NCBI GenBank assembly: GCA_014727815.1
Contig: WJMS01000066.1
Span: forward strand, 1-52,100
Reading direction: 5' to 3'
DNA length: 52,100 bases
Source: a candidate division GN15 bacterium
GTDB lineage: Bacteria; Zixibacteria; MSB-5A5; GN15; FEB-12
Shown: in pieces, positions 1 through 52,100 of the stretch
Numbering within the stretch: the stretch's first letter is position 1
How the letters are laid out: each line of letters opens with the position of its first letter
Made by a program: the position numbers and the translations under genes
The notes under the pieces: generated by a model
Database searches by the model: none
The model's input: the letters and a program-made list of their open reading frames with translations, nothing else
What the model was told of the DNA's origin: nothing

Positions 1-618
1 ATTCGGGCCGGACCAAATGGTGACCAGTCCGTGCGGAATCAACCGACGGCACGCCTCGATCCACACCTGACAGCGTCGCTTCAGCCAGCCCTCGCACGCA
101 TACTGCTCCCGGCTGAGCACACTGTCGGGCGGCGGCAGGGTGTCGGTCAGCCGATACGATGCACACCCCTCCCACTTTTGCCAGGCTATATCGGGAGGCG
201 GCTGCGGGCCCAGCGTGAACTTGACCCACTGCTCGGCCATCTTTGGAATGTACAACAGCGTGTCTCCGACAACGAGCGTGTCGACACGACTGCGGTAAGC
301 CTCTTCTCCCTCCGGCACCCGGGTACACAGCTGACGGGCATTGATGACAACGCTATCGGGGCCGATGACGTCAGCCACCTGGAAGTTGGCGACTTCCGCG
401 TACGGCCGGTCCAGCTTGGGCATCGGCCGCCATTGCAGCCACGCCCCCTCCTGTGCCCGGATGAGGTAGACCTGCGGTTCGGGCTCGAATTGCCGTACCG
501 CCGAAGTCATCAGAGTCAGGAATACTCCCTCATCAGCCTGGCGCTGCGCGAAACTGGAAATGGGAGCCACACACAGTGTCATGAGAATGACACGGGACCA
601 AAGGCGAAACGTGACCAT
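1..618 (-). CDS. hypothetical secreted protein, N-terminal part only (gene runs off the left edge)
   Basis: My own minus-strand translation from the ATG at 618-616 gives MVTFRLWSRVILMTLCVAPISSFAQRQ..., a signal-peptide-like start. It stays open for 206 codons to position 1, with GC-rich third positions. It is missing from the ORF track because no stop lies inside the window. The listed + ORF 31..621 looks like its antisense shadow. Confidence 0.4.
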   Translation of the reverse strand, partial: MVTFRLWSRVILMTLCVAPISSFAQRQADEGVFLTLMTSAVRQFEPEPQVYLIRAQEGAWLQWRPMPKLDRPYAEVANFQVADVIGPDSVVINARQLCTRVPEGEEAYRSRVDTLVVGDTLLYIPKMAEQWVKFTLGPQPPPDIAWQKWEGCASYRLTDTLPPPDSVLSREQYACEGWLKRRCQVWIEACRRLIPHGLVTIWSGPN

Positions 619-736
619 TGATATCTCCCCGGTATGTGGACAGCACTATCCACATCATTATACTACGCCACAGCACCAACCGTGTCAATTATATGACGGT
701 CGGGGAGCGAAGATATGCAATGCGATTCGAACAGCG

Positions 737-1495
737 CTATTTGTTCTTCTTGATCGAATACGCCCCGCCATCCATCACCAGCTCCGAGCCGGTCATGAAC
801 GCCGAGTCATCCGAGGCCAGGAACAGCGCCGCGCGGGCCAGCTCATCGGCTGTCCCCACCCGGCTCATTGGATTCTGCCTGGCAATACTGTCGATCATCG
901 AACGCACCGACTTCTCCGGATAGCCCAGCCGTGTATAAATCGGTGTATCAACCGGGCCGGGCGTCAACACATTGACACGGATACCGCGGCCGGACAGGTC
1001 GGCCGCCAGCGCCCGCCCGAGCGCCTGTACTCCGGCTTTGGTGGCCGTGTAGACCGATGAGGCCGGTGAGCCCATCCGATTGAGCGCCGCCGAAACCAGA
1101 ATGACTGAACCGCCCTTGTTCAAGTGCGGCAGGGCTTTCTGGACCGTAAAGAACGTCCCCTTGAGGTTGATATCCGACAGCTCATCGAAAAGCTCTTCAT
1201 CAACACGATCAAACGGCACGAACTTCGCCACGCCGGCATTGGCCATGAGAACGTCAATCTTCCCAAACGCCTCGTTCACGTCCTTAAAGAACGCCTCGAG
1301 ATCATCGAGCTTCCGGATATCCCCGGCACGGCCCATCGCCTTCTCACCAAGTTCCGCGACCGTCGCATCAATGCTCTCTTTGTCTCGCCCGAAGATTGCG
1401 ACCGATGCGCCGTTGTTGACATATTCCCGTGCGGTCGCCAGACCGATACCACTGTTGCCGCCGGTAATGACCGCGACCTTACCATCAAGTCTCAT
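737..1495 (-). CDS. short-chain dehydrogenase/reductase (classical SDR)
   Basis: Carries TGGNSGIG (TGxxxGxG), NAG and YTATK (YxxxK) motifs. I prefer the internal start MRLDGKVAVITGG (ATG at 1495) over the track start at 1561. Confidence 0.85.
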   Translation of the reverse strand: MRLDGKVAVITGGNSGIGLATAREYVNNGASVAIFGRDKESIDATVAELGEKAMGRAGDIRKLDDLEAFFKDVNEAFGKIDVLMANAGVAKFVPFDRVDEELFDELSDINLKGTFFTVQKALPHLNKGGSVILVSAALNRMGSPASSVYTATKAGVQALGRALAADLSGRGIRVNVLTPGPVDTPIYTRLGYPEKSVRSMIDSIARQNPMSRVGTADELARAALFLASDDSAFMTGSELVMDGGAYSIKKNK

Positions 1496-1640
1496 CACGT
1501 ACTCCACTGTGCATGTTGCCCCAGCCGCATGGACGGCTGCTTGTTGATTTTCTGTTGTCACGGGAAGTTCTAGCCCCCGTTGTCTCTAGCAACATTGCGT
1601 TGGGCCTTCGGTTCCACACCGGGTCACGCCATCGAGCCAT

Positions 1641-1676
1641 ACAAAAAGAAACGCCCGGCGATGCTTCGCCGGGCGT
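1641..1676 (-). terminator. rho-independent terminator downstream of the redoxin lipoprotein gene
   Basis: Perfect 11-bp stem (1651-1661 pairs with 1666-1676) with a 4-nt loop. On the minus strand it is followed by TTCTTTTTGT. It lies 22 nt after the stop at 1698. Confidence 0.65.
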
Positions 1677-1697
1677 CGAACAAACGTGTCTTTGCGC

Positions 1698-2375
1698 TTA
1701 CGGATACTTCACCGAGCAACCATAGGCCGCGGTCGCTTTGGTGTCTATCGGCTGGTCGTTCATCGAAGCCGTCATCGCCGCCTCGACATAGTTGACCGAA
1801 TTCGGGATATCCGAGGACTTGGTCGACGGGGTGTCGTCGATTGCCCCGGCGTAAACCAGAACGCCCTCCGGATTGATCACATACATGTGCGGCGTATTGG
1901 TGGCGCCGTACATCTTGCCGACCTTCCCGGTCGGATCGGCCAGGTAAGCGGTCCCCGCCCAGCCTTCGGCATCCATCCGGCTGGTCAACTCCTCGCCCTC
2001 GAAATAGCCCTGCTTGCCGGGCGCCGACGAGCAGATACTCAGCCAGACCGCACCGTTCTCCTGGTACTGGGTCTGGTACTTCTGCATGTTGCCGACCGAG
2101 TAGTGCTTTTTCACGAAGGGACAGTCAAAGTTGATCCATTCGAGAATGACGTACTGGCCTTTGAAATCGGACAGCGAATGCACCGTGCCTTCACTGTCGG
2201 TCAGCGTGAAATCGGGCGCGGGCTGGTCGATTGTCGCCGTCGTCGAACTGGCCATCTCGGCCTTTTCACCGGCGTCCGTGGTGGCGGCATCATCGTTGCC
2301 GCCCTCGGCCGAACAGCCGACAAGCGCCAGCAATGCCATCATGGCGGCGACAGTCAGGTAGCGAAACTTGGTCAT
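1698..2375 (-). CDS. thioredoxin-fold redoxin lipoprotein (AhpC/TSA-redoxin family)
   Basis: Signal peptide with lipobox (LALVGC). APDFTLTDSEGTVHSLSDFKGQYVILEW followed by a CPFV-containing segment is typical of redoxin or thiol-peroxidase folds. It sits next to a DsbD-like gene. Confidence 0.8.
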   Translation of the reverse strand: MTKFRYLTVAAMMALLALVGCSAEGGNDDAATTDAGEKAEMASSTTATIDQPAPDFTLTDSEGTVHSLSDFKGQYVILEWINFDCPFVKKHYSVGNMQKYQTQYQENGAVWLSICSSAPGKQGYFEGEELTSRMDAEGWAGTAYLADPTGKVGKMYGATNTPHMYVINPEGVLVYAGAIDDTPSTKSSDIPNSVNYVEAAMTASMNDQPIDTKATAAYGCSVKYP

Positions 2376-2430
2376 CGTGTTCTCCGTGTGATGAGTGTTG
2401 CGATAATGTCTTGTCTATCGGTGTGGATGG

Positions 2431-4632
2431 TCAACCTTCAACTTTGCTCAGCGCGTCCAATACGACTCCCGGAGTCAGAATCTCCGGCAGGACAATCGGC
2501 TCCGCGCTTTCGCCCCGGTACAGCACATACAGCGGCACACTGTTGCGGCCGTATCGTGCCAGGGCTCTGGTGATCGTGTCATCGCGCGAGGTCCAGTCGG
2601 CTTTCAGCGCCACAACCCCCAGTTTCTCGAATCGGTCCTGCACCTCGGTCGAACTGAACGCCACCCGCTCGTTCACTTTACAACTGAGACACCAGGCGGC
2701 AGTGAAATCGATAAACAGCGGCGCATCCGATGCTACCGCCTGCTCGTACCGCTCCGGCGTGTATGGCTCCCAGGTGATGGAACCATCGCTGGTAGTCGCG
2801 GCAGTTGTCATGGTCGTACCAAACGTATTCACCCCGATCAGGCCGAAGCCGACCCCGCCCACCAGCAGGATCCCGGCCAGGGCATAGGCAATCCCGCGTT
2901 TCGGCATCGCCACACTGAGCGTTCCCCAGCGACCATAAATCCAGCCGGCAATGCCGATCACCAGCAGCGACAACAGCAGCACGCCGAGCGCATTCACGCC
3001 GGCCTGCTGACCGAGCACCCAGGCCAGCCAGATAACGGTAGCCAGCAGCAAGAAGCCCATGATCTGTTTGAGTGTCTCCATCCAGCGACCCGGCTTCGGG
3101 ACAAACTTCAGTAACGCCGGCGACGCGGACAACACAACATACGGCGCCGCCATTCCCAGACCGAGTGCAGCGAAGATCAACAACGCCACCCATGCCGGCT
3201 GGGCCAGCGAGAATCCCAGCGCCGATCCCATAAACGGCGCCGTGCACGGCGTGGCGACCACCGTCGCCGTGACGCCGTTCAGAAACGAACCGCCCCAGCC
3301 CCCGCCCTTTTGCGACTGGGCGCCGACGGCGGTCAGCGAGGTACCAATCTCGAACACGCCCAGCAGCGACAGGCCGAACAGAAATATGAACGATGACAGA
3401 ATGACCAGGAAAACGGGTGACTGTAACTGGAAGCCCCAGCCCAACTGCTCGCCGCCGGCGCGCAGAATCAGCAGCGCTGCGGCCAGCGCCAGGAACGACA
3501 GCAGGACGCCAAGCGTAAATACCAGACCATGCGACAGGGCCGAGCTGCGACTTTCATTCGCCTTGTTCACGAACCCCAGTATCTTCAATGACAGTACCGG
3601 CAGCACGCACGGCATCAGGTTCAGGATCATGCCCCCCACAAACGCAAACAGCAGCGCTTTCCAGATTCCAAACGTCTCACTCGACGCGGCAGCGGTTGCG
3701 GCCGCGGGCGGCTCACCTACCGGCGCCTCGATCGCCAGCGCCTTCTCCGATCCCGGTCCACGCCAGCCCGACTCCGCCACCAGCACCCCGGCTATCTGCT
3801 CCGGCTCACCGGTGGCATTGCGGAATCGTTCAATGCGCAGGGTGTATCCATCGGCCGTGGTGGTTACCACCTGGTCGGCGGCGTTGGCGATCACACCCTT
3901 GTCGTAAGGAAAGAAATGAACTCCCTGCAGCGAATCGGTATGCCACTCCGGAGCGGCAAGCGTCAGGGTGATTGTTGACTCGTCAACCGATGCGCGCGCT
4001 GTCCAATCGGTCGCCCGTACCGGCAGTCGAGTACGGGTGTCGTTGAACCGATCGGCCCAGTCTCCGTTGAAACCCGGCGCCTCGGCCGTCACCGGAAGAC
4101 CAAGCGTCAGGTCCGTCTCACCGGGTATGCACGCTTCCTTGCAAACCAACCACTCCGCATGAGCCGCAAGCTGAACAGTCGTTCCCGGCGCGACATCATC
4201 CGCCGGCGTAATCTGCACCGGCAACAGCACGTCGCCGTAGTAGCCGAAACTGGTCAGCGGCGGAACAACGAATCGATCGGGATACGGCCAGTTGATCTGA
4301 CCGGCGCTGAAACCGTCCGGAAGATCCCATGTGATTTTCGGCGGCAGGCCGGCGTCACCGGGGTTGCGCCAGTAGACATGCCAGTGCTCATCCATCGACA
4401 AATGCAGCCCAACCCAGAATGGCTGCCCCGGCTGGATCGATGACACCTCGGACACCAGCTCGGCCTCAACATGCCCCACCCGAACCGGCTCGGCCGGCAA
4501 TGGCACAGCCAGCGAAATCGTAATCGCTAAAAACAGGAATGCCGCTCTCAGAGATGATCCGCGGCGCCGTGGCCAAACCGTGCGGGCGGTTGGAACGGGG
4601 AATCGTTGTGGTGCATCGTTAGTAGATATCAT
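2431..4632 (-). CDS. dsbD: thiol:disulfide interchange protein, DsbD/ScsB-like (N-terminal periplasmic domain, CcdA-type membrane core, C-terminal thioredoxin)
   Basis: The N-domain has WLVCKEACIP. The membrane core has LNLMPCVLPVLS and ATPCTAPF cysteines. The C-terminal thioredoxin carries WCLSC. The likely start is MISTNDAPQ (ATG at 4632), ahead of a signal-like LRAAFLFLAITISLAVPLPA, not the track start at 4836. Confidence 0.85.
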   Translation of the reverse strand: MISTNDAPQRFPVPTARTVWPRRRGSSLRAAFLFLAITISLAVPLPAEPVRVGHVEAELVSEVSSIQPGQPFWVGLHLSMDEHWHVYWRNPGDAGLPPKITWDLPDGFSAGQINWPYPDRFVVPPLTSFGYYGDVLLPVQITPADDVAPGTTVQLAAHAEWLVCKEACIPGETDLTLGLPVTAEAPGFNGDWADRFNDTRTRLPVRATDWTARASVDESTITLTLAAPEWHTDSLQGVHFFPYDKGVIANAADQVVTTTADGYTLRIERFRNATGEPEQIAGVLVAESGWRGPGSEKALAIEAPVGEPPAAATAAASSETFGIWKALLFAFVGGMILNLMPCVLPVLSLKILGFVNKANESRSSALSHGLVFTLGVLLSFLALAAALLILRAGGEQLGWGFQLQSPVFLVILSSFIFLFGLSLLGVFEIGTSLTAVGAQSQKGGGWGGSFLNGVTATVVATPCTAPFMGSALGFSLAQPAWVALLIFAALGLGMAAPYVVLSASPALLKFVPKPGRWMETLKQIMGFLLLATVIWLAWVLGQQAGVNALGVLLLSLLVIGIAGWIYGRWGTLSVAMPKRGIAYALAGILLVGGVGFGLIGVNTFGTTMTTAATTSDGSITWEPYTPERYEQAVASDAPLFIDFTAAWCLSCKVNERVAFSSTEVQDRFEKLGVVALKADWTSRDDTITRALARYGRNSVPLYVLYRGESAEPIVLPEILTPGVVLDALSKVEG

Positions 4633-4961
4633 GAATCGAACTATTCCACTATTGGGGGTCCGCAAATCTGCCTCTTTATAACGGGACCGGGGGGCTTCTG
4701 TTCCCTTTTGTTTTTCGTAGATTCTCTGCTGGCCCGCATCAAGCTGTTGCCTCCGTGGATCTTGCCCCCGGCAAACATGTCCTTCCGCAGTCATAGCAAA
4801 ACACCCTGGTAACGTATTGAACAGCAGGGCATTCAAATTTCATGGAAAAATAGGCGAGTCGTTACCTGATCCTAACAATGAGGTTATAGCTATGGCCTTC
4901 GTGATTCCGACTCACGCATGAAGAAGTGTGTACGGACCATCATTCGCAGAGGGGAAACCTA

Positions 4962-6866
4962 ATGGCTTCGAACCGTTCCACGCCACATGTGTCACTGCCG
5001 ATGACAGCGGGCCATCCTTCTCCAACACCGTTTTCATTGCCGCAGTCGCACGCGTCGCGGCTCACCGGCACCCTGCTCAAGGTGCTCCGACGCCCGCTCG
5101 AGAAGACTCTGCAGCTGGAAACCCTGAATGAGCTGTATCGGCTGCTTCTGACTCCGGAGAACAGCTGCGACTTCATCAACCGCGCCCTGTCGTTGTTGAA
5201 CGTCCGGTACGATGTCGCCCCGCAGGATCGGGAACGTATCCCGACCGAGGGTCCGGTGATCGTCGTGGCCAACCATCCCTTCGGCGCCATCGAGGGAATC
5301 ATCCTGCTCTCGCTGTTACGCTCCGTCCGAACCGATGTGCGCGTGATGGCCAATTACCTGCTGGCGCGAATTCCCGAAATGCGACCCTGGCTGATCGCCG
5401 TCGATCCGTTTGGTGGTCGCGGCGCTGCCGGCCGCAATCTTCGGCCGTTGCGCGAAGCCATCGCCTGGCTCGAACGCGACAGTCTGCTGGGTATCTTCCC
5501 GGCCGGCGAGGTCGCCCATCTGCAGATGCGAACCCGCCATGTCAGCGATCCCAACTGGAGCCCGACCGTCGCCCGATTGGTCCGGCTTACCGACGCCCCG
5601 GTCGTCCCAGTCTATTTCGATGGCACCAACTCGCCGCTCTTCCATGCCGCCGGCCTGGTTCACCCGAGATTGCGCACGGCCCTGTTGCCGCGCGAACTGC
5701 TCAATAAATCCGACCGCTGCCTGACAGTACGTATCGGCAGCCCGATATCATCGCAGACCCTCAACAGCATCTCCGGCGACCGGCAAATGATGTCGTACCT
5801 GCGACTGCGCACCTACCTGCTGTCCGAGCGATGCGGCGACAAACCGCCCGTGACCGTCAGGAAGATCCGGTCGAACCCGATTACGAAGTCATCGGCCATC
5901 GCCGCGCAGCAGCCGCCTGACAGACTGGCTGTTGAGGTTTCCAATTTGCCGGTGGACGCACTGATGGCCGAACATGGCGACTACGCCGCCTATTGCGTCC
6001 GGCCTGAACTGATCCCCGGCTGCCTGCGCGAAATCGGACGGTTACGTGAAATCACCTTCCGTGCCGCCGGTGAGGGTACCGGACATGAAGTCGACCTTGA
6101 TCGCTTCGATCTATACTACCTGCACCTCTTTGTCTGGAATCGGGACAAGAATGAAATCGCCGGCGCCTACCGGCTCGGCCTGACCGATGAGATCGTCCGC
6201 ACCCACGGTATCAAGGGGCTCTATACAAAAACACTCTTCCGCTACCGTCGTCGCCTCATCGATCACATCTCACCCGCCATCGAACTCGGCCGCTCGTTCA
6301 TCCGCGAGGAATATCAGCGGGAATTCACCCCATTGCATTTGCTCTGGCGAGGTATCGGCCAGGTTGTCGTACGCAACCCCCGTTACCGCCGCCTGTTCGG
6401 ACCGGTGTCGATCAGCAGCCGCTACCGCGACGCCTCGATCCGACTGCTGGTCGACTTCCTCAAAGAGAACAGCTTCGATGACCAACTGTCACGACTGGTC
6501 AAGCCACGCTCGCCACTAAAGAACGGCAAAGGCGCTCCCTGGCGCGACTGCCTGCCCGAGGCCGCCCCGTGCAGTCTGGAAGAAGTCTCTCGTCTGATAG
6601 GCGAGATCGAGGTCAATGGCGAAGGCATTCCGATTCTGCTGAAGCAGTATCTCAAGCTCGGTGGACGCCTGCTGGCGTTCAATGTCGACCCGGCGTTCAA
6701 CGACGCGCTCGACGGCCTCATCGTCGTCGATCTGGTCCAGACCCCGGAACGGGTTCTCGAACGCTATCTCGGCAAGACCGGCACCCAGCGCTTTCACAGC
6801 TGTCATGCCCCCATAATCGCCGGTGCCGGCGGACACCGAACCACAGCGTCCGTCACTGCCCGCTGA
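4962..6866 (+). CDS. two-domain acyltransferase: N-terminal PlsC-type (lysophospholipid) acyltransferase fused to a C-terminal GNAT/OlsB-like N-acyltransferase
   Basis: The N-terminal half has VVANHPFGAIEG (HX4D/E-type box) and FPAGE. The C-terminal half has REITFRAAGEGTG...FDLYYLHLFVWN, as in hemolysin-like/OlsB-type N-acyltransferases. GAGGGGA lies 8 nt before the ATG at 4962; the track start 4926 is a GTG. Confidence 0.7.
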   Translation: MASNRSTPHVSLPMTAGHPSPTPFSLPQSHASRLTGTLLKVLRRPLEKTLQLETLNELYRLLLTPENSCDFINRALSLLNVRYDVAPQDRERIPTEGPVIVVANHPFGAIEGIILLSLLRSVRTDVRVMANYLLARIPEMRPWLIAVDPFGGRGAAGRNLRPLREAIAWLERDSLLGIFPAGEVAHLQMRTRHVSDPNWSPTVARLVRLTDAPVVPVYFDGTNSPLFHAAGLVHPRLRTALLPRELLNKSDRCLTVRIGSPISSQTLNSISGDRQMMSYLRLRTYLLSERCGDKPPVTVRKIRSNPITKSSAIAAQQPPDRLAVEVSNLPVDALMAEHGDYAAYCVRPELIPGCLREIGRLREITFRAAGEGTGHEVDLDRFDLYYLHLFVWNRDKNEIAGAYRLGLTDEIVRTHGIKGLYTKTLFRYRRRLIDHISPAIELGRSFIREEYQREFTPLHLLWRGIGQVVVRNPRYRRLFGPVSISSRYRDASIRLLVDFLKENSFDDQLSRLVKPRSPLKNGKGAPWRDCLPEAAPCSLEEVSRLIGEIEVNGEGIPILLKQYLKLGGRLLAFNVDPAFNDALDGLIVVDLVQTPERVLERYLGKTGTQRFHSCHAPIIAGAGGHRTTASVTAR

Positions 6867-6868
6867 GC

Positions 6869-7432
6869 CTATTCCGCCGGCACCCTGATACGCGTGCGCG
6901 GCAGGTCTTCCTCGGTACGAACGCCATCGCGTTTGATCACCTTACCGGGAATACCGGCAACGGTGCAGTTCGACGGCACATCGCACATCACGATGAAGCT
7001 GTTGGCGCCGATCTTGACATTGTCGCCCACCGTTATCGGCCCCAAAAGAATCGCCCCCGTCCCGACATAGACGTTGTCGCCGAGGGTCGGGTGACGTTTG
7101 CCGTGATGCTTGCCCGTTCCTCCCAGCGTCACGTTGTGAAACAGGACGCAGTCACGGCCGATCACGGTCGTCTCACCGATCACCACCCCCATACCGTGGT
7201 CGACAAAAAACCCCGGACCGATCTGCGCTCCCGGATGGATCTCCAGCCCGGTTAGGAACCGATTGATCTCTGAGAGCAAGCGCGGGACGAACGGGATATG
7301 CAGCTTCCACAGGAAGTGAATGAAGCGATGAAAGGTGACCGCATGGAAGCCGGGATACAGCAGAAACTCGATATTCCGGCAGGCCGGATCGTTGCGATAG
7401 ATCGCTTTGATATCTTCAAGTACCGCGCGCAT
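6869..7432 (-). CDS. cysE: serine O-acetyltransferase
   Basis: Contains hexapeptide repeats, and [15 protein letters not shown]...GVTLGGTGK is the CysE signature region. It lies directly downstream of cysK. Confidence 0.9.
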
Positions 7433-7461
7433 ACAACGGTGTGTCCTTCTCGTTCGTGAAC

Positions 7462-8388
7462 CTACTCGGACGGTAACTCGGTGAACAAAGGCGTCGAGAC
7501 ATACCGTTCGCCGGTATCACACACAAACGTCACGACCGTTTTGCCCTTGCCCAGCTCTTTGGCCACCTGCAACGCCGCCCAGACAATAGCCCCCGAAGAT
7601 ATCCCGGCCAGCAGGCCTTCCTTGGCAGCCAGATCACGAGCGGTACGCATGGCGTCTTCGTTTTTGACCCGCATCACCCGGTCGACAATGTCGCCGTGAT
7701 AATTGTCCGGGACAAAGCCCGCGCCAATTCCCTGCAGCGGATGCGGCCCCGGCTCGCCGCCGGAAATCACCGGCGAGGCGTCCGGCTCAACAGCGACGAG
7801 CGTACAGCCATACCGGTCCTTGAGCACCCGACCCGACCCGGAGATCGTCCCGCCGGTCCCGACCCCGGCCACGTAGGCATCGAGCGTCACCTCCGCCAGA
7901 TCCTCGATAATCTCCGGCGCCGTGGTGTCGCGGTGAATCGCCGGATTGGCCGGGTTGGCAAACTGAAACGGCTGATAGCAATCATCGGCTTTGGCCAGTT
8001 CGGCAGCCTTCTCAATGGCGCCTTTCATCCCCTTATCGGCCGGGGTCAACACCAGTTTGGCGCCGAACAGGTTCAACAGGGCCCGGCGCTCCTGGCTCAT
8101 CGACTCCGGCATCGTCAGGATACAGGTATACCCTTTCGAAGCCGCAGCCATCGCGAGGGCAATACCGGTATTGCCGGAGGTCGGCTCGACAATCGTCATG
8201 CCCGGCTTGAGCTTACCCTCCCGCTCAGCGGCCTCGATCATCGCCGCGCCGATGCGGTCCTTGACCGATCCGCCCGGATTGAACGCCTCCATTTTTGCAT
8301 AGACAGTGGCGTCGTCCGGTCCGGTCAGGCGGTTGAGCCGGATCAGCGGGGTACGGCCGATTGCTTCGATAACGTTGTTGAATCGCAT
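7462..8388 (-). CDS. cysK: cysteine synthase A (O-acetylserine sulfhydrylase)
   Basis: Carries GGSVKDRIG (PLP lysine region) and [11 protein letters not shown]. The start is taken at [15 protein letters not shown] (ATG at 8388) rather than the track start at 8487. Confidence 0.9.
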
Positions 8389-8548
8389 GGGCTGAGTTCC
8401 TTCCTGATAGTATCGGCGTTTTGGTCTGTTAACTAACCTACGTCGATCCCCGATTGTTCGATTGGCCCCGAACATACCTCGGATCAATTCACCGCCGGCA
8501 ATCGATCAGTTTGACTTCTGCCGCCTGAAACCCGTATCATGGGGCACT

Positions 8549-9841
8549 ATGACGCAGCCGTTTCCCAATAACTTCCTCTGGGGAGTCGCCACCTCCGCAT
8601 TTCAGATCGAAGGCCGGATTGAAAACGATATGACCGACTGGGAACGCCAGGGGCGTTTCCGGACCGAGCAGTACGACCCGGTCGCGGGCGATACCGCCGA
8701 CCACTGGCGCCGCTGGGAAGACGATTTCGAATTGCTCAAACAGCTCGGGGTCAACAGCTACCGCTTCTCGGTGGAATGGGCGCGAATCGAACCAACCCCC
8801 GGCCAGTTCAACCAGCGCGCCCTCGACCAGTACAGCCGGATGATCGACCGGCTGCTCGAAAAGGGTATCACGCCGATGCTCACCCTGCACCACTTTACCC
8901 ACCCGACCTGGTTCCACGAACGCTCACCCTGGCACCGCTCCGATGCTCCGGAGAGTTTCATGCCATTCGTACAGGTCGTCACCGAGAAACTGCTCGACCG
9001 GGTTCCGCTGGTTGTCACTATCAATGAACCACTGGTCTGGCTGCTGGCGGCCTACGGCGAGGGCAAATTCCCTCCGGGCTACAAAGACCTCCAGTTGATG
9101 ATGGTCGCCCTGCAGCGGATGCTCGAGGCGCATCGATTGGCCTACGACCATATCAAGAGTCGCCGTGCCGACACCCAGGTCGGTATCGCCCACAACTTCA
9201 TCGTCTTCAAGCGAGCCCGCCTCAATCACCTCTTCGACCGTCACCTCAAGCCGCTGATCCATCGTTTCTACAATATCATGATCCCGGAGGCCTTTCAGAC
9301 CAATCGGCTGCTCTACCAGTTTCCCCTCGTGCTGGCATACGACGAAGAAATCGAACTCGACAACCGCATCGACTTCTGGGGCATCAACTACTACTACCGC
9401 ATGCACGTGCGCTTTCGGTTCAATCTCGAACGACCGTTCGACGTCATGTTCATTCCCCGCTCCGGCGAAGGTCAATCCGATCTTGGCTGGGAGATCTATC
9501 CCAAGGGACTGCGCAAGATATGCAAGTGGCTCGAGTTCACCGGCAAGCCGCTGTACATAACCGAAAACGGCATCGCCGCCGGCGACGATCAGTTGCGCGC
9601 CGAGTTTCTCAAAAAGCACCTCGACTCACTGCGCAAGGCAATCGACGACGGCTACCCTGTTCGCGGCTACTACCACTGGAGCTTCCTTGACAACTACGAG
9701 TGGCTCGAAGGGACGCGGGCCAAGTTCGGCCTCTATCATGTCGACTTCGAGAATGACTACCGACGGTCGCTGAAGCCTTCGGGCGCGCTGTATCGTGAGT
9801 ATATTCGGGACGCAACCACTGAGGATCCTGCCGGATCCTGA
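8549..9841 (+). CDS. glycoside hydrolase family 1 beta-glucosidase
   Basis: N-terminal FLWGVATSAFQIEG, acid/base TINEP and nucleophile YITENG motifs are all present. The start is at MTQPFPNNF (ATG at 8549). Confidence 0.9.
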   Translation: MTQPFPNNFLWGVATSAFQIEGRIENDMTDWERQGRFRTEQYDPVAGDTADHWRRWEDDFELLKQLGVNSYRFSVEWARIEPTPGQFNQRALDQYSRMIDRLLEKGITPMLTLHHFTHPTWFHERSPWHRSDAPESFMPFVQVVTEKLLDRVPLVVTINEPLVWLLAAYGEGKFPPGYKDLQLMMVALQRMLEAHRLAYDHIKSRRADTQVGIAHNFIVFKRARLNHLFDRHLKPLIHRFYNIMIPEAFQTNRLLYQFPLVLAYDEEIELDNRIDFWGINYYYRMHVRFRFNLERPFDVMFIPRSGEGQSDLGWEIYPKGLRKICKWLEFTGKPLYITENGIAAGDDQLRAEFLKKHLDSLRKAIDDGYPVRGYYHWSFLDNYEWLEGTRAKFGLYHVDFENDYRRSLKPSGALYREYIRDATTEDPAGS

Positions 9842-9931
9842 CAATCTCACCAAATCTTAATCTAGCACTAACCGGCACGCAATTTAAACACTGTTATTGC
9901 GTTTCGGAGCAACCGATAACCCGGGAGAGCC

Positions 9932-11113
9932 GTGATACAGTCGATTTTACATATCGTTCTCTTCGCAGCCATCTGCTTCGGCATCCTGTATTTCACCGTC
10001 GCTGCAGGCTTCATCGCCCTCGAGCGTCTGCGGGCCCGGCGCCGTTCCGACGTCCCGGCCTACCGCCCGCCGATCACCGTCTTCAAGCCGCTCAAGGGGC
10101 TCGATGATCAACTCGAGGACAACCTGCGTTCATTCTTTGAACTCGACTACCCTGAGTACGAGTTGCTCTTCGGCGTCGCCGACACCGATGACCCGGCGAT
10201 CGACGTTGTCCAGAAGCTCCGCCGGGTCTACCCGATGGTCCACGCCCGTCTGGTTGTCGACCCCGGACAGATCGGTCTCAATCCGAAAGTCAACAACCTG
10301 CACAATATGTATCCTTTCGCCCGGCACGACTACTTCGTCATCTCCGACAGCAACGTCCGGGTACCGCGCAATTACCTGAGCGATCTGATCGCTCACATGC
10401 AATCCGACGACGTCGGTATGGTTACCTCGCATATCCGCGGGGTAGGCGCCACCACGTTCGGCGCCGCCATGGAGAACCTGCACCTGAACACCTTCATCGC
10501 CGACAGCGTCTATGCCGTCGGCCGCTTGTTCGGTGTGCCGGTGACAATCGGCAAGTCGATGTTGATCCGTCGGGAGACCCTGGAATCGATCGGCGGCTTC
10601 CGCGCATTCGCCCAGTACCTGCTCGAGGATGGGCTGCTGGGCAAGGCCATCGATGAGCGCGGCATGACGGTCTTGACTACCTGCCTGCCGGTGGAAAACG
10701 TCAATGCCACCTGGACGCTCACCCGCTTCTGCAGTCGCCACCTGCGCTGGGCAACCATGCGCCGGCATCTGAATATCGGGTATTACATCGCGGAGATCCT
10801 GTCCAACCCGACCGCCCTGGCCCTGATCAACTTCTCTGTCCAGCGTGACCCGGCCTCGCTCGGCCTGCTGTTGTCGGTCAGCGCCGCGCGGATAGTGCTC
10901 GACATGATCACCGGCCTGCTCATGCGCTCCGAGAGCCGCTGGAGTCACTATCTCATGGTTCCCGTCAAGGACCTCGTCATGTTCGGACTCTGGCTGATAC
11001 CCTTCTTCAACCGCATGGTGACTTGGCGCGGTCACCGGTTCCGGGTGCGAAAACTCACTCGACTCGAACCGGTGGCTACCGAGGTCGCCGAAGCCGACCT
11101 GACCACCGGGTGA
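9932..11113 (+). CDS. membrane glycosyltransferase, GT2/GT21 ceramide-glucosyltransferase-like
   Basis: An N-terminal TM is followed by PITVFKPLKG..D, ISDSN and LLEDG acidic motifs, then a RHLRW (QxxRW-like) motif and C-terminal TM segments. GTG start. Confidence 0.65.
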   Translation: MIQSILHIVLFAAICFGILYFTVAAGFIALERLRARRRSDVPAYRPPITVFKPLKGLDDQLEDNLRSFFELDYPEYELLFGVADTDDPAIDVVQKLRRVYPMVHARLVVDPGQIGLNPKVNNLHNMYPFARHDYFVISDSNVRVPRNYLSDLIAHMQSDDVGMVTSHIRGVGATTFGAAMENLHLNTFIADSVYAVGRLFGVPVTIGKSMLIRRETLESIGGFRAFAQYLLEDGLLGKAIDERGMTVLTTCLPVENVNATWTLTRFCSRHLRWATMRRHLNIGYYIAEILSNPTALALINFSVQRDPASLGLLLSVSAARIVLDMITGLLMRSESRWSHYLMVPVKDLVMFGLWLIPFFNRMVTWRGHRFRVRKLTRLEPVATEVAEADLTTG

Positions 11114-11252
11114 GGATGTCGTTGATGATCGGTATCACCACAGCTACTCACCCGGCGCCACCGGTACCGATCATTGATTGTCATCTTTTCAATGGCAAGA
11201 GACGTCCCCAGTCATTTGACAGCACTGCATACCCAACGGAAGGTTACCGAAC

Positions 11253-12218
11253 ATGAGAATCTTCGATGATTTCGTCCGGGACAACCCGCGCGTGGAGATC
11301 ATCTCCAACGATGGTCGGCCGACCCCAATTCCGCGCACGTGGCGGCCGATCCTCGGCGACAGCGACATCCTCGTGGCCATCCCCGACATGCACATGTTCC
11401 ATTACAATTCCAATCTGGACAATTTCAAGTACGGCGCCGAATCGATGCTCGACTTTCTCGTACACTGCGAAATCGTCCAGCGCCAGCTCTTCTGCGAGGG
11501 CCGCTCGCTCAAGCTGTATCAGCTCGGTGACCTGTACGAACTGCGCTTTCCCAACTCGCTGTCGAATGGCCGCGCCACCAGCCGGGAGATCCGCCGTTCA
11601 CACCCGCTCTACGCCGCCATCATTCGCCAGATGGGTGTGCTCAATCCCTGCCTGATCTACGGCAACCACGACTGGGAACACCGCCACCACCCCGGTTTCC
11701 GTGAAAGCGCCCGCAACGGGCAGGTCTACATGGAGCATGGCTACTCGGCCGATCGCTGGTACCATTTCACCAACCCGGAACTGCCGGGCTGGAACCAGGT
11801 GATGACGGTCTTCAAGACCCTGCGGCGGGTCGAGGCCTCACTGGCCGACATGCGCCGGGCCTGGCTGCGACTACCCGAGTATCGTCATGTCGCCTACGGT
11901 GTCGTCTCCGGAGAACTGGAGATTTCGCACTATCCCGAAGAGAGCACCTACCCGGACCGTCAGATCAGCCACTTCACGTCGTTGCTGCGACGTTTCCGCT
12001 CACACGGCAACCCGGCGCGGGTGTGTCTCGTCGCCCACACCCACCATCCGTTTATCGATCCGGAGTTCGACGATGGCCGGTCGATCTATATCGATGCCGG
12101 CGCATGGACCGATGGCCGCTCGGATTTTGTGGTGATTACCAACGAAGAAGCCGCCGTCTGCCGCTACCGCCGCGCCGCCTCGGTCGAGGTCGCCCTCGGC
12201 TACCGCACCGCGGTATAG
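11253..12218 (+). CDS. calcineurin-like metallophosphoesterase
   Basis: Ordered metallophosphoesterase motifs are present: IPDMH, LGDLYE, GNHD and AHTHHP. Confidence 0.65.
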   Translation: MRIFDDFVRDNPRVEIISNDGRPTPIPRTWRPILGDSDILVAIPDMHMFHYNSNLDNFKYGAESMLDFLVHCEIVQRQLFCEGRSLKLYQLGDLYELRFPNSLSNGRATSREIRRSHPLYAAIIRQMGVLNPCLIYGNHDWEHRHHPGFRESARNGQVYMEHGYSADRWYHFTNPELPGWNQVMTVFKTLRRVEASLADMRRAWLRLPEYRHVAYGVVSGELEISHYPEESTYPDRQISHFTSLLRRFRSHGNPARVCLVAHTHHPFIDPEFDDGRSIYIDAGAWTDGRSDFVVITNEEAAVCRYRRAASVEVALGYRTAV

Positions 12219-12261
12219 AAGCTCTCGCATCGAAAGCGAGGGGCATCCGAAGCATGATTAG

Positions 12262-13596
12262 CTAGTCGATCTGAATATTCCCGATCAACTGATCGAGTTC
12301 GAGACGAGTGATCCGAGCCTGATAGCGGGCGACGATCAGCGCGTTTTGCGCCCGGCTGAGATTCACCTGGGCGTCGCGAAATTCCAGCGATGTCGCCGCG
12401 CCGATCCGGTAGCGATCCTGCTGCAGCGCCAGGTTTTGCTCGGCCGCCATCACATTCTGCGTCTCCAGCTCAACCAGTTCCAGGCGCTTGGCAAACTGCT
12501 CGAGTGTCCGCCGGACCTGCCCGACCAGGCGGTTGCGCGTGTCGCGCAGTTCGAGATGACGGTTGATTGCCTCGATTCGCGCGTTGTCATACGCAATCTT
12601 GTCACGCCCGCCGTTGAAGAGATTCCATGAGGCGATCAGGCCAATCGAGGCGTCTGTCGCCTGTGTTTCGATATCCTGTTCGAAATCGGGATTGGCGCTA
12701 GAGGTTGTTCGATCGGAGTAGCCGTATTCGGCATTGAGCGAGATACGCGGGAAAAATGTCGAGCGCTGCGAGTTGACCAGGTCATCCGCGACCCGCTTGT
12801 TCTGCTGCGCCACCAGTAGAGCGGCATTGCGCTCCTCGGCCCGCTCCAGCACCTGCTCTTGCTGGAGTTGCAGGGGTGGAATCGTAATCTGCTTGCTGAC
12901 CGTTACGGGGACATCAGGCTCGCGTCCGAGCTGAAGATTCAATTCCTGCCGCGCCAGCGTGACCGCCAGCTCCTGATTGAGCAGGGTCGCCTGATCGTTA
13001 TTGAACGCTACCCGGGCATTGAGAAAGTCGGTCGAGGACGCCCCGCCGAGTTCGTTGCGCACCTCTTCCTTGTTCAGCCGTTCGCGCGAGATGTCGCGCG
13101 TGCGCCGGGCCACATCGAGCAACTGCTCCTGCTGCACCAAATCGTAATACGCCCGCGTGATCGTCACCACCGTGTTTTCAATCGTCAAGCGCGCCTGATA
13201 CTCGCCCAGCCGCGCCAGCTCATCGTACCGGCTCTCCTCGGCGAACATGCGAAAACCGTCGAACAACGTCCAGTTCAACGCCACCGAAGCGCCACTGGCA
13301 CGCGTGTCGGAATCACCGAAACTGAACGGCGAGTTGGTCTCTTCATCGGTCGAACTGTAGGTGTGATTCCCCGAAGCATCGAGCGTCGGCAGCAACTCGG
13401 CCGTCCCTCGCCCCTCGTTGTTCCGTGCGATCTCCGCCGAATTGCGTGCGATCCGAATGCTGTAGTTGTTCTCCAGACCGATCCGGATCGCATCCTCAAC
13501 CGTCATCTCCTCCTGCGCGGACACGGTCGCAGCCACCGGCGGGACGACCAGGAGAGTCACGGCAAGGACCAGGATGCGGATTGTGCGCGTCATCAC
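12262..13596 (-). CDS. TolC-family outer membrane efflux protein
   Basis: Has a signal peptide and two OEP-type helical repeat halves. It is the last gene of an MFP-RND-OMF operon. Confidence 0.85.
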   Translation of the reverse strand: MMTRTIRILVLAVTLLVVPPVAATVSAQEEMTVEDAIRIGLENNYSIRIARNSAEIARNNEGRGTAELLPTLDASGNHTYSSTDEETNSPFSFGDSDTRASGASVALNWTLFDGFRMFAEESRYDELARLGEYQARLTIENTVVTITRAYYDLVQQEQLLDVARRTRDISRERLNKEEVRNELGGASSTDFLNARVAFNNDQATLLNQELAVTLARQELNLQLGREPDVPVTVSKQITIPPLQLQQEQVLERAEERNAALLVAQQNKRVADDLVNSQRSTFFPRISLNAEYGYSDRTTSSANPDFEQDIETQATDASIGLIASWNLFNGGRDKIAYDNARIEAINRHLELRDTRNRLVGQVRRTLEQFAKRLELVELETQNVMAAEQNLALQQDRYRIGAATSLEFRDAQVNLSRAQNALIVARYQARITRLELDQLIGNIQID

Positions 13597-16500
13597 TCAC
13601 TCCACCTTCGAAGTTTCCAGTTCCTGGACCGCCGGCTCGACCGCCTCGGCCGACATCCGCCTGCCGGCAAAGATGCGATTGAATTGTACCCGAAGACTGT
13701 TGGTCACCATGAACAACGCCGGCAGGATGATCAACAGGATGAACGTGCCGAACACGAGTCCGTACGCCACCGACACCGCCATCGGAATCAGGAACTGCGC
13801 CTGTCGACTGGTCTCGAATATCAACGGCGCAAGGCCCAGCGAGGTCGTCAGCGTCGTCAGGAGAATCGGCCGCAGACGAGCCAGGCCGGCGTTGTACACG
13901 GCATCAAAGACCGACTGCCCGCTTCGCAGGTTTCGATTCACGTAATCGACAAGCACGATACTGTCGTTAATGATGATACCCGAAAGCGCGATCACCCCGT
14001 ACAGCGACAGCGTGTTCAACTGAATCCCCTGGATACCGTGGCCCCAAACGGCGCCGAGAATGCCGATTGGAATCAGCGAGAAGATGATCCCCGCCTGCAG
14101 GTACGACCGGAATACGAGAATGACCAGAATGATCATGCCCACGAACGCGATCGGAAACGCCCGCCGCATCGATCCGATCACTTTCTCCTGCGAGCGCGAC
14201 TGCCCCTCCATCGAATAGCGCACGCCCTGCACCTGCGAGAGAATACCGGGTAAGACATCTTGCTCGATCTCGGCAAGGATCGGCGGAAGATCATCTTTAA
14301 CGTCAGCGAGGTTCGCTTCGACCTTGATCTCCCGCTGGCGCTCGAGATGGTTGATCTTGGTCACGCCGCGATCGATCGTGTACGTCGCCAGCTCACTGAA
14401 CGGGTACTCAGCGCCATTCGGCGTCCGTATCCGCATCCGGTCGAGAAAACCGATCGCCGCCCGGTCCTCCGGGCGGTAACGGACCCACACCTTGATCTCA
14501 TCCCGGCCCCGCTGGATCCGCTGCACCTCGGCCCCGAAGAACCCGGAGCGTACCTGCCCGGCGACATCGCGAAGCGTCAGGCCGAGCGCATAGGCCCGCG
14601 GTTTGAGCACGATATCGATCTCCCGGCGGCCCTCCTGATCGGAATCGGTCACGTCGGTCAGCGTCGCAAAATCCTCCAGCTCCGTCTTGAGCATCTGCCG
14701 GGCTTTGTCGAGTTCATCAAAGTCGTCACCGAGCAGGCTGATCGAGATCGGCTTGCCGAACCGGCTCGCCGCCCCGTACGTGATATTCTCCGCCTCGGGT
14801 ACCGGGCCCACCGCCTCGCGAATACGGTTGGCGATCACATAGCTTTCCAGCTGCCGCTCTTCACCATCCATCAGGAAGATCGTCAGCTTACCGGTGTGAC
14901 TGCCGCGCTCACCAAAGTCATTGGTGCCGATCTCCCGTTTGATTCCCTCGATCACCGGCTGGCTGTCCGGCCGCTCGGCGGTAAGTTGCTCGTTGACCTC
15001 CCAGGCACGCTCCTCGATCATCGCCAGCAGCGAATCCGTCATACGTTCCTGCCGCCCGGACACCAGCGACATATTGACCGGCACCGTGTCACTGTCGATG
15101 TACGGGAAAAACGTCAGCCCGATATGCCCGCCGAACAACAGGCCGTAGGTGATCGCCACCAGCCCGATCGGCAGCACCACCGTTGACCACTTGTGATTGA
15201 GCGCGAAGCGCAGTGATGGCGCGTAGATGCGATGTGTCAGGTAGTTGATGAACCGCTCGATGCGCTGGCGCATCGGCGGATCCTGCGAGTGCGGGTGCAG
15301 CCCTTTCGAATGGGCCAAGTGCGACGGTAGAATGAGATACGCCTCTACCAGTGAAAACAACAGCGAGGCAATCACCACCAGCGCCATATGCCAGATGAAC
15401 TTTCCTAGCAGACCATCGAGGAAAAAGAACGGCAGGAAAGCAATCACCGTCGTCAACACCGACGTCGTCACCGGCGCGATCACTTCCATCGTCCCGTCGA
15501 CCGCCGCCTTCAAGGCCGGCACACCCCGCTCGTAGTGGGCAAAGATATTTTCCCCCACGACAATGGCATCGTCGACCAGGATCCCCACCACGATGATCAT
15601 GCCGAACAGCGAGATCACGTTGATCGTCAGCCCGGCAAACCCGGCAATAATGAACATCCCCGCGAAAGAGAACGGAATCGCCACCGCCACCCACCACGAC
15701 ATGCGCAGGTTCAGGAAGAAACCGAGCGTGATGATAACCAGCAGCAGTCCGATCAGTCCGTTCTTGACGAGCAGGTTGACACGCTGCCGAAGCGGCACGG
15801 TCTGATCATCGGTTACCACCGCCTGGACATTTGCGTTGGCCTGGTTGAATTCATCGACCACCATGTGGGCGGTGTCGGCGATCGCGATGATATCTTCGTT
15901 CTCCGCCTGGTCGATCTGCAGCAGCACCGCCGTGCGGCCGTTGTAATACAACCGGTCCGGCACATCTTCCCACTGCTCGTCGATACGGGCGATATCGCTG
16001 AGATACACCACCGTGCCTTCGTCACTGCCACGCACCGGAATATCCGCAAACTGCTGCGCGAAATAGTCCCGGCCCCAGGCGCGAATAAGCAATTCCTCGG
16101 CCTCGGTCTCAACCGTCCCGCCGGACAGGTTGATATTCGCCTGGGCCACCGCCCGCGAAATCTCATCGAATGTCAACCCGTAGCGCTGCAGCGCTCCCTC
16201 GGAAACCTTCACGGCCACCTCGAGTTCGGGCAGACCCTGGATTGTCACCTGCGAGATTGCTTCGGTGGCCAGCAGGCGATCGCGAAAGTCCTCGGCGATA
16301 TACTTGAGATTGTACAGATCGGTTTGCCCGAACAGCACCACCGACATGGCGAACAGGCGAAACTCCTGCTCGAAAATCACCGGCTCCTCAGCGCCCTCCG
16401 GGAAAGAATTGATGCGGTCGACCGCGTTTTTGACGTCAGCGAGAACCTGATCGATATCCGATCCCTTGAGTGTCTCGACCGTTACGGTCCCGGTATTCTC

Positions 16501-16758
16501 GCGCGACACCGATGTTATCCGGTCGACCCCCTGCAGGCCGTCAAGATTCTCCTCGATCTTGAGCACCACCCCCTCGGCCACTTCCTCCGGCGATGCACCC
16601 GGGTAAACAACCTCAATGGTGATTGTATCAGGCGGGATCTCCGGAAAGAAAGAATAGCGCATCTGGTCGAGCGAGATAAACCCGAACGCGAAGACAGCCA
16701 GCATCAGCACCGTCACCCAGACGGGAAAGCGCACGAAAAACGAGACGACGCGACGCAT
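13597..16758 (-). CDS. RND efflux transporter permease (AcrB/HAE family)
   Basis: A 1053-aa protein with 12-TM/two-large-loop architecture and typical AcrB-like TM4/TM10 segments. Its start overlaps the MFP stop by 1 nt. Confidence 0.9.
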   Translation of the reverse strand: MRRVVSFFVRFPVWVTVLMLAVFAFGFISLDQMRYSFFPEIPPDTITIEVVYPGASPEEVAEGVVLKIEENLDGLQGVDRITSVSRENTGTVTVETLKGSDIDQVLADVKNAVDRINSFPEGAEEPVIFEQEFRLFAMSVVLFGQTDLYNLKYIAEDFRDRLLATEAISQVTIQGLPELEVAVKVSEGALQRYGLTFDEISRAVAQANINLSGGTVETEAEELLIRAWGRDYFAQQFADIPVRGSDEGTVVYLSDIARIDEQWEDVPDRLYYNGRTAVLLQIDQAENEDIIAIADTAHMVVDEFNQANANVQAVVTDDQTVPLRQRVNLLVKNGLIGLLLVIITLGFFLNLRMSWWVAVAIPFSFAGMFIIAGFAGLTINVISLFGMIIVVGILVDDAIVVGENIFAHYERGVPALKAAVDGTMEVIAPVTTSVLTTVIAFLPFFFLDGLLGKFIWHMALVVIASLLFSLVEAYLILPSHLAHSKGLHPHSQDPPMRQRIERFINYLTHRIYAPSLRFALNHKWSTVVLPIGLVAITYGLLFGGHIGLTFFPYIDSDTVPVNMSLVSGRQERMTDSLLAMIEERAWEVNEQLTAERPDSQPVIEGIKREIGTNDFGERGSHTGKLTIFLMDGEERQLESYVIANRIREAVGPVPEAENITYGAASRFGKPISISLLGDDFDELDKARQMLKTELEDFATLTDVTDSDQEGRREIDIVLKPRAYALGLTLRDVAGQVRSGFFGAEVQRIQRGRDEIKVWVRYRPEDRAAIGFLDRMRIRTPNGAEYPFSELATYTIDRGVTKINHLERQREIKVEANLADVKDDLPPILAEIEQDVLPGILSQVQGVRYSMEGQSRSQEKVIGSMRRAFPIAFVGMIILVILVFRSYLQAGIIFSLIPIGILGAVWGHGIQGIQLNTLSLYGVIALSGIIINDSIVLVDYVNRNLRSGQSVFDAVYNAGLARLRPILLTTLTTSLGLAPLIFETSRQAQFLIPMAVSVAYGLVFGTFILLIILPALFMVTNSLRVQFNRIFAGRRMSAEAVEPAVQELETSKVE

Positions 16759-17933
16759 CAGCTGCCCTGCTCCGCCGGGGTGGTGGTGATCGTGCGTCCG
16801 ATCCGAGGCTTAGCCGGCATGCCGGTCGCCACTCCCTGCAGCAACTCGACCACCAGCGTATCACCGGTCTGGAGTCCCGATGACACCAGCACGTGGTCGG
16901 TCTCACGACGGGCTATTTCGACCGCGCGACGGTCGAGCTTGCCCTCATCGACCACATAGACGTACGTATCATTGTACAGCGCCAGTCGCGGAATCCGCAC
17001 GGCGCCGGCAATGATCTCCCCGGGGATTTCTGCCTCGAGGAAAATACCGTCATACAGCATCCCGGCATCCGACTGGTCAACGGTCAGGTACACCGGCACC
17101 GTCTGCGTGCGTGAGTCGATATTGTTGCCGACCCGCTTGACCCGGCCGGTCCACTCCCCCGGCAGTTCGGTCGAGGTGAAACTGACCCGCTGGTCGCGCG
17201 ACAACCACGGAATGTCGGCTACCGCAACCGGCACCTCGATCTCGAGGTCTTCGAGATTGATGATCTGCCCCACCAGCGTGCCGCTGCGCACACTTGATCC
17301 CTCGCGAAGGTTTGCATTCACAATCGAGCCGTCAAACGGCGCGTAGAAACGGTGCTTGTCGAGTTGTATCTCGAGATTGCGCGCCGTGAAGTACAGCCGG
17401 TACACATTGAAACGGGAGAGGAACATCTTGATCTTCTGGTTGGCCGTCTCCGGCAGGTCGGGCAGACGATCGTTGAAATTGACCCGATCGAAGTAATCCT
17501 GCCAGACGGCAAACTGGTCGGGAAAATCAACCTTGATCTCCGGCAGCACCGATGCCAGCGCGTTGAGCAATTCACTCTTGGCGCTGTTGAGATCGAGCCG
17601 CGCCTGGCGGTCATCCACTTTCAGCAGCAAATCGCCCCGCGCAAATGCCTGCGCCGGTTTGAAGGGTATATTCCCCTCCACCAGTGTACCGGCCACCTCA
17701 CTGTACAACTCGACCGGCTGGGCGCTGGTCAGACGACCATACGCCGCAATCTCCGCCCGGACCGTATCGAGCGTCACCACCCGCACATCAACAATCCGTG
17801 TACGCGGCGCCGGGGTACGACGGGCCGGTTCTTCCCGCATCGAGGCCAACCAGACCCCGACCAGGATTGAGACACCCAGTATCGCAACCGGGATCCCAAG
17901 TCGAAAGATCAAGCGACGGGTCGTGTCCTTCAT
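16758..17933 (-). CDS. RND periplasmic adaptor (membrane fusion protein, HlyD family)
   Basis: An N-terminal TM anchor is followed by lipoyl/hairpin/beta-barrel style sequence. It sits immediately upstream of the RND pump. Confidence 0.85.
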   Translation of the reverse strand: MKDTTRRLIFRLGIPVAILGVSILVGVWLASMREEPARRTPAPRTRIVDVRVVTLDTVRAEIAAYGRLTSAQPVELYSEVAGTLVEGNIPFKPAQAFARGDLLLKVDDRQARLDLNSAKSELLNALASVLPEIKVDFPDQFAVWQDYFDRVNFNDRLPDLPETANQKIKMFLSRFNVYRLYFTARNLEIQLDKHRFYAPFDGSIVNANLREGSSVRSGTLVGQIINLEDLEIEVPVAVADIPWLSRDQRVSFTSTELPGEWTGRVKRVGNNIDSRTQTVPVYLTVDQSDAGMLYDGIFLEAEIPGEIIAGAVRIPRLALYNDTYVYVVDEGKLDRRAVEIARRETDHVLVSSGLQTGDTLVVELLQGVATGMPAKPRIGRTITTTPAEQGS

Positions 17934-17984
17934 CAGCTCCTTCCACCACGTCTGTTCGTATTGTTCATGACTGTATCGCGATGC

Positions 17985-18734
17985 CTACAGCATCGTCATC
18001 CCGCCATCCACCGGTATATAGCCGCCGGTAACAAACCGCGTTTCTTCCGAGAGCATCATGAGTATTACTCCGGCGATGTCCTCGGGCAAGCCGTTTCTCC
18101 TCAGCGGGGTCATACCGGAGATCATCTTCTTCTGCTCATCCGGCACGTGACTGGTCGCATCCGTAATGGTCAGACCGGGAGACACCGTGTTCACGCGGAT
18201 GCCTGACGGCGACAACTCCAGCGCCATCGACCGCACGAGTGCGTTGAGGGCGGCCTTGGCCGTACTGTGCGCACAAAAACCGAATCCCGCTTGTTTCGAT
18301 AGCCCACTGGAAACTGCAACAATGTTACCCTGCTTGCGTTCCAGCATGCCCGGCACAAATGCCCTGGCACAATGAAAGGCCGCCTGCATTTCGCCGGTGA
18401 CTTTGGCCGCGAAGTCGGCCCAGGGGTATTCCATAAACGGCAGCATCGGGAAACTGATACTGGCATTGATTACCAGCGAGTCGATCGGACCAAGCGCTTT
18501 CTCCGCTTCCTCGGCCATCCGCGCCACCTGCTCCTCATCGCGAACGTCGGCGCCGATCGCCACCGCCGTCCCTCCGGCATCGGTGATCTCCGTGACAATC
18601 GCCTCGGCCGCCGCCTGGCTCGCCATGTAGTTGACCGCCACCCGTGCGCCATGCTGCGCGCACAGCCTGGCCGTCGATGCACCAATCCCACGACTCGCGC
18701 CCGTAATCACAATATTGCGGTTGTCCAACAACAT
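17985..18734 (-). CDS. SDR-family oxidoreductase (FabG-like) with HxxxK in place of YxxxK
   Basis: Carries ITGASRGIG and NASI. The expected catalytic Tyr position reads AHSTAK (His codon at 18267-18269). The start is taken at MLLDNRNIVITG (ATG at 18734). Confidence 0.8.
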   Translation of the reverse strand: MLLDNRNIVITGASRGIGASTARLCAQHGARVAVNYMASQAAAEAIVTEITDAGGTAVAIGADVRDEEQVARMAEEAEKALGPIDSLVINASISFPMLPFMEYPWADFAAKVTGEMQAAFHCARAFVPGMLERKQGNIVAVSSGLSKQAGFGFCAHSTAKAALNALVRSMALELSPSGIRVNTVSPGLTITDATSHVPDEQKKMISGMTPLRRNGLPEDIAGVILMMLSEETRFVTGGYIPVDGGMTML

Positions 18735-18735
18735 G

Positions 18736-19215
18736 TCACCCTCCTCGTCTCCCCGTGGCGGCGCCACCGGGGGTATGCTCTACATTCTCCCAGATCTTCT
18801 TCAGCACCTCTTTGCAGATCAGCAACTCGTCGGGGTCGATGCCCGCCTCGGCCTCAGCCAGGGTCCGCTTCACGACCACCGTCAGGTCCTCGCGCAACGC
18901 TCGGCCCTTATCGGTCAGATAGACCATGTTCTGACGACGGTCTTCCGTTCCGGGAACGCGCTTGATCAAGCCATGCCGGGCCATCGTATCCAGCTGACGA
19001 GTGATACTGGTCTTGTCCTTGCCGATAATGTCCGCCAGCCACTGCTGACACCGTCCCTCGTGATGCCACAGATTAACGATAATGATCCACTGCTCCGCCG
19101 TCACCGAATAACCATCGGCTTCGAGATTGTGGTTCAATCGATTCTGCAGCGCCCGCGAGGTTCGCCCAACCAGCCGGCCCAGCGAGTTTTGAAGGTCTAA
19201 CGAAGTATCCGCCAT
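18736..19215 (-). CDS. MarR-family transcriptional regulator
   Basis: Winged-helix region ITRQLDTMARHGLIKRVPGTEDRRQNMVYLTDKG. The start is taken at MADTSLDLQ (ATG at 19215). It is the first gene of the SDR-RND operon. Confidence 0.85.
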   Translation of the reverse strand: MADTSLDLQNSLGRLVGRTSRALQNRLNHNLEADGYSVTAEQWIIIVNLWHHEGRCQQWLADIIGKDKTSITRQLDTMARHGLIKRVPGTEDRRQNMVYLTDKGRALREDLTVVVKRTLAEAEAGIDPDELLICKEVLKKIWENVEHTPGGAATGRRGG

Positions 19216-19240
19216 ATTTAATTGCCTATACAACTGTTGC

Positions 19241-19278
19241 TATGTAAACTATGTAAACTATAACAGCCGGGCTGTCAA
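19241..19278 (-). promoter_or_regulatory. putative marR promoter with tandem 9-bp repeat (candidate operator)
   Basis: On the minus strand, TTGACA (19278-19273) is followed by 17 nt and then TACATA (19255-19250). The -10 lies inside a tandem direct repeat, TATGTAAAC x2 on the plus strand (19241-19258). Confidence 0.4.
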
Positions 19279-19317
19279 GTAGTAAAAGGATGAAATTGAA
19301 AGGTAAATACGCGGCGG

Positions 19318-19390
19318 ACAAAAATAGACCGGCGGGCGGGGCGCTGGGAGGGGGGCAGAAACCCAGCGGGGTATACCCACCCCACCGGTC
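19318..19390 (-). terminator. orphan GC-rich multi-hairpin element with U-tract (terminator-like or small RNA 3' end)
   Basis: On the minus strand, the outer stem GACCGGUGGG pairs with CCCGCCGGUC. It encloses two hairpins (GGGUAUACCC and CUGGG...CCCAG) and is followed by UAUUUUUG. No minus-strand gene lies upstream of it. Confidence 0.35.
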
Positions 19391-19415
19391 GCAGTCTGTC
19401 GCCAATAAGGTGGTC

Positions 19416-19432
19416 TTGACAGTTACTGTCAA
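19416..19432. repeat. perfect palindrome TTGACAGT-T-ACTGTCAA
   Basis: An 8-bp inverted repeat with a 1-nt spacer that presents TTGACA on both strands. On the plus strand it is followed after 18 nt by TCTAAT (19440-19445). Confidence 0.6.
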
Positions 19433-20050
19433 CAACTAATCTAATGCAAGTATTCTACTCGCCACCGAAGAAACCGATCGCCTCCGAAACCTCCAAATTG
19501 TTTCGTTCAGAATGATCTCTTACCTGGTAAGGTACAGCTATTTCTCCAAGAACCCAACAGCTATTATAGCTAAACATCGACTTCTTACTCTGGTTATCGT
19601 CACCTTGGTAACCATCGGCGCCCCGTCACGCCAGTGATCACTCCGACCCGCTCAGCCGCTGTGCATGTTGGCGTTTGATTAAGCGGGCTTCCCAACGGAA
19701 CAATCGATGTATCAGATCGTTATCGCTGAGCGTCTAATCGGTAGATTCATACAAGGATTAAACATCGACCGACATGCAGCGACGGCCATCAGCGCTGTCG
19801 CTTGTCTGTCAACAGGATAGCAAAATCTCCCCCGTTAATCGCTAAGGGGTAGACGCCACCGACGCGCTCCGGCGGTGGCCGCAAAGCGGGACTGGGAACC
19901 TCAGCTGGTCTCGCTTCTTGCGTTTTAGATCTTTTCTCGTACGACCGCGCAGGTTTTGCGTCCTTGCTCCTGAGAAGTCTGAGCTGTGCACGAATTGAAC
20001 AGACCTGAGGAAGGCTCGCCGCGATTGTCAACACCCCCTAAGAAAGCGTA

Positions 20051-20078
20051 TTGACAAAATAGAGTAATCGGGTATACT
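20051..20078 (+). promoter_or_regulatory. sigma70-like promoter of the trp leader/operon
   Basis: TTGACA (20051-20056), a 16-nt spacer, then TATACT (20073-20078). It lies about 70 nt upstream of the leader ORF. Confidence 0.6.
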
Positions 20079-20150
20079 TATGCCAAGCAGGCTGTACCTG
20101 TCTGCCTGCACAAGAACACGCCAGCAAATGTAAGAACGGAAGACCTGAAA

Positions 20151-20249
20151 ATGCGTACCTATTCGCAAAACAACTGCTCCTGGTGGTGGTGGCTTAGCGA
20201 CAGAGGTACGCCTGCACGTGGCTCCGTTTCCGTGTTCGACCCAAGCTAA
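20151..20249 (+). CDS. trpL: trp operon leader peptide with four consecutive Trp codons
   Basis: Hand translation gives MRTYSQNNCSWWWWLSDRGTPARGSVSVFDPS*, with TGG x4 at 20181-20192. GGAAG lies about 10 nt upstream of the ATG. The ORF sits between a strong promoter and a terminator directly ahead of trpE. At 32 aa it is too short for the ORF track. Confidence 0.75.
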   Translation: MRTYSQNNCSWWWWLSDRGTPARGSVSVFDPS

Positions 20250-20274
20250 AACACCGGCACCGACACCAAACACA

Positions 20275-20310
20275 AGCCCGCTGTCAGGCGACTGACAGCG
20301 GGCTTTCTCT
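20275..20310 (+). terminator. intrinsic terminator (trp attenuator)
   Basis: Perfect 12-bp stem GCCCGCTGTCAG (20276-20287) pairs with CTGACAGCGGGC (20292-20303), with a GCGA loop, then TTTCTCT. It ends 21 nt before the trpE ATG. Confidence 0.8.
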
Positions 20311-20330
20311 ATGTATGAGGATAACTCGCC

Positions 20331-21800
20331 ATGAAACCATCACCACCCGGACCGACCGCAGCAGCCCCGCCCCGCCGACTCCGCGCCGTCTCCCGAGAAC
20401 TGCCGGCCGATCTCGAAACGCCGGTCTCGGCTTTCCTGAAGCTGAAACCGCACGGCGCCATGCTGCTGCTCGAATCAGTCGAGCGGGGCGTCCAGCTCGG
20501 CCGCTATTCCTTCATCGGGATCGCCCCCAGGACGAAGATCATCATCGATGAGTCCAACCTGATGGTGATCGGTCCCGACGGCCGCACTACCGTACCACAT
20601 GAACGCGAGGACGCTGCTGCCAATCCCCTGACTCACCTCAAAACCCTGCTCGGTTCGTACGAGATCGATTTCGAGGGTGACCATCCCCCTCTCCTCGGCG
20701 GCACGGTCGGCTACATCAGCTACGACATGGTCCGGCAGTTTGAACGGTTACCCGACCGGTCACGCGATGTACTCGGGCTGCCCCTGGCCATGCTCTACCT
20801 GATCGACACCCTGCTCGTCTTCGACCATGTCCAGCATCGCCTCCGCCTGATCGCGTTGACCGATGACGCCGACACTACCCGGACAGAGAAGCAGCTTCAA
20901 ACCCTCACGACAGCGCTGCGCACCCCACTTGAATACAACGGCACCGGCTCGGTGAACGATCAGTCCGGCGAGCTGACCTCAAACGTCCGCAAGGAAGACT
21001 TCTGCACGACCGTCGAGCAGGTCAAGGAACACATTGCCGCCGGCGATGTGTACCAGCTGGTCGTTTCGCAGCGCCTGACCGGCCGCACCGAGGCCGACCC
21101 GTTCACCATATACCGCGCCCTGCGCATGCTCAACCCGTCGCCCTATTTGTTCTACCTCGATTTCGACGAAACCAAACTGATCGGCTCCTCCCCCGAGGCC
21201 CTGGTCAGCCTCGCCGGTCGCCAGGCTACCGTTCGTCCGATCGCCGGAACCCGCCCCCGCGGCGATAGCCTCGAAGATGACCGTCGGCTCGCCGAAGAGC
21301 TGCTCGCCGATGACAAGGAACGGGCCGAACATGTCATGCTGGTCGACCTCGGCCGCAACGATCTCGGCCGCTGCTGCGCCACCGGTTCGGTCAAAGTCAG
21401 CGAGTTCATGGCCATCGAGCGCTTCTCCCATGTCATGCACATGACGTCAACGGTCCACGGCCGGTTGCGCGATGATGTCGATCAGTTCGAACTGTTTCGG
21501 GCCGCCTTCCCCGCCGGGACGGTCAGCGGCGCCCCGAAAATCCGCGCCATGCAACTGATCGAGCAGTTCGAGCCGCACCGCCGCGGTCCCTACGCCGGCG
21601 CCGTCGGCTATTTCTCCCTCTCGGGCGACATGGACTGGTGCATTGCCATCCGGACCATCGTGATGAAAGGCGCAACCTTCCACCTGCAGGCCGGCGCCGG
21701 CATCGTCGCCGACTCGGTCCCGGAACGAGAATACGAAGAAACCCTGCACAAACTGGCCGCCCTGCGCCGGGCGATTGCCGCCGCCGAGGAGGGCTTCTGA
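20331..21800 (+). CDS. trpE: anthranilate synthase component I
   Basis: The signature HVMLVDLGRNDLGR and the C-terminal chorismate-binding region are present. GAGGA RBS. Confidence 0.95.
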   Translation: MKPSPPGPTAAAPPRRLRAVSRELPADLETPVSAFLKLKPHGAMLLLESVERGVQLGRYSFIGIAPRTKIIIDESNLMVIGPDGRTTVPHEREDAAANPLTHLKTLLGSYEIDFEGDHPPLLGGTVGYISYDMVRQFERLPDRSRDVLGLPLAMLYLIDTLLVFDHVQHRLRLIALTDDADTTRTEKQLQTLTTALRTPLEYNGTGSVNDQSGELTSNVRKEDFCTTVEQVKEHIAAGDVYQLVVSQRLTGRTEADPFTIYRALRMLNPSPYLFYLDFDETKLIGSSPEALVSLAGRQATVRPIAGTRPRGDSLEDDRRLAEELLADDKERAEHVMLVDLGRNDLGRCCATGSVKVSEFMAIERFSHVMHMTSTVHGRLRDDVDQFELFRAAFPAGTVSGAPKIRAMQLIEQFEPHRRGPYAGAVGYFSLSGDMDWCIAIRTIVMKGATFHLQAGAGIVADSVPEREYEETLHKLAALRRAIAAAEEGF

Positions 21801-22366
21801 TGGTACTCATGATTGACAACTATGACTCGTTCACCTACAACCTCGTCCAGTACGTAGGTGAACTCGGCGCCGATGTCCGCGTCGTCCGCAACGACGAGGC
21901 TACGGTCGATGGACTGGCCGCGATGAATCCAGCACACATCATCATCTCCCCCGGTCCGGGCGCACCCGATGGCGCCGGCATTTCCGTTGACATCATTAAA
22001 CAGCTCGCGGACACGACACCTATTCTCGGCGTCTGCCTCGGTCACCAATGCCTCGCCCACGCATTCAATGGTAAGGTGGTCCGGGCCGATCGGCTGATGC
22101 ACGGCAAGGTCTCCCCTGTCTACCATCACGGCGGCGGCCTCTTCCAGGGCCTCAACAGTCCCTTTACAGCCACTCGTTACCACTCACTGATCGTCGAGGA
22201 GAACTCCCTGCCCGCCTGCTTTGACGTCACCGCCTATACCTCGGAAGGCGAGATCATGGCCATCACTCTTAAGGACCGACCCGTGTATGGCGTGCAGTTT
22301 CACCCCGAGTCGATCCTCACCGATCACGGCAAACTCATGCTCAAGAACTTCCTGGCGAGGAGTTAG
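21800..22366 (+). CDS. trpG: anthranilate synthase component II (glutamine amidotransferase)
   Basis: MVLMIDNYDSFTYNLVQY and the GVCLGHQ catalytic Cys motif. The ATG overlaps the trpE stop by one nucleotide (TGATG). The track ORF begins earlier in the same frame. Confidence 0.95.
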   Translation: MVLMIDNYDSFTYNLVQYVGELGADVRVVRNDEATVDGLAAMNPAHIIISPGPGAPDGAGISVDIIKQLADTTPILGVCLGHQCLAHAFNGKVVRADRLMHGKVSPVYHHGGGLFQGLNSPFTATRYHSLIVEENSLPACFDVTAYTSEGEIMAITLKDRPVYGVQFHPESILTDHGKLMLKNFLARS

Positions 22367-22369
22367 ACC

Positions 22370-23395
22370 ATGCTGACCAAAATCCTGACACGCCTCATGC
22401 AAGGCGAGAACCTGAGCGCCGAGACCACCGAACAGATCGTCGAGCGCATCATGAGCGAAGAGATCTCGCCGGTGCTGATCGCTTCCTTTCTGACGGCGCT
22501 TCGCGCCAAAGGCGAAACCACCGCCGAACTGGTCGGTGCGGCGCGAGCGATGCGTAACCGTGCCATCCGCATCCCCCATCAGCACCCGCTGTTGATCGAC
22601 ACCTGCGGCACGGGTGGCGATGGCTCCGGCACGTTCAACATCTCCACGACCGCTGCCTTCGTGCTGGCCGCCGCCGGCCTCACCGTCGGCAAGCACGGCA
22701 ACCGCAGTATCTCCAGCCGCTCCGGCAGCGCCGACGTACTCGAGGCGCTCGGCGCTCGAATCGACCTCACCCCGGCCCAGGTCGCAACGTGTATCGAACG
22801 CGTGGGTATCGGCTTCATGTTCGCCCCGCACCTTCACCCGGCCATGAAGGCGGTCGGCCCGGTCCGCAAGGAACTCGGCTTCCGCACGATCTTCAATATG
22901 CTCGGCCCCCTGACCAACCCGGCCGGCGCCACCCACCAGGTGATTGGCGTCTTTGCGGCTGACTGTGTCGCGGTGATGGCTCGCGCTGCCGCCGAATTGG
23001 GCGCCCACAATGTCTTCGTCGTGCACAACGAGTGCGGCCTCGATGAACTCGCCACCTGCGGTGTCAGCTGCGTCGTGCAGGTCACCAATGGTACCGTGCG
23101 GACCTTCGAGGTCATCCCCGAGGAACATCGTCTGGCCCGATGTGACATCACCGATCTCGCCGGCGGCGACCCGGTGACAAACGCCGAGATCACCCGGAGA
23201 ATCTTCGATGGCGAACCCGGCCCGGCCGCCAATACCGTTATCCTCAACGCCGCCCTCGGACTTGTCTGCGCGGAAGCAGCCAATTCTCTGGACGACGGTA
23301 TCGCGCTGGCCCGCGAGACGATTGCCGGCGGCCGCGCCCGACAGAAACTGAGCGAGTTCATCGCCTTCACCAACGAGGCCAGCCGTGCTGCCTGA
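22370..23395 (+). CDS. trpD: anthranilate phosphoribosyltransferase
   Basis: Carries DTCGTGGDG and KHGNRS motifs. Confidence 0.95.
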   Translation: MLTKILTRLMQGENLSAETTEQIVERIMSEEISPVLIASFLTALRAKGETTAELVGAARAMRNRAIRIPHQHPLLIDTCGTGGDGSGTFNISTTAAFVLAAAGLTVGKHGNRSISSRSGSADVLEALGARIDLTPAQVATCIERVGIGFMFAPHLHPAMKAVGPVRKELGFRTIFNMLGPLTNPAGATHQVIGVFAADCVAVMARAAAELGAHNVFVVHNECGLDELATCGVSCVVQVTNGTVRTFEVIPEEHRLARCDITDLAGGDPVTNAEITRRIFDGEPGPAANTVILNAALGLVCAEAANSLDDGIALARETIAGGRARQKLSEFIAFTNEASRAA

Positions 23396-24164
23396 GATAC
23401 TCCAGCATAAACGGCGTGAATTGGCCGAGATCGACAGCGCAAAAGAGATCGCCCACTTCAATGAGGTAATCGCCTCGCTGCCGGCCGTCCGCAGCCTGAA
23501 GGCGGCCATTACCAACAACTTCGGTCTGGCACTCATCGCCGAGATTAAACGCCGTTCACCCTCCAGAGGCGCTCTGGCCGACGTCATTGACCCGGCGCAT
23601 CGCGCCCGACTCTACCAACAGGCCGGCGCCGCAGCCGTGTCGGTCCTGACCGACCAGCGTTTCTTCAACGGTTCCATCATCGACCTGCAACTGGCGCGGG
23701 CTGCCGTATCCCTGCCGGTGCTGCGCAAGGACTTCATCCTCACCGAATACCAGGTCTTTGAGTCACGCGCGATCGGCGCCGATGCTATCCTGCTCATCGT
23801 CGCTGCACTCCGCCCCGATGAACTGGCCGATCTGCACCACCTGGCCCACCGGCTCGGCCTCGAGGTGCTGATGGAGGTGCACGACGAAGCCGAATTACAC
23901 ATTGCTCTCGAAGCCGGAGCAACGATACTCGGCGTCAATAATCGCAATCTCGACACCTTCGAGGTCGACCTCGCCACCACCGAACGCCTGCGTCGCCTCA
24001 TCCCCGCCGACCGGGTATGTGTCGCCGAAAGCGGCATTCACACCAGTGAAGACACCCGGCGCCTGCGCGCGATAGACGTTGACGCCATCCTGGTCGGTGA
24101 GAGTCTCATGACCGCCGATGACGTCGCCGCACAAGTACGAACCCTTATGGAGGTGTCGGCATGA
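23385..24164 (+). CDS. trpC: indole-3-glycerol phosphate synthase
   Basis: IAEIKRRSPS and LRKDF motifs. GTG start overlapping the trpD end. Confidence 0.95.
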   Translation: MLPEILQHKRRELAEIDSAKEIAHFNEVIASLPAVRSLKAAITNNFGLALIAEIKRRSPSRGALADVIDPAHRARLYQQAGAAAVSVLTDQRFFNGSIIDLQLARAAVSLPVLRKDFILTEYQVFESRAIGADAILLIVAALRPDELADLHHLAHRLGLEVLMEVHDEAELHIALEAGATILGVNNRNLDTFEVDLATTERLRRLIPADRVCVAESGIHTSEDTRRLRAIDVDAILVGESLMTADDVAAQVRTLMEVSA

Positions 24165-24817
24165 CACGCGTGAAGATCTGTGGGATTACCAACCCCGAGG
24201 ATGCCCTTGCGGCCGTACGTGCCGGCGCCGATGCCCTTGGCTTTGTTTTTGCACCAAGCCCCCGCCGGGTGACACCCGCACAGGCGGCCGCCATCATCGC
24301 TGAACTGCCCCCGTTCATTGCCACCGTCGGCGTGTTTGTCGATACGGGGAGCGCCGGGATCGAAGCAATCATCAGGCAGTGTGGCTTTCACTACATACAG
24401 CTGCATGGTACGAACGACCGGTCAATCGACAGCGTCGTCCCCCTGATTCGCGCTTTCTCTGCTGTTGCCGATGCCGACGATATCATCGCACACCCGGCCC
24501 GCTTTGTCCTGCTCGATGGCTACCACCCCAACCGCGCCGGTGGCACCGGCCGCACCTGCGACTGGTCACTCGCCGCACAGGTGGCCCGGCGCCGACCGCT
24601 CATCCTCGCCGGTGGCCTGCATGCAGACAACGTGGCGTCGGCTCTCGAGACGGTTCGGCCGGCGGCCGTCGATGTCTCCAGCGGTGTCGAGCGTGAACCG
24701 GGACAAAAAGATCACGAGAAGATACAATCTTTCATATACGAGGTACGCAAATGGGATTGCCTGACAAACGAGGCTACTTCGGGCGATTCGGCGGACGGTT
24801 TGTTCCTGAAACGCTGA
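24161..24817 (+). CDS. trpF: phosphoribosylanthranilate isomerase
   Basis: VKICGIT N-terminus and the GLHADNV / VDVSSGVE C-terminal motif. ATGA overlap with trpC. Its 3' end overlaps trpB by 67 nt. Confidence 0.9.
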
Positions 24818-25977
24818 TGGCCGCTTTACTGCAGCTCGAACGCGAATACGCCGAGGCCCGCCACGATCGAGACTTCGGCCGCAACCTTCGCGAACTCCTT
24901 CGCCGGTATGTCGGCCGGGCCACCCCGTTGTACAGAGCCGAACGACTCTCCGAAACCTGGGGCGGTGCGACAATCTACCTCAAACGCGAAGACCTCAACC
25001 ATACCGGCGCACACAAGATCAACAACTGTCTCGGCCAGGCATTGCTTACCAAACGCATGGGCAAGTCACGGGTAATCGCCGAGACCGGCGCCGGGCAGCA
25101 CGGCGTCGCCGTCGCAACCGTTGCAGCCCGATTCGGATTCGACTGCACCATCTACATGGGCGCCGAGGATATGCGGCGGCAGGCCCCCAACGTCCAGCGC
25201 ATGAAACTACTTGGCGCCGAGGTCGTTTCCGTATCCTCCGGTACCGCCACCCTCAAGGATGCCACCAACGAAGCGATGCGCGACTGGGTCGCCAGCGTCG
25301 AATCAACCCACTATATCATCGGCTCGACCGTCGGCCCCCACCCCTTCCCCCGCATCGTGCGCGACTTCCAGTCGGTCATTGGTCGTGAGACGCGCCGCCA
25401 GGTGCGACGCCAGACCGGCCGCTTGCCCGACACGATAGTTGCCTGCGTTGGCGGCGGCTCCAACGCCCTTGGCATGTTCTATCCGTTCCTGCGCGACACT
25501 GAGGTCGCCCTGGTCGGTGTTGAAGCGGCCGGCGACGGTCTTACCACCATGCGCCACGCCGCGACCCTCAGCAAAGGTGCTCCGGGCGTGTTACACGGCA
25601 GCTTCAGCTACCTCTTGCAGGATGACCGCGGCCAGGTCCAGCCGACCCACACTATCTCGGCCGGTCTCGACTATCCCGGGGTCGGCCCCGAACACAGCTA
25701 CCTGCACGAGTCCGCTCGCGTGACGTACACCTCTGTTGACGACGCCGAAGCACTCAACGCCTTCAAGGAACTATGCGCTCTTGAGGGTATCATCCCCGCC
25801 CTGGAGTCCTCGTTCGCCCTGGCCGGAGCGCGGCGTATCGCTCAGCAATCTACGCCCGGGCATACCATCGTCATTAATCTCTCCGGTCGCGGCGACAAGG
25901 ACCTGACCACCGTCCACTCGCTCGATGCCGCCGAACAGGAAAACATCACCTCGATAAACAAGGTCACCCGCCCATGA
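24751..25977 (+). CDS. trpB: tryptophan synthase beta chain
   Basis: [12 protein letters not shown] and HTGAHKINN (PLP lysine) motifs. GAGG RBS. Confidence 0.95.
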
Positions 25978-26813
25978 ACACGATCACATCAGCTTTCGCG
26001 GCCTGCCGCAGCCACAACCGGGCGGCCCTGATTCCGTACCTTATGGCCGGCTACCCGGATGAAACGACTTTCGTTGCACTGGTCGATGCTGTCTTCGACG
26101 CCGGCGCCGACCTGCTCGAAATCGGTATCCCCTTTTCCGATCCCCTCGCCGATGGCCCAACGATCCAGCGCGCCGCACAAACGGCTCTTTCGCACGGCGT
26201 GACAGTCGAACAAACGCTCGATATGCTGGCCCGCATCCGCAACACCGACAGCAAGCCGCTGGTCATCATGAGCTATCTCAATCCGCTCCTCCGGTACGGT
26301 CTCGACCGCTTCGCTGCCGAAGCCGCTCGAATCGGCGTGCGAGGACTGATCGTCCCCGATGTCATCATCGAAGAGTCGGCCACGCTCGAGCGAACGATGC
26401 GGACAGCCGGGATCGACCTCGTCCACCTGATCGCGCCAACCTCGCCCCCCGATCGACGCGCCTCGATCCTGCAGCGTAGCCGGGGGTTTGTCTATCTCGT
26501 CTCGATCGCCGGCGTCACCGGCGCCCGACGTGAACTCCCGGCCAGCCTCACCACTATGATCCGCGCCATCCGCACCGCCAGCCCGGTACCGGTCGCAGTC
26601 GGCTTTGGCATCTCCACTCCCGAGCAGGCGGCGTCGGTCGGACGCGAGGCCGATGGTGTTGTGGTCGGCAGCGCCCTGATCGATTGCATCGATCGGGCCG
26701 GATCGCCATCAGCGTCAATCACCCGGGCCGCCGACTTTATCGCCACCCTGCGCCGCGGCCTCAACAGATCAGAAACTCATCCCGCCCCTGAGCAACTTCG
26801 GAGGACGCCATGA
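25974..26813 (+). CDS. trpA: tryptophan synthase alpha chain
   Basis: [15 protein letters not shown] motif. ATGA overlap with trpB. Confidence 0.95.
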
Positions 26814-27826
26814 CCGTCGTGGTAATGAAAGATAACGCCAGCGTGAAAGAGATCAGCTCGGTGATCAAGCGCATCGAAGAGCTTGGTTTCCGCCCCCATC
26901 TTTCGCAGGGCAACGGTCGCACCGTCATCGGCATGGTCGGCGGCGGGCTGCCGATGAACCAGGAAGACTTCCTGTCTCTGCCGGGTGTGGCCGAAATCGC
27001 CCCGGTCGAAAAACCGTTCAAACTCGGCAGCCGGGAATTCCGGGCAGAACCAACCCGGATCGTTGTCGGCGATGTCACCATCGGCGGCGACACGGTTGTC
27101 ATGATGGCCGGTCCCTGTTCGGTTGAGTCACGCGAACAGACACTGACCATTGCCGAGTCTATCCACCAGGCCGGTGCCCACATCCTTCGCGGTGGCGCCT
27201 TCAAGCCGCGCACGTCGCCCTACAGCTTTCGCGGTCTCGGCAAAGCGGGACTGGAGATCCTCGCCGAAGCCCGCGCGCGCACCGGCATGCCGATTGTCAC
27301 TGAGGTCCTTTCGGCGCACGATGTCGACCTGGTATGTGAGTACGCCGATATCATCCAGATCGGCGCCCGCAACATGCAGAACTTTGCCCTTCTCGACGAG
27401 ATCGGCAAACTGACCAAGCCGATCCTGCTCAAACGCGGGCTGATGTCGACTATCGAAGAGCTGCTGATGTCGGCCGAGTACATCCTGGCCGGCGGCAACC
27501 CGAATGTCATCCTGTGTGAACGGGGCATCCGCAGTTTCGAAAAGTACACACGCAACACCCTCGATATCTCGGCCGTCCCCATCCTCAAGCGGCTCAGTCA
27601 CCTGCCGGTCATTGTCGATCCGTCCCATGCCACCGGCCAGCGCGATCTGGTGGCGCCGGTGTCCCGAGCCGGGGTCGCGGTCGGCGCCGATGGTCTCATG
27701 GTCGAAACGCACAACGACCCCGACAAGGCCCTCTCCGACGGCGCTCAGTCGCTGACTCTGCCGCAGTTCGACGACCTCATGGCCAACCTGAAATCCCTGG
27801 CCGGGGCGGTCGGACGAACAATGTGA
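26810..27826 (+). CDS. aroF: 3-deoxy-7-phosphoheptulonate (DAHP) synthase, type I-beta with N-terminal ferredoxin-like regulatory domain
   Basis: Carries KPRTSPYSFRG, and the core IVDPSHATG resembles KDO8PS/DAH7PS I-beta. A roughly 70-aa N-terminal ACT-like extension (VVVMKDNASVKEISSVIKRIEELGF) is present. ATGA overlap with trpA. Confidence 0.9.
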   Translation: MTVVVMKDNASVKEISSVIKRIEELGFRPHLSQGNGRTVIGMVGGGLPMNQEDFLSLPGVAEIAPVEKPFKLGSREFRAEPTRIVVGDVTIGGDTVVMMAGPCSVESREQTLTIAESIHQAGAHILRGGAFKPRTSPYSFRGLGKAGLEILAEARARTGMPIVTEVLSAHDVDLVCEYADIIQIGARNMQNFALLDEIGKLTKPILLKRGLMSTIEELLMSAEYILAGGNPNVILCERGIRSFEKYTRNTLDISAVPILKRLSHLPVIVDPSHATGQRDLVAPVSRAGVAVGADGLMVETHNDPDKALSDGAQSLTLPQFDDLMANLKSLAGAVGRTM

Positions 27827-27887
27827 TCGAAGCTATGATCGCCTGCGAGCCCGGTTTGCGCGTTGTGGGGTGAGCAATAGTTAAAGA

Positions 27888-27917
27888 TTGACCACGCGGC
27901 TCGATAATCAATATATT
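27888..27917 (+). promoter_or_regulatory. putative sigma70-like promoter ahead of the PAAR/effector module
   Basis: TTGACC (27888-27893), 18 nt, then TATATT (27912-27917). GAAGGAG RBS lies before the ATG at 27957. Confidence 0.4.
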
Positions 27918-27956
27918 GAGCCTACCGCAATCGCGTAGCTTTCCGAAGGAGTCCGT

Positions 27957-29009
27957 ATGGGGAAACCGGCAGCTCGCCTGGGCGATTCGACCGCCCACGG
28001 CGGCGTTATAGTCAAAGGTGAACCAACCGTTATGATCGGCGGCATGCCGGCCGCCCGGGTTAGTGACAACCATGTCTGCCCCATGATGAACCCCGGCACC
28101 CCGCCACCGCCCCATGTCGGCGGACCGATCACCGGGCCGGGCGTGCCGACAGTGCTCATCAAAGGCATGCCTGCTGCCGTTGTGGGCGACATGGCCACCT
28201 GCTCCGGCCCCCCGGATACCATCGTCAAGGGCTGCCCGACCGTCTTGATCGGTCCCGGCAGTGGCGGTGGCGGCGGTATGGCCGGCGGCGGTGGCGGCAG
28301 TGGCGCAAGTGCCACGGCCAAGTCGTCCGAGGTTGAAGAGGGCCACATTCTGGATGTCACTTTCGAAGACAAAGGTGGTCTGCCGGTGGGCGGCGCCGTG
28401 TACACCGTCAAGAAGGGTAAAGAGATAGTCGATTCCGGCCCGCTCACCGGACGTATCAAGCGCTCAGGAGTGGAACAGGGCAACTACGACATCGAAATCC
28501 GCGCCATCAGCAAAGCCACCTGGTCAAAAAACGAAGCCGAGGTCGGCGACAAACTCACCCTGAGCGCAAAGACGGCCGGTATCGAGAACGACACCCCTGC
28601 CAGCGTCGTCGTTTACATGCGCGACATCAACTCGGCCGACCGCCAGTTGGCCGGTTTCGACACCAAAGTCAGCGGTGACAAAGTTGAGGTCGACTGGACT
28701 TTCGCTGTCGACGAGAAACTGCTGAAGGTACAACAGGAGAAAGCGCAAAAGGGCGGCTACTCGTCACCAACTTTCTTCTTCACTGTTGAAGCGGCCGGCT
28801 GCCAGGCCCGTTCCGGCATACTCCGATTGAAAGACTGGATAGAAATCGAACTGCGCGATAAAGACGGCAACCCCATGGGCAACAAGAAGTACCGGGTGCA
28901 CCTGCCCAACGGCGAGATTCGCAAAGGAACGCTCGATGGTAACGGCTATGCGAAGATCGACAAGGTTCCGCCTGGCCGCGTACACGTTGCATTCGATATC
29001 AAGGAATAA
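27957..29009 (+). CDS. PAAR-domain spike-tip protein with Gly-rich linker and about 230-aa C-terminal beta-sandwich extension
   Basis: Three PAAR-type motifs (KPAARLGD, MPAARVSD, MPAAVVGD) lie in residues 1-100. A GSGGGGGMAGGGGGSGASA linker follows, then CarboxypepD_reg-like and Ig-like modules. Residues about 184-350 are paralogous to the protein at 34247. Confidence 0.85.
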   Translation: MGKPAARLGDSTAHGGVIVKGEPTVMIGGMPAARVSDNHVCPMMNPGTPPPPHVGGPITGPGVPTVLIKGMPAAVVGDMATCSGPPDTIVKGCPTVLIGPGSGGGGGMAGGGGGSGASATAKSSEVEEGHILDVTFEDKGGLPVGGAVYTVKKGKEIVDSGPLTGRIKRSGVEQGNYDIEIRAISKATWSKNEAEVGDKLTLSAKTAGIENDTPASVVVYMRDINSADRQLAGFDTKVSGDKVEVDWTFAVDEKLLKVQQEKAQKGGYSSPTFFFTVEAAGCQARSGILRLKDWIEIELRDKDGNPMGNKKYRVHLPNGEIRKGTLDGNGYAKIDKVPPGRVHVAFDIKE

Positions 29010-29033
29010 AGACAGCAGCACTCACGAACGCTC

Positions 29034-32000
29034 ATGGCATCCCAGAACAACAGCAGCCTCACCGCCGGACTCTCCGCACTGTCGACCGGTTGCGCCTCCG
29101 CCACCGGCGGGCGTGCGCAATTCCAGCACCGACTGGTACCGGTCCAGATACTCGAGATGGAAGACGTCCTCTTCCACCTCAACAGCGCCGTCATGATGCC
29201 CGACCGCCCCGCCGGCAGGTCTTCCGAAGACGGCGCACAGCCCAGTGACGAACAATCGGACATGACCGGCCTCAACGTCCTCGCGCTCGTCTTCCGACAA
29301 TTCGAGTTCGACCCGACCCTCCGGATGATCGTCACCGGCCACACCGATACTTCCGGCGGCACGAGAATGAACTTCGAGTTATCCCAGCAGCGCGCCAAGG
29401 GGGTCCTGTATCTTCTCAACGGTGACATCCAGCAGTGGCAGCGCTTGTGTTTCCAGCGGCACAAGGTCGAAGATTACCAGCAGATCATCGAGTACTTCCA
29501 CAATCTTGCCGCACCGTGGAAACGCTCCAACTGGAACTGTGACCCGCAGGGACTCGACAACAAGTTCGGCAACAAGACGCGCAATGCGATCAACGGCTTC
29601 GCGCAGGGATACAATCGCGACTACGCCGATGCCTACTTCACGCCGCGCCTGCCCGACAATCTCGGTGACATTATCGCCAACCGGCCCAATCACACCTGGC
29701 CGGAATCCGACTGGCGCGCGATTTATCACCTCTACTCCCAGGTCATCTGCGACACCCTGCAGATCCTGCCGCTCGAACTCGACAACCAGCGCGAAAACGC
29801 GCTGCGCTATGTTGATGATGACAAACCGATTGTCGGCTGCGGCGAGTCGTTCCCGCTCGACGAGCGCGGGCGCGACAACTACCGCTCCCAGCAGAACCGG
29901 CGGGTCGAGATTCTCTTTTTCGCCGACCGCGATGCTCCACCCATGACCTGTCCGGCCGTGACCGATCGCACCCACACCGAGGCCGAGTGCCCGCTCTGGA
30001 GCCGCTACCATTTCGAACCGACCTACATCAGCCCCGGCGACCTGCACGCCGTCGCGTACCATCTCAAGTTTGAGTATTACAACAAGGTCCGCGACGAAGT
30101 CATGGCGATCCCGCCCGGCTTGAACATCGAAGCGCTCCGCCCCGATGACACCGCCATCAACAGCCGCGTCGTGCAGGGCAGCGACCTGTACACCGTCGTG
30201 GTGCAGTTCGCTACACAGGATGAAGCCGACAATCTCTCCGACAAAGTCCGCTTCCGCTTCGCGGCCCCCGACAGCTATATCTTCACCGCCAACAGTTCCG
30301 ACACCCCGAGGATTGTGACCAGGACGGCCGAAGAAATCGATGCCCTGTCCGATCTCGACCGCTGGCGCCACTACGACCTCCCGACCGAATGGGAGTCAAC
30401 CAACTGGTTCGCAACTAAGGACGACGACGTCGAGCCAATCTCCGAACTGCTCAAGCAGTCGACCAGCGCCTCCTCGCCGATCGTGTTCGATCTTGACAGC
30501 ATCGTGCTGGTGGACGGTACCGGCAGCCAGGCAATCCGGGACCGTTCCGCCTTCGTCAACGGCGCCAACCCGAACGGCGTGCCGAAACCGCTGTCGGAGC
30601 ATTCACGGGTACGCATCCTCTTTGTCGATCCTGAAGACCACCAGATGAAGATCTTCCCGGAAGTCGATCCGACCTCCGGTGACATCCCCGCCGACCACGA
30701 GGAGACACTGATACGATTCGAGCAGGACGAGAACAATGTCACCCGCAATTTCATTGTCGACACCCCGGAAAACGCCCGCGCGGTTGTCTTCTGCGGCGAC
30801 TTCTACGACGTCACCCGCAAACGCACCGTCCGCAACGGCTCATTCAATCCCGCCGCCGGACACGTTCTCGGCGCCCGTGCGGCCGTACTCAATGATGATG
30901 ATGTCCACGGCAGACAGACGATCACCTACCGTGACGGTATCGATACCGTCCACAACAGCGGCATCGGCGACTTCGACCTGCACTATCTCCACGACAGCAG
31001 CTGCGACGGCAGCCGGTTCTACTCCCACCTGATAGTCTACTGGTCGTGCTTCATCATCAAAGACCCCGACCCCACCGTGGGCGGCACCGGCGGCGAGCGT
31101 CCGGCCACCGATGCCGAGGTTGAGGAGTTCTTCAGTGTCGGCATGGTCAACTCGATGTTTCACTGGAACAAGAAGCTGTACGAGTTCGAGCGTACCGACG
31201 GCAACCGTGATCGCATTGTCAGGCCATTCTTCATGTTCGAAGGCAACGAAACGCTCGACTATACCCCGTCGTCGGCCTTCGATTTCGAGGACGACAATTT
31301 CAAAGCTATGTGGACCCGGGCCGATTTCAACGCCGCCCTGCGCAATACGCACGGCGGTCGGCCCAAGTCAGTCGCCGTCATCGTCGAAGAAGACAAAGGC
31401 AGCTGGGTGGTCTCGGCCCGGGCGGCCGACCGGCCCTTCAGCCTGCTGAGTTTACGGATCAAGACCCGCGAGGACGACCCCGGTCGCTTCTCCGGCTTCC
31501 CGTTCGACGAATTCGAAGACCCCGAGGGCTACGGCTGCCTGGTCATGGCGCATGAACTAGGTCACGCCACCGGGCAGGTCGATGATTACATGGACAAGGT
31601 GCCGAATGTGAGAACTAACGGTCGCCTGCCCAATTTCGGTCAGTTTGGCGTCACCTCAGGTGGCAATGACATCCGCGACAACAACTCCAACTTCCCCCAG
31701 CGCGTCCAGGGCTCCGAATCGTGGGATATCGACCACGACAAGCTCACCATGATGGACAAAAACGGCCCGATCCGCATGCGTCATGTCTGGCGCTTCGTAC
31801 ACTGGCTCAACGAGCAGAGCAAATCCGGCGGCAGCCTGCATCGCTACCTCGAGGGCGACCAGTTCCGCATGTACTACCCGCGCGCCGACATGCACTATCA
31901 TCGCCAGACCGCCGACCCGGTCGATCCCTGGCGATGGTCCAATGGCGGCCAGGTCACAATCAGCGGCAACAAGACCGCCAACCTCTATCTCTTCCAGGAG

Positions 32001-32534
32001 CTGGATGAAACCCGGCGGCTCGATCGCTCCGTCACCGACAACCCGACCGACTTCAGGGCGATCCTCAATGTCCGCTTCCTGCTCTCGATCGCGTTCGTCG
32101 ACAACGGCGCCCACACCTGGTCCGGCGCCCAGAAACGAGCCTGGGCCCGCATGATCTACAACTGGTTGACCAAATCGACCGGCCCCTACAAAGTCACCGG
32201 ACGGTTCCAGCTCACCGGTGGCGGCGGCGCGCTTGACCCGACTATCATCCGGGTGATCCCGGGCTTCGAGATCTACAGCCCCGGTTCACCGCCCGGTCAC
32301 GGTGCGTTCAACTATCGGGTCGAGGTCAAACAGTCGAGCAATGACCCGTTCAATCTGAACAACCAACGCCGCCTGCGGCTGGGCGATAATCACTCGGCGA
32401 GAAAAATAATCAACTACTTCTACGATAAACCGGAAGACGCTGCCGCCCTGTCGGCCGCCGACTTCAATTTCGTCGCCACCTGGTTCAATCAACCGTCAGT
32501 CAGCAGCGGCGGCTTCCGGGTGGAGGAGGTGTAG
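29034..32534 (+). CDS. large candidate T6SS effector: OmpA-like peptidoglycan-binding domain (with insertion) plus C-terminal HExxHxxGxxD zinc-metallopeptidase-like region
   Basis: OmpA/MotB-type motifs are present: IVTGHTDTSGGTRMNFELSQQRAKGVLYLL ... NRRVEILFF. VMAHELGHATGQVDDY begins at residue 837. There is no signal peptide or TM. The gene lies immediately downstream of PAAR and upstream of a lipoprotein. Confidence 0.6.
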   Translation: MASQNNSSLTAGLSALSTGCASATGGRAQFQHRLVPVQILEMEDVLFHLNSAVMMPDRPAGRSSEDGAQPSDEQSDMTGLNVLALVFRQFEFDPTLRMIVTGHTDTSGGTRMNFELSQQRAKGVLYLLNGDIQQWQRLCFQRHKVEDYQQIIEYFHNLAAPWKRSNWNCDPQGLDNKFGNKTRNAINGFAQGYNRDYADAYFTPRLPDNLGDIIANRPNHTWPESDWRAIYHLYSQVICDTLQILPLELDNQRENALRYVDDDKPIVGCGESFPLDERGRDNYRSQQNRRVEILFFADRDAPPMTCPAVTDRTHTEAECPLWSRYHFEPTYISPGDLHAVAYHLKFEYYNKVRDEVMAIPPGLNIEALRPDDTAINSRVVQGSDLYTVVVQFATQDEADNLSDKVRFRFAAPDSYIFTANSSDTPRIVTRTAEEIDALSDLDRWRHYDLPTEWESTNWFATKDDDVEPISELLKQSTSASSPIVFDLDSIVLVDGTGSQAIRDRSAFVNGANPNGVPKPLSEHSRVRILFVDPEDHQMKIFPEVDPTSGDIPADHEETLIRFEQDENNVTRNFIVDTPENARAVVFCGDFYDVTRKRTVRNGSFNPAAGHVLGARAAVLNDDDVHGRQTITYRDGIDTVHNSGIGDFDLHYLHDSSCDGSRFYSHLIVYWSCFIIKDPDPTVGGTGGERPATDAEVEEFFSVGMVNSMFHWNKKLYEFERTDGNRDRIVRPFFMFEGNETLDYTPSSAFDFEDDNFKAMWTRADFNAALRNTHGGRPKSVAVIVEEDKGSWVVSARAADRPFSLLSLRIKTREDDPGRFSGFPFDEFEDPEGYGCLVMAHELGHATGQVDDYMDKVPNVRTNGRLPNFGQFGVTSGGNDIRDNNSNFPQRVQGSESWDIDHDKLTMMDKNGPIRMRHVWRFVHWLNEQSKSGGSLHRYLEGDQFRMYYPRADMHYHRQTADPVDPWRWSNGGQVTISGNKTANLYLFQELDETRRLDRSVTDNPTDFRAILNVRFLLSIAFVDNGAHTWSGAQKRAWARMIYNWLTKSTGPYKVTGRFQLTGGGGALDPTIIRVIPGFEIYSPGSPPGHGAFNYRVEVKQSSNDPFNLNNQRRLRLGDNHSARKIINYFYDKPEDAAALSAADFNFVATWFNQPSVSSGGFRVEEV
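31551..31583 (+). other. HELGHATGQVD motif (HExxHxxGxxD, metzincin/snapalysin-style zinc site) within the effector candidate
   Basis: Read directly from the sequence: codons 840-850 of the 29034 ORF. A possible Met-turn (LTMMD) lies about 60 residues downstream. Confidence 0.55.
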
Positions 32535-32565
32535 GCTGAACGGTGTGGCGAATGGATATCGCAGT

Positions 32566-33780
32566 ATGCGTCAAGTGGTCGCGACCGGATTGCTCCTGGT
32601 CGCAGTCGCGGTCACCGGCTGCCGGGCCGATTCGGACCGGACTCAATCCCGACCGGAAGGAAACTCCATGGCTTCCTATGTAAGGCTCTTTGCGGATTAT
32701 CAGCAACGCTCGGTCCAATCGATCACCACCAACGCCGCCGGCAACGAGAGTTGGTTCCTGCCACTGGCCGACGCGGGCTTCGGCAATCCCCCCACGGTCC
32801 TGTTGGCCACACCCGACGGCCTCGTCGCCCAGTCGGTCGATCGCCTCGCGGGCGTCTCCTACGATGGTGATCTGCGCTGGCAACAACCGCACGGCGCCGG
32901 TCTCGATGCCGTCTACAGCGATGGCGCCACGTACTACCGGACCACCGAAGGCGACCTGTACGCGATCAACGCCGAGGGCAAAATCACCTTGTCCGATTTC
33001 TTCGTCCCCACCAGCCATGACCGGGGTTTCATCTACCTCGCCCTGCCCCGTCCCGACCGGCATATCCTCTTGCACACCTTCGCTCGCTCCGAGGAACCGA
33101 TGCCCGGCGATCCGCCCCAGCCCGACAGCTACGCCCTCCTGCTGATGGGCGACGAGCGTTATGACGATTGGGATTGGATGCATGAATTCGAAGGCGAGTG
33201 CCTGCCCGGTCTCATGACGACCGACCTCGGACGTGTCGTTATCCTCGATGGTAACGGCGGCGCGACGAGCTTCGATGCCACCACCGGCGAACAGACCGGC
33301 CGTTTCACCGTAACCGACCGTGAGTTCCTCCGCGCCAGCCTCGACAACGACAACAACATCATCGCCGCAATGCGCACGACCGACAACACCGGCCTGCTGG
33401 CTTCATATACCCTCGAAGGCAAACGCAACTGGGAACTGCTCCTCGACACCATCCCGGCCGGCGCCTTCACCCAGCCGCCGGCAATCGGACCCGACAACAG
33501 CGTTCTATTCATCGTCGGCAACGAACTGCTCCGTGTCGTCAACGGCGAGGTGCAGCACCGCTCCCCGGTTCTGAGTGCCAAACGGCAATATATAACGGTG
33601 CTGGAAGACAGCTCCGCCCTGCTGGTTGCTGCCAATGCCCTGATCCACCTCGATCCGGAAGGCGAACAGAAATTCGCGGTAACGCTCGACCCTGCCGAGA
33701 CAGTCACCGCCCCGGCCGTAGTCGACGGCAAAGGTCGGGTATGCATTGCCACCAGCCGCGGAATCCGCAGCTATGAGTGA
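32566..33780 (+). CDS. lipoprotein with PQQ/BamB-like beta-propeller repeats (candidate periplasmic immunity protein)
   Basis: MRQVVATGLLLVAVAVTGC lipobox. Recurrent DG.L.W / G...W-type blade motifs (DGDLRWQQ, GKRNWELLL). The start is taken at the ATG at 32566; the track start 32545 is a GTG. Confidence 0.6.
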   Translation: MRQVVATGLLLVAVAVTGCRADSDRTQSRPEGNSMASYVRLFADYQQRSVQSITTNAAGNESWFLPLADAGFGNPPTVLLATPDGLVAQSVDRLAGVSYDGDLRWQQPHGAGLDAVYSDGATYYRTTEGDLYAINAEGKITLSDFFVPTSHDRGFIYLALPRPDRHILLHTFARSEEPMPGDPPQPDSYALLLMGDERYDDWDWMHEFEGECLPGLMTTDLGRVVILDGNGGATSFDATTGEQTGRFTVTDREFLRASLDNDNNIIAAMRTTDNTGLLASYTLEGKRNWELLLDTIPAGAFTQPPAIGPDNSVLFIVGNELLRVVNGEVQHRSPVLSAKRQYITVLEDSSALLVAANALIHLDPEGEQKFAVTLDPAETVTAPAVVDGKGRVCIATSRGIRSYE

Positions 33781-33812
33781 GAGAACTATAATGAGAGTGT
33801 GTGAATACTGAT

Positions 33813-34226
33813 ATGGCCAACCGATTCAATTTCAAACTCCCGGACGGCTGGCAGGACGAAACGGTCCATCGCTTCACGGGCCCCGAAGACAGCGGTGTCG
33901 AGCATGCCCTCACCCTCGTCGTCGATCGCAGCGCCGGCAGGGCCAAGGTCGAAGACTACGCCCGGGAGCGTATCGATGCCTCCATGGAGGCCATGCAGCC
34001 GTCGGAAATCCTCAACGAGGGCCCCAAACAGCTGGGCTCCGGCGTTTCCGCCTACGAAGCGGTAATCAAGTGGGTACCGGTCGACGATGAGATCATCTTC
34101 CGCAAGCTGACCTTCGTGATCGACTCCGGCACCGGCCTGATGTTTGCGGCCAACTTCTCCAAAAAGACGATCAAGACGATCGGCCACGATGTCGACCGGA
34201 TTATCGACTCGATCGTAAGCGGCTGA
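33813..34226 (+). CDS. DUF1795/DcrB-like protein (Eag-type T6SS effector chaperone candidate)
   Basis: The N-terminus MANRFNFKLPDGWQDETVHRF matches the F.LP.GWQD.T..F pattern of EagR/EagT6-type proteins. Size is about 137 aa. An alternative GTG start lies at 33801. Confidence 0.55.
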   Translation: MANRFNFKLPDGWQDETVHRFTGPEDSGVEHALTLVVDRSAGRAKVEDYARERIDASMEAMQPSEILNEGPKQLGSGVSAYEAVIKWVPVDDEIIFRKLTFVIDSGTGLMFAANFSKKTIKTIGHDVDRIIDSIVSG

Positions 34227-34246
34227 TTCCGGAGCGTGACCCGACC

Positions 34247-35125
34247 ATGAAGTGGAGCAAAGGCACCGACAGCGAACACAAGATCAAGCTCGAATCAGCC
34301 ATCGTCTCCGTCACCTGGCTGACCGGCATGGCGATCGGCGGCCAACCGGCCAGATTCGAGGTGCGCACCGAGTTTGTCGGCGGCGGCGCGCCGGTCGAAA
34401 TCACCGCCCGCAAAGGCGACGGCAAAAAGCTGGCGAAGACAAAGGGCAAGATCAACGGCAACCGCTTCGCCGGCAGTATCGACATGCCCGAGGACCTCCA
34501 GCGCGGCGACAGGGTCTATTTCGAAGCCGAACTGAGCAAACACGGCCTCTCCGGGCGCTCCGAAACCATCCCCGCCGGCCCGCCGATCACCGTGTCCGAC
34601 ATGAAGTGGAGCGCCGCCGAAGCCCGTCGCGGCGACATCCTCACACTCTCCGCTCGCGTGCGGGGGCTCGATGACGGCGCCGAAGTGACGGTGGTGATTT
34701 ATGAGTACGACGCCGACGGCGTCCACGACCGGATCGCCGAGCTGCCCGCCACCATCTCCGGCGGCAAAGTCGAAATCGACTGGGAATACGAGTATCACGA
34801 GGACACCGACGAAATCCCGACCGAAGAAGAACTGGAGCGCTACGGCAGCAGCTACAACCCGCCGGAATACTTCTTCACCATCCGTGCCGGCAGCGCCGAA
34901 CTGGGCCGCGAGCAGGAATCCGGCCTGCTCACCTTCAAGGACTTCGTCGATATCGAACTGATGGACGCCGACGGCAACCCGGTCGCCGACGCAGAATACA
35001 AGCTCCTGCTGCCCGATGGCAGCGAGAAGACCGGCAACCTCGACAGCGACGGCAAGGCGCGAGTCGAGGATGTCCCGCCCGGCCGCTACCGGGTGACCTT
35101 CCCCGGCTTGACCGCGCCGCAGTGA
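34247..35125 (+). CDS. uncharacterised cytoplasmic beta-sandwich protein, paralogue of the PAAR C-terminal extension
   Basis: Residues 117-292 align by eye with PAAR residues 185-350. Matching stretches are W-S..EA..GD.LTLSA, KVE.DW, PE/TFFFT, D.IE.L.D.DGNP and a G.LD..G.A...DVPPGR.RV.F ending. There is an internal tandem duplication of the Ig-like unit. Confidence 0.6.
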   Translation: MKWSKGTDSEHKIKLESAIVSVTWLTGMAIGGQPARFEVRTEFVGGGAPVEITARKGDGKKLAKTKGKINGNRFAGSIDMPEDLQRGDRVYFEAELSKHGLSGRSETIPAGPPITVSDMKWSAAEARRGDILTLSARVRGLDDGAEVTVVIYEYDADGVHDRIAELPATISGGKVEIDWEYEYHEDTDEIPTEEELERYGSSYNPPEYFFTIRAGSAELGREQESGLLTFKDFVDIELMDADGNPVADAEYKLLLPDGSEKTGNLDSDGKARVEDVPPGRYRVTFPGLTAPQ

Positions 35126-35236
35126 GTTACGCGCCGAGTCGGTGCAGCACAGTCGATTATGGAGTTTATCAACCCATGATAGCGCCCGCAGACCGTGTTT
35201 CTGCAGGCGCTGCAGGAAAAGACACGGGATATTATC

Positions 35237-35265
35237 TTGACAGAGATTGGTCACGTCCGTATCGT
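35237..35265 (+). promoter_or_regulatory. putative sigma70-like promoter ahead of clpV-tssBC
   Basis: TTGACA (35237-35242), 17 nt, then TATCGT (35260-35265). It is preceded by an imperfect 10-bp stem-loop (35182-35191 pairs with 35201-35210) after the 34247 gene. Confidence 0.35.
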
Positions 35266-35353
35266 TTTTGCGTACATCGCCAATATAGGGCGATGTTTCC
35301 ATTCGACTTCCTGTGTGAATGAGTTAGCCACAACATGAACTGATTGAAACCAG

Positions 35354-36817
35354 ATGGATATAGCACAGTATTCCTCCGACGCCCGCGCCGTCATCAAAAA
35401 CGCCCGCGAAGTGGCCGCTGCCTTTCGCTACCCGGAAATCGAGGTCGAGCACCTGCTGGTCGCCACCGTGCGGCACGAAGGCTCAAAGGTCGAGTCGATC
35501 ATGAACCAGCTCGGCAAAAGCCGGGCTTTCATCGAGTCGACCGTCGAAGACTACCTCAAGGAGCAGGCTTCCGGACGGTCCTCCTCGCGCGAAAACCTCA
35601 TGATCTCCCCCAATGTCCAGGAGGTCCTCAACGCCGCCCTCGAGGAAAAGGGCAGACTGTACGATGCCCTGGTCGAGCCGGAGCACATCTTCATAGCGAT
35701 CTTCGACCCCAAGTCGAAGCTGTCCGGCTACCTGCGTGAGAAACTGGACATCACCCGCGAGCAGATCTACAACGCTATCGCCGACAGCCAGTCACTCGAG
35801 GAGATGGCCTCTACCCCCTCGAAAAAGACCGGAACCGGTGACGCTGAGGCGCCCAAAAAGGAAGTCTCCGGCGCGCTGCGCTACTGCACCGACCTCACCA
35901 ACCAGGCTGCCGCCGGCGAATTCGACCCGTGTATCGGGCGCGACGAGGAAGTCCGGCAGGTCATTCAAATCCTCATGCGCCGCCGCAAGAACAGCCCGGT
36001 TCTCGTCGGTGGCGCCGGCGTCGGCAAAACGGCGATCGTCGAAGGTTTCGCCCAGGCCGTGGTCGACAAACGGGTGCCGAAAGCAATCCAGGACGTCCGG
36101 GTGATGGAAGTGGACATGGGCTCGATGGTTGCCGGAGCCAAGTACAAGGGCGAATTCGAAGAACGCTTCAAGGGCCTGATCAGCGATGTCGTCAAGACCG
36201 CCGGCAAGACCATCCTCTTTATCGACGAAATCCACATGCTGGTCGGCGCCGGCAATGTCTCCGGCGGGATGGATGCCGCCAACCTCGTCAAGCCTGCCCT
36301 CGCTCGCGGCCAGCTCCGGCTGATCGGCGCCACCACCGAAGAAGAGTACACCAAGTACCTCGAAAAAGACAAGGCGATGGACCGTCGGTTCGAAAAGGTC
36401 AAAGTCGAGGAACCGAGCTTCGATGACGCCGTAAGAATCGTCAAGGGTATCATCGGCAAGTACGAGAAGCACCATTCGATCAGCTACACCGAGGAAGCGA
36501 TTGTCGGCTCCATCCGCTTCGCCAAACGCTACCTCAGCGAACGGAACCTGCCCGATATCGCTCTCGATATCATCGATGAAGCCGGCTCCGAGTTCAGCGT
36601 CAAAGAAGAATTCGCCAATGAGACGATCCCGGCCATCGAACAGCAGATTACCGATCTGGAAACGCTTATGAAAGAGTGCGACGGTAAAGATCCCGGGACC
36701 GATGACGAGGCGTTCGACAAGATGTACGAGGCCTATGATGAATTCACCCGCAGCCTGGAACGACTACACGACTTCTGGGGCCACCGCGTCGAGGCCTCGA
36801 AAGGGGGCGCCGCATGA
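35354..36817 (+). CDS. tssH: ClpV/TssH N-terminal polypeptide (Clp_N domain, AAA+ D1, first part of middle region)
   Basis: Clp N-domain repeats, Walker A GGAGVGKTAIVEG, Walker B ILFIDEIH and RFEKVKVEEPS are present. It ends in the coiled-coil/linker region. Its stop overlaps the next ATG (ATGA at 36814-36817). Confidence 0.85.
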   Translation: MDIAQYSSDARAVIKNAREVAAAFRYPEIEVEHLLVATVRHEGSKVESIMNQLGKSRAFIESTVEDYLKEQASGRSSSRENLMISPNVQEVLNAALEEKGRLYDALVEPEHIFIAIFDPKSKLSGYLREKLDITREQIYNAIADSQSLEEMASTPSKKTGTGDAEAPKKEVSGALRYCTDLTNQAAAGEFDPCIGRDEEVRQVIQILMRRRKNSPVLVGGAGVGKTAIVEGFAQAVVDKRVPKAIQDVRVMEVDMGSMVAGAKYKGEFEERFKGLISDVVKTAGKTILFIDEIHMLVGAGNVSGGMDAANLVKPALARGQLRLIGATTEEEYTKYLEKDKAMDRRFEKVKVEEPSFDDAVRIVKGIIGKYEKHHSISYTEEAIVGSIRFAKRYLSERNLPDIALDIIDEAGSEFSVKEEFANETIPAIEQQITDLETLMKECDGKDPGTDDEAFDKMYEAYDEFTRSLERLHDFWGHRVEASKGGAA

Positions 36818-37917
36818 GCACCGACCGACTTCCCCTGAGTGAACTCAAGAAGGAACTCGACAAGCAGAAAGACCGCTTCGCAGCGCTCAAACAGGTCGTC
36901 GAGGAACTGCCGGACAACCACTTCATCGAGGATGCCGATGTCGCCGCTGTGATCGCCCGCCGCACCGGCATCCCGGTCGCCAAGATGATGACTGCCGAAA
37001 AGGACCGCCTGGTCAACATGGAAGCCCACCTGTCGGAGCGAATCGTGGGCCAGGAGAAAGCGATCAAAGGTGTCGCCGACGCCATCCGCAAGGCCCGCGC
37101 CGGTCTCAAACCGGCCAACCGACCGGTCGGCTCCTTCCTCTTTCTCGGCCCCACCGGCACCGGCAAGACCTACCTTCCGAAACTGCTGGCCGAGTTCCTG
37201 TTCGACGACAAAAACGCCATGGTCCGGCTCGACATGTCGGAGTTCATGGAATCGCACTCGGTCGCCAAAATGATCGGCGCTCCCCCCGGCTATGTCGGTT
37301 ATGAGGCCGGCGGCGTCCTCACCGAGGCGGTCAGGCGCAAACCATTCTCGATTATTCTCTTCGATGAGGTCGAAAAGGCCCACCCGGAGATTTTCAATAT
37401 CCTGCTGCAGCTGCTCGACGACGGCCGGCTGACCGATGGCCAGAACCGTACGGTCGACTTCTCCAACACCGTGGTCATCCTGACCTCCAACTACGCCGCC
37501 GACATCATCCTCGAGGCCGACCGCGAGAAGCGCGACGTCGACATGGACGAAATCCGCAGCTTCCTGTTCAGCAAGTTTCGGCCCGAATTTCTCAACCGGC
37601 TCAACGACATCATCGTCTACCACACCTTCACGCCCGAGCAGGTCGAGAAGATCGTCGGGCTGGAGTTCAAGCAGCTCGGCGAACTGCTCGAGGACCAGAA
37701 CATCTCGGCGGGACTGTCCGATGCCGCCCGGAAGAAGCTTGCCGCCGACGGCTACACGTTCGAGCTCGGCGCGCGGCCCCTGCAGCGGATTATCGAAAAA
37801 GAGATTATCAATAAACTGTCGGTGCGAATTATCACCGGCGATATCACGCCCGGGACCGATGTGACGGTTGATGTATCGGGCGATGAGTACGTATTTCAAA
37901 CAAAGCAACGTTCGTAA
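36814..37917 (+). CDS. tssH: ClpV/TssH C-terminal polypeptide (rest of middle region, AAA+ D2)
   Basis: Carries VIARRTGIPV...RIVGQEKAI, Walker A LGPTGTGKTYL, Walker B IILFDEVEKAH and sensor region GARPLQR. Confidence 0.85.
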   Translation: MSTDRLPLSELKKELDKQKDRFAALKQVVEELPDNHFIEDADVAAVIARRTGIPVAKMMTAEKDRLVNMEAHLSERIVGQEKAIKGVADAIRKARAGLKPANRPVGSFLFLGPTGTGKTYLPKLLAEFLFDDKNAMVRLDMSEFMESHSVAKMIGAPPGYVGYEAGGVLTEAVRRKPFSIILFDEVEKAHPEIFNILLQLLDDGRLTDGQNRTVDFSNTVVILTSNYAADIILEADREKRDVDMDEIRSFLFSKFRPEFLNRLNDIIVYHTFTPEQVEKIVGLEFKQLGELLEDQNISAGLSDAARKKLAADGYTFELGARPLQRIIEKEIINKLSVRIITGDITPGTDVTVDVSGDEYVFQTKQRS

Positions 37918-37947
37918 CGAAATCGATAGAGAGACGCGGAGGACGAC

Positions 37948-38388
37948 ATGGCGAAATTCATGCTCGGTGCGGTCGAACGGGTCAAAAAGGATGATTCCAT
38001 CCCCGTCGAACTGCTGCCGTCCAACAAGATCCTGTACGCGGCGCGTTTGAACAGCGATGAGGAAACCGACCCCACGCCGACCAAATGCACCAACCTGAAA
38101 GAAGTCTTCGAGAAGTTCCAGCCCTCATTCAATGTCGACATGGAGACCGAAGAGGGTGAGCCGATAAACGCCGATTTTGAAGTTCGCGCGATGAAGGAGT
38201 TCTCATCGAAGGAACTGATCGAGAAAAACGACTACCTCCAGGAAACCTACTACGCCAAGGAAATGATGGCCGACCTGGAGAAACAGCTCAAGAAGAACAA
38301 GGCGCTGCAGAAGATCCTCCAGGATAAGGAGAAAAAGGAAGCGCTCTTGAAAGTCGCACAGTACTACGTTGACCTTCTCAGCGAGTAA
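37948..38388 (+). CDS. tssB: contractile sheath small subunit TssB (VipA-like)
   Basis: A 146-aa acidic helical protein with the F.KF.P.F ... F....EF.SKELIEKNDYL pattern of TssB. GGAGGA RBS. It sits immediately upstream of tssC. Confidence 0.7.
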   Translation: MAKFMLGAVERVKKDDSIPVELLPSNKILYAARLNSDEETDPTPTKCTNLKEVFEKFQPSFNVDMETEEGEPINADFEVRAMKEFSSKELIEKNDYLQETYYAKEMMADLEKQLKKNKALQKILQDKEKKEALLKVAQYYVDLLSE

Positions 38389-38405
38389 GGATGAGGTGAT
38401 CGGTA

Positions 38406-39833
38406 ATGGCTGACGAAGAAAAAAAAGAAATGGAACAGCAGGCCGAACAGGCCGCACCCGCCCCCGCCGAGAAGACGGTTGAAAGGATATCCGACGACGA
38501 GTTTGCGTCCATTCTCGGCGACCAGTTCGGCGACTTCAGCAAGCTCGCCTCGCTGCTGCCGTCGTTTAAGACGGCCGATGGCGACCTGGTCCGCGGGGTC
38601 GAATGGCTCGACCCGAAAAAGGACTTCCAGCGCAAGGAATTCCTGACCAAGAAAGACTTCGCCAAACAGCGCAAGCTGCTGGCGCAGCGGCTGCAGATCT
38701 GGATCGACGCCCTCGCCTCGGGCGATGATCCCGATTCGATCCGCAAGTCACTCAACGAAAAGGCGACCGCCAAGGAAGCCAATCTCGAAAAGAACATGAA
38801 GAAGGTCCACCGGGCCAGCCGCGAACTGGAGATCACCTACCGCGGCATCGCCCAGTTCTTCGCCAACGCCCAGCAGGAACCGGATGAAAAAGTCAATGCC
38901 TGGTTCTCCAATGTCGGTGTCGAGGAGCTCAGCGACCCCGACGACCGGGAGAAGTTCGATGCGATCTGCAAGGAAATCGCCGACCTCTTCCGCGAGTGGG
39001 ACATCACCGAGGCCTTCTCCATGTGCGTTATCCCGGGCTGGCTCGGCAGCGTCGAAAACATCGACACCTTCGCCCGCACCCTCGGCATGCCCAACAAGGT
39101 CCAGATCATGACCGACCTGCCGAACTTCGAGAAGTTCGAAGAGGTCATGGACATGCTCGACGACCCCAGCTACGCCAACCTGGCCGGCATCGATGCTTTC
39201 AAGCAGTACATGTCGGTCTTCGCCAACTACGTCCTGGCCCGCAACGCCAACCAGTTCGAGGATGACGATATGTGGGTGCCGCCGTCGGCGGCAATCGCCG
39301 GCAAGATGTACCAGGGTGACCTCACCCAGGGCATGCAGCAGCCGATGGCCGGGTTTAAGTACGGCAAGCTCAACGATGCCAAGTATCTGCGGTTCAAGGC
39401 CAACCAGCCCGACGCCAGCAAGATCAACGAAAAAGGCGTCAACCCGATTGTCGACTTCAAGGGCACCCCGGTCGCCATGGGCTCGTCGACCCTGTACACC
39501 AAGGAGACCTTCAACAACTACTCCATTCGGCGAACCTATGACTACGTCTACAAGACGCTGCGCAACTACTTGAACAAGCAAACCTTCACGGTTATCGATC
39601 AGAAATTCGTCGACACCATGCGCCGGGATATCGACACCTTCATGAAGGCGATCACCGGCGCCGACAACATCCTCCAGGATTACAAGATCGATATCTTCGC
39701 CGACGAAGAGATGCGTAAACGGCAGGAGGTCGATGTCAAGGTGAGCCTGAATCCCAAGTATCCGGCGAAGTCGTTCAACATCGAATTCGTCGCCTGGGGC
39801 GAAGGCGAACAGACCAACGTCAAGGACAAGTAG
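38406..39833 (+). CDS. tssC: contractile sheath large subunit TssC (VipB-like)
   Basis: A 475-aa protein placed directly after tssB and before hcp. The C-terminal half resembles the sheath handshake/gp18-like core. GAGGTG RBS. Confidence 0.8.
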   Translation: MADEEKKEMEQQAEQAAPAPAEKTVERISDDEFASILGDQFGDFSKLASLLPSFKTADGDLVRGVEWLDPKKDFQRKEFLTKKDFAKQRKLLAQRLQIWIDALASGDDPDSIRKSLNEKATAKEANLEKNMKKVHRASRELEITYRGIAQFFANAQQEPDEKVNAWFSNVGVEELSDPDDREKFDAICKEIADLFREWDITEAFSMCVIPGWLGSVENIDTFARTLGMPNKVQIMTDLPNFEKFEEVMDMLDDPSYANLAGIDAFKQYMSVFANYVLARNANQFEDDDMWVPPSAAIAGKMYQGDLTQGMQQPMAGFKYGKLNDAKYLRFKANQPDASKINEKGVNPIVDFKGTPVAMGSSTLYTKETFNNYSIRRTYDYVYKTLRNYLNKQTFTVIDQKFVDTMRRDIDTFMKAITGADNILQDYKIDIFADEEMRKRQEVDVKVSLNPKYPAKSFNIEFVAWGEGEQTNVKDK

Positions 39834-39871
39834 CCCGCCCGGACCTTCGGGCACTGCAATCCGAGAAAAAT

Positions 39872-39907
39872 GCGGAAAAGGTGATCGCCCCATGTCACCT
39901 TTTCCGC
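39872..39907. other. perfect 13-bp stem-loop after tssC
   Basis: GCGGAAAAGGTGA (39872-39884) pairs with TCACCTTTTCCGC (39895-39907), with a 10-nt loop. There is no U-tract on the plus strand; a T-rich tail appears only on the minus strand. Confidence 0.5.
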
Positions 39908-40012
39908 GTTCCTGAATGAAGCCGTTGGGGAAACGGCAGCAAGCACGGAAAACCTGGAATCTAAAACGCTAACCGAATAGCGACCGTTTCTAACACATGA
40001 AGGAGCATCCGC

Positions 40013-40417
40013 ATGGCACGCAGACCGACTGTAGAAATTGATGGCGTTCCGTACAAAAACGTCTACTCCGTCAAGTACTCGCTGTATACGGCGAAAGACG
40101 AAACCGGCCGGCCGTCCGACCGCGCCCACGCCGGCGTAATCGAGGTCGTCCGTGAATCCGACGAAACCACCGATATCGCTCGCTGGGCAATGGACTCCTC
40201 CAAGCCGAACTGGAAAGCCGGCAAGGTCACCTTCAAAAGTCCCGATGACTCAACCATGAAGGAACTGACCTGGGAAGAGGGCTTCATCACCCACTATGAA
40301 GAACTGATCCCGCACATCAAGCACACGCCGGACGAGCAGATTTACGAGGTGTTCCACATCTCCTGCCGCAAGCTCGTGATCGGTGACGCCGAAATCGACA
40401 ACCGGTGGGAAGAATAA
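40013..40417 (+). CDS. hcp: Hcp tube protein (TssD), Bacteroidota-like type
   Basis: A 134-aa protein. The pattern IDG..Y....V.YSLY...DETGRP....H.G.I.V..ES......W......W.G.V.F...D....K.L.WEE.F...Y.E ... ISC..L.IG...IDNRW is typical of T6SSiii-type Hcp. AAGGAG RBS. Confidence 0.75.
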   Translation: MARRPTVEIDGVPYKNVYSVKYSLYTAKDETGRPSDRAHAGVIEVVRESDETTDIARWAMDSSKPNWKAGKVTFKSPDDSTMKELTWEEGFITHYEELIPHIKHTPDEQIYEVFHISCRKLVIGDAEIDNRWEE

Positions 40418-40427
40418 CCAGGTTGTT

Positions 40428-40461
40428 GCGACCGGGCCGCGCCAAAACCCGGCCCGGTCGC
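40428..40461 (+). other. perfect 12-bp GC-rich stem-loop after hcp
   Basis: GCGACCGGGCCG (40428-40439) pairs with CGGCCCGGTCGC (40450-40461), with a 10-nt loop. It starts 11 nt after the hcp stop and has no U-tract. Confidence 0.5.
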
Positions 40462-40489
40462 CACTTCCACAGGTAATGGACGGACGACC

Positions 40490-42214
40490 ATGACAGACGG
40501 TGGCAACATCATCAAAATGCCGACTGAGGTGAAGGTCTCTGTCGGCGGCCACGAGATTAGCCTGGAAATCTCCAGCATCGAACTCAACCAGTATATCGAC
40601 CGGCACCACGAACTGATCGTCACCGTGATCCTCTCTCAGCAGATGACGGACAACCAGGAAATGGCCGATATCAAGCGCTATCTCGATATGCTCGGACAGA
40701 CCGTATCCCTTTCAGCTTCGTCCGAGAAAGAGCGCATGACGAACGATGAAGACGAGCTGCAGTTTGTGGGAATTGTCACCAATGTCGAAGCAGTCAACGA
40801 AATCGACGGCACCAACGTCGTTCGCATTCACGGCAGCAGCCCGACTGTCCGTATGGACGGCGGCCCGCGCATCCGCACCTACCAGCAGAATTCACCCGCT
40901 GACATAGTCGAGAGTATCGTGAGCTCGGCCGCCGTGACCCGGGGAAAACTCGAGAGATTCGGCAGTAAACGGGAATATACGTTGCAGTATAACCAGAGCG
41001 ACTACGAATTCCTGATGCGCCTGGCCACCGGTCACGGCATGTTCGCGTACTACGACGGCAAGGAGTTCCATGTCGGCAAACCGACCTCCAAAGACGCCGT
41101 GGAACTCAACTGGCGGCAGTCGCTCGCCGGATTCTCGGTCGACCTCGGAACGGCGCCCGGAGAGTACGCCGTTGGCACCTACGACTACGCCCAGAACAAG
41201 ACCTTCCTGGCCAGTTCGACCAAAAGCCGTACCGGCTCGGCCGTCTCCGGATTCCTTGCCAATTCTCCCAAAGCGTCGAAAAACATCTTCGGTGACGAGC
41301 CCGGCTACATGGTTCACGTCACGCACAGCGCCAGCCAGAGCGAGGCCACCGATGCCGCCGTGAAAGCCAAGTCCCGCGCGCTCGGCCGCATGATCGTCGG
41401 CAAGGGAACCTCCTATGTCCCCAGTGTGCGGGTCGGACGGTGCGTGCAGGTCAAAGGTATGGTCATGCTCGACGGCATGTATCTGGTTAGTTCGGTCAAA
41501 CACCGCTACGAAAGCGGCGGCTACTACAACACCTTCGAATGCACCCCCCTCGACCTCGCTTTCCCGCAGTTCCGCGGCCACCGGGACAAGATAACGGACC
41601 TCCATGTCGCCGTCGTGCAGGATGTCCAGGATCCGGAGAAACTCGGACGGGTCAAGATCTACTTTCCCTGGCTGGATATTGACAGCGTCTGGGCGCGCAT
41701 GGCCGTGCCGCACGCGGGTCAGTCCTGGGGCTGGGTCTGCCTGCCCGAAATCGATGACGAAGTTCTGGTCGGATTCGACCGCGGCGACCCGGAACAGCCC
41801 GTTATCCTCGGCGCCCTGTACAATTCCAAAGCCAAACCGCCGTCCGAAGCCACTGCCTCCCCACCCGAGGTTAAGGTCCTGCAGACCAAAGGCGGTAACA
41901 AGATCCTGCTCAGCGACAAACAGGGCTCGGAAGAGATCATTCTCACCACCAGGGATGGCCAGAACAATATTGTATTGAGTATGTCCGGCCCCGGTATTAC
42001 CATTGAGAGCAAAGGTGACCTGACCTTCAAGGGCAAAGGCGTCAGTATCGAGGGCGATACGATCAAGCTCAAGAGCCAGAAAGATACCACCGTCGAGGCC
42101 GGCGGAAATCTCAAGGCCGAAGGGAAAATGAACCTGGAGACCAAGGCCGGCATGAACTACCAGGCTGAAGGGATGATGGTCAAGATCAAGGGACAGATGA
42201 TCAATCTCAATTAG
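40490..42214 (+). CDS. vgrG: VgrG spike protein (TssI; gp27/gp5-like)
   Basis: The gp5 OB-fold signature GRVKIYFPWLD...WARMAVPHAGQSWGWVCLPEIDDEVLVGFDRGDPEQPVILGALYN is followed by a short beta-helix repeat region. No C-terminal effector domain. Confidence 0.85.
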   Translation: MTDGGNIIKMPTEVKVSVGGHEISLEISSIELNQYIDRHHELIVTVILSQQMTDNQEMADIKRYLDMLGQTVSLSASSEKERMTNDEDELQFVGIVTNVEAVNEIDGTNVVRIHGSSPTVRMDGGPRIRTYQQNSPADIVESIVSSAAVTRGKLERFGSKREYTLQYNQSDYEFLMRLATGHGMFAYYDGKEFHVGKPTSKDAVELNWRQSLAGFSVDLGTAPGEYAVGTYDYAQNKTFLASSTKSRTGSAVSGFLANSPKASKNIFGDEPGYMVHVTHSASQSEATDAAVKAKSRALGRMIVGKGTSYVPSVRVGRCVQVKGMVMLDGMYLVSSVKHRYESGGYYNTFECTPLDLAFPQFRGHRDKITDLHVAVVQDVQDPEKLGRVKIYFPWLDIDSVWARMAVPHAGQSWGWVCLPEIDDEVLVGFDRGDPEQPVILGALYNSKAKPPSEATASPPEVKVLQTKGGNKILLSDKQGSEEIILTTRDGQNNIVLSMSGPGITIESKGDLTFKGKGVSIEGDTIKLKSQKDTTVEAGGNLKAEGKMNLETKAGMNYQAEGMMVKIKGQMINLN

Positions 42215-42600
42215 TGAGCGATATGGATAGAATCGCGCTGCCGGTGACATTACGCGATGGTTACTTGAACCGGGCCGAGTCGGTCGAAGAATCGATCTTC
42301 CATTCGGTCGGCCTCCTGCTCTGTACCCGTCCGGGCCAGATGGAGTTTCTGCCCGAGTACGGCTGCGATGTCTGGAAAATGGAATTCTCCGACCTCAACG
42401 TGGCCAACAAGGGCGAGGTACGCGCCAGTCTCCGCAACGCTATCGACAAGTTCGAGCCCCGCCTCTTCAACGTCTCCGTCTCGTTCACACCGCATACCGA
42501 TTCCGCCTCACACGTCCTCGGCATGTCGGTCAAGGTAACCGGCAACTACCGCGATGCCGGCGAGGAAAAGAAATTCGAAGCCACCTATGCGTTAGGATGA
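42214..42600 (+). CDS. tssE: baseplate wedge protein TssE (GPW/gp25 family)
   Basis: Carries the gp25-like core SIFHSVGLLLCTRPGQMEFLPEYGCDVW. The GTG at 42214 overlaps the vgrG stop. An alternative ATG lies at 42223. Confidence 0.75.
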   Translation: MSDMDRIALPVTLRDGYLNRAESVEESIFHSVGLLLCTRPGQMEFLPEYGCDVWKMEFSDLNVANKGEVRASLRNAIDKFEPRLFNVSVSFTPHTDSASHVLGMSVKVTGNYRDAGEEKKFEATYALG

Positions 42601-42601
42601 T

Positions 42602-44260
42602 ATGAGCGATTCCCGAGCCCGCACTCCGCAGGATATCTTCACCGCCATGCACCGGGAACTCCGGTCATTCAACCGCGACATCCCGGAATCACTCGACCGG
42701 CTGGACCCCATTCTCAAGCTGCTCATGCAGCTCTACGCCAGCCAGCTCTCGCACATCGACAAACGGGTTGATCACCTCTGGGATGTCGCCACGGCCGCCC
42801 TGATCAAGTCGCTCTACCCCGAGGCCAAGCGCTGGCCGGTGCCGGCCTACACCGTCATGCACTGCGCCCCGCTCGACCCGGTGGTCGAGACCGATCGCCA
42901 GGTCCGCTTCTTCTTTCAGGAGACGCGCGAGGGCGGCCAGATGCACTTCTTCTCGCCCCAGCGTACCGAAAAGCTGATCAATGCCACCGTAAAGCGCGTC
43001 CTGCTTCGCTCCGGCGAACAGATTTACGACCTCACTCCGGGGAAGGCCGACGCGATGAATTCCGGCGGCATATCCTGGGCCGAACGAAACAGCATTTATG
43101 TGGCCGTTGAGTATGGCGGCAACCCGGCCGACATGACCGGCTCACATCTCTTTCTCGACGGCGATATCGCCGCCCTGCGTCAACTGCGCTGGGGCTACTG
43201 GTACCCCTCGAGTGCGGCCGGTGGCTTCTACGACGACTCCCGTTTCTGCCCGGCGCTGAGATTCGACCTGGAGTCACTGGTTTCCCCCGATGATAGCCCG
43301 TCGACCAACTGGGGCGGCCTGCGCGACAGCAGTCACTTGTTCTCTCGCCTCGAGAACCACTTCGTCACCCTGCCCGAGGCGTTCTGCGCGACCTGGCAGA
43401 TGGGTCCCCCGGAGCCCGACCTGGCCCGCCTGCTCGGCATCAATGGCATCATTATCGATGACGGCGCCGAACAGCACTACTGGCTTCGCATCGACCTCCC
43501 CCCATCCGGCGACAAGAGCACGCTCGCCCGACCGATCGACCTGCGCTTCGGCTGCGTCGTGGTCACCAACCGCAACGAACTGACCCTGTTCAAGCACACC
43601 GGTGACAACCGGCTGATAGAAATCGAACTCCCCGATGAGCTCGACAGTATTCTCGGAATTACGTCGGTTACCGACTCCACCGGCAAGACCTACCAGCCGC
43701 GCCACCAGGTACAAAGCGAACCCGTGCAAACTTCGTACGCCCTCGAAGAACGCGACGGCAAACTGGTCGTATGGTTCGACTTTACATCGAGCATGGAAGC
43801 GCCCCCCGAATCACTGACCGTGACCTACGCGGTGACATCCGGCACCGCCGCCAACGGGATCGGTCGCGGCGAGATCAGCGACCTCTATGAAAACCATCCG
43901 GGTATCGACAGCGCCGAAAACGTCCTGCCCACTACCGGGGCCGTCCCGGCCAAAACCGAACAGGAGATAATCGACGAGGTCACCCTGCGCCTGCGCGCCC
44001 GCGACCGGGCGCTCAGTTTCCCCGAGCTGGCCCGTTGGGCCCAGACTTTCGACAAGCGTATCAAGTCAGCCACCTGCGAGAACGGCATTCAACGGACTCC
44101 GACCGGCATCCGCCGCTGCATCGACATATCCGTTGCGATTACCAAAGAAGACTTCTGCTCCGACGATGAGATAAACCTGCTGGCCGATCGGCTCGAACGT
44201 TTCCTGAAATCCCGAGCCCCGGTCAACACCCAGTTTCAGGTGAAGGCGCAATCGGCATGA
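42602..44260 (+). CDS. tssF: baseplate subunit TssF (gp6-like)
   Basis: A 552-aa protein. The N-terminal helical segment followed by LYPEAKRWPVPAYTVMHCAP resembles the TssF LYP...P(S/A) motif. It lies between tssE and tssG. Confidence 0.7.
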   Translation: MSDSRARTPQDIFTAMHRELRSFNRDIPESLDRLDPILKLLMQLYASQLSHIDKRVDHLWDVATAALIKSLYPEAKRWPVPAYTVMHCAPLDPVVETDRQVRFFFQETREGGQMHFFSPQRTEKLINATVKRVLLRSGEQIYDLTPGKADAMNSGGISWAERNSIYVAVEYGGNPADMTGSHLFLDGDIAALRQLRWGYWYPSSAAGGFYDDSRFCPALRFDLESLVSPDDSPSTNWGGLRDSSHLFSRLENHFVTLPEAFCATWQMGPPEPDLARLLGINGIIIDDGAEQHYWLRIDLPPSGDKSTLARPIDLRFGCVVVTNRNELTLFKHTGDNRLIEIELPDELDSILGITSVTDSTGKTYQPRHQVQSEPVQTSYALEERDGKLVVWFDFTSSMEAPPESLTVTYAVTSGTAANGIGRGEISDLYENHPGIDSAENVLPTTGAVPAKTEQEIIDEVTLRLRARDRALSFPELARWAQTFDKRIKSATCENGIQRTPTGIRRCIDISVAITKEDFCSDDEINLLADRLERFLKSRAPVNTQFQVKAQSA

Positions 44261-45171
44261 CAACTCGTCCGGAACGCCTCATGCCCGACTTTTGCAGCCG
44301 GCGCCATCCCTTCCATGCCGCCACGGCGATCGTCACCCTGATGAAGCTCGATGTCGACCTGTCTCGCATTCGCCTGCTGGCGGTCGGCACACACCAGAAC
44401 TATCGCGGCGAAGTTCATGAACAGGAGCCCGACCCCGGCGCCACGCTGCGCCCGGACACCACCGTCACCCTCCACGTCGGCTGTGAAAGCCCGGTCGACA
44501 TGGTACCCTTCCAGTTCTTCTATGGCGTCGGCGGCCGGCGTGACCGCTCCGGTGACTGGGAAGGCAATGCCAGGTCACTCATGGCGCCCTTCGATGCCGC
44601 CGTTCAACGCTACCGGGCCCTGACCGACTACCACGCCATGCGCTACCGGCTGGGGGTGATCGATGAAGACCACTTGCGCCGCTACTTCGAACTGTTCGCC
44701 TTTGAATCGACCGAAACAACCGCCTCCCTGTCGGATCGACTCCTGTGGGCAGCCCTGCTGCCGTCGTTCCATCACTGGGCCGGCAATCCCGATCTGGTCG
44801 AGAAGGCGGTCACCTTTTTTCTCGGCTACCCGTGCCGCATCATTGAAAACGTACCGGCGCGATACAACATTCCCGATCACCTCTGGTTCCGACTTGGCCA
44901 ATCCAACACCCGCCTCGGCGGAGAGACCGCCCTGGGCCGCTCCTTCGTCGAGGCTGATTCATGCTATAAAGTGATACTGAGCGATGTCGCCCCCGAGGAT
45001 GTCCCGTTGTACCTCGAGGGTGGTCGCGGCCGTCGACGCCTGGAAGCCCTGCTCGACATCTGCATGCCCGGCAACCTCGCGCATCAAATCGAAATCCGCG
45101 CGCGTCGAACCGGCTTGCGCCCCGGCGACAAGCAACGCGCCGCATATCTGGGCTATACCAGCCACGTGTGA
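44257..45171 (+). CDS. tssG: baseplate subunit TssG (gp7-like), tentative
   Basis: ATGA overlap with tssF, 304 aa, and a C-terminal RLGQSNTRLGGETALGRSF resembling the LG-rich TssG end. The call rests mainly on synteny. Confidence 0.55.
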   Translation: MTTRPERLMPDFCSRRHPFHAATAIVTLMKLDVDLSRIRLLAVGTHQNYRGEVHEQEPDPGATLRPDTTVTLHVGCESPVDMVPFQFFYGVGGRRDRSGDWEGNARSLMAPFDAAVQRYRALTDYHAMRYRLGVIDEDHLRRYFELFAFESTETTASLSDRLLWAALLPSFHHWAGNPDLVEKAVTFFLGYPCRIIENVPARYNIPDHLWFRLGQSNTRLGGETALGRSFVEADSCYKVILSDVAPEDVPLYLEGGRGRRRLEALLDICMPGNLAHQIEIRARRTGLRPGDKQRAAYLGYTSHV

Positions 45172-45246
45172 AAGAGACGATGGTTATATTGTTGACATGT
45201 ACCGTGAGGGACGATACCTTGATTCCGACTTTCTCGAGGCAAGATC

Positions 45247-46692
45247 ATGACAGACTTTAACTTATATTCAGTCAACTGGCAGGATGGGATGCTCATCACG
45301 CAGCAGCATCTCAAGGATCAGGAACGTTATGTCCGCGATCTCACCCGCTGGTACAGCGTCACCGCGGGCGACCGCTACGGCCTCGTCAAACGCGCGGCCG
45401 ACAAACCGGCTCTCTCGATGAATTTCTCGGTCGCCGGCTCCCGGTTACGGGTGGAACTGAACCGATGCCAGGCGGTCACTCCCGGCGGTCACTATATCGA
45501 AATCAATGAAGGCAACCGCAGCACCCTGGCAGCAGAGACCGAACTCGGCGAGGCCACCACCCCGGTTTACATCCGGGTCAACCCGGAAAGCCGCCAGCCG
45601 GTCGGCGACCCCGACCCGCAGGAAGCGGTCCCCCGCCTGCCCTACCAGATCAGCAGTTGCGAACTCTCCCTTGGCCAGAAACCATCGGCGCCGGCCGGCG
45701 AAGTTCTCCAGGTCGCCCTGCTCGACCAGTCCGGTGGCGAAGTAAAACTGGCTCCCGGCTACTTCGCGCCCTGCCTCAACATTACCGCCGACGAACAACT
45801 CGCGGGCCGGGCGGTCGATCTGCGCAATCGCCTCGAGAACCTGCTCTCGCTCGCCTCGCGCGCCTACAGTGCGATAGCCACCGCCGGCGCGCTCTCGGAT
45901 CAGAGTTCCAGCCTGCAGGTCGCGTTCAAGGAAACGATGTATCATTTCGGCTATCACATGGCCGCCTCGCTCGATCAGTTCCAGACCGGCCGCAACGCCG
46001 GCCACCCGATCGAGATGATTATCTTCTTCAAGCGCCTCTTCCGGGTCTTCTCGACGCTGCTCAACTTCCGCCCGGAACTGAAGGACTATCTCAATGAGCG
46101 CTTTTTCGTCAAGGAACAGCAGTCCGATGTCGGTCAGTTTATGGCCTCGGTCGACGCCTTCCTGCTGGCCGAGTACAATCACGAAGATATCGGCGGCCAG
46201 GTCGCCATGATTGACAGCACCGTCACCACCCTGCGCGGCATCCTCGGTTTCCTCGCCCAGCTTCGCCGTGAACAGCTGGGCGATCAGGCCGTCGCGACCG
46301 ATAGTATGACCTATGGCGGCAAGACCTATCGCCTGGCGGCGTACGATGCCGCCCAGACCGAACAGGTCGGCGAATTGAGCTACCTGATGATACAGTTCCA
46401 GTCGGCCCGGCCGATCAGCGACACGGTGATCCTGATGTCCAAGCAGCTCTTCTCGATCGCCGAATGGAACAACATGCAGGTCCGTATCGGCCTCAACGAG
46501 GCGCGCGGACTCGGCGAGACCGACCCGGTCGATGTCGACACCGTCACCTACGGCGACAAGGTCGCTCTGCACGCCCAGGACATGCTGCAGTCGCCGTCGG
46601 TTGGCAAGATCACGCTTATCTTCCGGGGCGCCCGCGAACCGGAGAAACTTTCGGCGCTGCATCAGTCGGATTTGTTCGTATATGCTGTGTAA
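45247..46692 (+). CDS. tssK: baseplate-membrane connector TssK
   Basis: The N-terminus VNWQDGMLITQQHLKDQERY matches the TssK V.W.EGM.L.PQHFQQ.DRY signature. Size is 481 aa. Confidence 0.65.
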   Translation: MTDFNLYSVNWQDGMLITQQHLKDQERYVRDLTRWYSVTAGDRYGLVKRAADKPALSMNFSVAGSRLRVELNRCQAVTPGGHYIEINEGNRSTLAAETELGEATTPVYIRVNPESRQPVGDPDPQEAVPRLPYQISSCELSLGQKPSAPAGEVLQVALLDQSGGEVKLAPGYFAPCLNITADEQLAGRAVDLRNRLENLLSLASRAYSAIATAGALSDQSSSLQVAFKETMYHFGYHMAASLDQFQTGRNAGHPIEMIIFFKRLFRVFSTLLNFRPELKDYLNERFFVKEQQSDVGQFMASVDAFLLAEYNHEDIGGQVAMIDSTVTTLRGILGFLAQLRREQLGDQAVATDSMTYGGKTYRLAAYDAAQTEQVGELSYLMIQFQSARPISDTVILMSKQLFSIAEWNNMQVRIGLNEARGLGETDPVDVDTVTYGDKVALHAQDMLQSPSVGKITLIFRGAREPEKLSALHQSDLFVYAV

Positions 46693-46710
46693 CACAACCG
46701 GACGGCTACC

Positions 46711-47637
46711 GTGGCACTTGAGATAAAGACATACATCGATAACCTCTTCGCCTACCTCGACCGCTTCGAAAACTCATACGAGCAGTTCGAGACCGAGGCG
46801 TTCCTGCAGACCTACAACGGCATCATCGCCGTCTTCCAGGCTCTTCGGCAGCAGCGCAACGAGGCGATCGAGGTCGACCAGTACTTCCTCTCGAAGATTC
46901 GTCAGAATCCGCTGACCAGCTCCGATTTACGGCAGCTGACCGTCCAGGTGTTGATCACCTTCTTTGAATCGGAAGCCGACACCGACGGCCAGTCAGCGCA
47001 GGCCTACGGCCACGTCCGCGGCCTTCGCCCGGTCAAGCAGGACATCCCCTTTTTCGAGAATCACCTGGTTCCCTTGTTGTTCGCCGATGGCGGCCTGAAC
47101 AACAACTTCCGCCTGCGCAAATTCCTGGTCGATGAAATCGCTCGCTACATGAACAAGTTCGGTCGGAAACTGCAGCCGAACCTCTCCCCCGAGGATTTCC
47201 AGGCGCTCAGCGATCCGCTCAAGATTCTCGAGCTGGCCCGTCGTCGCCGTGAACTCGGCGAGCAACTCATCGCTGATCGTGACAGCCTCGAATTTCATCT
47301 GCAGCGCATCGAGTTCTTCAACAAGCTCGGCGCCAGAAACCGGCTGCTCGACCAGTTCCTGCGCGAATGGGACTACATCAAAACGACTGATTTCTGGGCC
47401 AAAGTCAAAACGGCTGTCGGTGAACTGGGTGGCAAGATCCGCGGCGCCTTCTCCAGCTTCGGCTACCTGCGCCTGATCCTCACCCAGCGCAACCCGGCCT
47501 ACCTGCTGTACGGCGTCGTGATCGTTTTGTTCATCTTCCTGGCGATCTACGTACCACTGGCCTGGCAGGATCACACCAATGACAAGCTGCACGAATTCCA
47601 GGAGCGAGCCAACACCCTGCAATCGAGCGGCAAATAG
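46711..47637 (+). CDS. uncharacterised tail-anchored inner-membrane protein (helical cytoplasmic domain plus single C-terminal TM)
   Basis: About 260 predicted helical residues are followed by AYLLYGVVIVLFIFLAIYVPLAW (47497-47565) and a 23-aa tail. GTG start 18 nt after tssK. I recognise no family motif. Confidence 0.6.
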   Translation: MALEIKTYIDNLFAYLDRFENSYEQFETEAFLQTYNGIIAVFQALRQQRNEAIEVDQYFLSKIRQNPLTSSDLRQLTVQVLITFFESEADTDGQSAQAYGHVRGLRPVKQDIPFFENHLVPLLFADGGLNNNFRLRKFLVDEIARYMNKFGRKLQPNLSPEDFQALSDPLKILELARRRRELGEQLIADRDSLEFHLQRIEFFNKLGARNRLLDQFLREWDYIKTTDFWAKVKTAVGELGGKIRGAFSSFGYLRLILTQRNPAYLLYGVVIVLFIFLAIYVPLAWQDHTNDKLHEFQERANTLQSSGK

Positions 47638-47664
47638 CGACATGAACAAAGGCAGCAAGTAACC

Positions 47665-49875
47665 GTGGGCATCGGCAAGATATTCGGATTTCTCAAGAAA
47701 GGCGCCAAAGCCGCCTCGAAAAGCAAAGGCAAGGACGCCGGCGGCATTGAATGGCCCGATGGTATCCGGGTCGGCCTCTACGGCCACGCCAACTCCGGCA
47801 AGACCGTCTACTACACGGTCCTCAACGAAGAGTGCAAGATCGCCAAGGACCTGCAAATCTCCGTTACCGACAACGCCACGTCCGGTGAATTCCTCGCCAA
47901 TTACCGGGCCATCTGGGGCCTGGGCGTCACCAGCGATGTCGGCACGATGGTCGACCAGCGCGGCGAACAGCGCTTCCCCGACCCGACCGCCAGCGGCAAG
48001 GTCCTCCAGTTCAATGCCATCCTCGATCGCTCCAAAAAGGTCTCGGTCGTCTCGTACGACTATCCCGGCGACGCCATCTCGATTTCCGAACGCACCGACC
48101 TCACCGAAACCGTCACCGACTTCATGGGCGGCGCCGATGGCCTCCTGTTCTTTTTTGATCCGAAAACTTTGCAGGCCGAGCTGCAGACCCAGGCGCATGT
48201 CGCCTCGTTTGTCGCCATGCTCGAACGCCTTGCCCCGCTGAAAGCCCGCCTCCCGATCCCGATCGCCCTCGTGATCACCAAGTCCGACCTGCTCGATGGG
48301 TTCAGCGGCGACAACCAGGTCGTGCTCGTGCCGGGCGACCTCGAACATATCCTGGCCGAAGATTTCGAACGTTTCCTCGACGAGGTTCTCTCCAGCAACC
48401 AGATTGCGTCCAACCCGGCCTGGGCCGGCAGTGTCCGCAATATTTTGGTCAAGCTGCGCGAGTTTCTTAAAGTCGTCGTCGGGCGCACGCTTGATTTCCA
48501 GATCTTCTTTGTCTCGGCCACCGGCACAACCCCGGAGAAAATCGGGACCGATGTCGGCCGGTCGATTTACAAGCCACCCCAGCGAATCACCCCGGTCGGT
48601 GTCAAGGAACCGTTTTACTGGCTGCTCAATACCGTGCTGCGCAACCGGCGTATTTCGGTCTTCCGCAAGATATCGAAGTATGCCGCGATGCTCTCCATCA
48701 TCTGGATCATCGTCTTCTCCGTGCCTTTCCTCTGGCACTTCAGCTACCTGCTGCCGAAAGCGACCGATGTTGAGGAAAGTGTGATCGAGCAGTACGATGG
48801 CAACGTCTTCAGCAGCAGTGTCGACGATCGCCGCCGCATCAAAAATGCGTACGACCGATACGAACGCTCCTGGACCGTCAAGTGGTTCTTCCCGCGCTTC
48901 ATACCGCCGGCCGACCGCGTCCAGGCTTTTTACAGCAAGTTTAACACGCAGGAAGCCCTGGCCCAGCTCGATCGGGTGATCAACCGCATGGCCTCGGTCG
49001 TGCAGGACAGCACCCTCTGGCCGAAACTGAATCCGAGCGACTCCTCGATCCACCTCGATACCGAGCATGAACAGATCCTCGCCGACCTGGAATCGTATCA
49101 CAGCGGCGACGAGTCTTCGCCGCTCTACGCCCGCAGCGACCGCGCCCTCGAATACTGGAAGCTGCTTGAGCGCTTCGTCGCCAATCGCGCCGACACCGCC
49201 GCCTACAATGCGATAGTCGAGCAAACCCGGTTCAACGAGCGCACCTATGGTCGCGATCTGAGCGCGGCCGAGAAGACCCTCGCCCAGGCGCTCGTAACCA
49301 ATCTCAAGGTCAAGACCGAGCGGAAAGTACAGCAAGAGGTCGCCCAGCGGGCCGGTGTCGAGCTGGGCGATCTGATCAAACGGATCAACAGCAACGAGCG
49401 CGCCTCCTATCGGCTCGGGGAAGCTGTCACCGAACTGCGCCGTCTGCGGTCGCAACTCGATCCCGGCGTCGATGCCGAAAGCATCCGCGCGATCGACCGC
49501 TACCTCAGCGAGGCCGACAAGTGGAATCGGCGCCGCGTCTTCGAATACAAAGTTGAAACGATCCCCGGCCAGGGCCATCTGCACATCGAGGTCACCTCCG
49601 GCGGCAAGGATGCAACCTGGTCGGACCAGTCCCAGATTCTGCAGGGCTGGGAGTACTCGTTGAGCTGGAAGGTCGGCGATGACGTCCATATCGCCATCGA
49701 CACCCTCGGCGCCCCGGAGATGTGGGGCAAATCGGCCAGTGACAAGAAAATCATGACCGGCAGGTATTCGCTGTTCAATCTCGACGGTGAGATCAGCTTC
49801 GACAATATCGGCAAGACCGTGACCATTCGCTTCAATCCGCCGTTGAACAGCATGCTTCCGGAACTACGAAAGTAA
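47665..49875 (+). CDS. uncharacterised membrane-anchored P-loop GTPase with large periplasmic domain
   Basis: G1 GHANSGKT (47782-47805), G3 DYPGD (residues 132-136), G4 TKSD (205-208) and G5 SAT (284-286). One TM, YAAMLSIIWIIVFSVPFLWHFSYLL, at 48679-48753. A 373-aa C-terminal region is helical and then beta-rich. The N-terminus is basic and amphipathic. GTG start. Confidence 0.65.
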   Translation: MGIGKIFGFLKKGAKAASKSKGKDAGGIEWPDGIRVGLYGHANSGKTVYYTVLNEECKIAKDLQISVTDNATSGEFLANYRAIWGLGVTSDVGTMVDQRGEQRFPDPTASGKVLQFNAILDRSKKVSVVSYDYPGDAISISERTDLTETVTDFMGGADGLLFFFDPKTLQAELQTQAHVASFVAMLERLAPLKARLPIPIALVITKSDLLDGFSGDNQVVLVPGDLEHILAEDFERFLDEVLSSNQIASNPAWAGSVRNILVKLREFLKVVVGRTLDFQIFFVSATGTTPEKIGTDVGRSIYKPPQRITPVGVKEPFYWLLNTVLRNRRISVFRKISKYAAMLSIIWIIVFSVPFLWHFSYLLPKATDVEESVIEQYDGNVFSSSVDDRRRIKNAYDRYERSWTVKWFFPRFIPPADRVQAFYSKFNTQEALAQLDRVINRMASVVQDSTLWPKLNPSDSSIHLDTEHEQILADLESYHSGDESSPLYARSDRALEYWKLLERFVANRADTAAYNAIVEQTRFNERTYGRDLSAAEKTLAQALVTNLKVKTERKVQQEVAQRAGVELGDLIKRINSNERASYRLGEAVTELRRLRSQLDPGVDAESIRAIDRYLSEADKWNRRRVFEYKVETIPGQGHLHIEVTSGGKDATWSDQSQILQGWEYSLSWKVGDDVHIAIDTLGAPEMWGKSASDKKIMTGRYSLFNLDGEISFDNIGKTVTIRFNPPLNSMLPELRK

Positions 49876-49905
49876 TAACGCACGCAGAGCATAAGGATGT
49901 CAGCT

Positions 49906-50436
49906 ATGGCAGGCAGACTACGTTCCCGCAGGTGGGTCAGCGTCGCGGCGATCGGACTCGCCCTGATGGCGCTTACCGTCAACACCACCGCAGCCACCTT
50001 CCAGCTCCCCGCCGGCACCCCGGTGGCCGTCACCTTCGCCGCCAACCAGCCGATCAGCTCCGGCGATGTCATCAGCGGTGTCCCGCTGGTCATCACCCTC
50101 GCCGAACCGATCAAGCTGGGCGACCGGGTGCTGGTTGAAGCCGGCGCCGAGGGCAAGGCGATGGTTACGGATGTCAAGAAGGCATCGGCGCCCGGCAACC
50201 CCGGCATGATCCGGGTCGAGTTTCAGGAGATCGATACCAAGGGTGAGTTTGCGACTACCGATGGTTCCTCGATCAAACTGACCGGCGCCGTCGAGATGGA
50301 AGGTAAAGGCAAAAAGACCCTCGCCTTCATTACGATCATCGGCATTCTCTTCATCAAGGGCGGCCAGGGCGAAATCCCGGCCGACAGCACCTACAGCGCC
50401 GAAGTAGCTGAAACGATCGTATTGACCAGCCCGTAA
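49906..50436 (+). CDS. small secreted/periplasmic beta-rich protein, unknown function
   Basis: Signal-like MAGRLRSRRWVSVAAIGLALMALTVNTTAA, with no lipobox Cys. AAGGA lies 8 nt before the ATG at 49906, so the track start 49897 sits too close to the RBS. It is the last gene of the T6SS transcription direction. Confidence 0.5.
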   Translation: MAGRLRSRRWVSVAAIGLALMALTVNTTAATFQLPAGTPVAVTFAANQPISSGDVISGVPLVITLAEPIKLGDRVLVEAGAEGKAMVTDVKKASAPGNPGMIRVEFQEIDTKGEFATTDGSSIKLTGAVEMEGKGKKTLAFITIIGILFIKGGQGEIPADSTYSAEVAETIVLTSP

Positions 50437-50460
50437 GATTCCTTCGAGCAGATCGACCAC

Positions 50461-50493
50461 AAACGAAAAGGGCCGGCGCATCCGCACCGGCCC
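50461..50493 (-). terminator. terminator hairpin between convergent genes
   Basis: GGGCCGG (50470-50476) pairs with CCGGCCC (50487-50493). On the minus strand it is followed by TTTTCGTTTGT, downstream of the LRR gene stop at 50519. It may also serve the plus-strand gene ending at 50436. Confidence 0.5.
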
Positions 50494-50518
50494 TTCCTGT
50501 ATGTCTCGCCGTTGCTCG

Positions 50519-52093
50519 CTATCTGCCGAAATACACCGTCACCTGGTACAGCGTATCCAGCAGCGGAATGTACTCGTCGATCGACACCCGATTGAGCGGG
50601 TTGCCCGTCAAATCGACAACATTATACTGTCCCAGTGACCCTTGCTCGGCCATCTGCACCAGTGGCGCGATGTCCGTGATAGCATTGTTGTTGAGGTAAA
50701 GCTGGGTTGGATTGGTCAACTGCGTCAGCGGTGTCAGATCCGAAACAGCATTGCTTCGAATGTACAACCGACCGAGATTGGGCAGGCCGGCCACGAAATC
50801 CAGATTGCTGATCGAATTCTGATCCAGCCGGAGCGTACGAAGCACCTCGGAGCCGCCCAGTGTGGCCATGTCGGCATCATCCAGTCGACAGGACTCGAGA
50901 TTGATATACCGAAGTCGCTCGATTGTCGAAAGCGGCGCCAGGCTGCTGATATCACCATTGAACGGCAGGCTCAACTCCCTCAGCAGCCGCAGCCCAGACA
51001 GCGGTGACAGGTCGCTGATCGAGTTGTAGCCCAGGCCGATCAACTCGGCATTGGCAAACGTCTCCATACCCGCTATGGACTCGATCCCGTACTCATCTGC
51101 ATTGAAGAAGCGAATGTCCACCACCTGCGAGAGCAGGATCGGCGGATTGGCATCAAGTGCAGAGGCAACGGCTTCGGCCAGCTGCGGGTCCGGGAACATC
51201 ACAACACTGTCCGGCGCCGCGATTAATTGCACCCGGGATTCCTCCAGGTACACTTCCGCCGTCGGAATCGTATCTTCATCGACGTCCACCAGGGACAACT
51301 CGAGAAAACGCAGATCGACCATCGGATTGAAGTCGCCGACCACCGTCCGCGTGTCAAAGACGATCGACGCTATCGTACCGTTGCCGTCGGCGTTTACCAC
51401 TCTGCCGCCGAGTGTATCGACCGCCACCACGATGAACTCCGTGTCATCGTTGAACAGGCCGGCTGTGAACTCGACTCTGTTCGAGTCAAGTGTCGGAGAT
51501 AATCGTCCTTCCCGCGGTTCGAGATACTGTATCTCATCGAAGTAGCCGAAATCAACCGATACCGCGATACCTGCCAGATTGGGAATATTATGCACGGTCA
51601 AATCGAGTGTCAGCGGTTCACCCGCGCGCACCTCGCTGTACTTCGGTGACAACCGAACCATCGGCACCGTCGGCTGCAGATTGATCTCAATCTCCACCAC
51701 CACATCCGGCGCCACTGCCTGCTCGGTCACCCCCTGGTAGATGACCTGGGTGATCGTATCAGCCGTGGTCTGGGTGCTGTCGTAATTGATCGCAAGGATC
51801 TCTTCGGCCGTCAGAATGAACGTCAACCGACTGCCGGCCGGTACCTCCACCTCACCATAGAAATTCTGATCCTCAAATGGGAATACATACGATGAGTCAA
51901 ACAGTGGCCCGACCACCCGCAGCCGAAAGATGTCGATCTGCTGCAGGAACGCGTCGGTCGCCAGCGTCGGATTCAGGGCGATATTGCCGCCGCCCGGAAG
52001 CGTACTGTTGGTCGGCCGCTTCGAACACCCCCACACCACCAGCAGCGCAGCCAGTAGTGCGACAAGTACGGTGAGAAGTATACGTCGTTTCAT
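50519..52093 (-). CDS. lipoprotein with cohesin-like beta-sandwich domain and C-terminal internalin-type leucine-rich repeats
   Basis: MKRRILLTVLVALLAALLVVWGC lipobox. A middle segment (LTVHNIPNLAGIAVSVDF) is cohesin-like. The C-terminal roughly 22-residue LRR units read L..L..L.L..N.I.D(L/I).PL. Confidence 0.75.
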   Translation of the reverse strand: MKRRILLTVLVALLAALLVVWGCSKRPTNSTLPGGGNIALNPTLATDAFLQQIDIFRLRVVGPLFDSSYVFPFEDQNFYGEVEVPAGSRLTFILTAEEILAINYDSTQTTADTITQVIYQGVTEQAVAPDVVVEIEINLQPTVPMVRLSPKYSEVRAGEPLTLDLTVHNIPNLAGIAVSVDFGYFDEIQYLEPREGRLSPTLDSNRVEFTAGLFNDDTEFIVVAVDTLGGRVVNADGNGTIASIVFDTRTVVGDFNPMVDLRFLELSLVDVDEDTIPTAEVYLEESRVQLIAAPDSVVMFPDPQLAEAVASALDANPPILLSQVVDIRFFNADEYGIESIAGMETFANAELIGLGYNSISDLSPLSGLRLLRELSLPFNGDISSLAPLSTIERLRYINLESCRLDDADMATLGGSEVLRTLRLDQNSISNLDFVAGLPNLGRLYIRSNAVSDLTPLTQLTNPTQLYLNNNAITDIAPLVQMAEQGSLGQYNVVDLTGNPLNRVSIDEYIPLLDTLYQVTVYFGR

Positions 52094-52100
52094 CGTGTGC

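What the first reader, a model, noticed from the sequence alone, without database searches (positions are those of the whole stretch)
27957..50436. Compact T6SS locus with no recognisable TssJ/TssL/TssM or TssA: candidate new envelope-complex variant
Seen in sequence: one co-directional, tightly packed block with several overlapping stop/start junctions. It encodes PAAR, ClpV, TssB, TssC, Hcp, VgrG, TssE, TssF, TssG and TssK. The short TssB, the Hcp ending in IDNRWEE and the plain VgrG look closer to Bacteroidota-type T6SSiii than to proteobacterial T6SSi. Established knowledge: T6SSi requires the TssJLM membrane complex and TssA, whereas T6SSiii lacks TssJLM and uses the lineage-specific TssN-R set. 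Here the only envelope candidates are three genes after tssK (46711, 47665, 49906). I cannot match any of them by eye to either set. No Fha, PpkA, TagF or sigma54-activator gene is present either. Inference: this may be a distinct T6SS lineage with its own minimal membrane module.
Basis: partly seen in the sequence, partly recalled or inferred. Interest (0 to 1): 0.85.

Follow-up and report, generated by a model that had tools for sequence, protein, structure and literature searches.

The report
Zixibacteria T6SS with novel envelope module
This is a complete type VI secretion (contractile injection) locus from the uncultured phylum Zixibacteria. It has none of the known membrane-anchoring proteins and instead carries a conserved, unannotated gene set built around a membrane GTPase, which suggests a third way of anchoring this weapon in the cell envelope.

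Summary
Window 27957-50436 is one co-directional block encoding PAAR, a cargo module, ClpV (split into two ORFs), TssB, TssC, Hcp, VgrG and TssE/F/G/K, followed by three unannotated genes. The tail and baseplate proteins match Bacteroidota T6SSiii counterparts (E 1e-8 to 1e-57) and not E. coli T6SSi.

The three tail products are:
- a 308-aa tail-anchored helical protein;
- a 736-aa GTPase + one TM helix + periplasmic helical/beta protein;
- a 179-aa secreted beta-rich protein.

None of them matches TssJ/L/M or TssN/O/P/Q/R by Pfam, NCBIfam, PDB profiles, hhalign or (for the first two) Foldseek. The single exception is a weak, non-specific similarity between the P-loop domains of the 736-aa protein and TssM.

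The order tssK-308-736-179 is colinear in about 70 species genomes, mostly Zixibacteria. Diverged versions of the TssK/308-like/GTPase-TM triad sit in T6SS loci of at least three further lineages.

A convergent operon is usually linked in relatives: LRR lipoprotein, probable outer-membrane beta-barrel, two CsgG-like/TPR proteins and a Ser/Thr kinase. The window ends inside it, so the module is probably not "minimal".

No paper in the library describes this. Verdict: a new variant of a known kind, supported by computation only.

The parts
27888..27917 (+). Sigma-70-like promoter match upstream of the PAAR gene. It is a possible operon start.
   Evidence: TTGACC-18-TATATT, 10 of 12 matches. This is a consensus match only.
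27957..29009 (+). PAAR spike-tip protein (350 aa) with a C-terminal prealbumin/CarboxypepD_reg-like extension.
   Evidence: PF05488, 2e-24; its C-terminal 170 aa are 38% identical to the 292-aa protein.
29034..32534 (+). 1166-aa probable effector. It has an N-terminal OmpA-like peptidoglycan-binding segment and an HELGH zinc-peptidase motif.
   Evidence: weak OmpA-family hits at residues 79-134; the translation contains VMAHELGHATG; this position is variable between relatives.
32545..33780 (+). 411-aa lipoprotein with a beta-propeller (PQQ_2/BamB-like). It may be an immunity or accessory protein.
   Evidence: PF13360, 7e-10; lipobox ...AVTGC; not conserved across relatives.
33801..34226 (+). 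141-aa DcrB/DUF1795 (Eag-type) effector chaperone.
   Evidence: PF08786, 5.5e-8; it recurs upstream of clpV in relatives.
34247..35125 (+). 292-aa protein that shares the C-terminal module of the PAAR protein. It probably belongs to the cargo/adaptor set.
   Evidence: BLASTP 1e-38 to the PAAR protein C-terminus.
35354..36817 (+). First half of ClpV (N-domain + D1 AAA + lid), encoded as a separate polypeptide.
   Evidence: all 120 best homologues are 479-520 aa.
36814..37917 (+). Second half of ClpV (D2 AAA + D2-small). Its start overlaps the stop of the first half (ATGA).
   Evidence: a 364-368-aa partner ORF is present in every relative.
37948..38388 (+). TssB, the small sheath subunit (146 aa).
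   Evidence: E 2e-14 to Bacteroides TssB.
38406..39833 (+). TssC, the large sheath subunit, of the T6SSiii type (PF17541/DUF5458).
   Evidence: 4e-72; tblastn against plasmids hits only Bacteroidota TssC. E 2e-57.
40013..40417 (+). Hcp tube protein of the TssD (Bacteroidota) type.
   Evidence: PF17642, 3e-21..
40490..42214 (+). VgrG spike (574 aa) with no effector extension.
42214..42600 (+). TssE (gp25-like) baseplate subunit.
42602..44260 (+). TssF baseplate subunit (divergent).
   Evidence: PF05947, 5e-5. E 2e-8 to Bacteroides TssF.
44257..45171 (+). TssG baseplate subunit.
   Evidence: about 1e-14.
45247..46692 (+). TssK baseplate subunit (481 aa). Only the N-terminal shoulder domain is recognisable.
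   Evidence: TIGR03353, 1e-16, residues 9-209. E 6e-9 to Bacteroides TssK.
46711..47637 (+). 308-aa tail-anchored inner-membrane protein. It has an all-helical cytoplasmic domain (about residues 1-258) and one C-terminal TM helix (260-288). It is the proposed baseplate-docking subunit and has TssL-like topology.
   Evidence: AF2 pLDDT 84; one TM; 337 homologues, none annotated; next to tssK in 74 of 80 loci; no Pfam, PDB, Foldseek, TssL or TssN match.
47665..49875 (+). 736-aa protein. It has a cytoplasmic TRAFAC GTPase with conserved G1-G5 motifs (about residues 30-305), one TM helix (335-364), a periplasmic helical domain (386-621) and a C-terminal beta domain (624-723). It is the proposed trans-periplasmic core and has a TssM-like architecture.
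   Evidence: PF19993 DO-GTPase2, 1.6e-6; invariant G40, N43, G45, K46, G135, K206, D208, S284. AF2 pLDDT 80. Foldseek finds only GTPases; no canonical TssM among 10 sampled relatives; hhalign probability 71% to the TssM NTPase region only.
49897..50436 (+). 179-aa secreted beta-rich protein. It has an SPI-type signal peptide and no lipobox cysteine. It carries a conserved C-terminal hydrophobic stretch (consensus KKxLSYLxIFGLFIKGGQGE). It is the proposed periplasmic or outer-membrane-proximal subunit.
   Evidence: alignment A3; follows the 736-aa gene in 77 of 80 loci; no Pfam, PDB, TssJ, TssO or TssQ match.
50466..50497 (.). GC-rich 14-bp-stem hairpin between the convergent gene ends. It is terminator-like.
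50519..52093 (-). LRR lipoprotein (524 aa). It is the last gene of a convergent operon. In relatives that operon continues with a probable outer-membrane beta-barrel, two CsgG-like/TPR proteins and a Ser/Thr kinase.
   Evidence: LRR_4/LRR_8; lipobox LVVWGC; 48% identical to the L001 orthologue..

Best explanation
The block is a functional-looking type VI secretion system of a Zixibacteria-lineage bacterium.

What it consists of:
- The phage-like parts are the closest known relatives of the Bacteroidota T6SSiii, at 24-30% identity. These are the TssB/C sheath, TssD-type Hcp tube, VgrG-PAAR spike, TssE/F/G/K baseplate and a ClpV recycling ATPase split into two polypeptides.
- It has neither the TssJLM complex of T6SSi nor the TssNQOPR complex of T6SSiii.
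- The three genes after tssK are proposed to encode a lineage-specific envelope complex.

How it most likely works (inferred from topology, gene order and analogy, not shown):
1. The tail-anchored 308-aa protein and the cytoplasmic GTPase domain of the 736-aa protein form the cytoplasmic hub that docks the TssK baseplate.
2. The single TM helix and the roughly 370-residue periplasmic helical and beta domains of the 736-aa protein span the periplasm.
3. The secreted 179-aa protein contacts them near the outer membrane.
4. GTP binding or hydrolysis acts as an assembly or firing switch, as proposed for the TssM NTPase.
5. A linked convergent operon probably supplies outer-membrane and signalling functions. 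It encodes a probable outer-membrane beta-barrel, CsgG-like/TPR proteins, an LRR lipoprotein and a Ser/Thr kinase.

The genes upstream of clpV are a swappable cargo module (effector, Eag chaperone, possible immunity protein).
For: Shown:
- All core genes are identified.
- The core is T6SSiii-like and not T6SSi-like.
- Topologies are predicted from hydropathy and from AlphaFold models with pLDDT 80 and 84.
- GTPase motifs are invariant across 40 homologues.
- The order ClpV-TssB-C-Hcp-VgrG-E-F-G-K-308-736-179 is colinear in essentially every one of 80 species-level loci that is long enough. Counts are t308 74/80, t179 77/80 and TssK 70/80.
- A profile search of 1.84 billion representatives finds only 152 relatives of the 736-aa protein.
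- All five second-tier relatives whose contexts could be read again sit directly after tssK plus a 308-like gene. A small secreted 168-184-aa protein, a candidate t179 counterpart, follows in L100, L102, L103 and L104. L105 has a GAP1-N2-like gene there instead.
- There is no sequence, profile or fold match to TssJ/L/M or TssN-R.
- Of 43 loci with at least 8 kb downstream, 34 carry the beta-barrel and the two CsgG-like/TPR genes, and 31 carry the kinase.
- In L100 and L104, genes at the matching positions lie between tssG and tssK. In L100 they were shown to be homologues of the beta-barrel and of a TPR/CsgG-like protein.
- In L102 and L103, FHA and PP2C genes follow the module. L102 also has a kinase and a CsgG-like gene.
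Against: - No experiment or complex prediction links the three proteins to each other or to TssK. The envelope-complex role rests on synteny, topology and analogy.
- The 179-aa protein was not modelled, and no outer-membrane anchor (lipobox) is evident in it.
- Nine of 43 relatives lack the downstream operon within 10 kb, so its role is uncertain.
- Whole genomes could not be scanned, so a distant tssJLM or tssN-R set is not strictly excluded.
- In one complete MAG (CP070766.1) the 736/179 pair lies about 400 kb from the core locus.
- Most sequences are MAG or metagenome contigs, and no cultured representative exists.
Confidence: 0.72

Rival explanations
1. The tail genes are not a new invention. 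They are extremely diverged TssL (308 aa) and TssM (736 aa) orthologues, with the 179-aa protein as a TssJ substitute. On this reading the T6SSi-type complex and its tssK-L-M gene order are ancestral and retained here, and only Bacteroidota replaced them.
For: - The gene order tssK / tail-anchored protein / NTPase-TM-periplasmic protein mirrors the conserved tssK-L-M group of T6SSi (PMC10781749; loci L090 and L092-L094).
- The 308-aa protein has TssL topology: a helical cytoplasmic domain and a C-terminal TM helix.
- The 736-aa protein has the NTPase / TM / helical periplasmic / C-terminal beta-domain layout of TssM.
- 26 of 40 family members weakly hit Pfam IcmF-related_N.
- hhalign of the family against six TssM sequences gives probability 71%, E 3.6e-5, over 161 columns. 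The match covers the P-loop and the TKxD..GF segment.
Against: - The similarity is confined to the P-loop domain and is not specific. A single H-Ras sequence scores higher than a single E. coli TssM.
- The best Pfam family is DO-GTPase2 in 40 of 40 members.
- Ten of the 152 HMMER relatives (second and third tier) were scanned against Pfam, and none carries the IcmF-related or IcmF_C domains.
- There is no periplasmic-domain similarity.
- The N-terminal TM hairpin of TssM is missing.
- The 308-aa model finds no TssL/DotU structure (best E 0.6), and hhalign against TssL gives nothing.
- The 179-aa family has no TssJ match and no lipobox.
Confidence: 0.2
2. A canonical membrane complex is encoded elsewhere in these genomes. 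The three tail genes are accessory or regulatory factors, for example a GTPase switch with partners comparable to TagF or threonine-phosphorylation-pathway regulators, and are not structural envelope components.
For: - Bacteroidota T6SSiii genes are often split over several loci (PMC10781749).
- One MAG chromosome separates the 736/179 pair from the core locus.
- DO-GTPases are described as switches of conflict systems (PMC7159879).
- Kinase, PP2C and FHA regulators are linked in relatives.
Against: - No known membrane-complex gene appears within 10 kb of about 90 loci from many species, or in the 52-kb window.
- The tail genes are as conserved and as tightly linked as the baseplate genes.
- Both large tail proteins are integral membrane proteins, and the 736-aa protein has about 370 periplasmic residues. 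That fits structural components better than cytoplasmic regulators.
Confidence: 0.06
3. The locus is an extracellular contractile injection system or a T6SSiv-like particle. Such a system needs no envelope complex, and the tail genes are unrelated neighbours.
For: - The TssC sequence shows only weak phage and Afp sheath matches in the PDB and no match to any solved T6SS sheath.
- No known membrane complex is present.
Against: - T6SS-specific parts are present: a two-part TssB/TssC sheath, ClpV, TssK, TssD-type Hcp, and TssF/TssG of the T6SS families.
- No tape-measure, tail-fibre or tail-terminator gene appears in the block.
- The tail genes are colinear with tssK across lineages that are otherwise rearranged.
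Confidence: 0.02

Closest known systems
T6SSiii of Bacteroidota (TssB-K plus the TssNQOPR membrane complex; Russell 2014 from my own knowledge; Bongiovanni 2024, PMC10781749)
   Same: - TssD-type Hcp (PF17642) and PF17541/DUF5458-type TssC.
- TssB, E, F, K and VgrG match Bacteroides counterparts at E 1e-8 to 1e-57 and do not comparably match T6SSi.
- No TssA or TssJLM.
- The host belongs to the same FCB superphylum.
   Different: - None of TssN, O, P, Q or R is present.
- tssK is followed by a tail-anchored protein, a GTPase-TM protein and a small secreted protein, not by tssN.
- ClpV is split.
- Identity to T6SSiii parts is only 24-30%.
- It occurs outside Bacteroidota, whereas that paper found T6SSiii only in that phylum.
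TssJ-TssL-TssM membrane complex of proteobacterial T6SSi
   Same: - The gene order after tssK is a tail-anchored inner-membrane protein followed by an NTPase-TM-periplasmic protein.
- The overall topologies match.
- There is weak P-loop similarity to the TssM NTPase.
   Different: - No DotU, IcmF-related, IcmF_C or TssJ profile match.
- The 736-aa protein is about 400 residues shorter than TssM and lacks the first two TM helices.
- The small third protein is not a lipoprotein.
- The fold search of the 308-aa model finds no TssL.
DO-GTPase/GAP1 systems (Kaur, Burroughs, Iyer and Aravind 2020, PMC7159879)
   Same: - The GTPase domain matches PF19993 in all 40 family members scanned; the window protein scores just above the gathering cutoff (28.4 vs 27 bits).
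- Sister-lineage T6SS loci carry a GAP1-N2 protein right after the GTPase-TM gene.
   Different: - Here the GTPase is a single copy fused to a TM helix and a large periplasmic region.
- It is embedded in a T6SS operon.
- No GAP1 is present in the window.
- That paper does not mention T6SS.
Threonine phosphorylation pathway of the H1-T6SS (PpkA/PppA/Fha1/TagQRST), from my own knowledge
   Same: - A Ser/Thr kinase with a periplasmic domain, together with outer-membrane and periplasmic lipoproteins, is genetically linked to the T6SS.
- Relatives also carry PP2C and FHA genes.
   Different: - No FHA or PP2C gene lies within 10 kb in the window's own lineage.
- The partner proteins are CsgG/LpoB-like plus TPR, a beta-barrel and an LRR lipoprotein. 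They are not TagQRST.
- The kinase lies beyond the end of the window.

Membership tests
Type VI secretion system (general) | Contractile sheath TssB + TssC | tested here: met
   PF05591 3e-7 and PF17541 4e-72. BLASTP to Bacteroides TssB and TssC.
Type VI secretion system (general) | Hcp tube, VgrG spike and PAAR tip | tested here: met
   PF17642 3e-21; PF04717 and PF05954; PF05488 2e-24.
Type VI secretion system (general) | Baseplate TssE, TssF, TssG and TssK | tested here: met
   The TssF and TssK matches are weak, but BLASTP to Bacteroides TssF (2e-8) and TssK (6e-9) confirms them.
Type VI secretion system (general) | ClpV/TssH sheath-recycling ATPase | tested here: met
   Present as two ORFs: Clp_N + AAA + lid, and AAA_2 + D2-small. 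The split is conserved.
T6SSi (proteobacterial) | TssM/IcmF with IcmF-related and IcmF_C periplasmic domains | tested here: not met
   Only sub-threshold IcmF-related_N hits in 26 of 40 members, and no IcmF-related or IcmF_C hits. hhalign probability 71% restricted to the P-loop region. No TssM among the top 50 Foldseek hits. No IcmF domains in 10 sampled HMMER relatives.
T6SSi (proteobacterial) | TssL/DotU | tested here: not met
   No DotU hit in 43 members. PDB profile search finds nothing. Foldseek best E 0.6. hhalign against six TssL sequences gives probability 0.3%.
T6SSi (proteobacterial) | TssJ outer-membrane lipoprotein | tested here: not met
   The 179-aa family has no lipobox. No Pfam or PDB hit. 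hhalign against five TssJ sequences gives probability 0.4%. Its structure was not predicted.
T6SSi (proteobacterial) | TssA (ImpA_N) cap protein | tested here: not met
   No ImpA_N hit in any ORF scanned in the window.
T6SSiii (Bacteroidota) | TssD-type Hcp and DUF5458/PF17541-type TssC | tested here: met
T6SSiii (Bacteroidota) | TssN (5 TM helices plus a cytoplasmic domain) encoded next to tssK/tssG | tested here: not met
   No NCBIfam hit for the tail proteins, although PGAP names TssN, TssO and TssR in reference loci. BLASTP and hhalign against Bacteroides TssN give nothing. No 5-TM protein is present in the block.
T6SSiii (Bacteroidota) | TssO, TssQ, TssP (PKD) and the TssR lipoprotein | tested here: not met
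   There is no PKD or vWA protein in the block.
T6SSiv / extracellular contractile injection systems | No ClpV or TssK; tape-measure, terminator and tail-fibre genes present | tested here: not met
   ClpV and TssK are present. None of the eCIS-specific genes was detected.
DO-GTPase (PF19993) family, for the 736-aa protein's N-terminal domain | Match to the family profile above the curated cutoff | tested here: met
   28.4 bits against a cutoff of 27, E 1.6e-6. 40 of 40 family members match.
DO-GTPase/GAP1 conflict system | Adjacent GAP1 protein and paired GTPases | tested here: not met
   No GAP1 and no second GTPase in the window. GAP1-N2 is present only in the sister lineages L100, L104 and L105.

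The most novel reading that the evidence does not exclude
Zixibacteria and several other uncultured lineages carry a third, so far undescribed type of T6SS trans-envelope complex. It is built from a DO-GTPase-derived membrane protein, a tail-anchored partner, a small secreted protein and probably an outer-membrane beta-barrel with CsgG-like lipoproteins, all attached to a T6SSiii-like tail. On this reading the contractile core has been re-anchored to the envelope at least three separate times. Alternatively, if the K-L-M-like order reflects descent, this lineage is the missing intermediate showing that a TssLM-type complex preceded the Bacteroidota TssNQOPR complex.
Probability: 0.6. Interest if true: 0.85.

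Novelty: new variant of a known kind. Interest (0 to 1): 0.75.

Why it matters
How the conserved phage-like T6SS core is coupled to the envelope is the least conserved and least understood part of the machine.

Only two solutions are established: TssJLM, and since 2024 TssNQOPR. The 2024 study found T6SSiii, and any TssNQOPR-type complex, only in Bacteroidota. It left open which complex is ancestral.

This locus bears on that question in three ways:
- It shows a T6SSiii-like core outside Bacteroidota.
- Its envelope gene set differs from both known complexes, is strongly conserved, and is not annotated as a T6SS component in the source names seen.
- The architecture of that set echoes TssL/TssM, and its GTPase belongs to a family otherwise described in conflict systems.

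That gives concrete candidates for testing whether membrane complexes were replaced or independently recruited. The three families also provide markers for detecting T6SSs that current tools such as TXSScan or SecReT6 models would miss or call incomplete. It also implies contact-dependent antagonism in a widespread sediment and soil phylum with no cultured members.

Tried and rejected
Tests of the tail proteins that found nothing:
1. Direct sequence searches of the tail proteins against the PDB.
2. Profile searches against the PDB with alignments A1, A2, A3 and A7.
3. Foldseek of the 308-aa model. No hit below E 0.6, so it is not TssL-like by this test.
4. Foldseek of the full 736-aa model. 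The top 50 hits were all GTPases. The model could not be cropped, so the periplasmic domains were not searched on their own.
5. hhalign against single TssM, TssL and TssJ sequences. Six- and five-sequence reference alignments were then built from plasmid T6SSi loci. Only the TssM P-loop region scored. The H-Ras control shows this match is not specific.
6. hhalign against Bacteroides TssN, O, Q, P and R.

Ideas considered and rejected:
7. The 1166-aa OmpA-like protein or the 411-aa lipoprotein as structural envelope parts. Rejected because this region varies between relatives, as a cargo module would.
8. The split ClpV as a frameshift artefact. Rejected because the split is conserved in 120 homologues.

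Literature and limits:
9. Literature searches for a Zixibacteria or FCB T6SS, for new T6SS subtypes, and for DO-GTPase plus T6SS. Nothing relevant was found.

Full report
**What is in the sequence**

ORF listing and Pfam/NCBIfam scans show one co-directional block from 27957 to 50436. It lies just downstream of a trp operon and a DAHP synthase gene.

The block encodes, in order:
- PAAR (27957-29009);
- five cargo-type genes;
- ClpV in two ORFs (35354-36817 and 36814-37917);
- TssB, TssC, Hcp, VgrG, TssE, TssF, TssG and TssK (37948-46692);
- three genes with no family assignment (46711-47637, 47665-49875, 49897-50436).

Intergenic gaps are -4 to 179 nt, with four overlapping junctions. A sigma-70-like match precedes the PAAR gene. 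A GC-rich hairpin separates the last gene from a convergent LRR lipoprotein gene. The rest of the window carries housekeeping genes such as DsbD, an RND efflux pump and glycosyl enzymes, and no T6SS component.

**Organism and distribution**

The best homologues of the 736-aa protein are named candidate division Zixibacteria/Zixiibacteriota, and the window is the whole 52.1-kb contig. A scan of one genome per GTDB species found 108 stretches that encode a relative of the 736-aa protein, and 80 loci were kept. Most are Zixibacteria MAGs, and some are labelled Ignavibacteriales, Krumholzibacteria, Latescibacterota or Calditrichota.

**Which T6SS is it closest to**

- Hcp matches the Bacteroidota-type TssD family, and TssC matches PF17541.
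- A tblastn of TssC against 72,556 plasmids hit only Bacteroidota T6SSiii sheaths (28-31% identity) and a few Deinococcus phage-type sheaths. No plasmid record from a proteobacterium matched.
- In pairwise BLASTP against one Bacteroides T6SSiii locus and one E. coli T6SSi locus, TssB, C, Hcp, E, F and K and most of VgrG matched the Bacteroides proteins (E 1e-8 to 1e-57). They did not comparably match the E. coli proteins.
- TssC matches no solved T6SS sheath in the PDB.

The core is therefore a distant relative of T6SSiii. The 2024 study of the Bacteroidota membrane complex found T6SSiii only in Bacteroidota (PMC10781749).

**The three tail proteins**

*t308.* It has a single C-terminal TM segment (260-288). 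A confident AlphaFold model (pLDDT 84) shows an all-helical cytoplasmic domain.

*t736.*
- The N-terminal TRAFAC GTPase has G1-G5 residues that are invariant in 40 homologues (G40, N43, G45, K46, G135, K206, D208, S284).
- It has one TM helix (335-364).
- It has a helical periplasmic domain and a C-terminal beta domain (pLDDT 80).

*t179.* It has a cleavable signal peptide without a lipobox. The mature part is beta-rich and carries a conserved hydrophobic stretch near its C-terminus.

None of the three matches TssJ/L/M or TssN/O/P/Q/R:
- NCBIfam gave no hit, although PGAP names TssN, TssO and TssR in reference loci.
- Pfam scans of 39-43 members of each family gave only DO-GTPase2 (40 of 40) and sub-threshold IcmF-related_N (26 of 40) for t736. 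They gave nothing meaningful for t308 and t179.
- PDB profile searches were empty.
- Foldseek of the t736 model returned only generic GTPases: SR-beta, Arf/Rab, G-alpha, atlastin and BDLP. For t308 it returned nothing below E 0.6.
- hhalign against alignments of six TssL and five TssJ sequences, and against Bacteroides TssN, O, Q, P and R, gave probabilities below 1%.

The only positive signal is hhalign of the t736 family against six TssM sequences. It gave probability 71%, E 3.6e-5, over 161 columns that cover the P-loop to the TKxD..GF segment. As a control, a single H-Ras sequence scores higher against the t736 profile than a single E. coli TssM does. I therefore read this as shared P-loop GTPase ancestry and not as evidence of TssM orthology.

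A profile search of 1.84 billion representative proteins found only 152 relatives. Ten second- and third-tier relatives were scanned against Pfam. All showed DO-GTPase families and none showed an IcmF periplasmic domain.

**Conservation and context**

tblastn of the window's proteins against the 80 loci shows ClpV(D2)-TssB-TssC-Hcp-VgrG-TssE-F-G-K-t308-t736-t179 in the same order in essentially every locus that is long enough. Counts are t308 74/80, t179 77/80 and TssK 70/80. The one exception is a complete MAG in which t736 and t179 lie about 400 kb from the core.

More distant relatives of t736 share only the GTPase and TM region. They also sit in T6SS loci, directly after tssK and a t308-like gene:
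- L100 and L104: TssE/F/G, then four inverted genes, then TssK, a t308 homologue, the GTPase-TM protein, a GAP1-N2 protein and a t179-like protein. In L100 the inverted genes include homologues of the beta-barrel and of the TPR/CsgG-like protein described below.
- L102: fused ClpV, kinase, TssK, a 309-aa protein, the GTPase-TM protein, a 170-aa protein, FHA, PP2C, kinase and a CsgG-like protein.
- L103 and L105 show similar layouts.

The TssK / t308-like / GTPase-TM triad is thus a T6SS-specific module that is older than the Zixibacteria clade.

**Upstream and downstream of the core**

The region between PAAR and clpV differs between relatives. It repeatedly contains a DcrB/DUF1795 (Eag-type) chaperone and large variable proteins. 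This fits a cargo module.

In the window the module includes:
- a 1166-aa protein with an OmpA-like segment and an HELGH motif;
- a beta-propeller lipoprotein;
- a 292-aa protein that shares the PAAR protein's C-terminal module.

Downstream, on the opposite strand, relatives carry:
- an LRR lipoprotein;
- a 376-aa protein with a signal peptide, a C-terminal ...GLxAxF signature and weak OMP beta-barrel hits;
- two CsgG/LpoB-like + TPR proteins, one of them a lipoprotein;
- a Ser/Thr kinase with a PEGA domain.

Of 43 loci with at least 8 kb of sequence after t179, 34 have the three envelope genes and 31 have the kinase. The window contains only the LRR gene, which is 48% identical to its L001 orthologue, before the contig ends.

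These genes are also embedded in, or adjacent to, the T6SS in the sister lineages. I therefore consider them probable accessory, outer-membrane or signalling parts of the system.

**ClpV**

The two-ORF arrangement with an ATGA overlap is not a sequencing artefact. All 120 best homologues of the first half are 479-520 aa. Each examined relative has a 364-368-aa second half. A sister lineage has a fused 795-aa ClpV.

**Interpretation**

Shown:
- a complete T6SS tail, baseplate and recycling set of T6SSiii affinity;
- absence of detectable known membrane-complex genes in the window and in about 90 related loci;
- a tightly conserved three-gene membrane/periplasm module with defined topologies and an apparently active GTPase.

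Inferred:
- t308 and the GTPase domain dock TssK;
- t736 spans the periplasm;
- t179, and probably the beta-barrel and CsgG-like proteins, provide the outer-membrane side;
- GTP acts as a switch;
- the kinase regulates assembly.

The main rival is that t308 and t736 are unrecognisably diverged TssL and TssM, retaining the K-L-M order. It cannot be excluded and would itself be informative about which complex is ancestral.

I found no paper in the searchable library that describes a Zixibacteria T6SS or a T6SS-linked DO-GTPase. That library does not cover subscription-only literature.

**Verdict**

This is a real and widespread T6SS lineage with a new envelope-module variant, supported so far by computation only. 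I rate the novelty as a new variant of a known kind, with interest 0.75.

Noticed in passing
window 35354-37917: ClpV is encoded as two polypeptides (N-domain + D1, and D2) with an ATGA stop/start overlap. The split is conserved in all 120 best homologues. A sister lineage (L102) has a fused 795-aa ClpV. A naturally split ClpV may be of interest for how the hexamer assembles.
   Followed up: yes
window 50519-52093 (-); L001 12867-19733 (-): A convergent operon is linked to the T6SS in 31-34 of 43 relatives. It encodes an LRR lipoprotein, a probable outer-membrane beta-barrel (376 aa), two CsgG/LpoB-like + TPR proteins and a Ser/Thr kinase with a PEGA domain. In L100 and L104 the matching genes lie between tssG and tssK. 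The window ends after the LRR gene.
   Followed up: partly
L100 12570-15464; L104 12504-15443; L105 7731-8564: In sister-lineage T6SS loci a GAP1-N2 protein directly follows the GTPase-TM gene. GAP1-N2 is the partner of DO-GTPases in Aravind-type conflict systems. This links that GTPase system to T6SS.
   Followed up: partly
L102 9987-14598; L103 6176-10382: FHA and PP2C phosphatase genes lie next to the TssK/308-like/GTPase-TM/small-protein module in other lineages. L102 also has a Ser/Thr kinase and a CsgG-like gene. This suggests threonine-phosphorylation-type control of this T6SS family.
   Followed up: partly
window 29034-32534: A 1166-aa protein has an N-terminal OmpA-like peptidoglycan-binding segment and an HELGH zinc-peptidase motif. 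It has no other recognisable domain and is a candidate new T6SS effector. The adjacent genes encode a beta-propeller lipoprotein (32545-33780) and an Eag/DUF1795 chaperone (33801-34226).
   Followed up: partly
window 27957-29009 and 34247-35125: The C-terminal 170 residues of the PAAR protein are 38% identical to the C-terminus of the 292-aa protein. This is a duplicated prealbumin-like module of unknown role.
   Followed up: partly
L084 (CP070766.1 337-358 kb) and L017 (CP070766.1 754-777 kb): In one complete MAG chromosome the T6SS core ends with tssK and a gene for a 230-aa protein that runs off the fetched stretch. The 736-aa and 179-aa homologues lie about 400 kb away. This is either a rearrangement or a misassembly.
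   Followed up: no
window 35122-35322: A 66-aa GTG-start ORF overlaps the end of the 292-aa gene. No gene is called at this position in the closest relative (L081). It is probably not a gene.
   Followed up: no
L003, L010, L011, L014, L015 and others: Many loci with this T6SS come from MAGs labelled Ignavibacteriales or Ignavibacteriaceae. One t736 relative is labelled Saccharimonadales. These labels may be binning or labelling errors, or they may reflect a wider distribution or horizontal transfer.
   Followed up: no
window 20331-27826; L081 1-2448: The trp operon (trpE, G, D, C, F, B, A) and a DAHP synthase gene lie directly upstream of the PAAR gene. The closest relative keeps the trpB/trpA/DAHP-synthase/PAAR junction.
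   Followed up: partly

Follow-up and report, generated by a model that had tools for sequence, protein, structure and literature searches.

Described systems contain several of the elements discussed below. VgrG3 of V. cholerae, a T6SS effector that targets the cell wall, carries a peptidoglycan (PG)-binding domain, its muramidase being fused to the spike, and in matrixins, which are Sec-secreted enzymes of eukaryotic type, PG_binding_1 is combined with a metzincin domain. Among the metzincins, snapalysin (MEROPS M7) has Asp as the third ligand; fragilysin and serralysin are other members. In OmpA-like domains the peptide-stem diaminopimelate is bound by an Asp/Arg pair. The known Eag chaperones act on prePAAR effectors, whose N-terminal TM helices they shield. 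Finally, the VgrG2b C-ter/Tpe1-Tpi1 systems of P. aeruginosa and A. baylyi employ a T6SS HExxH zinc metallopeptidase which is toxic in the periplasm only and whose toxicity (VgrG2b C-ter, Tpe1) requires the HExxH glutamate; the next gene downstream encodes the immunity protein, which is periplasm-exposed and often a lipoprotein (PMC6899460).

The DNA analysed here, referred to as the window, is a stretch of 52,100 nt from a candidate division GN15 bacterium (GCA_014727815.1, contig WJMS01000066.1, positions 1 to 52,100). Judging from sequence and gene context, one of its products, the protein X, is probably a peptidoglycan-docking, zinc-peptidase-like cargo effector of the adjacent downstream T6SS, with the lipoprotein PROP as its immunity protein. 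The weapon type that X would represent, a T6SS periplasmic metallopeptidase toxin, is already known; the X family itself is previously unstudied and known from uncultured bacteria.

Gene X and its neighbours

The 1166-aa ORF listed in the first-pass annotation is real, starts 24 nt beyond the PAAR stop codon and cannot be extended upstream. The statement that its product lacks a signal peptide or TM segment was borne out as well: no TM or signal-like stretch was detected in X, the 19-residue Kyte-Doolittle mean peaking at 1.14, and all 120 homologues inspected have hydrophilic N-termini with no signal peptide or TM. Full-length family members measure about 1050-1240 aa and occur in Zixibacteria, Ignavibacteria, Fibrobacterota and their relatives.

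Features of the X locus in the window (residue numbers refer to X unless stated otherwise)
Feature	Coordinates	Strand	Basis or remark
PAAR spike-tip protein, 350 aa	27957..29009	+	Pfam PAAR_motif 2.1e-24; proposed X carrier
X, candidate cargo effector	29034..32534	+	1166 aa, ATG start, coordinates include stop
OmpA-like domain, first half (35-130: beta1, alpha1, beta2, alpha2)	29136..29423	+	Pfam/NCBIfam/PDB/Foldseek matches; invariant D105, R120
Helical insertion, PG_binding_1-like (131-262; KVEDYQQI...DNKFGNKTRNAINGFAQ)	29424..29819	+	model helices 132-255; L082 homology
OmpA-like domain, second half (263-300: VGCGESFP...NRRVEILFF, beta3-beta4)	29820..29933	+	strands 266-269, 289-297 in model
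Cys/His-rich linker (301-326)	29934..30011	+	conserved C306, H314, C319, together with C269
Beta-rich middle region (327-660)	30012..31013	+	secondary structure in model, pLDDT mostly above 90
Zincin/metzincin-like putative catalytic domain (661-935)	31014..31838	+	model topology, weak fold/HMM matches
Proposed zinc site HELGHATGQVD (H840-E841-x-x-H844-x-x-G847-x-x-D850)	31551..31583	+	residues 840-850, conservation
T905-M906-M907, candidate Met-turn (S/T-x-M)	31746..31754	+	M907 conservation
C-terminal mixed alpha/beta region (936-1166)	31839..32531	+	most variable part of X
PROP, beta-propeller (PQQ_2/BamB-like) lipoprotein	32545..33780	+	Pfam PQQ_2 7.2e-10; signal sequence; proposed immunity protein
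EAG141, DcrB/DUF1795 (Eag-type) cytoplasmic chaperone-like protein	33801..34226	+	Pfam DcrB 5.5e-8, 33.4 bits, above cut-off
P292, PAAR-tail paralogue without PAAR domain	34247..35125	+	possible adaptor; conserved in module

X directly follows the PAAR gene within a complete T6SS locus, in which PAAR, X, PROP, EAG141 and P292 are succeeded by ClpV, TssB, TssC, Hcp, VgrG, TssE, TssF, TssG, TssK and a TssM-like gene. The PAAR protein is composed of the PAAR domain, a Gly-rich linker and a C-terminal prealbumin/transthyretin-like extension (weak Pfam CarboxypepD_reg at residues 299-346); TTR domains of spike proteins recruit cargo (PMC7376260). P292 shares 38% identity over 170 aa with PAAR residues 184-346 (E 1e-38), and a search for a signal sequence in EAG141 gave none.

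The lipoprotein reported immediately downstream of X is PROP, which has a probable ATG at 32566, a lipoprotein-type signal at its N-terminus (MRQVVATGLLLVAVAVTGC) and the lipobox AVTG|C. An N-terminal signal-like segment is present in 54 of 59 PROP homologues; the other five (L014, L027, L041, L064, L045) have no signal peptide and, as judged from their sequences, sit uneasily with an immunity role confined to the periplasm. Separately, a 2012 survey of polymorphic toxins noted that beta-propellers were not found among immunity proteins, which counts against PROP as such a protein (PMC3482391).

Recurrence and exchange of the X/PROP pair

Of 80 genome loci from several phyla (Zixibacteria, Ignavibacteria, Fibrobacterota, Chitinivibrionales, Aminicenantes and others), about 70 show the order PAAR-X-PROP(-EAG-P292), which occurs in two distinct T6SS gene orders. 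Almost always, X belongs to this module of five genes. Six sister loci were retrieved independently of X, via TssB (73-79% identical). Two of them (L093, L094) contain X and PROP and one (L090) has PROP at the contig edge, while in the remaining three (L089, L100, L101) the slot is occupied by other gene pairs, with PAAR, EAG, P292 and the machine genes kept (in L101, PAAR falls outside the sequence in view). The occupants in L089 and L101 are a shorter HExxH protein and a HEAT-repeat protein; the latter has a lipobox in L101 and no signal from the called start in L089. Since X and PROP are swapped as a pair while PAAR, EAG, P292 and the machine stay, they look like a replaceable cargo effector and the immunity protein that belongs to it, which argues against X being a structural anchor. 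The DcrB gene is kept when X is replaced, hence the client of EAG141 is more likely to be PAAR/P292, or else a generic feature.

Judged by identity to the window proteins, X and PROP are diverging more quickly than the machine genes, VgrG excepted. The L028 counterparts of X and PROP are 32% and 23% identical, respectively, compared with 76% for TssC, 69-77% for ClpV, 71% for TssB, 53% for PAAR and 56% for P292; the L004 values are 67% (X), 52% (PROP) and 83-92% (ClpV, TssB, TssC), with VgrG (46%) diverged on par with PROP. Between paralogue modules inside one genome X retains about 30% identity, and PROP is undetectable by BLASTP.

These data bear on the proposal that X chiefly serves the spike as a structural or accessory component, which would assemble or stabilise the VgrG-PAAR tip or ease its passage through peptidoglycan, and is not a toxin. 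Such a role would agree with the position of X beside PAAR in most loci, across phyla and both locus architectures, with the constant partners EAG141 and P292, suggestive of an organised tip complex, with the high conservation of the N-terminal module, and with the requirement of certain effectors for T6SS assembly (review PMC11925235). Nevertheless it seems unlikely, given that three of the six sister loci do without X and PROP and keep the visible machine genes, that L012 and L049 have X and PROP with no PAAR nearby, that X diverges much faster than ClpV, TssB and TssC, and that its invariant residues of catalytic type (see below) favour an enzymatic function. The wide conservation beside PAAR and the best-conserved OmpA module are, however, unusual for a pure passenger, which leaves room for an extra role of the effector in assembly.

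Domains of X

Residue conservation was scored in an alignment of 92 homologues, a second set comprising 43 sequences, and the AF2 model of X has a mean pLDDT of 89.1 and a pTM of 0.83. The OmpA/MotB motifs seen earlier at residues of about 40-300 correspond to an OmpA-like domain at 35-300. The OmpA model of Pfam aligns with residues 82-125 (E 1.3e-5; 25.9 bits, slightly below the cut-off of 27.2) and was matched in 43/43 family members; the family profile matches Pal structures in a PDB profile search (E 2.7e-5), and Foldseek aligns the model with the A. baumannii OmpA-like 3td5 (probability 0.98). D105 and R120, as well as R289, R290 and V291 of the second half, are invariant in the 92 sequences, and E41, E43 and D44 are invariant residues specific to the family. 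The two halves form the best-conserved region of X, with identities of 59% (first) and 61% (second) in distant members. The alignment with OprF 5u1h takes up 263 columns for a target of 123 residues, as expected of a split OmpA domain.

The insertion which splits the domain is entirely helical in the model and spans ~130 residues, not about 170 as first estimated. Its PG_binding-like nature was upheld through a relative: Pfam makes no PG_binding_1 call in X itself, and the whole N-terminal module is 36% identical (E 1e-61) to that of L082, in which PG_binding_1 (Pfam, 9.4e-15) covers the stretch equivalent to the insert. On this comparison the insert is homologous to PG_binding_1. The signal-less module is also fused to other C-terminal regions, and since at least one of these is enzymatic (Metallophos by Pfam, in L073), it is suggested to be a targeting device. 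A separate protein with Zn-PLC and OmpA domains is encoded in L071.

An OmpA-like domain encoded in a T6SS locus, with a weak match (E 0.0021) to the NCBIfam OmpA domain of long-form TssL, might also denote a structural peptidoglycan anchor of the envelope complex, similar to TagL or extended TssL. This alternative, mentioned in the first-pass annotation, is highly improbable: it is contradicted by the absence of an export signal or TM in X and every homologue and by the dispensability of X in sister loci, and the locus has TM proteins of its own (P308, P736, P179) whose layout resembles TssL/TssM/TssJ. X is also unrelated to TssR, the Bacteroidota membrane-complex protein, which is a vWA-domain lipoprotein (PMC10781749).

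In the linker and its surroundings, C269 and C319 are invariant among the 92 sequences, and C306 and H314 are conserved in at least 90% of them; the four residues may make up a structural metal site or form disulfides. According to the model, residues 327-660 apparently consist of tandem beta-sandwich domains, for which Foldseek returned non-specific Ig-like matches only. Neither this region nor residues 936-1166, where the median identity among distant members is 21%, has a Pfam match.

The HELGHATGQVD motif and the downstream LTMMD, both noted earlier, are real. In a family otherwise about 30% identical, H840, E841, H844, D850, Y852 and R914 are invariant among the 92 sequences, conservation reaches at least 90% at G847 and at M907, the latter being the second Met in LTMMD, and M907 is invariant in the 43-sequence set; N910, R914 and W919 are conserved shortly after it. 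HExxH occupies the identical place in all full-length homologues. Meanwhile, the metzincin fold read from these motifs was not significantly matched. The modelled order of elements is a strand, a long helix (693-712), strands, the HExxH helix (837-845), M907 and a helix (915-929). Foldseek gave no match to the full model at E <= 1e-3 and none whatsoever to the excised domain 680-940; apart from OmpA matches, a probability of >=0.3 was reached only by profragilysin-3 (E 0.1, probability 0.47) and one filamin Ig domain (0.30). The PDB profile search yielded snapalysin (1c7k/4hx3, E 0.12) and serralysins (E about 1), and NCBIfam the M6 domain (E 0.012); Reprolysin_5, M6 and M64 matched individual family members weakly, all zincin-family HMM matches being sub-threshold (E 0.003-0.12). 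A zincin/metzincin fold of the modelled domain is thus weakly supported.

The glutamate of HExxH serves as general base and has no role in mere metal binding. Its invariance, together with that of H840, H844 and D850 and the near-invariance of M907, makes it quite improbable that X is toxic by a non-catalytic or non-proteolytic route, in which the OmpA/PG_binding_1 module binds stems or precursors and blocks wall synthesis, the HExxH region being a metal-binding structural domain or a binding domain. The insignificant peptidase match, the superior conservation of the OmpA module and its reuse with other C-terminal regions would all suit such a 'Tox-OmpA', and a toxin role for OmpA domains, through the binding of PG precursors, has been put forward (PMC3482391); the Metallophos domain of L073, however, shows that at least one relative joins the module to a clear enzyme domain.

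The reading of X as a T6SS-delivered, periplasm-acting effector is supported by synteny, the joint replacement of X and PROP, their faster evolution, the export signals of PROP and the invariant residues. X, having no export signal, would be produced in the cytoplasm and loaded on the spike via the neighbouring PAAR protein, the constant loading set presumably being the transthyretin-like extension of PAAR, P292 and the DcrB/Eag-like protein, as synteny suggests. When the spike has delivered it to the periplasm of an adjacent diderm cell, its OmpA-like domain with the nested insert may dock on peptidoglycan through the Asp105/Arg120 pocket, which would keep the HExxHxxGxxD domain at the cell wall to cleave a wall-associated substrate, possibly a periplasmic or PG-tethered protein or lipoprotein, peptide stems being less probable. 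The exported PROP would shield the producer and its kin in the periplasm, in line with its signal peptides and its strict co-inheritance with X.

Comparison with known systems

X and PROP appear to resemble VgrG2b/Tpe1-Tpi1 in the pairing of an HExxH protein with a downstream gene for a periplasmic or lipoprotein immunity candidate. However, Tpe has no PG-binding module and is either a VgrG-fused domain of small size or a small protein in its own right, whereas X is a separate 1166-aa cargo encoded beside PAAR; the PROP candidate is a beta-propeller of roughly 400 aa, while the Tpi immunity protein is small, and the VgrG2b entries gave no sequence or fold match to X in the PDB searches. With the metzincins X shares the HExxHxxGxxD motif and, about 57 residues further on, a conserved Met in the S/T-x-M context; in the model, helix A is followed by strands, the active-site helix, the Met and helix C, again as in metzincins. 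It differs from them in the lack of significant similarity, in a larger domain with insertions at residues 740-780 and 855-900, and in the additional invariant residues Y852 and R914.

A cytoplasmic DcrB-family protein encoded with a PAAR protein and a putative toxin is reminiscent of the Eag + PAAR effector systems, although, unlike in prePAAR effectors, both PAAR and X are without a TM segment. As in VgrG3 and matrixins, a PG-binding module is joined to a (here putative) hydrolytic domain, yet the nested OmpA/PG_binding_1 arrangement is absent from both. A pairing of PG_binding_1 with HExxH is also suggested in one alternative slot occupant (L089:1527-3428), where the PG_binding_1-like motif was read by eye.

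Finally, X has the fold, the Asp/Arg pair and the NRRVEI strand in common with Pal, the OmpA C-terminal domain, MotB and TagL/TssL extensions. In contrast to OmpA-like proteins it has no export signal, so the wall of the producer is unreachable by Sec; its domain is distinguished by the PG_binding_1-like insert of roughly 130 residues between alpha2 and beta3 and by the family-specific E41, E43 and D44. Unlike in Pal, OmpA, MotB and TagL, the OmpA-like domain serves here as the N-terminal module of T6SS-linked enzymes.

Genomic setting of X and exchange of the gene pair

The reading frame of X, a 1166-aa candidate T6SS cargo effector, is as the first-pass annotation had delimited it, opening with an ATG 24 nt past the stop codon of the upstream gene and not extendable to a longer frame. 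X belongs to a module in which a PAAR protein is followed by X, by PROP (a beta-propeller lipoprotein, the proposed immunity protein), by EAG141 (an Eag-type DcrB/DUF1795 protein) and by P292 (a paralogue of the PAAR tail). Downstream of P292 come ClpV (two overlapping ORFs), TssB, TssC, Hcp, VgrG, TssE, TssF, TssG and TssK. The T6SS effector-immunity reading proposed earlier is supported by the position of X beside VgrG/PAAR in a T6SS locus and by its lack of a Sec signal. Since the module has different upstream neighbours in the relatives examined, the boundary of the T6SS locus was placed at ~27900.

Features of the X locus and of corresponding loci in relatives (positions in the window unless preceded by a locus number)
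Feature	Position	Strand	Description
trp operon and DAHP synthase gene	20331-27826	+	trpE, probable trpG, trpD, trpC, trpF, trpB, trpA; the DAHP synthase beside the trp cluster carries a ferredoxin-like N-domain
PAAR protein	27957-29009	+	Gly-rich linker, prealbumin/transthyretin-like tail
X	29034-32534	+	ATG start, 1166 codons
Cys/His set of X (C269, C306, H314, C319)	29838-29840, 29949-29951, 29973-29975, 29988-29990		conserved
HExxHxxGxxD motif of X	31551-31583		HELGHATGQVD, residues 840-850
PROP	32545-33780	+	probable ATG 32566; PQQ_2/BamB-like beta-propeller, lipoprotein signal MRQVVATGLLLVAVAVTG then C
EAG141	33801-34226	+	141 aa, cytoplasmic; DcrB/DUF1795, Pfam 5.5e-8
P292	34247-35125	+	292 aa; paralogue of the C-terminal extension of the PAAR protein, without PAAR domain; last 170 residues 38% identical to the PAAR tail, E 1e-38
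Split ClpV	35354-36817, 36814-37917	+	ORFs overlap by 4 nt
308-aa protein	46711-47637	+	C-terminal TM (260-288); no family assignment
736-aa protein	47665-49875	+	P-loop N-terminal, DO-GTPase2 1.6e-6, IcmF-related_N 0.004, TM 335-364; no family assignment
179-aa protein	49897-50436	+	N-terminal hydrophobic segment; no family assignment
LRR (internalin-like) protein	50519-52093	-	524 aa, convergent, just after the T6SS genes; NCBIfam internalin 1.8e-20
Slot before EAG141, L089	L089:1527-4214		633-aa protein + 258-aa HEAT-repeat protein
Slot before EAG141, L101	L101:5-1584		same type of pair, first gene truncated at the edge of the stretch
Slot before EAG141, L100	L100:1419-3478		187-aa + 499-aa protein, unrelated, without family match
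Large enzyme gene after P292, L101	L101:2917-6099		LysM + BACON + Metallophos, then pentapeptide-repeat protein
Large enzyme gene after P292, L001	L001:16473-19634		1053-aa protein, faint LysM match

The two ClpV halves comprise the N-domain with AAA D1 (487 aa) and AAA D2 with ClpB_D2-small (367 aa), respectively. Because the split recurs in many loci (L001, L004-L008, L028, L031, L074, L087-L101), it is regarded as a lineage feature of this T6SS and not as a sequencing frameshift; loci of other gene order carry a single ClpV of about 870 aa. The three genes that follow tssK, among which those for the 308-aa and 736-aa proteins are conserved in L089-L101, have a TssL/TssM/TssJ-like layout and may encode a reduced membrane complex of the T6SS lineage; with them, the machine of the window has its own candidate envelope proteins.

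For the analysis of synteny, ORFs were called in 83 loci (three context loci and 80 from the genome scan) and searched with the proteins of the window. PAAR-X-PROP, usually then EAG141 and P292, was found in the great majority of these loci, with the module either placed ahead of split ClpV-TssB-TssC, the arrangement of the window, or preceded by TssE-F-G-ClpV-VgrG; it also occurs on contigs without a machine gene within 10 kb. Two loci, L012 and L049, hold X-PROP without PAAR, and four MAGs carry two modules each, with an identity of about 30% between the X copies and PROP copies that do not detect each other by BLASTP. In some relatives P292 is followed by a second large enzyme gene, a hint of a second cargo slot served by P292. 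A Zn-dependent phospholipase C + OmpA protein is encoded in a second slot of L071.

As loci anchored on X cannot reveal whether X is dispensable, TssB was taken as the bait, and loci with a TssB 73-85% identical to that of the window were annotated alike. Sufficient upstream sequence was available in six of them (L089, L090, L093, L094, L100 and L101). The order X-PROP-EAG-P292-ClpV is found in L093 and L094, and the sequence of L090 starts within the module, PROP standing at the contig edge. L089, L100 and L101 keep EAG141, P292, split ClpV and all downstream machine genes in the same order, and X and PROP are absent from the upstream stretch examined; PAAR is seen in L089 and L100, and in L101 would lie beyond that stretch. 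Other genes occupy the slot before EAG141 in these three loci (see table), so that the slot is polymorphic and the loading set and machine are constant. The 633-aa protein of L089 is itself an HExxH protein (TLAHEIGHFIGLANNFD; the motif in L089/L101 is TLAHE[IL]GH) with a PG_binding_1-like motif read by eye (LMGYYRGPIDG...ALLNFQ), and a lipobox, LVVAVHIAC, was seen in the L101 copy only of the HEAT-repeat partner. The occupants of all three slots are candidates for further effector-immunity pairs.

X and PROP are gained and lost together. In L028 they are 32% and 23% identical to their counterparts in the window, the values being 76% for TssC, 69-77% for ClpV, 71% for TssB, 53% for PAAR and 56% for P292. 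In L004 the corresponding identities are 67% (X), 52% (PROP), 90% (TssC), 83-87% (ClpV), 92% (TssB), 65% (PAAR) and 71% (P292), VgrG (46%) being an exception, as divergent as PROP. On sequence grounds, such co-inheritance, together with slot polymorphism and an evolution faster than that of the core machine genes, is the signature of an effector-immunity pair.

An envelope anchor of the TagL/TssL-OmpA type was considered as well. The only T6SS-related NCBIfam match of X, to the TssL long-form OmpA domain, is sub-threshold (E 0.0021), and the anchor was rejected on the lack of a TM or signal in X and on its absence from the three sister loci. The membrane complex TssN-R of Bacteroidota was also set aside: TssR is a lipoprotein with a vWA domain (PMC10781749), and X, which has no NCBIfam match to T6SS(iii) membrane-complex families, is unrelated to these proteins.

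The predicted peptidoglycan-binding module of X

Neither a signal peptide nor a TM segment could be detected in X, as had been read from the sequence: its top 19-residue Kyte-Doolittle mean is 1.14, against 1.68-2.74 for true signal/TM segments in the neighbouring gene products, and the N-termini of 120 homologues are equally hydrophilic.

The OmpA motifs recognised at the outset are matched by Pfam, NCBIfam, the family profile and Foldseek alike. The Pfam match (PF00691; residues 82-125, E 1.3e-5, 25.9 bits at a cut-off of 27.2) spans the first half of the domain only, and X is also matched by a series of OmpA-type lipoprotein models of NCBIfam. When members of the X family were scanned one by one, OmpA was matched in 43 out of 43 (best 2.9e-9), and a precomputed PF00691 call is present on many homologues; the family profile led to Pal crystal structures (2.7e-5). 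Foldseek comparison of the AlphaFold2 model of full X (mean pLDDT 89.1, pTM 0.83) returned the OmpA-like domain of A. baumannii (3td5, probability 0.98) and OprF (5u1h, 0.92), with TM (target) values of 0.49-0.56 and E-values of 0.04-0.1, weak because the query is 1166 aa long; owing to the insert in X, the 123 residues of 5u1h were aligned over 263 columns. The model places strand 35-43, helix 80-92, strand 96-104 and helix 110-129 before the insert and strands 266-269 and 289-297 after it, which in the model is the OmpA-like order (beta-alpha-beta-alpha-beta-beta), and the second OmpA half, VGCGESFP...NRRVEILFF, lies at residues 263-300. D105 (GHTDTSG) and R120 (LSQQRA), invariant across 92 sequences, are what we take to be the Asp/Arg ligand pair which in the OmpA family binds diaminopimelate (DAP carboxylate) of the stem peptide. 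No other part of the family is nearly as well conserved as the OmpA halves: distant members share 59-61% identity there, about 30% in the middle and HExxH regions and 21% at the C-terminus.

The OmpA-like domain is indeed interrupted by an insertion, but of about 130 residues (131-262) and not of about 170 as first estimated; in the AlphaFold2 model it is wholly helical. The designation of a segment in it as PG_binding-like proved right by transitive homology via L082, a relative sharing the N-terminal module: residues 39-325 of X are 36% identical to the N-terminus of L082 (E 1e-61), the equivalent stretch of which matches Pfam PG_binding_1 (PF01471) at 9.4e-15. Three further relatives are matched at 5.7e-13 to 2e-5 (one at 2e-6). 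In X itself Pfam PG_binding_1 is absent, even when the excised insert is searched at E <= 10, and it was matched in one of 43 X-family members, at 0.021.

The end of the OmpA-like domain is joined to the next domain by a Cys/His set (C269, C306, H314 and C319, also C169). This set could be a structural zinc site, or could form disulfides only in an oxidising periplasm.

The signal-less N-terminal module, with its ILEMEDVLFH strand near residue 40, is also found at the N-terminus of proteins that continue differently, namely with a calcineurin-like phosphoesterase in L073 and with regions without family match in L076, L079, L081 and L082. We consider it possible, if rather unlikely, that this module (an OmpA-like domain with nested PG_binding_1 and the invariant ILEMEDVLFH strand) is a previously unrecognised cargo-marker/targeting domain in T6SSs of the FCB group and neighbouring phyla, which would recruit its bearers to the PAAR/P292/Eag loading set and dock on prey peptidoglycan. 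The C-terminal heads (a metzincin-like peptidase, a calcineurin-like phosphoesterase region and others without family match) would then be interchangeable, each with its own immunity protein, the beta-propeller lipoprotein class included.

The HExxH region and the family of X

The HExxHxxGxxD motif reported for the C-terminal part of X was confirmed. In 92 sequences H840, E841, H844, D850, Y852 and R914 are invariant, and G843, G847 and M907 (the second Met of LTMMD) are at least 90% conserved, M907 being invariant in the 43-sequence set. Since it is conserved although the mean column identity of the family is 27%, the motif is far beyond chance. M907, the candidate Met-turn, lies 57 residues past D850 and, in the model, ahead of a long helix.

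What speaks for a zincin fold is consistent, though weak. An NCBIfam M6 domain matches residues 828-890 (E 0.012), and the family profile, searched against the PDB, weakly matched snapalysin (E 0.12), which is an HExxHxxGxxD metzincin, and serralysins (about 1). This profile search was better than that with a single sequence for OmpA and not significant for peptidases; the single X protein gave marginal OmpA matches only. Among 43 members scanned with Pfam, Reprolysin_5 was matched in five (best 0.0032), M6 in two, Reprolysin_3 in two and M64 in one (1.8e-4). Apart from OmpA structures, the only Foldseek matches with a probability of at least 0.3 were profragilysin-3 (E 0.1, probability 0.47 and 0.30, TM (target) 0.21) and one filamin Ig domain (0.30), and comparison of the full model with viral structures gave no match. 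Pfam searches with four excised sub-regions at E <= 10 returned noise only, and residues 300-1166 are covered by no Pfam or NCBIfam family.

Metzincins are built in the order beta-I, alpha-A, beta-II to beta-V, alpha-B, Met-turn, alpha-C. The model of X has strand 662-676, helix 693-712, strands 717-738, 779-784 and 803-808, helix 837-845 (HExxH), M907 and helix 915-929, an order which, judging from the secondary-structure string, appears to agree with that of metzincins. Residues 680-940 modelled in isolation (pLDDT 82.9) gave nothing meaningful against the PDB by Foldseek (best E 2), probably because excision took away strand 662-676; the sheet of this model is broken, and strand 727-738 of the full model is lost. 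Because of the lost sheet and missing match, a metzincin assignment is withheld, and the putative domain is described as zincin, metzincin-like.

A search of 5.8 billion proteins retrieved 214 relatives of X. Almost all are full length (1050-1240 aa) and either nameless or annotated as "hypothetical" or "OmpA family"; their sources are Zixibacteria, Chitinivibrionales, Aminicenantes and similar MAGs. The genome scan contributed a further 80 loci, from Ignavibacteria, Fibrobacterota, Krumholzibacteriota, Gemmatimonadota, Caldithrix and a few Desulfobacterales. An exhaustive HMMER search with residues 640-960 against 1.84 billion representatives yielded only 132 proteins. Nearly all share one architecture, with the match in the corresponding part of the protein. 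Hence the HExxH domain has not been widely shuffled as a toxin cassette, and none of these representatives links it to a named peptidase family. Judged from the proteins retrieved, the X family is compact and architecture-stable.

The propeller partner, proposed mechanism and known systems

In most loci the gene after X is that for PROP, and loci lacking X lack PROP too. A signal-like N-terminus was found in 54 of its 59 full-length homologues (53 with a strongly hydrophobic segment, and L070 with a lipobox), and at least 35 of the 53 have a Cys just after that segment. In the other five (L014, L027, L041 and L064, all from Ignavibacteria, and L045) the ORF opens directly behind the X stop codon, leaving no room for a signal, and its start is a Met that the exported versions have conserved at an internal position. 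In PROP of the window, a Met at codon ~42 (…GNSM-ASYVRLFADYQ) directly precedes the conserved start of the mature propeller, and it recurs in many homologues. The signal-less ORFs, which suggest either that the proposed immunity protein has cytoplasmic versions or that the gene has two starts, are the main observation that a simple immunity model leaves unexplained.

As judged by homology and conservation, X is a signal-less, cytoplasmically made protein combining a putative double PG-binding module with a conserved zinc-peptidase-type motif, and it is encoded in a T6SS locus between a PAAR protein and a predicted exported propeller, the pair being exchangeable. X would be loaded on the tip via the PAAR tail, P292 and the DcrB set, a step supported, by analogy, by the recruitment of cargo by TTR-type domains of spike proteins (PMC7376260). 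It would then be delivered into the prey periplasm, dock on peptidoglycan via D105/R120 and the PG_binding_1-like insert, and cleave a wall-proximal substrate, kin cells being protected by the periplasmic propeller. Proteins are the usual substrates of HExxH enzymes. For the sole characterised T6SS HExxH toxin, VgrG2b C-ter, no hydrolysis of PG was seen, and release of lipoproteins is a possible activity (PMC6899460). By analogy with both, PG-associated proteins or lipoproteins are favoured over stem peptides as the predicted substrate of X.

For T6SSs in uncultured Zixibacteria, Ignavibacteria, Fibrobacterota and related groups, X and PROP represent a defined, widely conserved candidate effector-immunity pair. 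To our knowledge, hardly any work exists on T6SS effectors beyond those of Proteobacteria and gut Bacteroidales, and a literature search on T6SS in Zixibacteria or Ignavibacteria returned nothing relevant. The constant PAAR-tail/P292/DcrB set around an exchangeable slot offers a practical handle for mining effectors in the same phyla. If the proposed mechanism is true, a wall-docking device (OmpA-like + PG_binding_1) would serve as a delivery/targeting module for secreted toxins, a beta-propeller lipoprotein would act as an immunity protein, and a second, unrelated lineage of periplasm-acting T6SS metallopeptidases would stand beside Tpe/VgrG2b.

X would be functionally like the Tpe/VgrG2b class but is not a member of it: the VgrG2b C-terminal domain chain is found neither in the PDB sequence matches to X nor among the best 50 Foldseek matches, and X differs by its nested OmpA/PG_binding_1 docking module and its beta-propeller lipoprotein partner. 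A 2012 survey noted the beta-propeller as absent among immunity proteins and put forward OmpA domains, under the name "Tox-OmpA", as toxin domains in PVC-type systems (PMC3482391); of the published ideas, this one comes closest to the N-terminal module. PAAR-linked periplasmic cargo toxins with lipoprotein immunity are an established class, and X overturns no concept; within it, X appears to represent a phylogenetically broad effector family, so far uncharacterised, whose targeting module is unusual.

Follow-up and report, generated by a model that had tools for sequence, protein, structure and literature searches.

The type VI secretion "spring" is recycled by a motor protein, ClpV, which as a rule consists of a single long chain. 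In a 52,100-nucleotide (nt) stretch of DNA from a candidate division GN15 bacterium (positions 1 to 52,100 of contig WJMS01000066.1, assembly GCA_014727815.1; the whole stretch is termed the window herein), two overlapping open reading frames (ORFs) are found where one would be expected, which raises the question of whether a single-chain gene has been broken there, by mutation or by an assembly error, or whether the two AAA+ modules of this motor are made as separate chains. An earlier note had described a ClpV encoded by two ORFs of 487 and 367 amino acids (aa) that overlap in ATGA, and our coordinates and junction sequence agree with that description. The two ORFs and their motifs are as follows.

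35354..36817, + strand: ORF1, D1 chain, 487 aa (ORF listing; Pfam)
36008..36031, + strand: D1 Walker A motif GGAGVGKT, ORF1 aa 219 to 226 (motif reading)
36212..36235, + strand: D1 Walker B motif ILFIDEIH, ORF1 aa 287 to 294 (motif reading)
36814..37917, + strand: ORF2, D2 chain, 367 aa (ORF listing; Pfam)
37147..37170, + strand: D2 Walker A motif GPTGTGKT, ORF2 aa 112 to 119 (motif reading)
37351..37374, + strand: D2 Walker B motif IILFDEVE, ORF2 aa 180 to 187 (motif reading)
37768..37788, + strand: D2 sensor-2 motif GARPLQR, ORF2 aa 319 to 325 (motif reading)

Pfam matches above the gathering score were Clp_N, AAA, and AAA_lid_9 in ORF1 and AAA_2 (1.3e-61) and ClpB_D2-small (4.9e-20) in ORF2. 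ORF1 is made up of Clp_N, the D1 AAA+ module, most of the D1 lid, M-domain helices 1 and 2, and a 9-residue tail, and ORF2 of M-domain helix 3, the last D1-lid helix, the D2 AAA+ module, and the D2-small domain. The Walker and sensor-2 motifs listed above, all of which had been quoted in the earlier note, were found in the translations, together with the D1 pore loop AGAKYKGEFEERF, the D1 Arg-finger region ALARGQLRLIGATT, and, in D2, both the pore loop GAPPGYVGY and FRPEFLNR; by motif reading, all catalytic motifs of D1 and D2 are intact. The pair has what defines a class I (two-ring) Hsp100/Clp protein (Clp_N, D1 AAA+, AAA_2, ClpB_D2-small, and intact Walker A/B motifs and pore loops), except that the AAA+ modules are not on one polypeptide but on two ORFs with a stop/start overlap.

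The split pair lies just upstream of the sheath genes in a complete type VI secretion system (T6SS) locus.

37948..38388, + strand: tssB, sheath small subunit (PF05591), 30 nt downstream of ORF2
38406..39833, + strand: tssC, sheath large subunit, the expected ClpV substrate (PF17541, 3.8e-72)

PAAR, TssB, TssC, VgrG, and TssG were matched in the window, and TssE, TssF, and TssK gave weaker matches under the curated cutoffs; no TssJ, TssL, or TssM was detected. The homolog of the window's Hcp candidate in locus L081 matches TssD PF17642. By the Pfam matches (PF17541 for TssC and, in L081, PF17642 for TssD, both of which we take to be Bacteroidota-type T6SS families), this T6SS appears to be of a Bacteroidota rather than a proteobacterial kind. 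A genome scan identified 27 syntenic loci, labeled Zixiibacteriota, Ignavibacteriales, FCB group, and Latescibacterota, and the gene order DcrB-like, p292, ClpV, TssB, TssC, VgrG, TssF is kept in the 27 loci wherever the contig extends. T6SS synteny is likewise kept in loci L081 to L084.

With ClpV/TssH (TIGR03345), the pair shares the Clp_N, D1, M-domain, D2, and D2-small arrangement, the place within a T6SS cluster beside tssB/tssC, and intact ATPase and pore-loop motifs, the difference being that ClpV/TssH is one polypeptide and that two are encoded here. Against the NCBIfam equivalog model for TssH (TIGR03345), ORF1 scored 398 bits, ORF2 313 bits, and the fused ortholog of locus L020 707 bits, all below the cutoff of 884.95; against that for ClpB (TIGR03346), the fused ortholog scored 870 bits, below the cutoff of 1232. 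By these scores the sequence of the split pair is at least as close to ClpB as to TssH, and the full four-helix M-domain with motif 2 that marks ClpB disaggregases is absent. Since the TssH cutoff is not reached, the role as a sheath unfoldase is read from the gene context, and the protein is a putative ClpV by genomic context only. In ClpV/TssH, as functionally defined, the N-domain attaches to the contracted sheath, by the TssC N-terminal helix or through TagJ, and the hexamer takes the sheath apart.

The split is widespread among relatives; every sequence compared comes from a metagenome assembly, and the organisms are uncultured. The best 120 homolog clusters of each half (66 to 88% identity, many of them from Zixibacteria MAGs) are all half-sized, with 479 to 520 aa for ORF1 and 362 to 371 aa for ORF2, and two overlapping genes encode the motor both in the window and in more than a hundred uncultured relatives. 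In every syntenic locus that retains upstream sequence, the D1 half stands directly upstream of the D2 half. The junction can be seen in 26 species-level syntenic loci; 3 of these are fused, and the other 23 are split, with the break at one shared alignment position. The split junctions comprise ATGA or GTGA overlaps (n = 20), an 8-nt overlap (n = 1), a 1-nt overlap (n = 1), and a 2-nt gap (n = 1), and TGA, TAA, and TAG are all seen as the stop codon at the end of ORF1. For the closest relative (88% identity), 24 contigs were read; the overlap recurs at the four places shown, each of which comes from a different sequencing run. Each half has a dN/dS of 0.02 to 0.05, a range that includes a pair with an unsaturated dS of 0.37 to 0.40.

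These observations bear on the possibility that a sequencing or assembly artifact, or a recent inactivating 1-nt frameshift that left a pseudogene, interrupts a normal single-chain clpV. Such an origin would fit the finding that a 1-nt insertion before the ATG of ORF2 gives a single 854-aa frame, which is the length of the natural fused ortholog in L020, and it would fit the existence of fused orthologs (830 to 854 aa) in the same synteny at loci L020, L023, and L025, as well as in 32 clusters of the homolog listing. The earlier note had proposed both comparisons. The single-base change did restore one continuous frame, but the M-domain in it is shorter than that of ClpB by about 24 residues; uninterrupted relatives do exist, but as separate lineages at 59 to 71% identity with their own linker sequences, so that they differ from the split gene by far more than a single base. 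An artifact or pseudogene accounts neither for half-sized clusters throughout, nor for split loci that vary in junction geometry (four kinds) and stop codon (three), nor for one junction recovered in four different runs, and it is opposed by the constraint on both halves and by a Shine-Dalgarno (SD) motif that stands well above background at every split junction (see below). We take conservation, SD motif, and dN/dS to rule it out, and we regard it as vanishingly improbable. The preference of the earlier note for a genuine split over a 1-nt frameshift is borne out by the half-sized clusters, the conservation in 23 of 26 loci, the four geometries, and purifying selection.

The junction itself reads gcc gcATGAgc in the window and carries two elements.

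36801..36807, + strand: Shine-Dalgarno-like AAGGGGG within the 3' end of ORF1 (dG of -10.7 kcal/mol with the anti-SD)
36814..36817, + strand: ATGA stop/start overlap, ORF2 ATG at 36814 to 36816 and ORF1 TGA at 36815 to 36817 (sequence)

The AAGGGGG motif codes for part of Lys-Gly-Gly in the ORF1 tail and is separated from the ORF2 ATG by 6 nt, and the locus has the makeup of an overlapping gene pair, with a stop/start overlap and with the SD for ORF2 lying within the ORF1 coding sequence. An SD motif with a duplex dG of ≤-6.6 kcal/mol was present at 25 of the 25 split junctions examined, compared to 16% of control windows taken from the same genes; a dG of ≤-10 was reached by 64% of the split junctions and 3% of the control windows. 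An ATGA overlap alone is common, and the signal above chance is its conservation together with the SD at 25/25 junctions and the dN/dS of 0.02 to 0.05. No terminator-like site was found on the + strand between or within ORF1 and ORF2, and the sole promoter-like match (35237 to 35265) lies upstream of ORF1 and is no better than chance expectation. The two cistrons would be cotranscribed, with ORF2 probably translated from an SD site of its own that lies within the final codons of ORF1, and the ATGA overlap would favor coupled, roughly equimolar synthesis of both chains.

A full-length chain might still be made from such a junction by programmed ribosomal frameshifting, stop codon recoding, or protein trans-splicing. 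Relative to ORF1, ORF2 is read in the -1 frame, which in the window stays open for 72 nt ahead of the ORF2 ATG, and SD-like sequences can stimulate frameshifting in dnaX and prfB; the SD motifs here, however, are placed 3 to 10 nt from the start codon, a spacing of the initiation type. A programmed -1 frameshift was rejected, as none of the 22 split loci scanned has a slippery X_XXY_YYZ heptamer in the last 90 nt of ORF1, and frame relation, overlap length, and stop codon vary between loci. Readthrough or recoding of the stop codon was rejected because the ORF1 frame meets a second TGA six codons after the first and never enters the D2 frame, and because other loci end in TAA or TAG. A split intein was rejected likewise, with no intein domain found by Pfam in either half and tails of just 7 to 9 residues. 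A full-length product by any of these routes is highly improbable.

Where the protein is cut was read from an AlphaFold model (pLDDT 83) of the fused ortholog P0391, which has helices at residues 402 to 443, 451 to 477, 494 to 516, and 524 to 535; positions were carried over by alignment (offset of +1 for helices 1 and 2).

36560..36787, + strand: M-domain helices 1 and 2, ORF1 aa 403 to 478, ending in the conserved WGHR (transferred from the P0391 model)
36835..36909, + strand: M-domain helix 3, ORF2 aa 8 to 32, LSELKKELDKQKDRFAALKQVVEEL (P0391 model helix 494 to 516)
36931..36978, + strand: conserved DADVAAVIARRTGIPV segment, ORF2 aa 40 to 55 (alignments; model helix 524 to 535)

The roughly 85 coiled-coil-like residues noted earlier at the end of ORF1 correspond, in this model, to helices 1 and 2 plus the tail, and the roughly 35 similar residues at the start of ORF2 correspond to helix 3. 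Going by published domain boundaries of ClpA and ClpB, the DADVAAVIARRTGIPV segment is presumably the helix with which the D1 small domain ends, ahead of the D1-D2 linker, in these proteins. ORF1 aligns to residues 14 to 463 of Escherichia coli ClpB, and ORF2 aa 14 corresponds to residue 508. The break aligns to the center of a 16-residue coil (478 to 493) between model helices 451 to 477 and 494 to 516, which places it in a predicted loop of the M-domain. Compared to five ClpB outgroups in the alignment, the clade lacks about 24 residues (M-domain motif 2), and the break falls exactly there.

Taken together, we think it quite likely that the locus represents a genuine, maintained gene fission of a T6SS-associated Hsp100, which would yield a translationally coupled, two-chain ClpV protomer. 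The cut would fall halfway along a surface coil that stands in for motif 2 of the ClpB M-domain in this clade; from its position, the D1 chain has the N-domain, D1, and M-domain helices 1 and 2, and the D2 chain starts at M-domain helix 3 and the D1-lid helix. A lid/M-domain module made of both chains should dock them into one noncovalent protomer. With six of these pairs, the usual two-tier hexamer (6+6) would be assembled, in which D1 and D2 rings from separate chains would be stacked, and this hexamer would disassemble contracted TssB/TssC sheaths.

Both chains could also be made without forming a ClpB-like two-tier protomer, the halves having become subfunctionalized; the D2 chain might, for example, be a single-ring unfoldase like Skd3 or ClpX and the D1 chain a sheath-binding adaptor or regulator. 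Human CLPB/Skd3 is among the PDB matches, aligned to the D2 region only, and single-ring D2 relatives exist; the NBD1-M part of ClpB, expressed separately, is a fully active, oligomeric ATPase (PMC4239642); and the lineages have switched several times between split and fused. We nevertheless consider subfunctionalized halves unlikely, in that each split locus has the two genes side by side and coupled, constraint is equally strong on both, and M-domain helix 3 and the D1-lid helix of ORF2 are sensible only if docked to the D1 chain. The fused orthologs, moreover, align end to end with both halves, with no segment added or lost beyond the linker.

The trees require 2 to 6 switches between the split and fused states, which may have been repeated fissions or re-fusions; a start/stop relic in the fused genes, sought to polarize the event, gave nothing convincing. 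As fused orthologs persist and the state has been switched several times, the split may be nearly neutral, without mechanistic meaning. That it is adaptive, with separate tiers held by the M-domain/lid clasp only and double-ring assembly open to regulation, is a doubtful proposition. If it held, the active double ring could be assembled under control, for example, only on contracted sheaths, and tiers could exchange or occur in unequal amounts, a mode of Hsp100 control that neither single-chain ClpV nor single-chain ClpB offers; on this view, lineages would have been selected in different directions, and the repeated switching at one loop would be the outcome.

Among known systems, ClpB/Hsp104 (PDB entries 4D2Q, 1QVR, and 6OAX) provided the best structural homologs of both halves (E values of 5e-92 and 1.5e-112) and has the same domain order, with the M-domain inserted in the D1 lid; ClpB is, however, a single chain with a four-helix M-domain, whereas in the clade described here motif 2 is missing and the chain is interrupted at this very place. 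ClpC (PDB entries 3J3S and 6EM8) is a two-ring Hsp100 with a shortened M-domain, and its alignments span both halves, but it consists of one chain and works with the ClpP protease. The interval from ORF1 aa 473 to ORF2 aa 34 comprises about 47 residues here and about 11 in ClpC, which makes this M-domain intermediate between those of ClpC and ClpB.

To our knowledge, unlinked AAA+ tiers in an Hsp100 are known only from engineered ClpB. The protein engineered by Beinker and colleagues was reportedly cut after the M-domain, at about residue 519/520. That cut aligns to ORF2 aa 38 (residue 521 of Thermus thermophilus ClpB); the natural cut precedes it by about 37 residues and falls inside the M-domain, which leaves the D2 chain with one M-domain helix and the last D1-lid helix. 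In the engineered T. thermophilus ClpB, NBD1-M and NBD2 are likewise separate chains, the split being artificial (Beinker et al. 2005, J Biol Chem 280:37965), and the title of that paper, as cited in PMC4239642, states that covalent linkage of D1 and D2 is unnecessary for chaperone activity. No description of a split ClpV/TssH or of a naturally split Hsp100 was found in the searchable literature, a coverage outside which most subscription journals fall. The locus would represent a widespread natural case of an Hsp100 unfoldase whose two AAA+ tiers can do without a covalent join. Split and fused orthologs at 59 to 71% identity could serve as a ready-made system for studying D1-D2 ring communication and the role of the M-domain clasp, and the break marks a loop where Hsp100 proteins appear to tolerate cutting, which may be useful for protein engineering.

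In a search of 50%-identity representatives, the nearest full-length representative was only 57% identical; in it the whole clade is merged into a single representative, P0246 (frameshifted at its own C terminus), so that the search says nothing on how broad the family is. Further Hsp100 proteins of D2-only size (P0372, P0318, and P0258) were seen in this search. As neither half passes the TssH cutoff, T6SS detection pipelines likely score these systems of Zixibacteria and Ignavibacteria as being without ClpV. Database entries for the halves at present carry the names "AAA family ATPase" or "ATP-dependent Clp protease ATP-binding subunit."

The ClpV-like protein of the window is encoded by two open reading frames (ORFs), one for each AAA+ module:

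35354-36817, + strand: ORF1, 487 aa, Pfam matches Clp_N, AAA and AAA_lid_9
36814-37917, + strand: ORF2, 367 aa, Pfam matches AAA_2 (1.3e-61) and ClpB_D2-small

At the junction (gcATGAgc), the TGA of ORF1 (36815-36817) is overlapped by the ATG of ORF2 (36814-36816), which bears out the overlap described in the earlier note. All motifs quoted there were found in the two translations, along with both pore loops (D1 and D2) and the arginine-finger regions, and the pair together contains all class I Hsp100 domains. Joined end to end, the two products comprise 854 aa, identical in length to P0391, a natural single-chain (fused) ortholog from the related locus L020.

The earlier note preferred a genuine split over a 1-nt frameshift caused by mutation or assembly error. 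Homologs of both ORFs are half-sized: the best 120 clusters are all 479 to 520 aa for ORF1 (66 to 83% identity) and all 362 to 371 aa for ORF2 (73 to 88% identity), many of them from Zixibacteria metagenome-assembled genomes (MAGs). A scan of related genomes (one per GTDB species) yielded 27 loci with 71 to 79% identity to ORF2, labeled Zixiibacteriota, Ignavibacteriales/Ignavibacteriaceae, FCB group, and Latescibacterota; the other loci found were housekeeping ClpB/ClpC genes (46 to 55% identity), with both halves mostly in a single frame. The gene is split in 23 of the 26 loci with a visible junction, and the split suggested as a point for comparison with orthologous loci is thus conserved. 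Twenty of these 23 have a 4-nt overlap, ATGA or GTGA, and the remaining three have an 8-nt overlap (ATGAGTAA), a 1-nt overlap (TAATG), and a 2-nt gap (TAGccATG), respectively; the ORF1 stop codon varies among TGA, TAA, and TAG. For the closest relative (P0122, 88% identity), 24 contigs were read, and the identical 4-nt overlap and neighbors were present at all four places displayed, which represent four different sequencing runs. Wherever dS was estimable, dN/dS was 0.02 to 0.05, alike for both halves; the pair of loci L006 and L009 falls within this range with unsaturated dS (0.37 to 0.40).

A purine-rich motif complementary to the anti-Shine-Dalgarno (anti-SD) sequence lies 3 to 10 nt upstream from the ORF2 start in all 25 split junctions examined, with SD duplex energies of −6.6 to −14.7 kcal/mol (mean, −9.6). 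Of 22-nt windows drawn at random from these genes, 16% reached −6.6; −10 was reached by 3% of them, versus 64% of the junctions. The C-terminal tail of the D1 chain is Gly/Ala-rich because of this SD sequence. Together, the half-sized homologs, related loci, independent assemblies, SD motif, and dN/dS values exclude both a misassembly and a pseudogene in decay. All split and fused sequences analyzed are metagenomic. In the long-read MAG locus L027 (5974-8976), the D2 half is cut short at 324 aa and TssB/TssC were matched in fragments only, a pattern suggestive of indel errors in this assembly; the C terminus of P0246, which represents the D2-half family among the 50%-identity clusters, is likewise out of frame.

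A single chain could still arise by frameshifting, readthrough, or protein splicing. In 22 split loci, the final 90 nt of ORF1 contained no X_XXY_YYZ slippery heptamer, and the frame relation differs between split loci along with the overlap length. Readthrough of the TGA would meet another TGA six codons on in the ORF1 frame, and Pfam searches detected no intein domain in either ORF. These routes were therefore rejected. No + strand terminator was found between the cistrons, and translation of one transcript into two polypeptides is by far the most economical reading.

To place the cut, ORF1 (aa 14 to 476) was aligned with Escherichia coli ClpB (14 to 463); in ORF2, aa 14 aligns with E. coli ClpB 508 and aa 38 with Thermus thermophilus ClpB 521. 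When the sequences were aligned jointly with five ClpB outgroups, about 24 residues, corresponding to motif 2 of the ClpB M domain, were missing precisely at the junction throughout the T6SS (type VI secretion system) clade, split or fused; in the fused orthologs, this place is taken by a linker that is short and variable. The structure of P0391, predicted from an 83-sequence alignment (mean pLDDT, 83.3), has helices at 402 to 443 and 451 to 477, a lower-confidence coil at 478 to 493, and helices at 494 to 516 and 524 to 535. By the joint alignment, the break of the split forms falls at the center of the coil, so that M helices 1 and 2 stay with the D1 chain. The D2 chain begins with M helix 3 (ORF2 aa 8 to 32), followed by a conserved DADVAAVIARRTGIPV helix (aa 40 to 55) that is part of the D1 small domain in ClpA and ClpB.

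Since the lid/M-domain module is composite, the chains should dock. The SD sequence and ATGA overlap would allow coupled, near-equimolar synthesis of both chains, which should dock cotranslationally into a noncovalent protomer; six such pairs would form the usual two-tier ring, recycling contracted TssB/TssC sheaths. An engineered split of T. thermophilus ClpB offers a biochemical precedent: according to the title of Beinker et al. (2005; J Biol Chem 280:37965), its chaperone activity reportedly does not require covalent linkage. Given this precedent, function of the two-chain form is plausible. Separately expressed NBD1-M was a fully active ATPase in work from the same laboratory (PMC4239642).

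The pair is located inside a full T6SS locus (27957-35125 and 39900-50436 around the pair):

27957-29009: PAAR protein, upstream of the pair
29034-32534: 1166-aa protein with a short OmpA-like segment, upstream
32545-33780: BamB/PQQ-like protein, upstream
33801-34226: DcrB-like protein, upstream
34247-35125: 292-aa protein (p292), upstream
37948-38388: TssB, downstream
38406-39833: TssC, downstream, matching PF17541
40013-40417: Hcp candidate, 134 aa, downstream
40490-42214: VgrG, downstream
42214-42600: TssE, downstream, match below the curated cutoff
Downstream: TssF, TssG, and TssK, with TssF and TssK matches below the curated cutoffs
46711-47637: 308-aa protein
47665-49875: 736-aa protein with a weak Double-GTPase-2 match

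In the closest relative, the Hcp candidate has a homolog that matches TssD PF17642, and no TssJ, TssL, or TssM was detected in the locus. Given where the families PF17541 and PF17642 originate, the system looks Bacteroidota-type (T6SSiii-like). T6SS synteny is common to all 27 related loci, as far as their contigs extend.

This context supports the ClpV (TssH) identity proposed earlier, but the NCBIfam TssH cutoff is missed by each half and by the fused ortholog (707 versus 885 bits), as is the ClpB cutoff (870 versus 1,232 bits for the fused ortholog). The name ClpV is therefore a contextual assignment, and the most fitting description of the pair is a ClpB-like, T6SS-associated Hsp100 whose M domain is truncated and which comes as two chains. 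Literature searches in a library with few subscription journals brought to light neither a split ClpV/TssH nor a two-ring Hsp100 that is split in nature.

In most of the 27 loci, the p292 homolog and the D1 half are separated by about 2.7 kb, which in L001 includes a 798-aa ORF without a Pfam match (1901-4297); the window lacks this stretch, as does L081, its closest relative, and the spacer in both is only about 230 to 260 nt. The PAAR and 292-aa proteins match one region of the related loci in tblastn (31 to 39% and 41 to 60% identity, respectively, for complete matches), and both have a weak C-terminal CarboxypepD_reg/prealbumin-like match; their C-terminal domains are probably homologous. 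Aromatic amino acid biosynthesis genes (24751-27826) lie immediately upstream from the T6SS locus:

24751-25977, strand of the T6SS locus: trpB (TIGR00263, 619 bits)
26810-27826, strand of the T6SS locus: DAHP synthase (NF006421, 500 bits)

Fused orthologs form 32 clusters (830 to 854 aa; 63 to 100% identity to the L020 protein) labeled Krumholzibacteriota, Latescibacteria, and, once, Zixiibacteriota; the next tier is at about 50% and ClpB at 41 to 43%. These fused orthologs are real lineages. The trees are all simple distance trees and are to be read with caution. Neighbor joining of the concatenated sequences recovered the T6SS clade as monophyletic in 200/200 bootstraps and the split forms in 0/200; fused L020 paired with split L010, inside the split clade in 200/200. 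Larger trees for the single halves, each built from 120 split, 41 fused, and 13 ClpB outgroup sequences, required three to five state changes by parsimony (bootstrap range, two to six). All of the more remote relatives are single-chain, and the fused state is therefore presumably ancestral. The splitting of a gene at a loop is well known in evolution, and the later changes would be either repeated fissions at one loop or re-fusions; no clear start/stop relic was found in the fused linkers. Outside the clade, four 50%-identity representatives (P0372, P0318, P0258, and P0390) are Hsp100 proteins of D2-only size (359 to 375 aa; 47 to 51% identity). P0372 is ClpC-like and starts with Met, and its IASWTKIPV motif is preceded by a short coiled-coil segment; P0318 has its Met start within the ClpB motif-2 region. 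The four may have arisen by separate fissions in nature, or they may be truncated gene calls.

Follow-up and report, generated by a model that had tools for sequence, protein, structure and literature searches.

It is an open question how the contractile tails of type VI secretion systems (T6SS) became anchored in the cell envelope, and a T6SS locus with an unusual set of membrane genes is described here. In the window (the whole stretch of DNA that was analysed, 52,100 nt), split ClpV, TssB, TssC, Hcp, VgrG, TssE, TssF, TssG and TssK are all encoded upstream of a gene for a 736-aa protein (Table 1), which a sequence-only reading had described as a membrane-anchored Ras-like GTPase at the position where TssM would be expected. 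The TssC and Hcp proteins of the locus match PF17541 and PF17642, models that we take to represent the Bacteroidota type, so that the locus would be a T6SS with a Bacteroidota-type sheath and tube outside the Bacteroidota, equipped with a three-gene membrane module around a short GTPase. None of the large ORFs in the window matched the TssJ, TssL or TssM families in Pfam and NCBIfam, and no ORF between 27.9 and 50.4 kb matched a Pfam family of T6SS membrane complexes, with the limit that TssN/Q/O/P/R may not all have Pfam models. The position had been judged correctly, as the GTPase gene lies, together with the gene for a 308-aa protein, directly after tssK, where genes for T6SS membrane complexes occur; the adjacency of tssK, tssL and tssM in T6SSi was seen in a Rhodovulum plasmid locus.

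A three-gene module next to tssK

The ORF listing gives the GTPase gene a GTG start, which was accepted because the orthologues align from residue 1. An 898-aa antisense ORF (46993–49689) was rejected as a GC-rich shadow ORF, with all conservation being explained by the protein on the plus strand. The GTPase family comprises 279 homologues of approximately 730–740 aa, with public annotations that merely state 'GTPase domain-containing' or 'hypothetical', and an NCBIfam scan of the GTPase and its 308-aa and 179-aa partners gave nothing useful. The family is distributed over Zixibacteria, MAGs labelled Krumholzibacteriota and other uncultured bacteria, with all of the organisms carrying it being uncultured MAGs. 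Conservation was assessed in 32 orthologues (49–79% identity) and in 157 full-length family members, and 26 diverse members were used for the Pfam comparisons.

Table 1. Features of the T6SS locus and of the 736-aa GTPase
Feature	Residues	Position (nt)	Strand	Evidence
Remaining T6SS core: split clpV, tssB, tssC, hcp, vgrG, tssE, tssF, tssG		35354..45171	+	Pfam, NCBIfam
tssK, baseplate subunit, directly upstream of the module		45247..46692	+	TIGR03353 (E = 1e-16); PF05936
308-aa partner with a helical domain in the cytoplasm and a C-terminal TM anchor		46711..47637	+	ORF; synteny
736-aa membrane-anchored GTPase gene (short TssM-like protein)	1–736	47665..49875	+	ORF; homologues; conserved synteny
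Basic amphipathic N-terminal segment, putative membrane-binding helix	1–23	47665..47733	+	Conserved pattern, model, hydrophobic moment
Cytoplasmic G domain (DO-GTPase family, TRAFAC class)	34–303	47764..48573	+	PF19993, Foldseek, hhalign
G1 / P-loop GHANSGKT (K46)	40–47	47782..47805	+	Motif conservation
G3 / Walker B DYPGD	132–136	48058..48072	+	Motif conservation
G4 TKSD plus LLDGF	205–214	48277..48306	+	Motif conservation; TssM alignment
G5 SAT within FQIFFVSATG	284–286	48514..48522	+	Motif conservation; TssM alignment
Single TM helix, N-in, C-out	339–363	48679..48753	+	Kyte-Doolittle peak, charge bias
Periplasmic all-helical domain	386–621	48820..49527	+	AF2 models
C-terminal periplasmic beta-sandwich	624–723	49534..49833	+	AF2 (pLDDT about 90)
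179-aa partner: Sec signal, beta-rich, periplasmic, not a lipoprotein		49897..50436	+	Synteny; signal peptides

The gene order was surveyed in species-representative genomes, with the loci being taken from 119 stretches that matched, and the co-occurrence with T6SS genes, which the sequence-only reading had suggested as a check, was borne out. Genes for TssK and the 308-aa protein precede the GTPase gene in 64 of the 65 loci with enough upstream sequence, thus conserving the order tssK/308-aa/GTPase/179-aa, and the gene for the 179-aa protein is found downstream in 70/70 loci. In one genome (L017), the GTPase and 179-aa genes are separated from the other T6SS genes. Widespread occurrence outside T6SS loci had been named as evidence against the link with secretion, and the core family was not found outside them; only weaker relatives, such as P0206, sit elsewhere. 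Four deeper clades (16–26% identity) retain the arrangement of TssK, a protein of ~310–340 aa and a GTPase of 780–830 aa. The GTPase gene is followed directly by a gene for a ~160–170-aa protein in two of these clades and first by a 282-aa gene in the third, while in the fourth a ~166-aa gene is located on the opposite strand.

The 308-aa protein is predicted to have a TssL-like topology without detectable homology, since its family showed no similarity to E. coli TssL and no consistent Pfam match among 31 members; there was also no similarity to the neighbour of a non-T6SS DO-GTPase. It is kept in the deep clades at 24–27% identity. The signal peptides of the 179-aa family are of type I, a lipobox cysteine is lacking, and a Pfam scan gave no consistent match; neither of the two partner proteins showed similarity to TssL or TssJ.

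A 1166-aa OmpA-like protein was considered as the outer-membrane part of the complex and rejected. As it comes after PAAR or VgrG in a Zixibacteria locus and in a T6SSi-type locus alike, it fits an effector/accessory module better, and a genome scan for this protein alone found nothing.

Affinities of the G domain

The ordered set of G1, G3, G4 and G5 motifs noted in the sequence-only reading is present at the positions given there, and the motifs are conserved in 148–157 of the 157 full-length family members (G1 in 155, G3 in 157, G4 in 154 and G5 in 148). Residues G40, N43, G45, K46, G135, K206, D208, L210, G212 and S284 are invariant in the 32 orthologues, with D132 and T205 being at least 90% conserved, and the likely G2 threonine (FPDPT108), which was absent from the earlier list of motifs, is conserved as well. 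The residue after the Walker B motif is D in the 736-aa protein (DYPGD) and D, K, N or R in Zixibacteria orthologues, while the deeper clades keep DYKGE, which corresponds to the Walker B glutamate of the DO-GTPases. Since the Zixibacteria clade is without this glutamate, hydrolysis may be weak in that clade.

The description of the protein as a GTPase is supported by structure comparison, as the AF2 model of the full-length protein (pLDDT 78) gave Foldseek matches confined to GTPases, with the TRAFAC GTPases atlastin, Der, Npa3, G-alpha and Arl all at probability 1.0. The label 'Ras-like' can be made more precise. The G domain spans ~270 aa, with inserts at residues 86–104 and 213–275 (the insert between G4 and G5 is helical in the AF2 model), the Pfam models for Ras, Arf and Roc did not match the 736-aa protein at E ≤ 0.1, and the Foldseek matches to Ras and Arl, with E about 1e-3, reflect only the general TRAFAC fold. 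Based on profile and fold comparisons, the G domain is assigned to the DO-GTPases, a family within the TRAFAC class. The Pfam model DO-GTPase2 (PF19993) matched the 736-aa protein with 28.4 bits, above the gathering score of 27, and DO-GTPase models matched 26/26 diverse family members at E ≤ 1 (best 8.3e-13). Comparison with DO-GTPase-like groups using hhalign gave a probability of 100%, and this was by far the closest family (E about 1e-40, versus about 1e-7 for TssM).

It was from conflict systems containing GAP1, and not from secretion machines, that the DO-GTPases were described (Kaur et al. 2020, PMC7159879). The GTPase could therefore be read as part of a DO-GTPase-type conflict system (anti-phage or abortive) that hitch-hikes in T6SS loci without any role in secretion, as its best Pfam family is described only in conflict systems (PMC7159879) and weaker relatives such as P0206 are present outside T6SS loci. 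We consider this reading very improbable, since such defence genes vary among related genomes, whereas the position of the GTPase gene is fixed in 64/65 loci and in the deep clades. Furthermore, there is no effector-like variable gene alongside, and Pfam detected no GAP1 domain among the neighbours in the window.

The sequence-only reading had contrasted a small-GTPase-type nucleotide domain with the IcmF type, a contrast that is not supported, as the TssM NTPase itself bears G1 (GPPGAGKT), G3 (DTAG) and G4 (TKADLIAGF) motifs. The combination of TKSD and LLDGF in the GTPase is a signature shared with TssM and forms the core of the hhalign match, the G5 region pairs with GVYFTS in TssM, and G3 and G4 are spaced by 73 residues in both proteins. 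The IcmF-related_N model (PF14331) matched the 736-aa protein with E = 0.004 and 16.9 bits, which is below the 25-bit cut-off, but was the second most consistent Pfam match in the family, although weak (18/26 members, best E = 9e-5).

For profile comparison we used a TssM profile of 14 sequences, which obtained its diversity from plasmid tblastn matches, as an earlier Enterobacterales set covered only 67–99% identity. The N-domain of the GTPase family matched this profile in hhalign with a probability of 92.7–94.8% (E = 5.5e-8 to 4e-7, 139–185 columns), whereas reversed and shuffled controls scored 12–21, with a probability of 0.7% or less. The aligned columns cover G4, the helical insert between G4 and G5, and G5, with the TM helix being reached only in runs with the A1 family profile or in relaxed mode. 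In relaxed mode the P-loops of the two proteins are paired, and TM3 is the counterpart of the TM helix. In the full-length A1 run and in relaxed mode, the TM helix of the GTPase corresponds to residues 422–435 of E. coli TssM, the TM segment that follows the NTPase domain. The A1 family profile gave only a 61-column match around G4 with E. coli TssM as single sequence (probability 3.7%), and searches of PDB sequences with the A1 and A3 family profiles returned noise and coiled coils, with the full-length TssM (6ixh_P) remaining unmatched though present. A match with TssM around G4 is also seen for other proteins of the DO-GTPase-like kind (probability 54–94%, 34–52 columns), and part of the TssM signal is therefore at the level of the superfamily. 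These HMM-HMM comparisons suggest that the G domain and the part of TssM that runs from the NTPase to TM3 probably have a common ancestry, which in the A1 and relaxed alignments extends to the TM helix, and that both proteins appear to be located in or near the DO-GTPase branch of the TRAFAC GTPases.

Membrane topology and the periplasmic half

The protein starts with a basic amphipathic segment, as had been recognised from the sequence, and this is conserved throughout the family, with the pattern xxFKxFKKGAKAAxKxKGKK in orthologues and MALFKFIANIFKKIKKLF in the deep clades. The AF2 model contains a helix at residues 6–17, although with low pLDDT, and the hydrophobic moment is 0.5–0.67. The Kyte-Doolittle profile has one hydrophobic peak only (residues 335–365), which agrees with the proposed single TM helix and with the absence of the N-terminal TM hairpin of TssM, the basic amphipathic helix taking its place. 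The net charge is +6 before and −4 after the TM helix, thus indicating an N-in, C-out orientation, and in the AF2 model the TM helix is part of one continuous helix formed by residues 314–376.

The C-terminal 373 residues, described earlier as helical and then beta-rich, were modelled (pLDDT 89) with a helical domain first, which differs in length among clades, and then a beta-sandwich. The proposed TssM-like layout of a cytoplasmic NTPase, a TM helix, and a periplasmic region that is first helical and then beta thus stood up. Foldseek found nothing significant for the C-terminal model, with a weak match to a C2 domain (E = 0.09) being the best and no TssM chain among the 50 PDB matches listed; Pfam does call TssM's C-terminal domain 'C2-like'. 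The periplasmic halves of the GTPase family and TssM gave no signal in hhalign (probability 0.3–0.6%), and PF06761, PF21070 and PF06744 were absent from the 736-aa protein and from the families listed for the 26 diverse members. The beta domain of the family pairs weakly and collinearly with the final stretch of TssM, ~100 residues in length (hhalign, P = 0.09).

With this combination of similarities, the GTPase could be a bona fide TssM orthologue over its full length, which has diverged past recognition and is new in sequence only. The gene has the same place relative to tssK, the domain types follow in the same order, the NTPase-TM segment is probably homologous, and the weak C-terminal match is collinear. 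We nevertheless think this quite improbable, as the TM1-TM2 hairpin is missing, the periplasmic region has about half the size of that of TssM, none of the 26 members matches the three IcmF Pfam domains and the periplasmic hhalign probability is below 1%; in addition, DO-GTPases are far closer relatives and the partner proteins are unlike TssL and TssJ. A confident alignment with TssM over the full length, which the sequence-only reading had put forward as the result that would make the protein simply a TssM, was not obtained. That reading had left the choice between a functional analogue and a very divergent homologue, and the answer differs for the two halves, with the cytoplasmic half probably being a divergent homologue and the periplasmic half at most an analogue. 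The 736-aa protein is thus probably a new, short TssM-like variant, of which the cytoplasmic half is homologous to TssM and the remainder only analogous.

Proposed role and comparison with known systems

The GTPase most likely represents the core of a distinct, undescribed and slimmed-down T6SS membrane complex or anchor. We favour, with some reserve, the view that Zixibacteria and related uncultured phyla possess a distinct module for anchoring the T6SS in the membrane, of which the GTPase would be the central subunit in the inner membrane, with the tail-anchored 308-aa and the periplasmic 179-aa proteins as the other two members. The G domain would be held to the membrane at both ends, by the amphipathic helix, replacing the TM1-TM2 hairpin of TssM, and by the TM helix, and may dock the TssK/TssG baseplate, probably jointly with the 308-aa protein. 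Its nucleotide state could gate assembly or firing, possibly via dimerisation of the G domains. The TM helix is predicted to run on into a periplasmic helical stalk, followed by the C-terminal beta-sandwich, and these may form oligomers and touch the 179-aa protein or partners in the outer membrane, which would create a conduit for the Hcp/VgrG needle. A literature search found no paper that ties T6SS to Zixibacteria or these related phyla, or to DO-GTPases.

Observations that count against the anchoring-module reading include the periplasmic half with no detectable sequence similarity to TssM, a 179-aa protein that is not a lipoprotein and so does not account for anchoring in the outer membrane, a DYPGD motif without the glutamate, and the detachment of the GTPase and 179-aa genes in L017.

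Alternatively, the GTPase may be a transmembrane regulatory switch, which senses envelope or contact signals in the periplasm and controls the time and place of T6SS assembly via its GTPase domain, comparable to the TagQRST-PpkA-Fha-TagF pathways or polarity GTPases. The conservation of every G motif of a nucleotide-dependent switch would agree with this, as would the GAP1-N2 gene directly after the GTPase gene in one deep clade (L082), the FHA, PP2C and kinase genes adjoining the module in other clades (L126 and L127), and the proposal that DO-GTPases function as switches in membrane-proximal conflict systems (PMC7159879). However, we detected no other candidate for an anchor spanning the inner membrane in the locus, the position and order of the module are invariant across deep divergence, as is the case for core structural genes, and the NTPase-TM layout and probable ancestry are shared with TssM, which is a structural protein. 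A purely regulatory explanation is therefore unlikely in our view, but structural and regulatory roles are not mutually exclusive.

If the anchoring-module reading is correct, it defines a further type of T6SS membrane complex and places the nucleotide domain of TssM within the DO-GTPase/TRAFAC GTPases, for which a protein of 736 aa with one TM helix would be a small and tractable model, the function of the TssM nucleotide domain being much debated. A more far-reaching possibility, which we put forward tentatively and hold to be rather doubtful, is that the GTPase family represents a surviving minimal or ancestral TssM. The NTPase-TM part of TssM would then be derived from a membrane-anchored DO-GTPase, and the TssM-type anchor would have been present already on tails with Bacteroidota-model TssC and Hcp, prior to its replacement by TssNQOPR in Bacteroidota and its expansion in Proteobacteria. 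Such an origin would link the membrane complexes of T6SSi and T6SSiii, which are now held to be unrelated, would connect T6SS anchoring with GTPase-centred conflict systems, and would mean that TssM acts as a GTPase-like switch that depends on dimerisation.

Among the known systems, TssM and the GTPase are alike in being encoded by tssK and in having a P-loop NTPase with G1, a DxxG G3 and a TKxD plus LLxGF G4, followed by a helical insert, a G5-like hYFxS strand, a TM helix, periplasmic helices and a beta-sandwich. They differ in length (~1130–1320 aa for TssM versus 736 aa) and at the N-terminus, with a TM1-TM2 hairpin in TssM and the basic amphipathic helix in the GTPase. Unlike in TssM, the periplasmic half of the GTPase is without IcmF Pfam domains or detectable TssM sequence similarity, its small periplasmic partner is not lipidated, and its partners are not homologues of TssL or TssJ. 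The DO-GTPases (PF19975/PF19993) share with the family the TRAFAC class, membrane anchoring in some members and, in the deep clades, the DYKGE motif, but the 736-aa protein lacks a zinc ribbon, the glutamate following Walker B and a GAP1 partner, and it has a domain of large size in the periplasm and is tied firmly to T6SS loci.

The T6SSiii is restricted to Bacteroidota, is without TssJLM, and has a membrane complex consisting of TssN/Q/O/P/R, the genes for which follow tssG-tssK (PMC10781749). TssN is the cytoplasmic docking hub for TssK, with five TM helices and no NTPase, while TssQ, TssO and TssP are purely periplasmic apart from a TM helix at the N-terminus and TssR is a lipoprotein (PMC10781749). 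The locus described here resembles T6SSiii in that its genes for sheath and tube are of the same type (PF17541 for TssC, PF17642 for Hcp) and in having membrane genes after tssG-tssK, and docking of TssK, as carried out by TssN, is the role proposed above for the G domain, the 308-aa protein or both. There is, however, no GTPase among TssN/Q/O/P/R, the topologies of which are unlike that of the 736-aa protein, and no similarity of the locus proteins to TssNQOPR was detected.

Three solutions for T6SS anchoring that look unrelated are known or suspected, namely TssJLM, TssNQOPR and, for T6SSiv, an unknown one. Another strongly divergent protein of the TssM family in a non-canonical subtype is the IcmF-like PdpB protein of the Francisella T6SSii, which has kept the TssM-like length and is not known to carry a Walker A motif. 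In contrast to PdpB, the 736-aa protein has its set of nucleotide-binding motifs intact, with the remainder being lost or replaced.

Locus content and architecture of the GTPase

The window carries a full T6SS gene set 3′ of a trp/aro operon (table below), with tssC and hcp products of the PF17541 and PF17642 families, which we take to mark Bacteroidota-type T6SS tail genes. No match to TssJ, TssL, TssM or other T6SS membrane-complex families was found among the large ORFs of the window. ClpV is encoded by two overlapping ORFs, of which a genuine split is a likelier explanation than a sequencing frameshift, since a Zixibacteria relative (locus L207) has the same 487 + 367 aa division. The adjoining trp operon is complete and includes DAHP synthase, and an efflux gene set is located farther upstream.

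Features of the T6SS region and its surroundings (window positions; single numbers as recorded)
Feature	Position	Strand	Details
AcrB/HlyD/OEP efflux set	12262-17933	-	
trpE/trpD/trpC/trpF/trpB/trpA + DAHP synthase operon	20331-27826	+	
PAAR	27957-29009		
PAAR module	27957-34226	+	PAAR, 1166-aa protein (weak OmpA-like segment), BamB/PQQ_2-like, DcrB-like
clpV, two-part	35354-37917	+	
clpV, first ORF	35354-36817	+	487 aa; Clp_N, AAA D1 and lid
clpV, second ORF	36814-37917	+	367 aa; AAA_2 D2, D2-small
tssB	37948		
tssC	38406		PF17541
hcp	40013		PF17642
vgrG	40490		
tssE	42214		
tssF	42602		
tssG	44257		
tssK	45247		
308-aa protein	46711		
Antisense ORF	46993-49689	-	898 aa
GTPase	47665-49875	+	736 aa; GTG start
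GTPase residues 132-136	48058-48072	+	DYPGD
179-aa protein	49897		
LRR protein	50519-52093	-	524 aa; leucine-rich repeats

The sequence-only reading of the GTPase gene, as an ORF with GTPase motifs, a single TM segment and a periplasmic C-terminal region of 373 aa, was borne out well past chance. Alignment of orthologues from their first residues makes the GTG start credible. The G motifs occur in order (GHANSGKT, residues 40-47; DYPGD, 132-136; TKSD, 205-208; SAT, 284-286), with G40, N43, G45, K46, G135, K206, D208 and S284 invariant across 32 aligned orthologues (49-79% identity), and the G1 to G5 patterns were found in 148-157 of the 157 full-length family members; a conserved FPDPT is likely to contain the G2 threonine. 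In Pfam, residues 36-219 matched DO-GTPase2, narrowly over the gathering score. An AlphaFold2 model from the orthologue alignment (pLDDT 78) consists of a G domain (residues 34-303), a single continuous helix (314-376), a helical domain (386-621) and a beta domain (624-723), and Foldseek matched it to atlastin, Der, Npa3, G-alpha, SR-beta, Arl and Ras with a probability of ~1.0. The one hydrophobic segment (335-365) has a net charge of +6 on its N-terminal and -4 on its C-terminal side, which puts the G domain on the cytoplasmic side and makes the C-terminal 373 aa periplasmic. The GTPase combines a cytoplasmic nucleotide-binding G domain, a single TM helix, and a periplasmic stalk and beta-sandwich. 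The ORF antisense to the 308-aa and GTPase genes was taken as a shadow ORF that arises from GC-rich coding sequence, since the plus-strand proteins carry the conservation.

Relationship to TssM

By single sequences and curated models the GTPase is not recognisable as a TssM: PF14331 reached E = 0.004, under its Pfam cut-off, no periplasmic IcmF domain of Pfam matched, and GTPase-family profiles searched against PDB sequences did not find the full-length TssM chain. Over 26 diverse family members, DO-GTPase2 was the most consistent Pfam match (26/26) and IcmF-related_N the second (18/26, best 9e-5), ranking above the only classical GTPase families listed (MMR_HSR1 6/26, GTP_EFTU 2, Gtr1_RagA 2 and G-alpha 1). 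A contrast drawn earlier between a 'small-GTPase-type' and an 'IcmF-type' nucleotide domain does not hold, as TssM itself bears G1 (GPPGAGKTT), G3 (DTAG) and G4 motifs in an alignment of 14 diverse sequences from Gamma-, Beta- and Alphaproteobacteria and Campylobacter (loci L081 and L193-L204). The G4 region, TKADLIAGF in TssM, reads ITK[AS]D[IL]LxGF in the GTPase family; G3 and G4 are spaced 73 residues apart in both.

Profile comparison with hhalign aligned the GTPase N-domain with the TssM N-domain at probabilities of 94.8% (the very diverse family alignment A3; E 5.5e-8, 139 columns), 93.7% (157-sequence profile; E 2e-7, 166 columns) and 92.7% (family alignment A1; E 4e-7, 185 columns), and the full-length profiles at 89% (A3; E 2.5e-6, 139 columns) and 77% (A1; E 2e-5, 185 columns), while the scores of the controls, reversed and 20 column-shuffled, lay at 12-21, with probabilities of at most 0.7%. 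The aligned columns span G4, the G4-G5 helical insert and the G5 strand (FQIFFVS vs GVYFTS in TssM), with the A1 runs extending to the TM helix; at a relaxed alignment threshold the P-loop pairs with the TssM P-loop and the TM helix with the third TM helix of TssM. Non-T6SS DO-GTPase-like proteins matched TssM in the G4 area at 54-94%, over just 34-52 columns, and the GTPase family at 100%; because they match both, the TssM signal is partly superfamily-level, and DO-GTPase rather than TssM is the closest family. These comparisons suggest that the TssM nucleotide domain belongs with the TRAFAC/DO-GTPases, and the cytoplasmic half of the GTPase is probably a remote, divergent TssM homologue.

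The earlier proposal of a functional analogue or very divergent homologue of TssM is supported in part: the GTPase would be an analogue in function and, for its cytoplasmic half, probably a homologue. The periplasmic half gave no TssM signal in hhalign (probability < 1%). A separate model of residues 364-736 had a pLDDT of 89, its beta-sandwich gave only weak C2-domain matches in Foldseek (E = 0.09), and no TssM chain was among the matches listed. TssM's C-terminal domain is named 'C2-like' in Pfam, a likeness to the GTPase beta-sandwich without statistical support here.

Gene linkage and distribution

The GTPase gene and tssK are strictly co-inherited, together with the genes for two small proteins of the membrane or periplasm. 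Among contigs from one genome per species, 119 stretches encode a GTPase relative, of which 80 loci were taken. The co-occurrence check proposed with the sequence-only reading came out positive, with the 308-aa gene and tssK upstream in 64/65 loci having at least 2.6 kb of upstream sequence; the 179-aa gene was downstream in all 70 loci with downstream sequence, and related loci keep the whole order from clpV to tssK, followed by the 308-aa gene, the GTPase and the 179-aa gene. In the sole exception (L017 1-12800, CP070766.1, Zixibacteria bin25), the GTPase and 179-aa genes are apart from other T6SS genes and the genes upstream are on the opposite strand, so that the locus has been either split or rearranged. 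Helices and a TM anchor at the C-terminus make up the 308-aa protein, whose family showed no similarity to TssL of E. coli; ordinary Sec signal peptides lacking a lipobox cysteine are present in the 179-aa protein and in its orthologues, and neither family has a Pfam match.

There are 279 GTPase homologues of ~730-740 aa, the named ones mostly Zixibacteria-labelled and annotated as 'GTPase domain-containing' or 'hypothetical'. An exhaustive profile search added deeper relatives of 617-1053 aa, which share the amphipathic N-terminus, G domain, TM helix and C-terminal beta domain and differ in the length of the helical region. Each of the four deep clades looked up has a T6SS locus that runs TssK, ~310-340 aa protein, GTPase, with TssC and TssD of the PF17541/PF17642 type where recorded. 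A ~160-170 aa protein directly follows the GTPase in 2/4 clades; a 282-aa gene comes first in the third, and in the fourth the ~166-aa gene is on the opposite strand. Some genomes bear a Krumholzibacteriota or Latescibacterota label, and many are called 'uncultured bacterium' only. An ordinary DO-GTPase2 protein that is a far weaker relative (P0206) lies outside any T6SS locus, and thus the core family is T6SS-specific and the superfamily is not.

The PAAR module also precedes clpV in L207 (8897-15395), and the 1166-aa family (214 homologues) also follows VgrG in a T6SSi-type locus (VipB, T6SS_HCP) of an Aminicenantes-labelled MAG (L208 10001-13471); the module is probably an effector or accessory cassette common to different T6SS types. 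The N-terminus of the LRR protein resembles a lipoprotein signal (LLVVWGC), and a similar convergent gene was detected by tblastn 3′ of the 179-aa gene in 42/80 related loci, a count perhaps inflated by generic LRR similarity; the LRR protein may act as a partner at the outer membrane or just be an unrelated neighbour.

Proposed role and known systems

We lean towards the GTPase, 308-aa and 179-aa proteins forming the membrane-anchor complex of this T6SS, which they would together attach to the membrane. The N-terminal amphipathic helix and the TM helix would hold the G domain at the membrane, a two-ended hold mimicking TssM, where the NTPase is located between TM2 and TM3. The G domain and the tail-anchored 308-aa protein would provide a docking site for the TssK/TssG baseplate, and the periplasmic part would oligomerise and meet the 179-aa protein. 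Assembly may be gated by nucleotide state, possibly via dimerisation of G domains, as proposed for DO-GTPases (PMC7159879). The main rival, which is compatible with such a structural role, is that the GTPase functions as a regulatory sensor-switch; gene neighbours in some deep clades would agree with this. In one such clade the gene for a 979-aa GAP1-N2 protein separates the T6SS GTPase from the 179-aa-like gene (L082 12504-15443); in conflict systems GAP1-N2 pairs with DO-GTPases as their cognate partner, which ties the T6SS family to the DO-GTPase/GAP1 pair. In others (L126 9987-13528, L127 13082-18094), the GTPase module is bordered by genes for FHA-domain proteins, a PP2C phosphatase and a Ser/Thr kinase, resembling the threonine-phosphorylation control of proteobacterial T6SS. 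CsgG-like genes border it as well, and none of these four gene types is near the module in the window.

In alignments A1, A3 and A4, the Zixibacteria clade has D, K, N or R after DYPG in place of the glutamate that follows Walker B in DO-GTPases and is kept in the deep clades (DYKGE), which hints that intrinsic hydrolysis may be altered or lost in the subfamily of the window.

Membrane complexes published for T6SS comprise TssJLM (T6SSi) and TssNQOPR (T6SSiii). T6SSiii is stated to be confined to Bacteroidota (PMC10781749), TssM of Agrobacterium was reported as an ATPase (PMC3346141), and DO-GTPases were described in conflict systems only (PMC7159879). Our literature search found nothing relevant joining T6SS with Zixibacteria, Krumholzibacteriota, Latescibacterota or DO-GTPases, which is no proof of absence. 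New here, next to these systems, is that a short GTPase resembling TssM occurs with new partners, in a T6SS with Bacteroidota-type tail genes.
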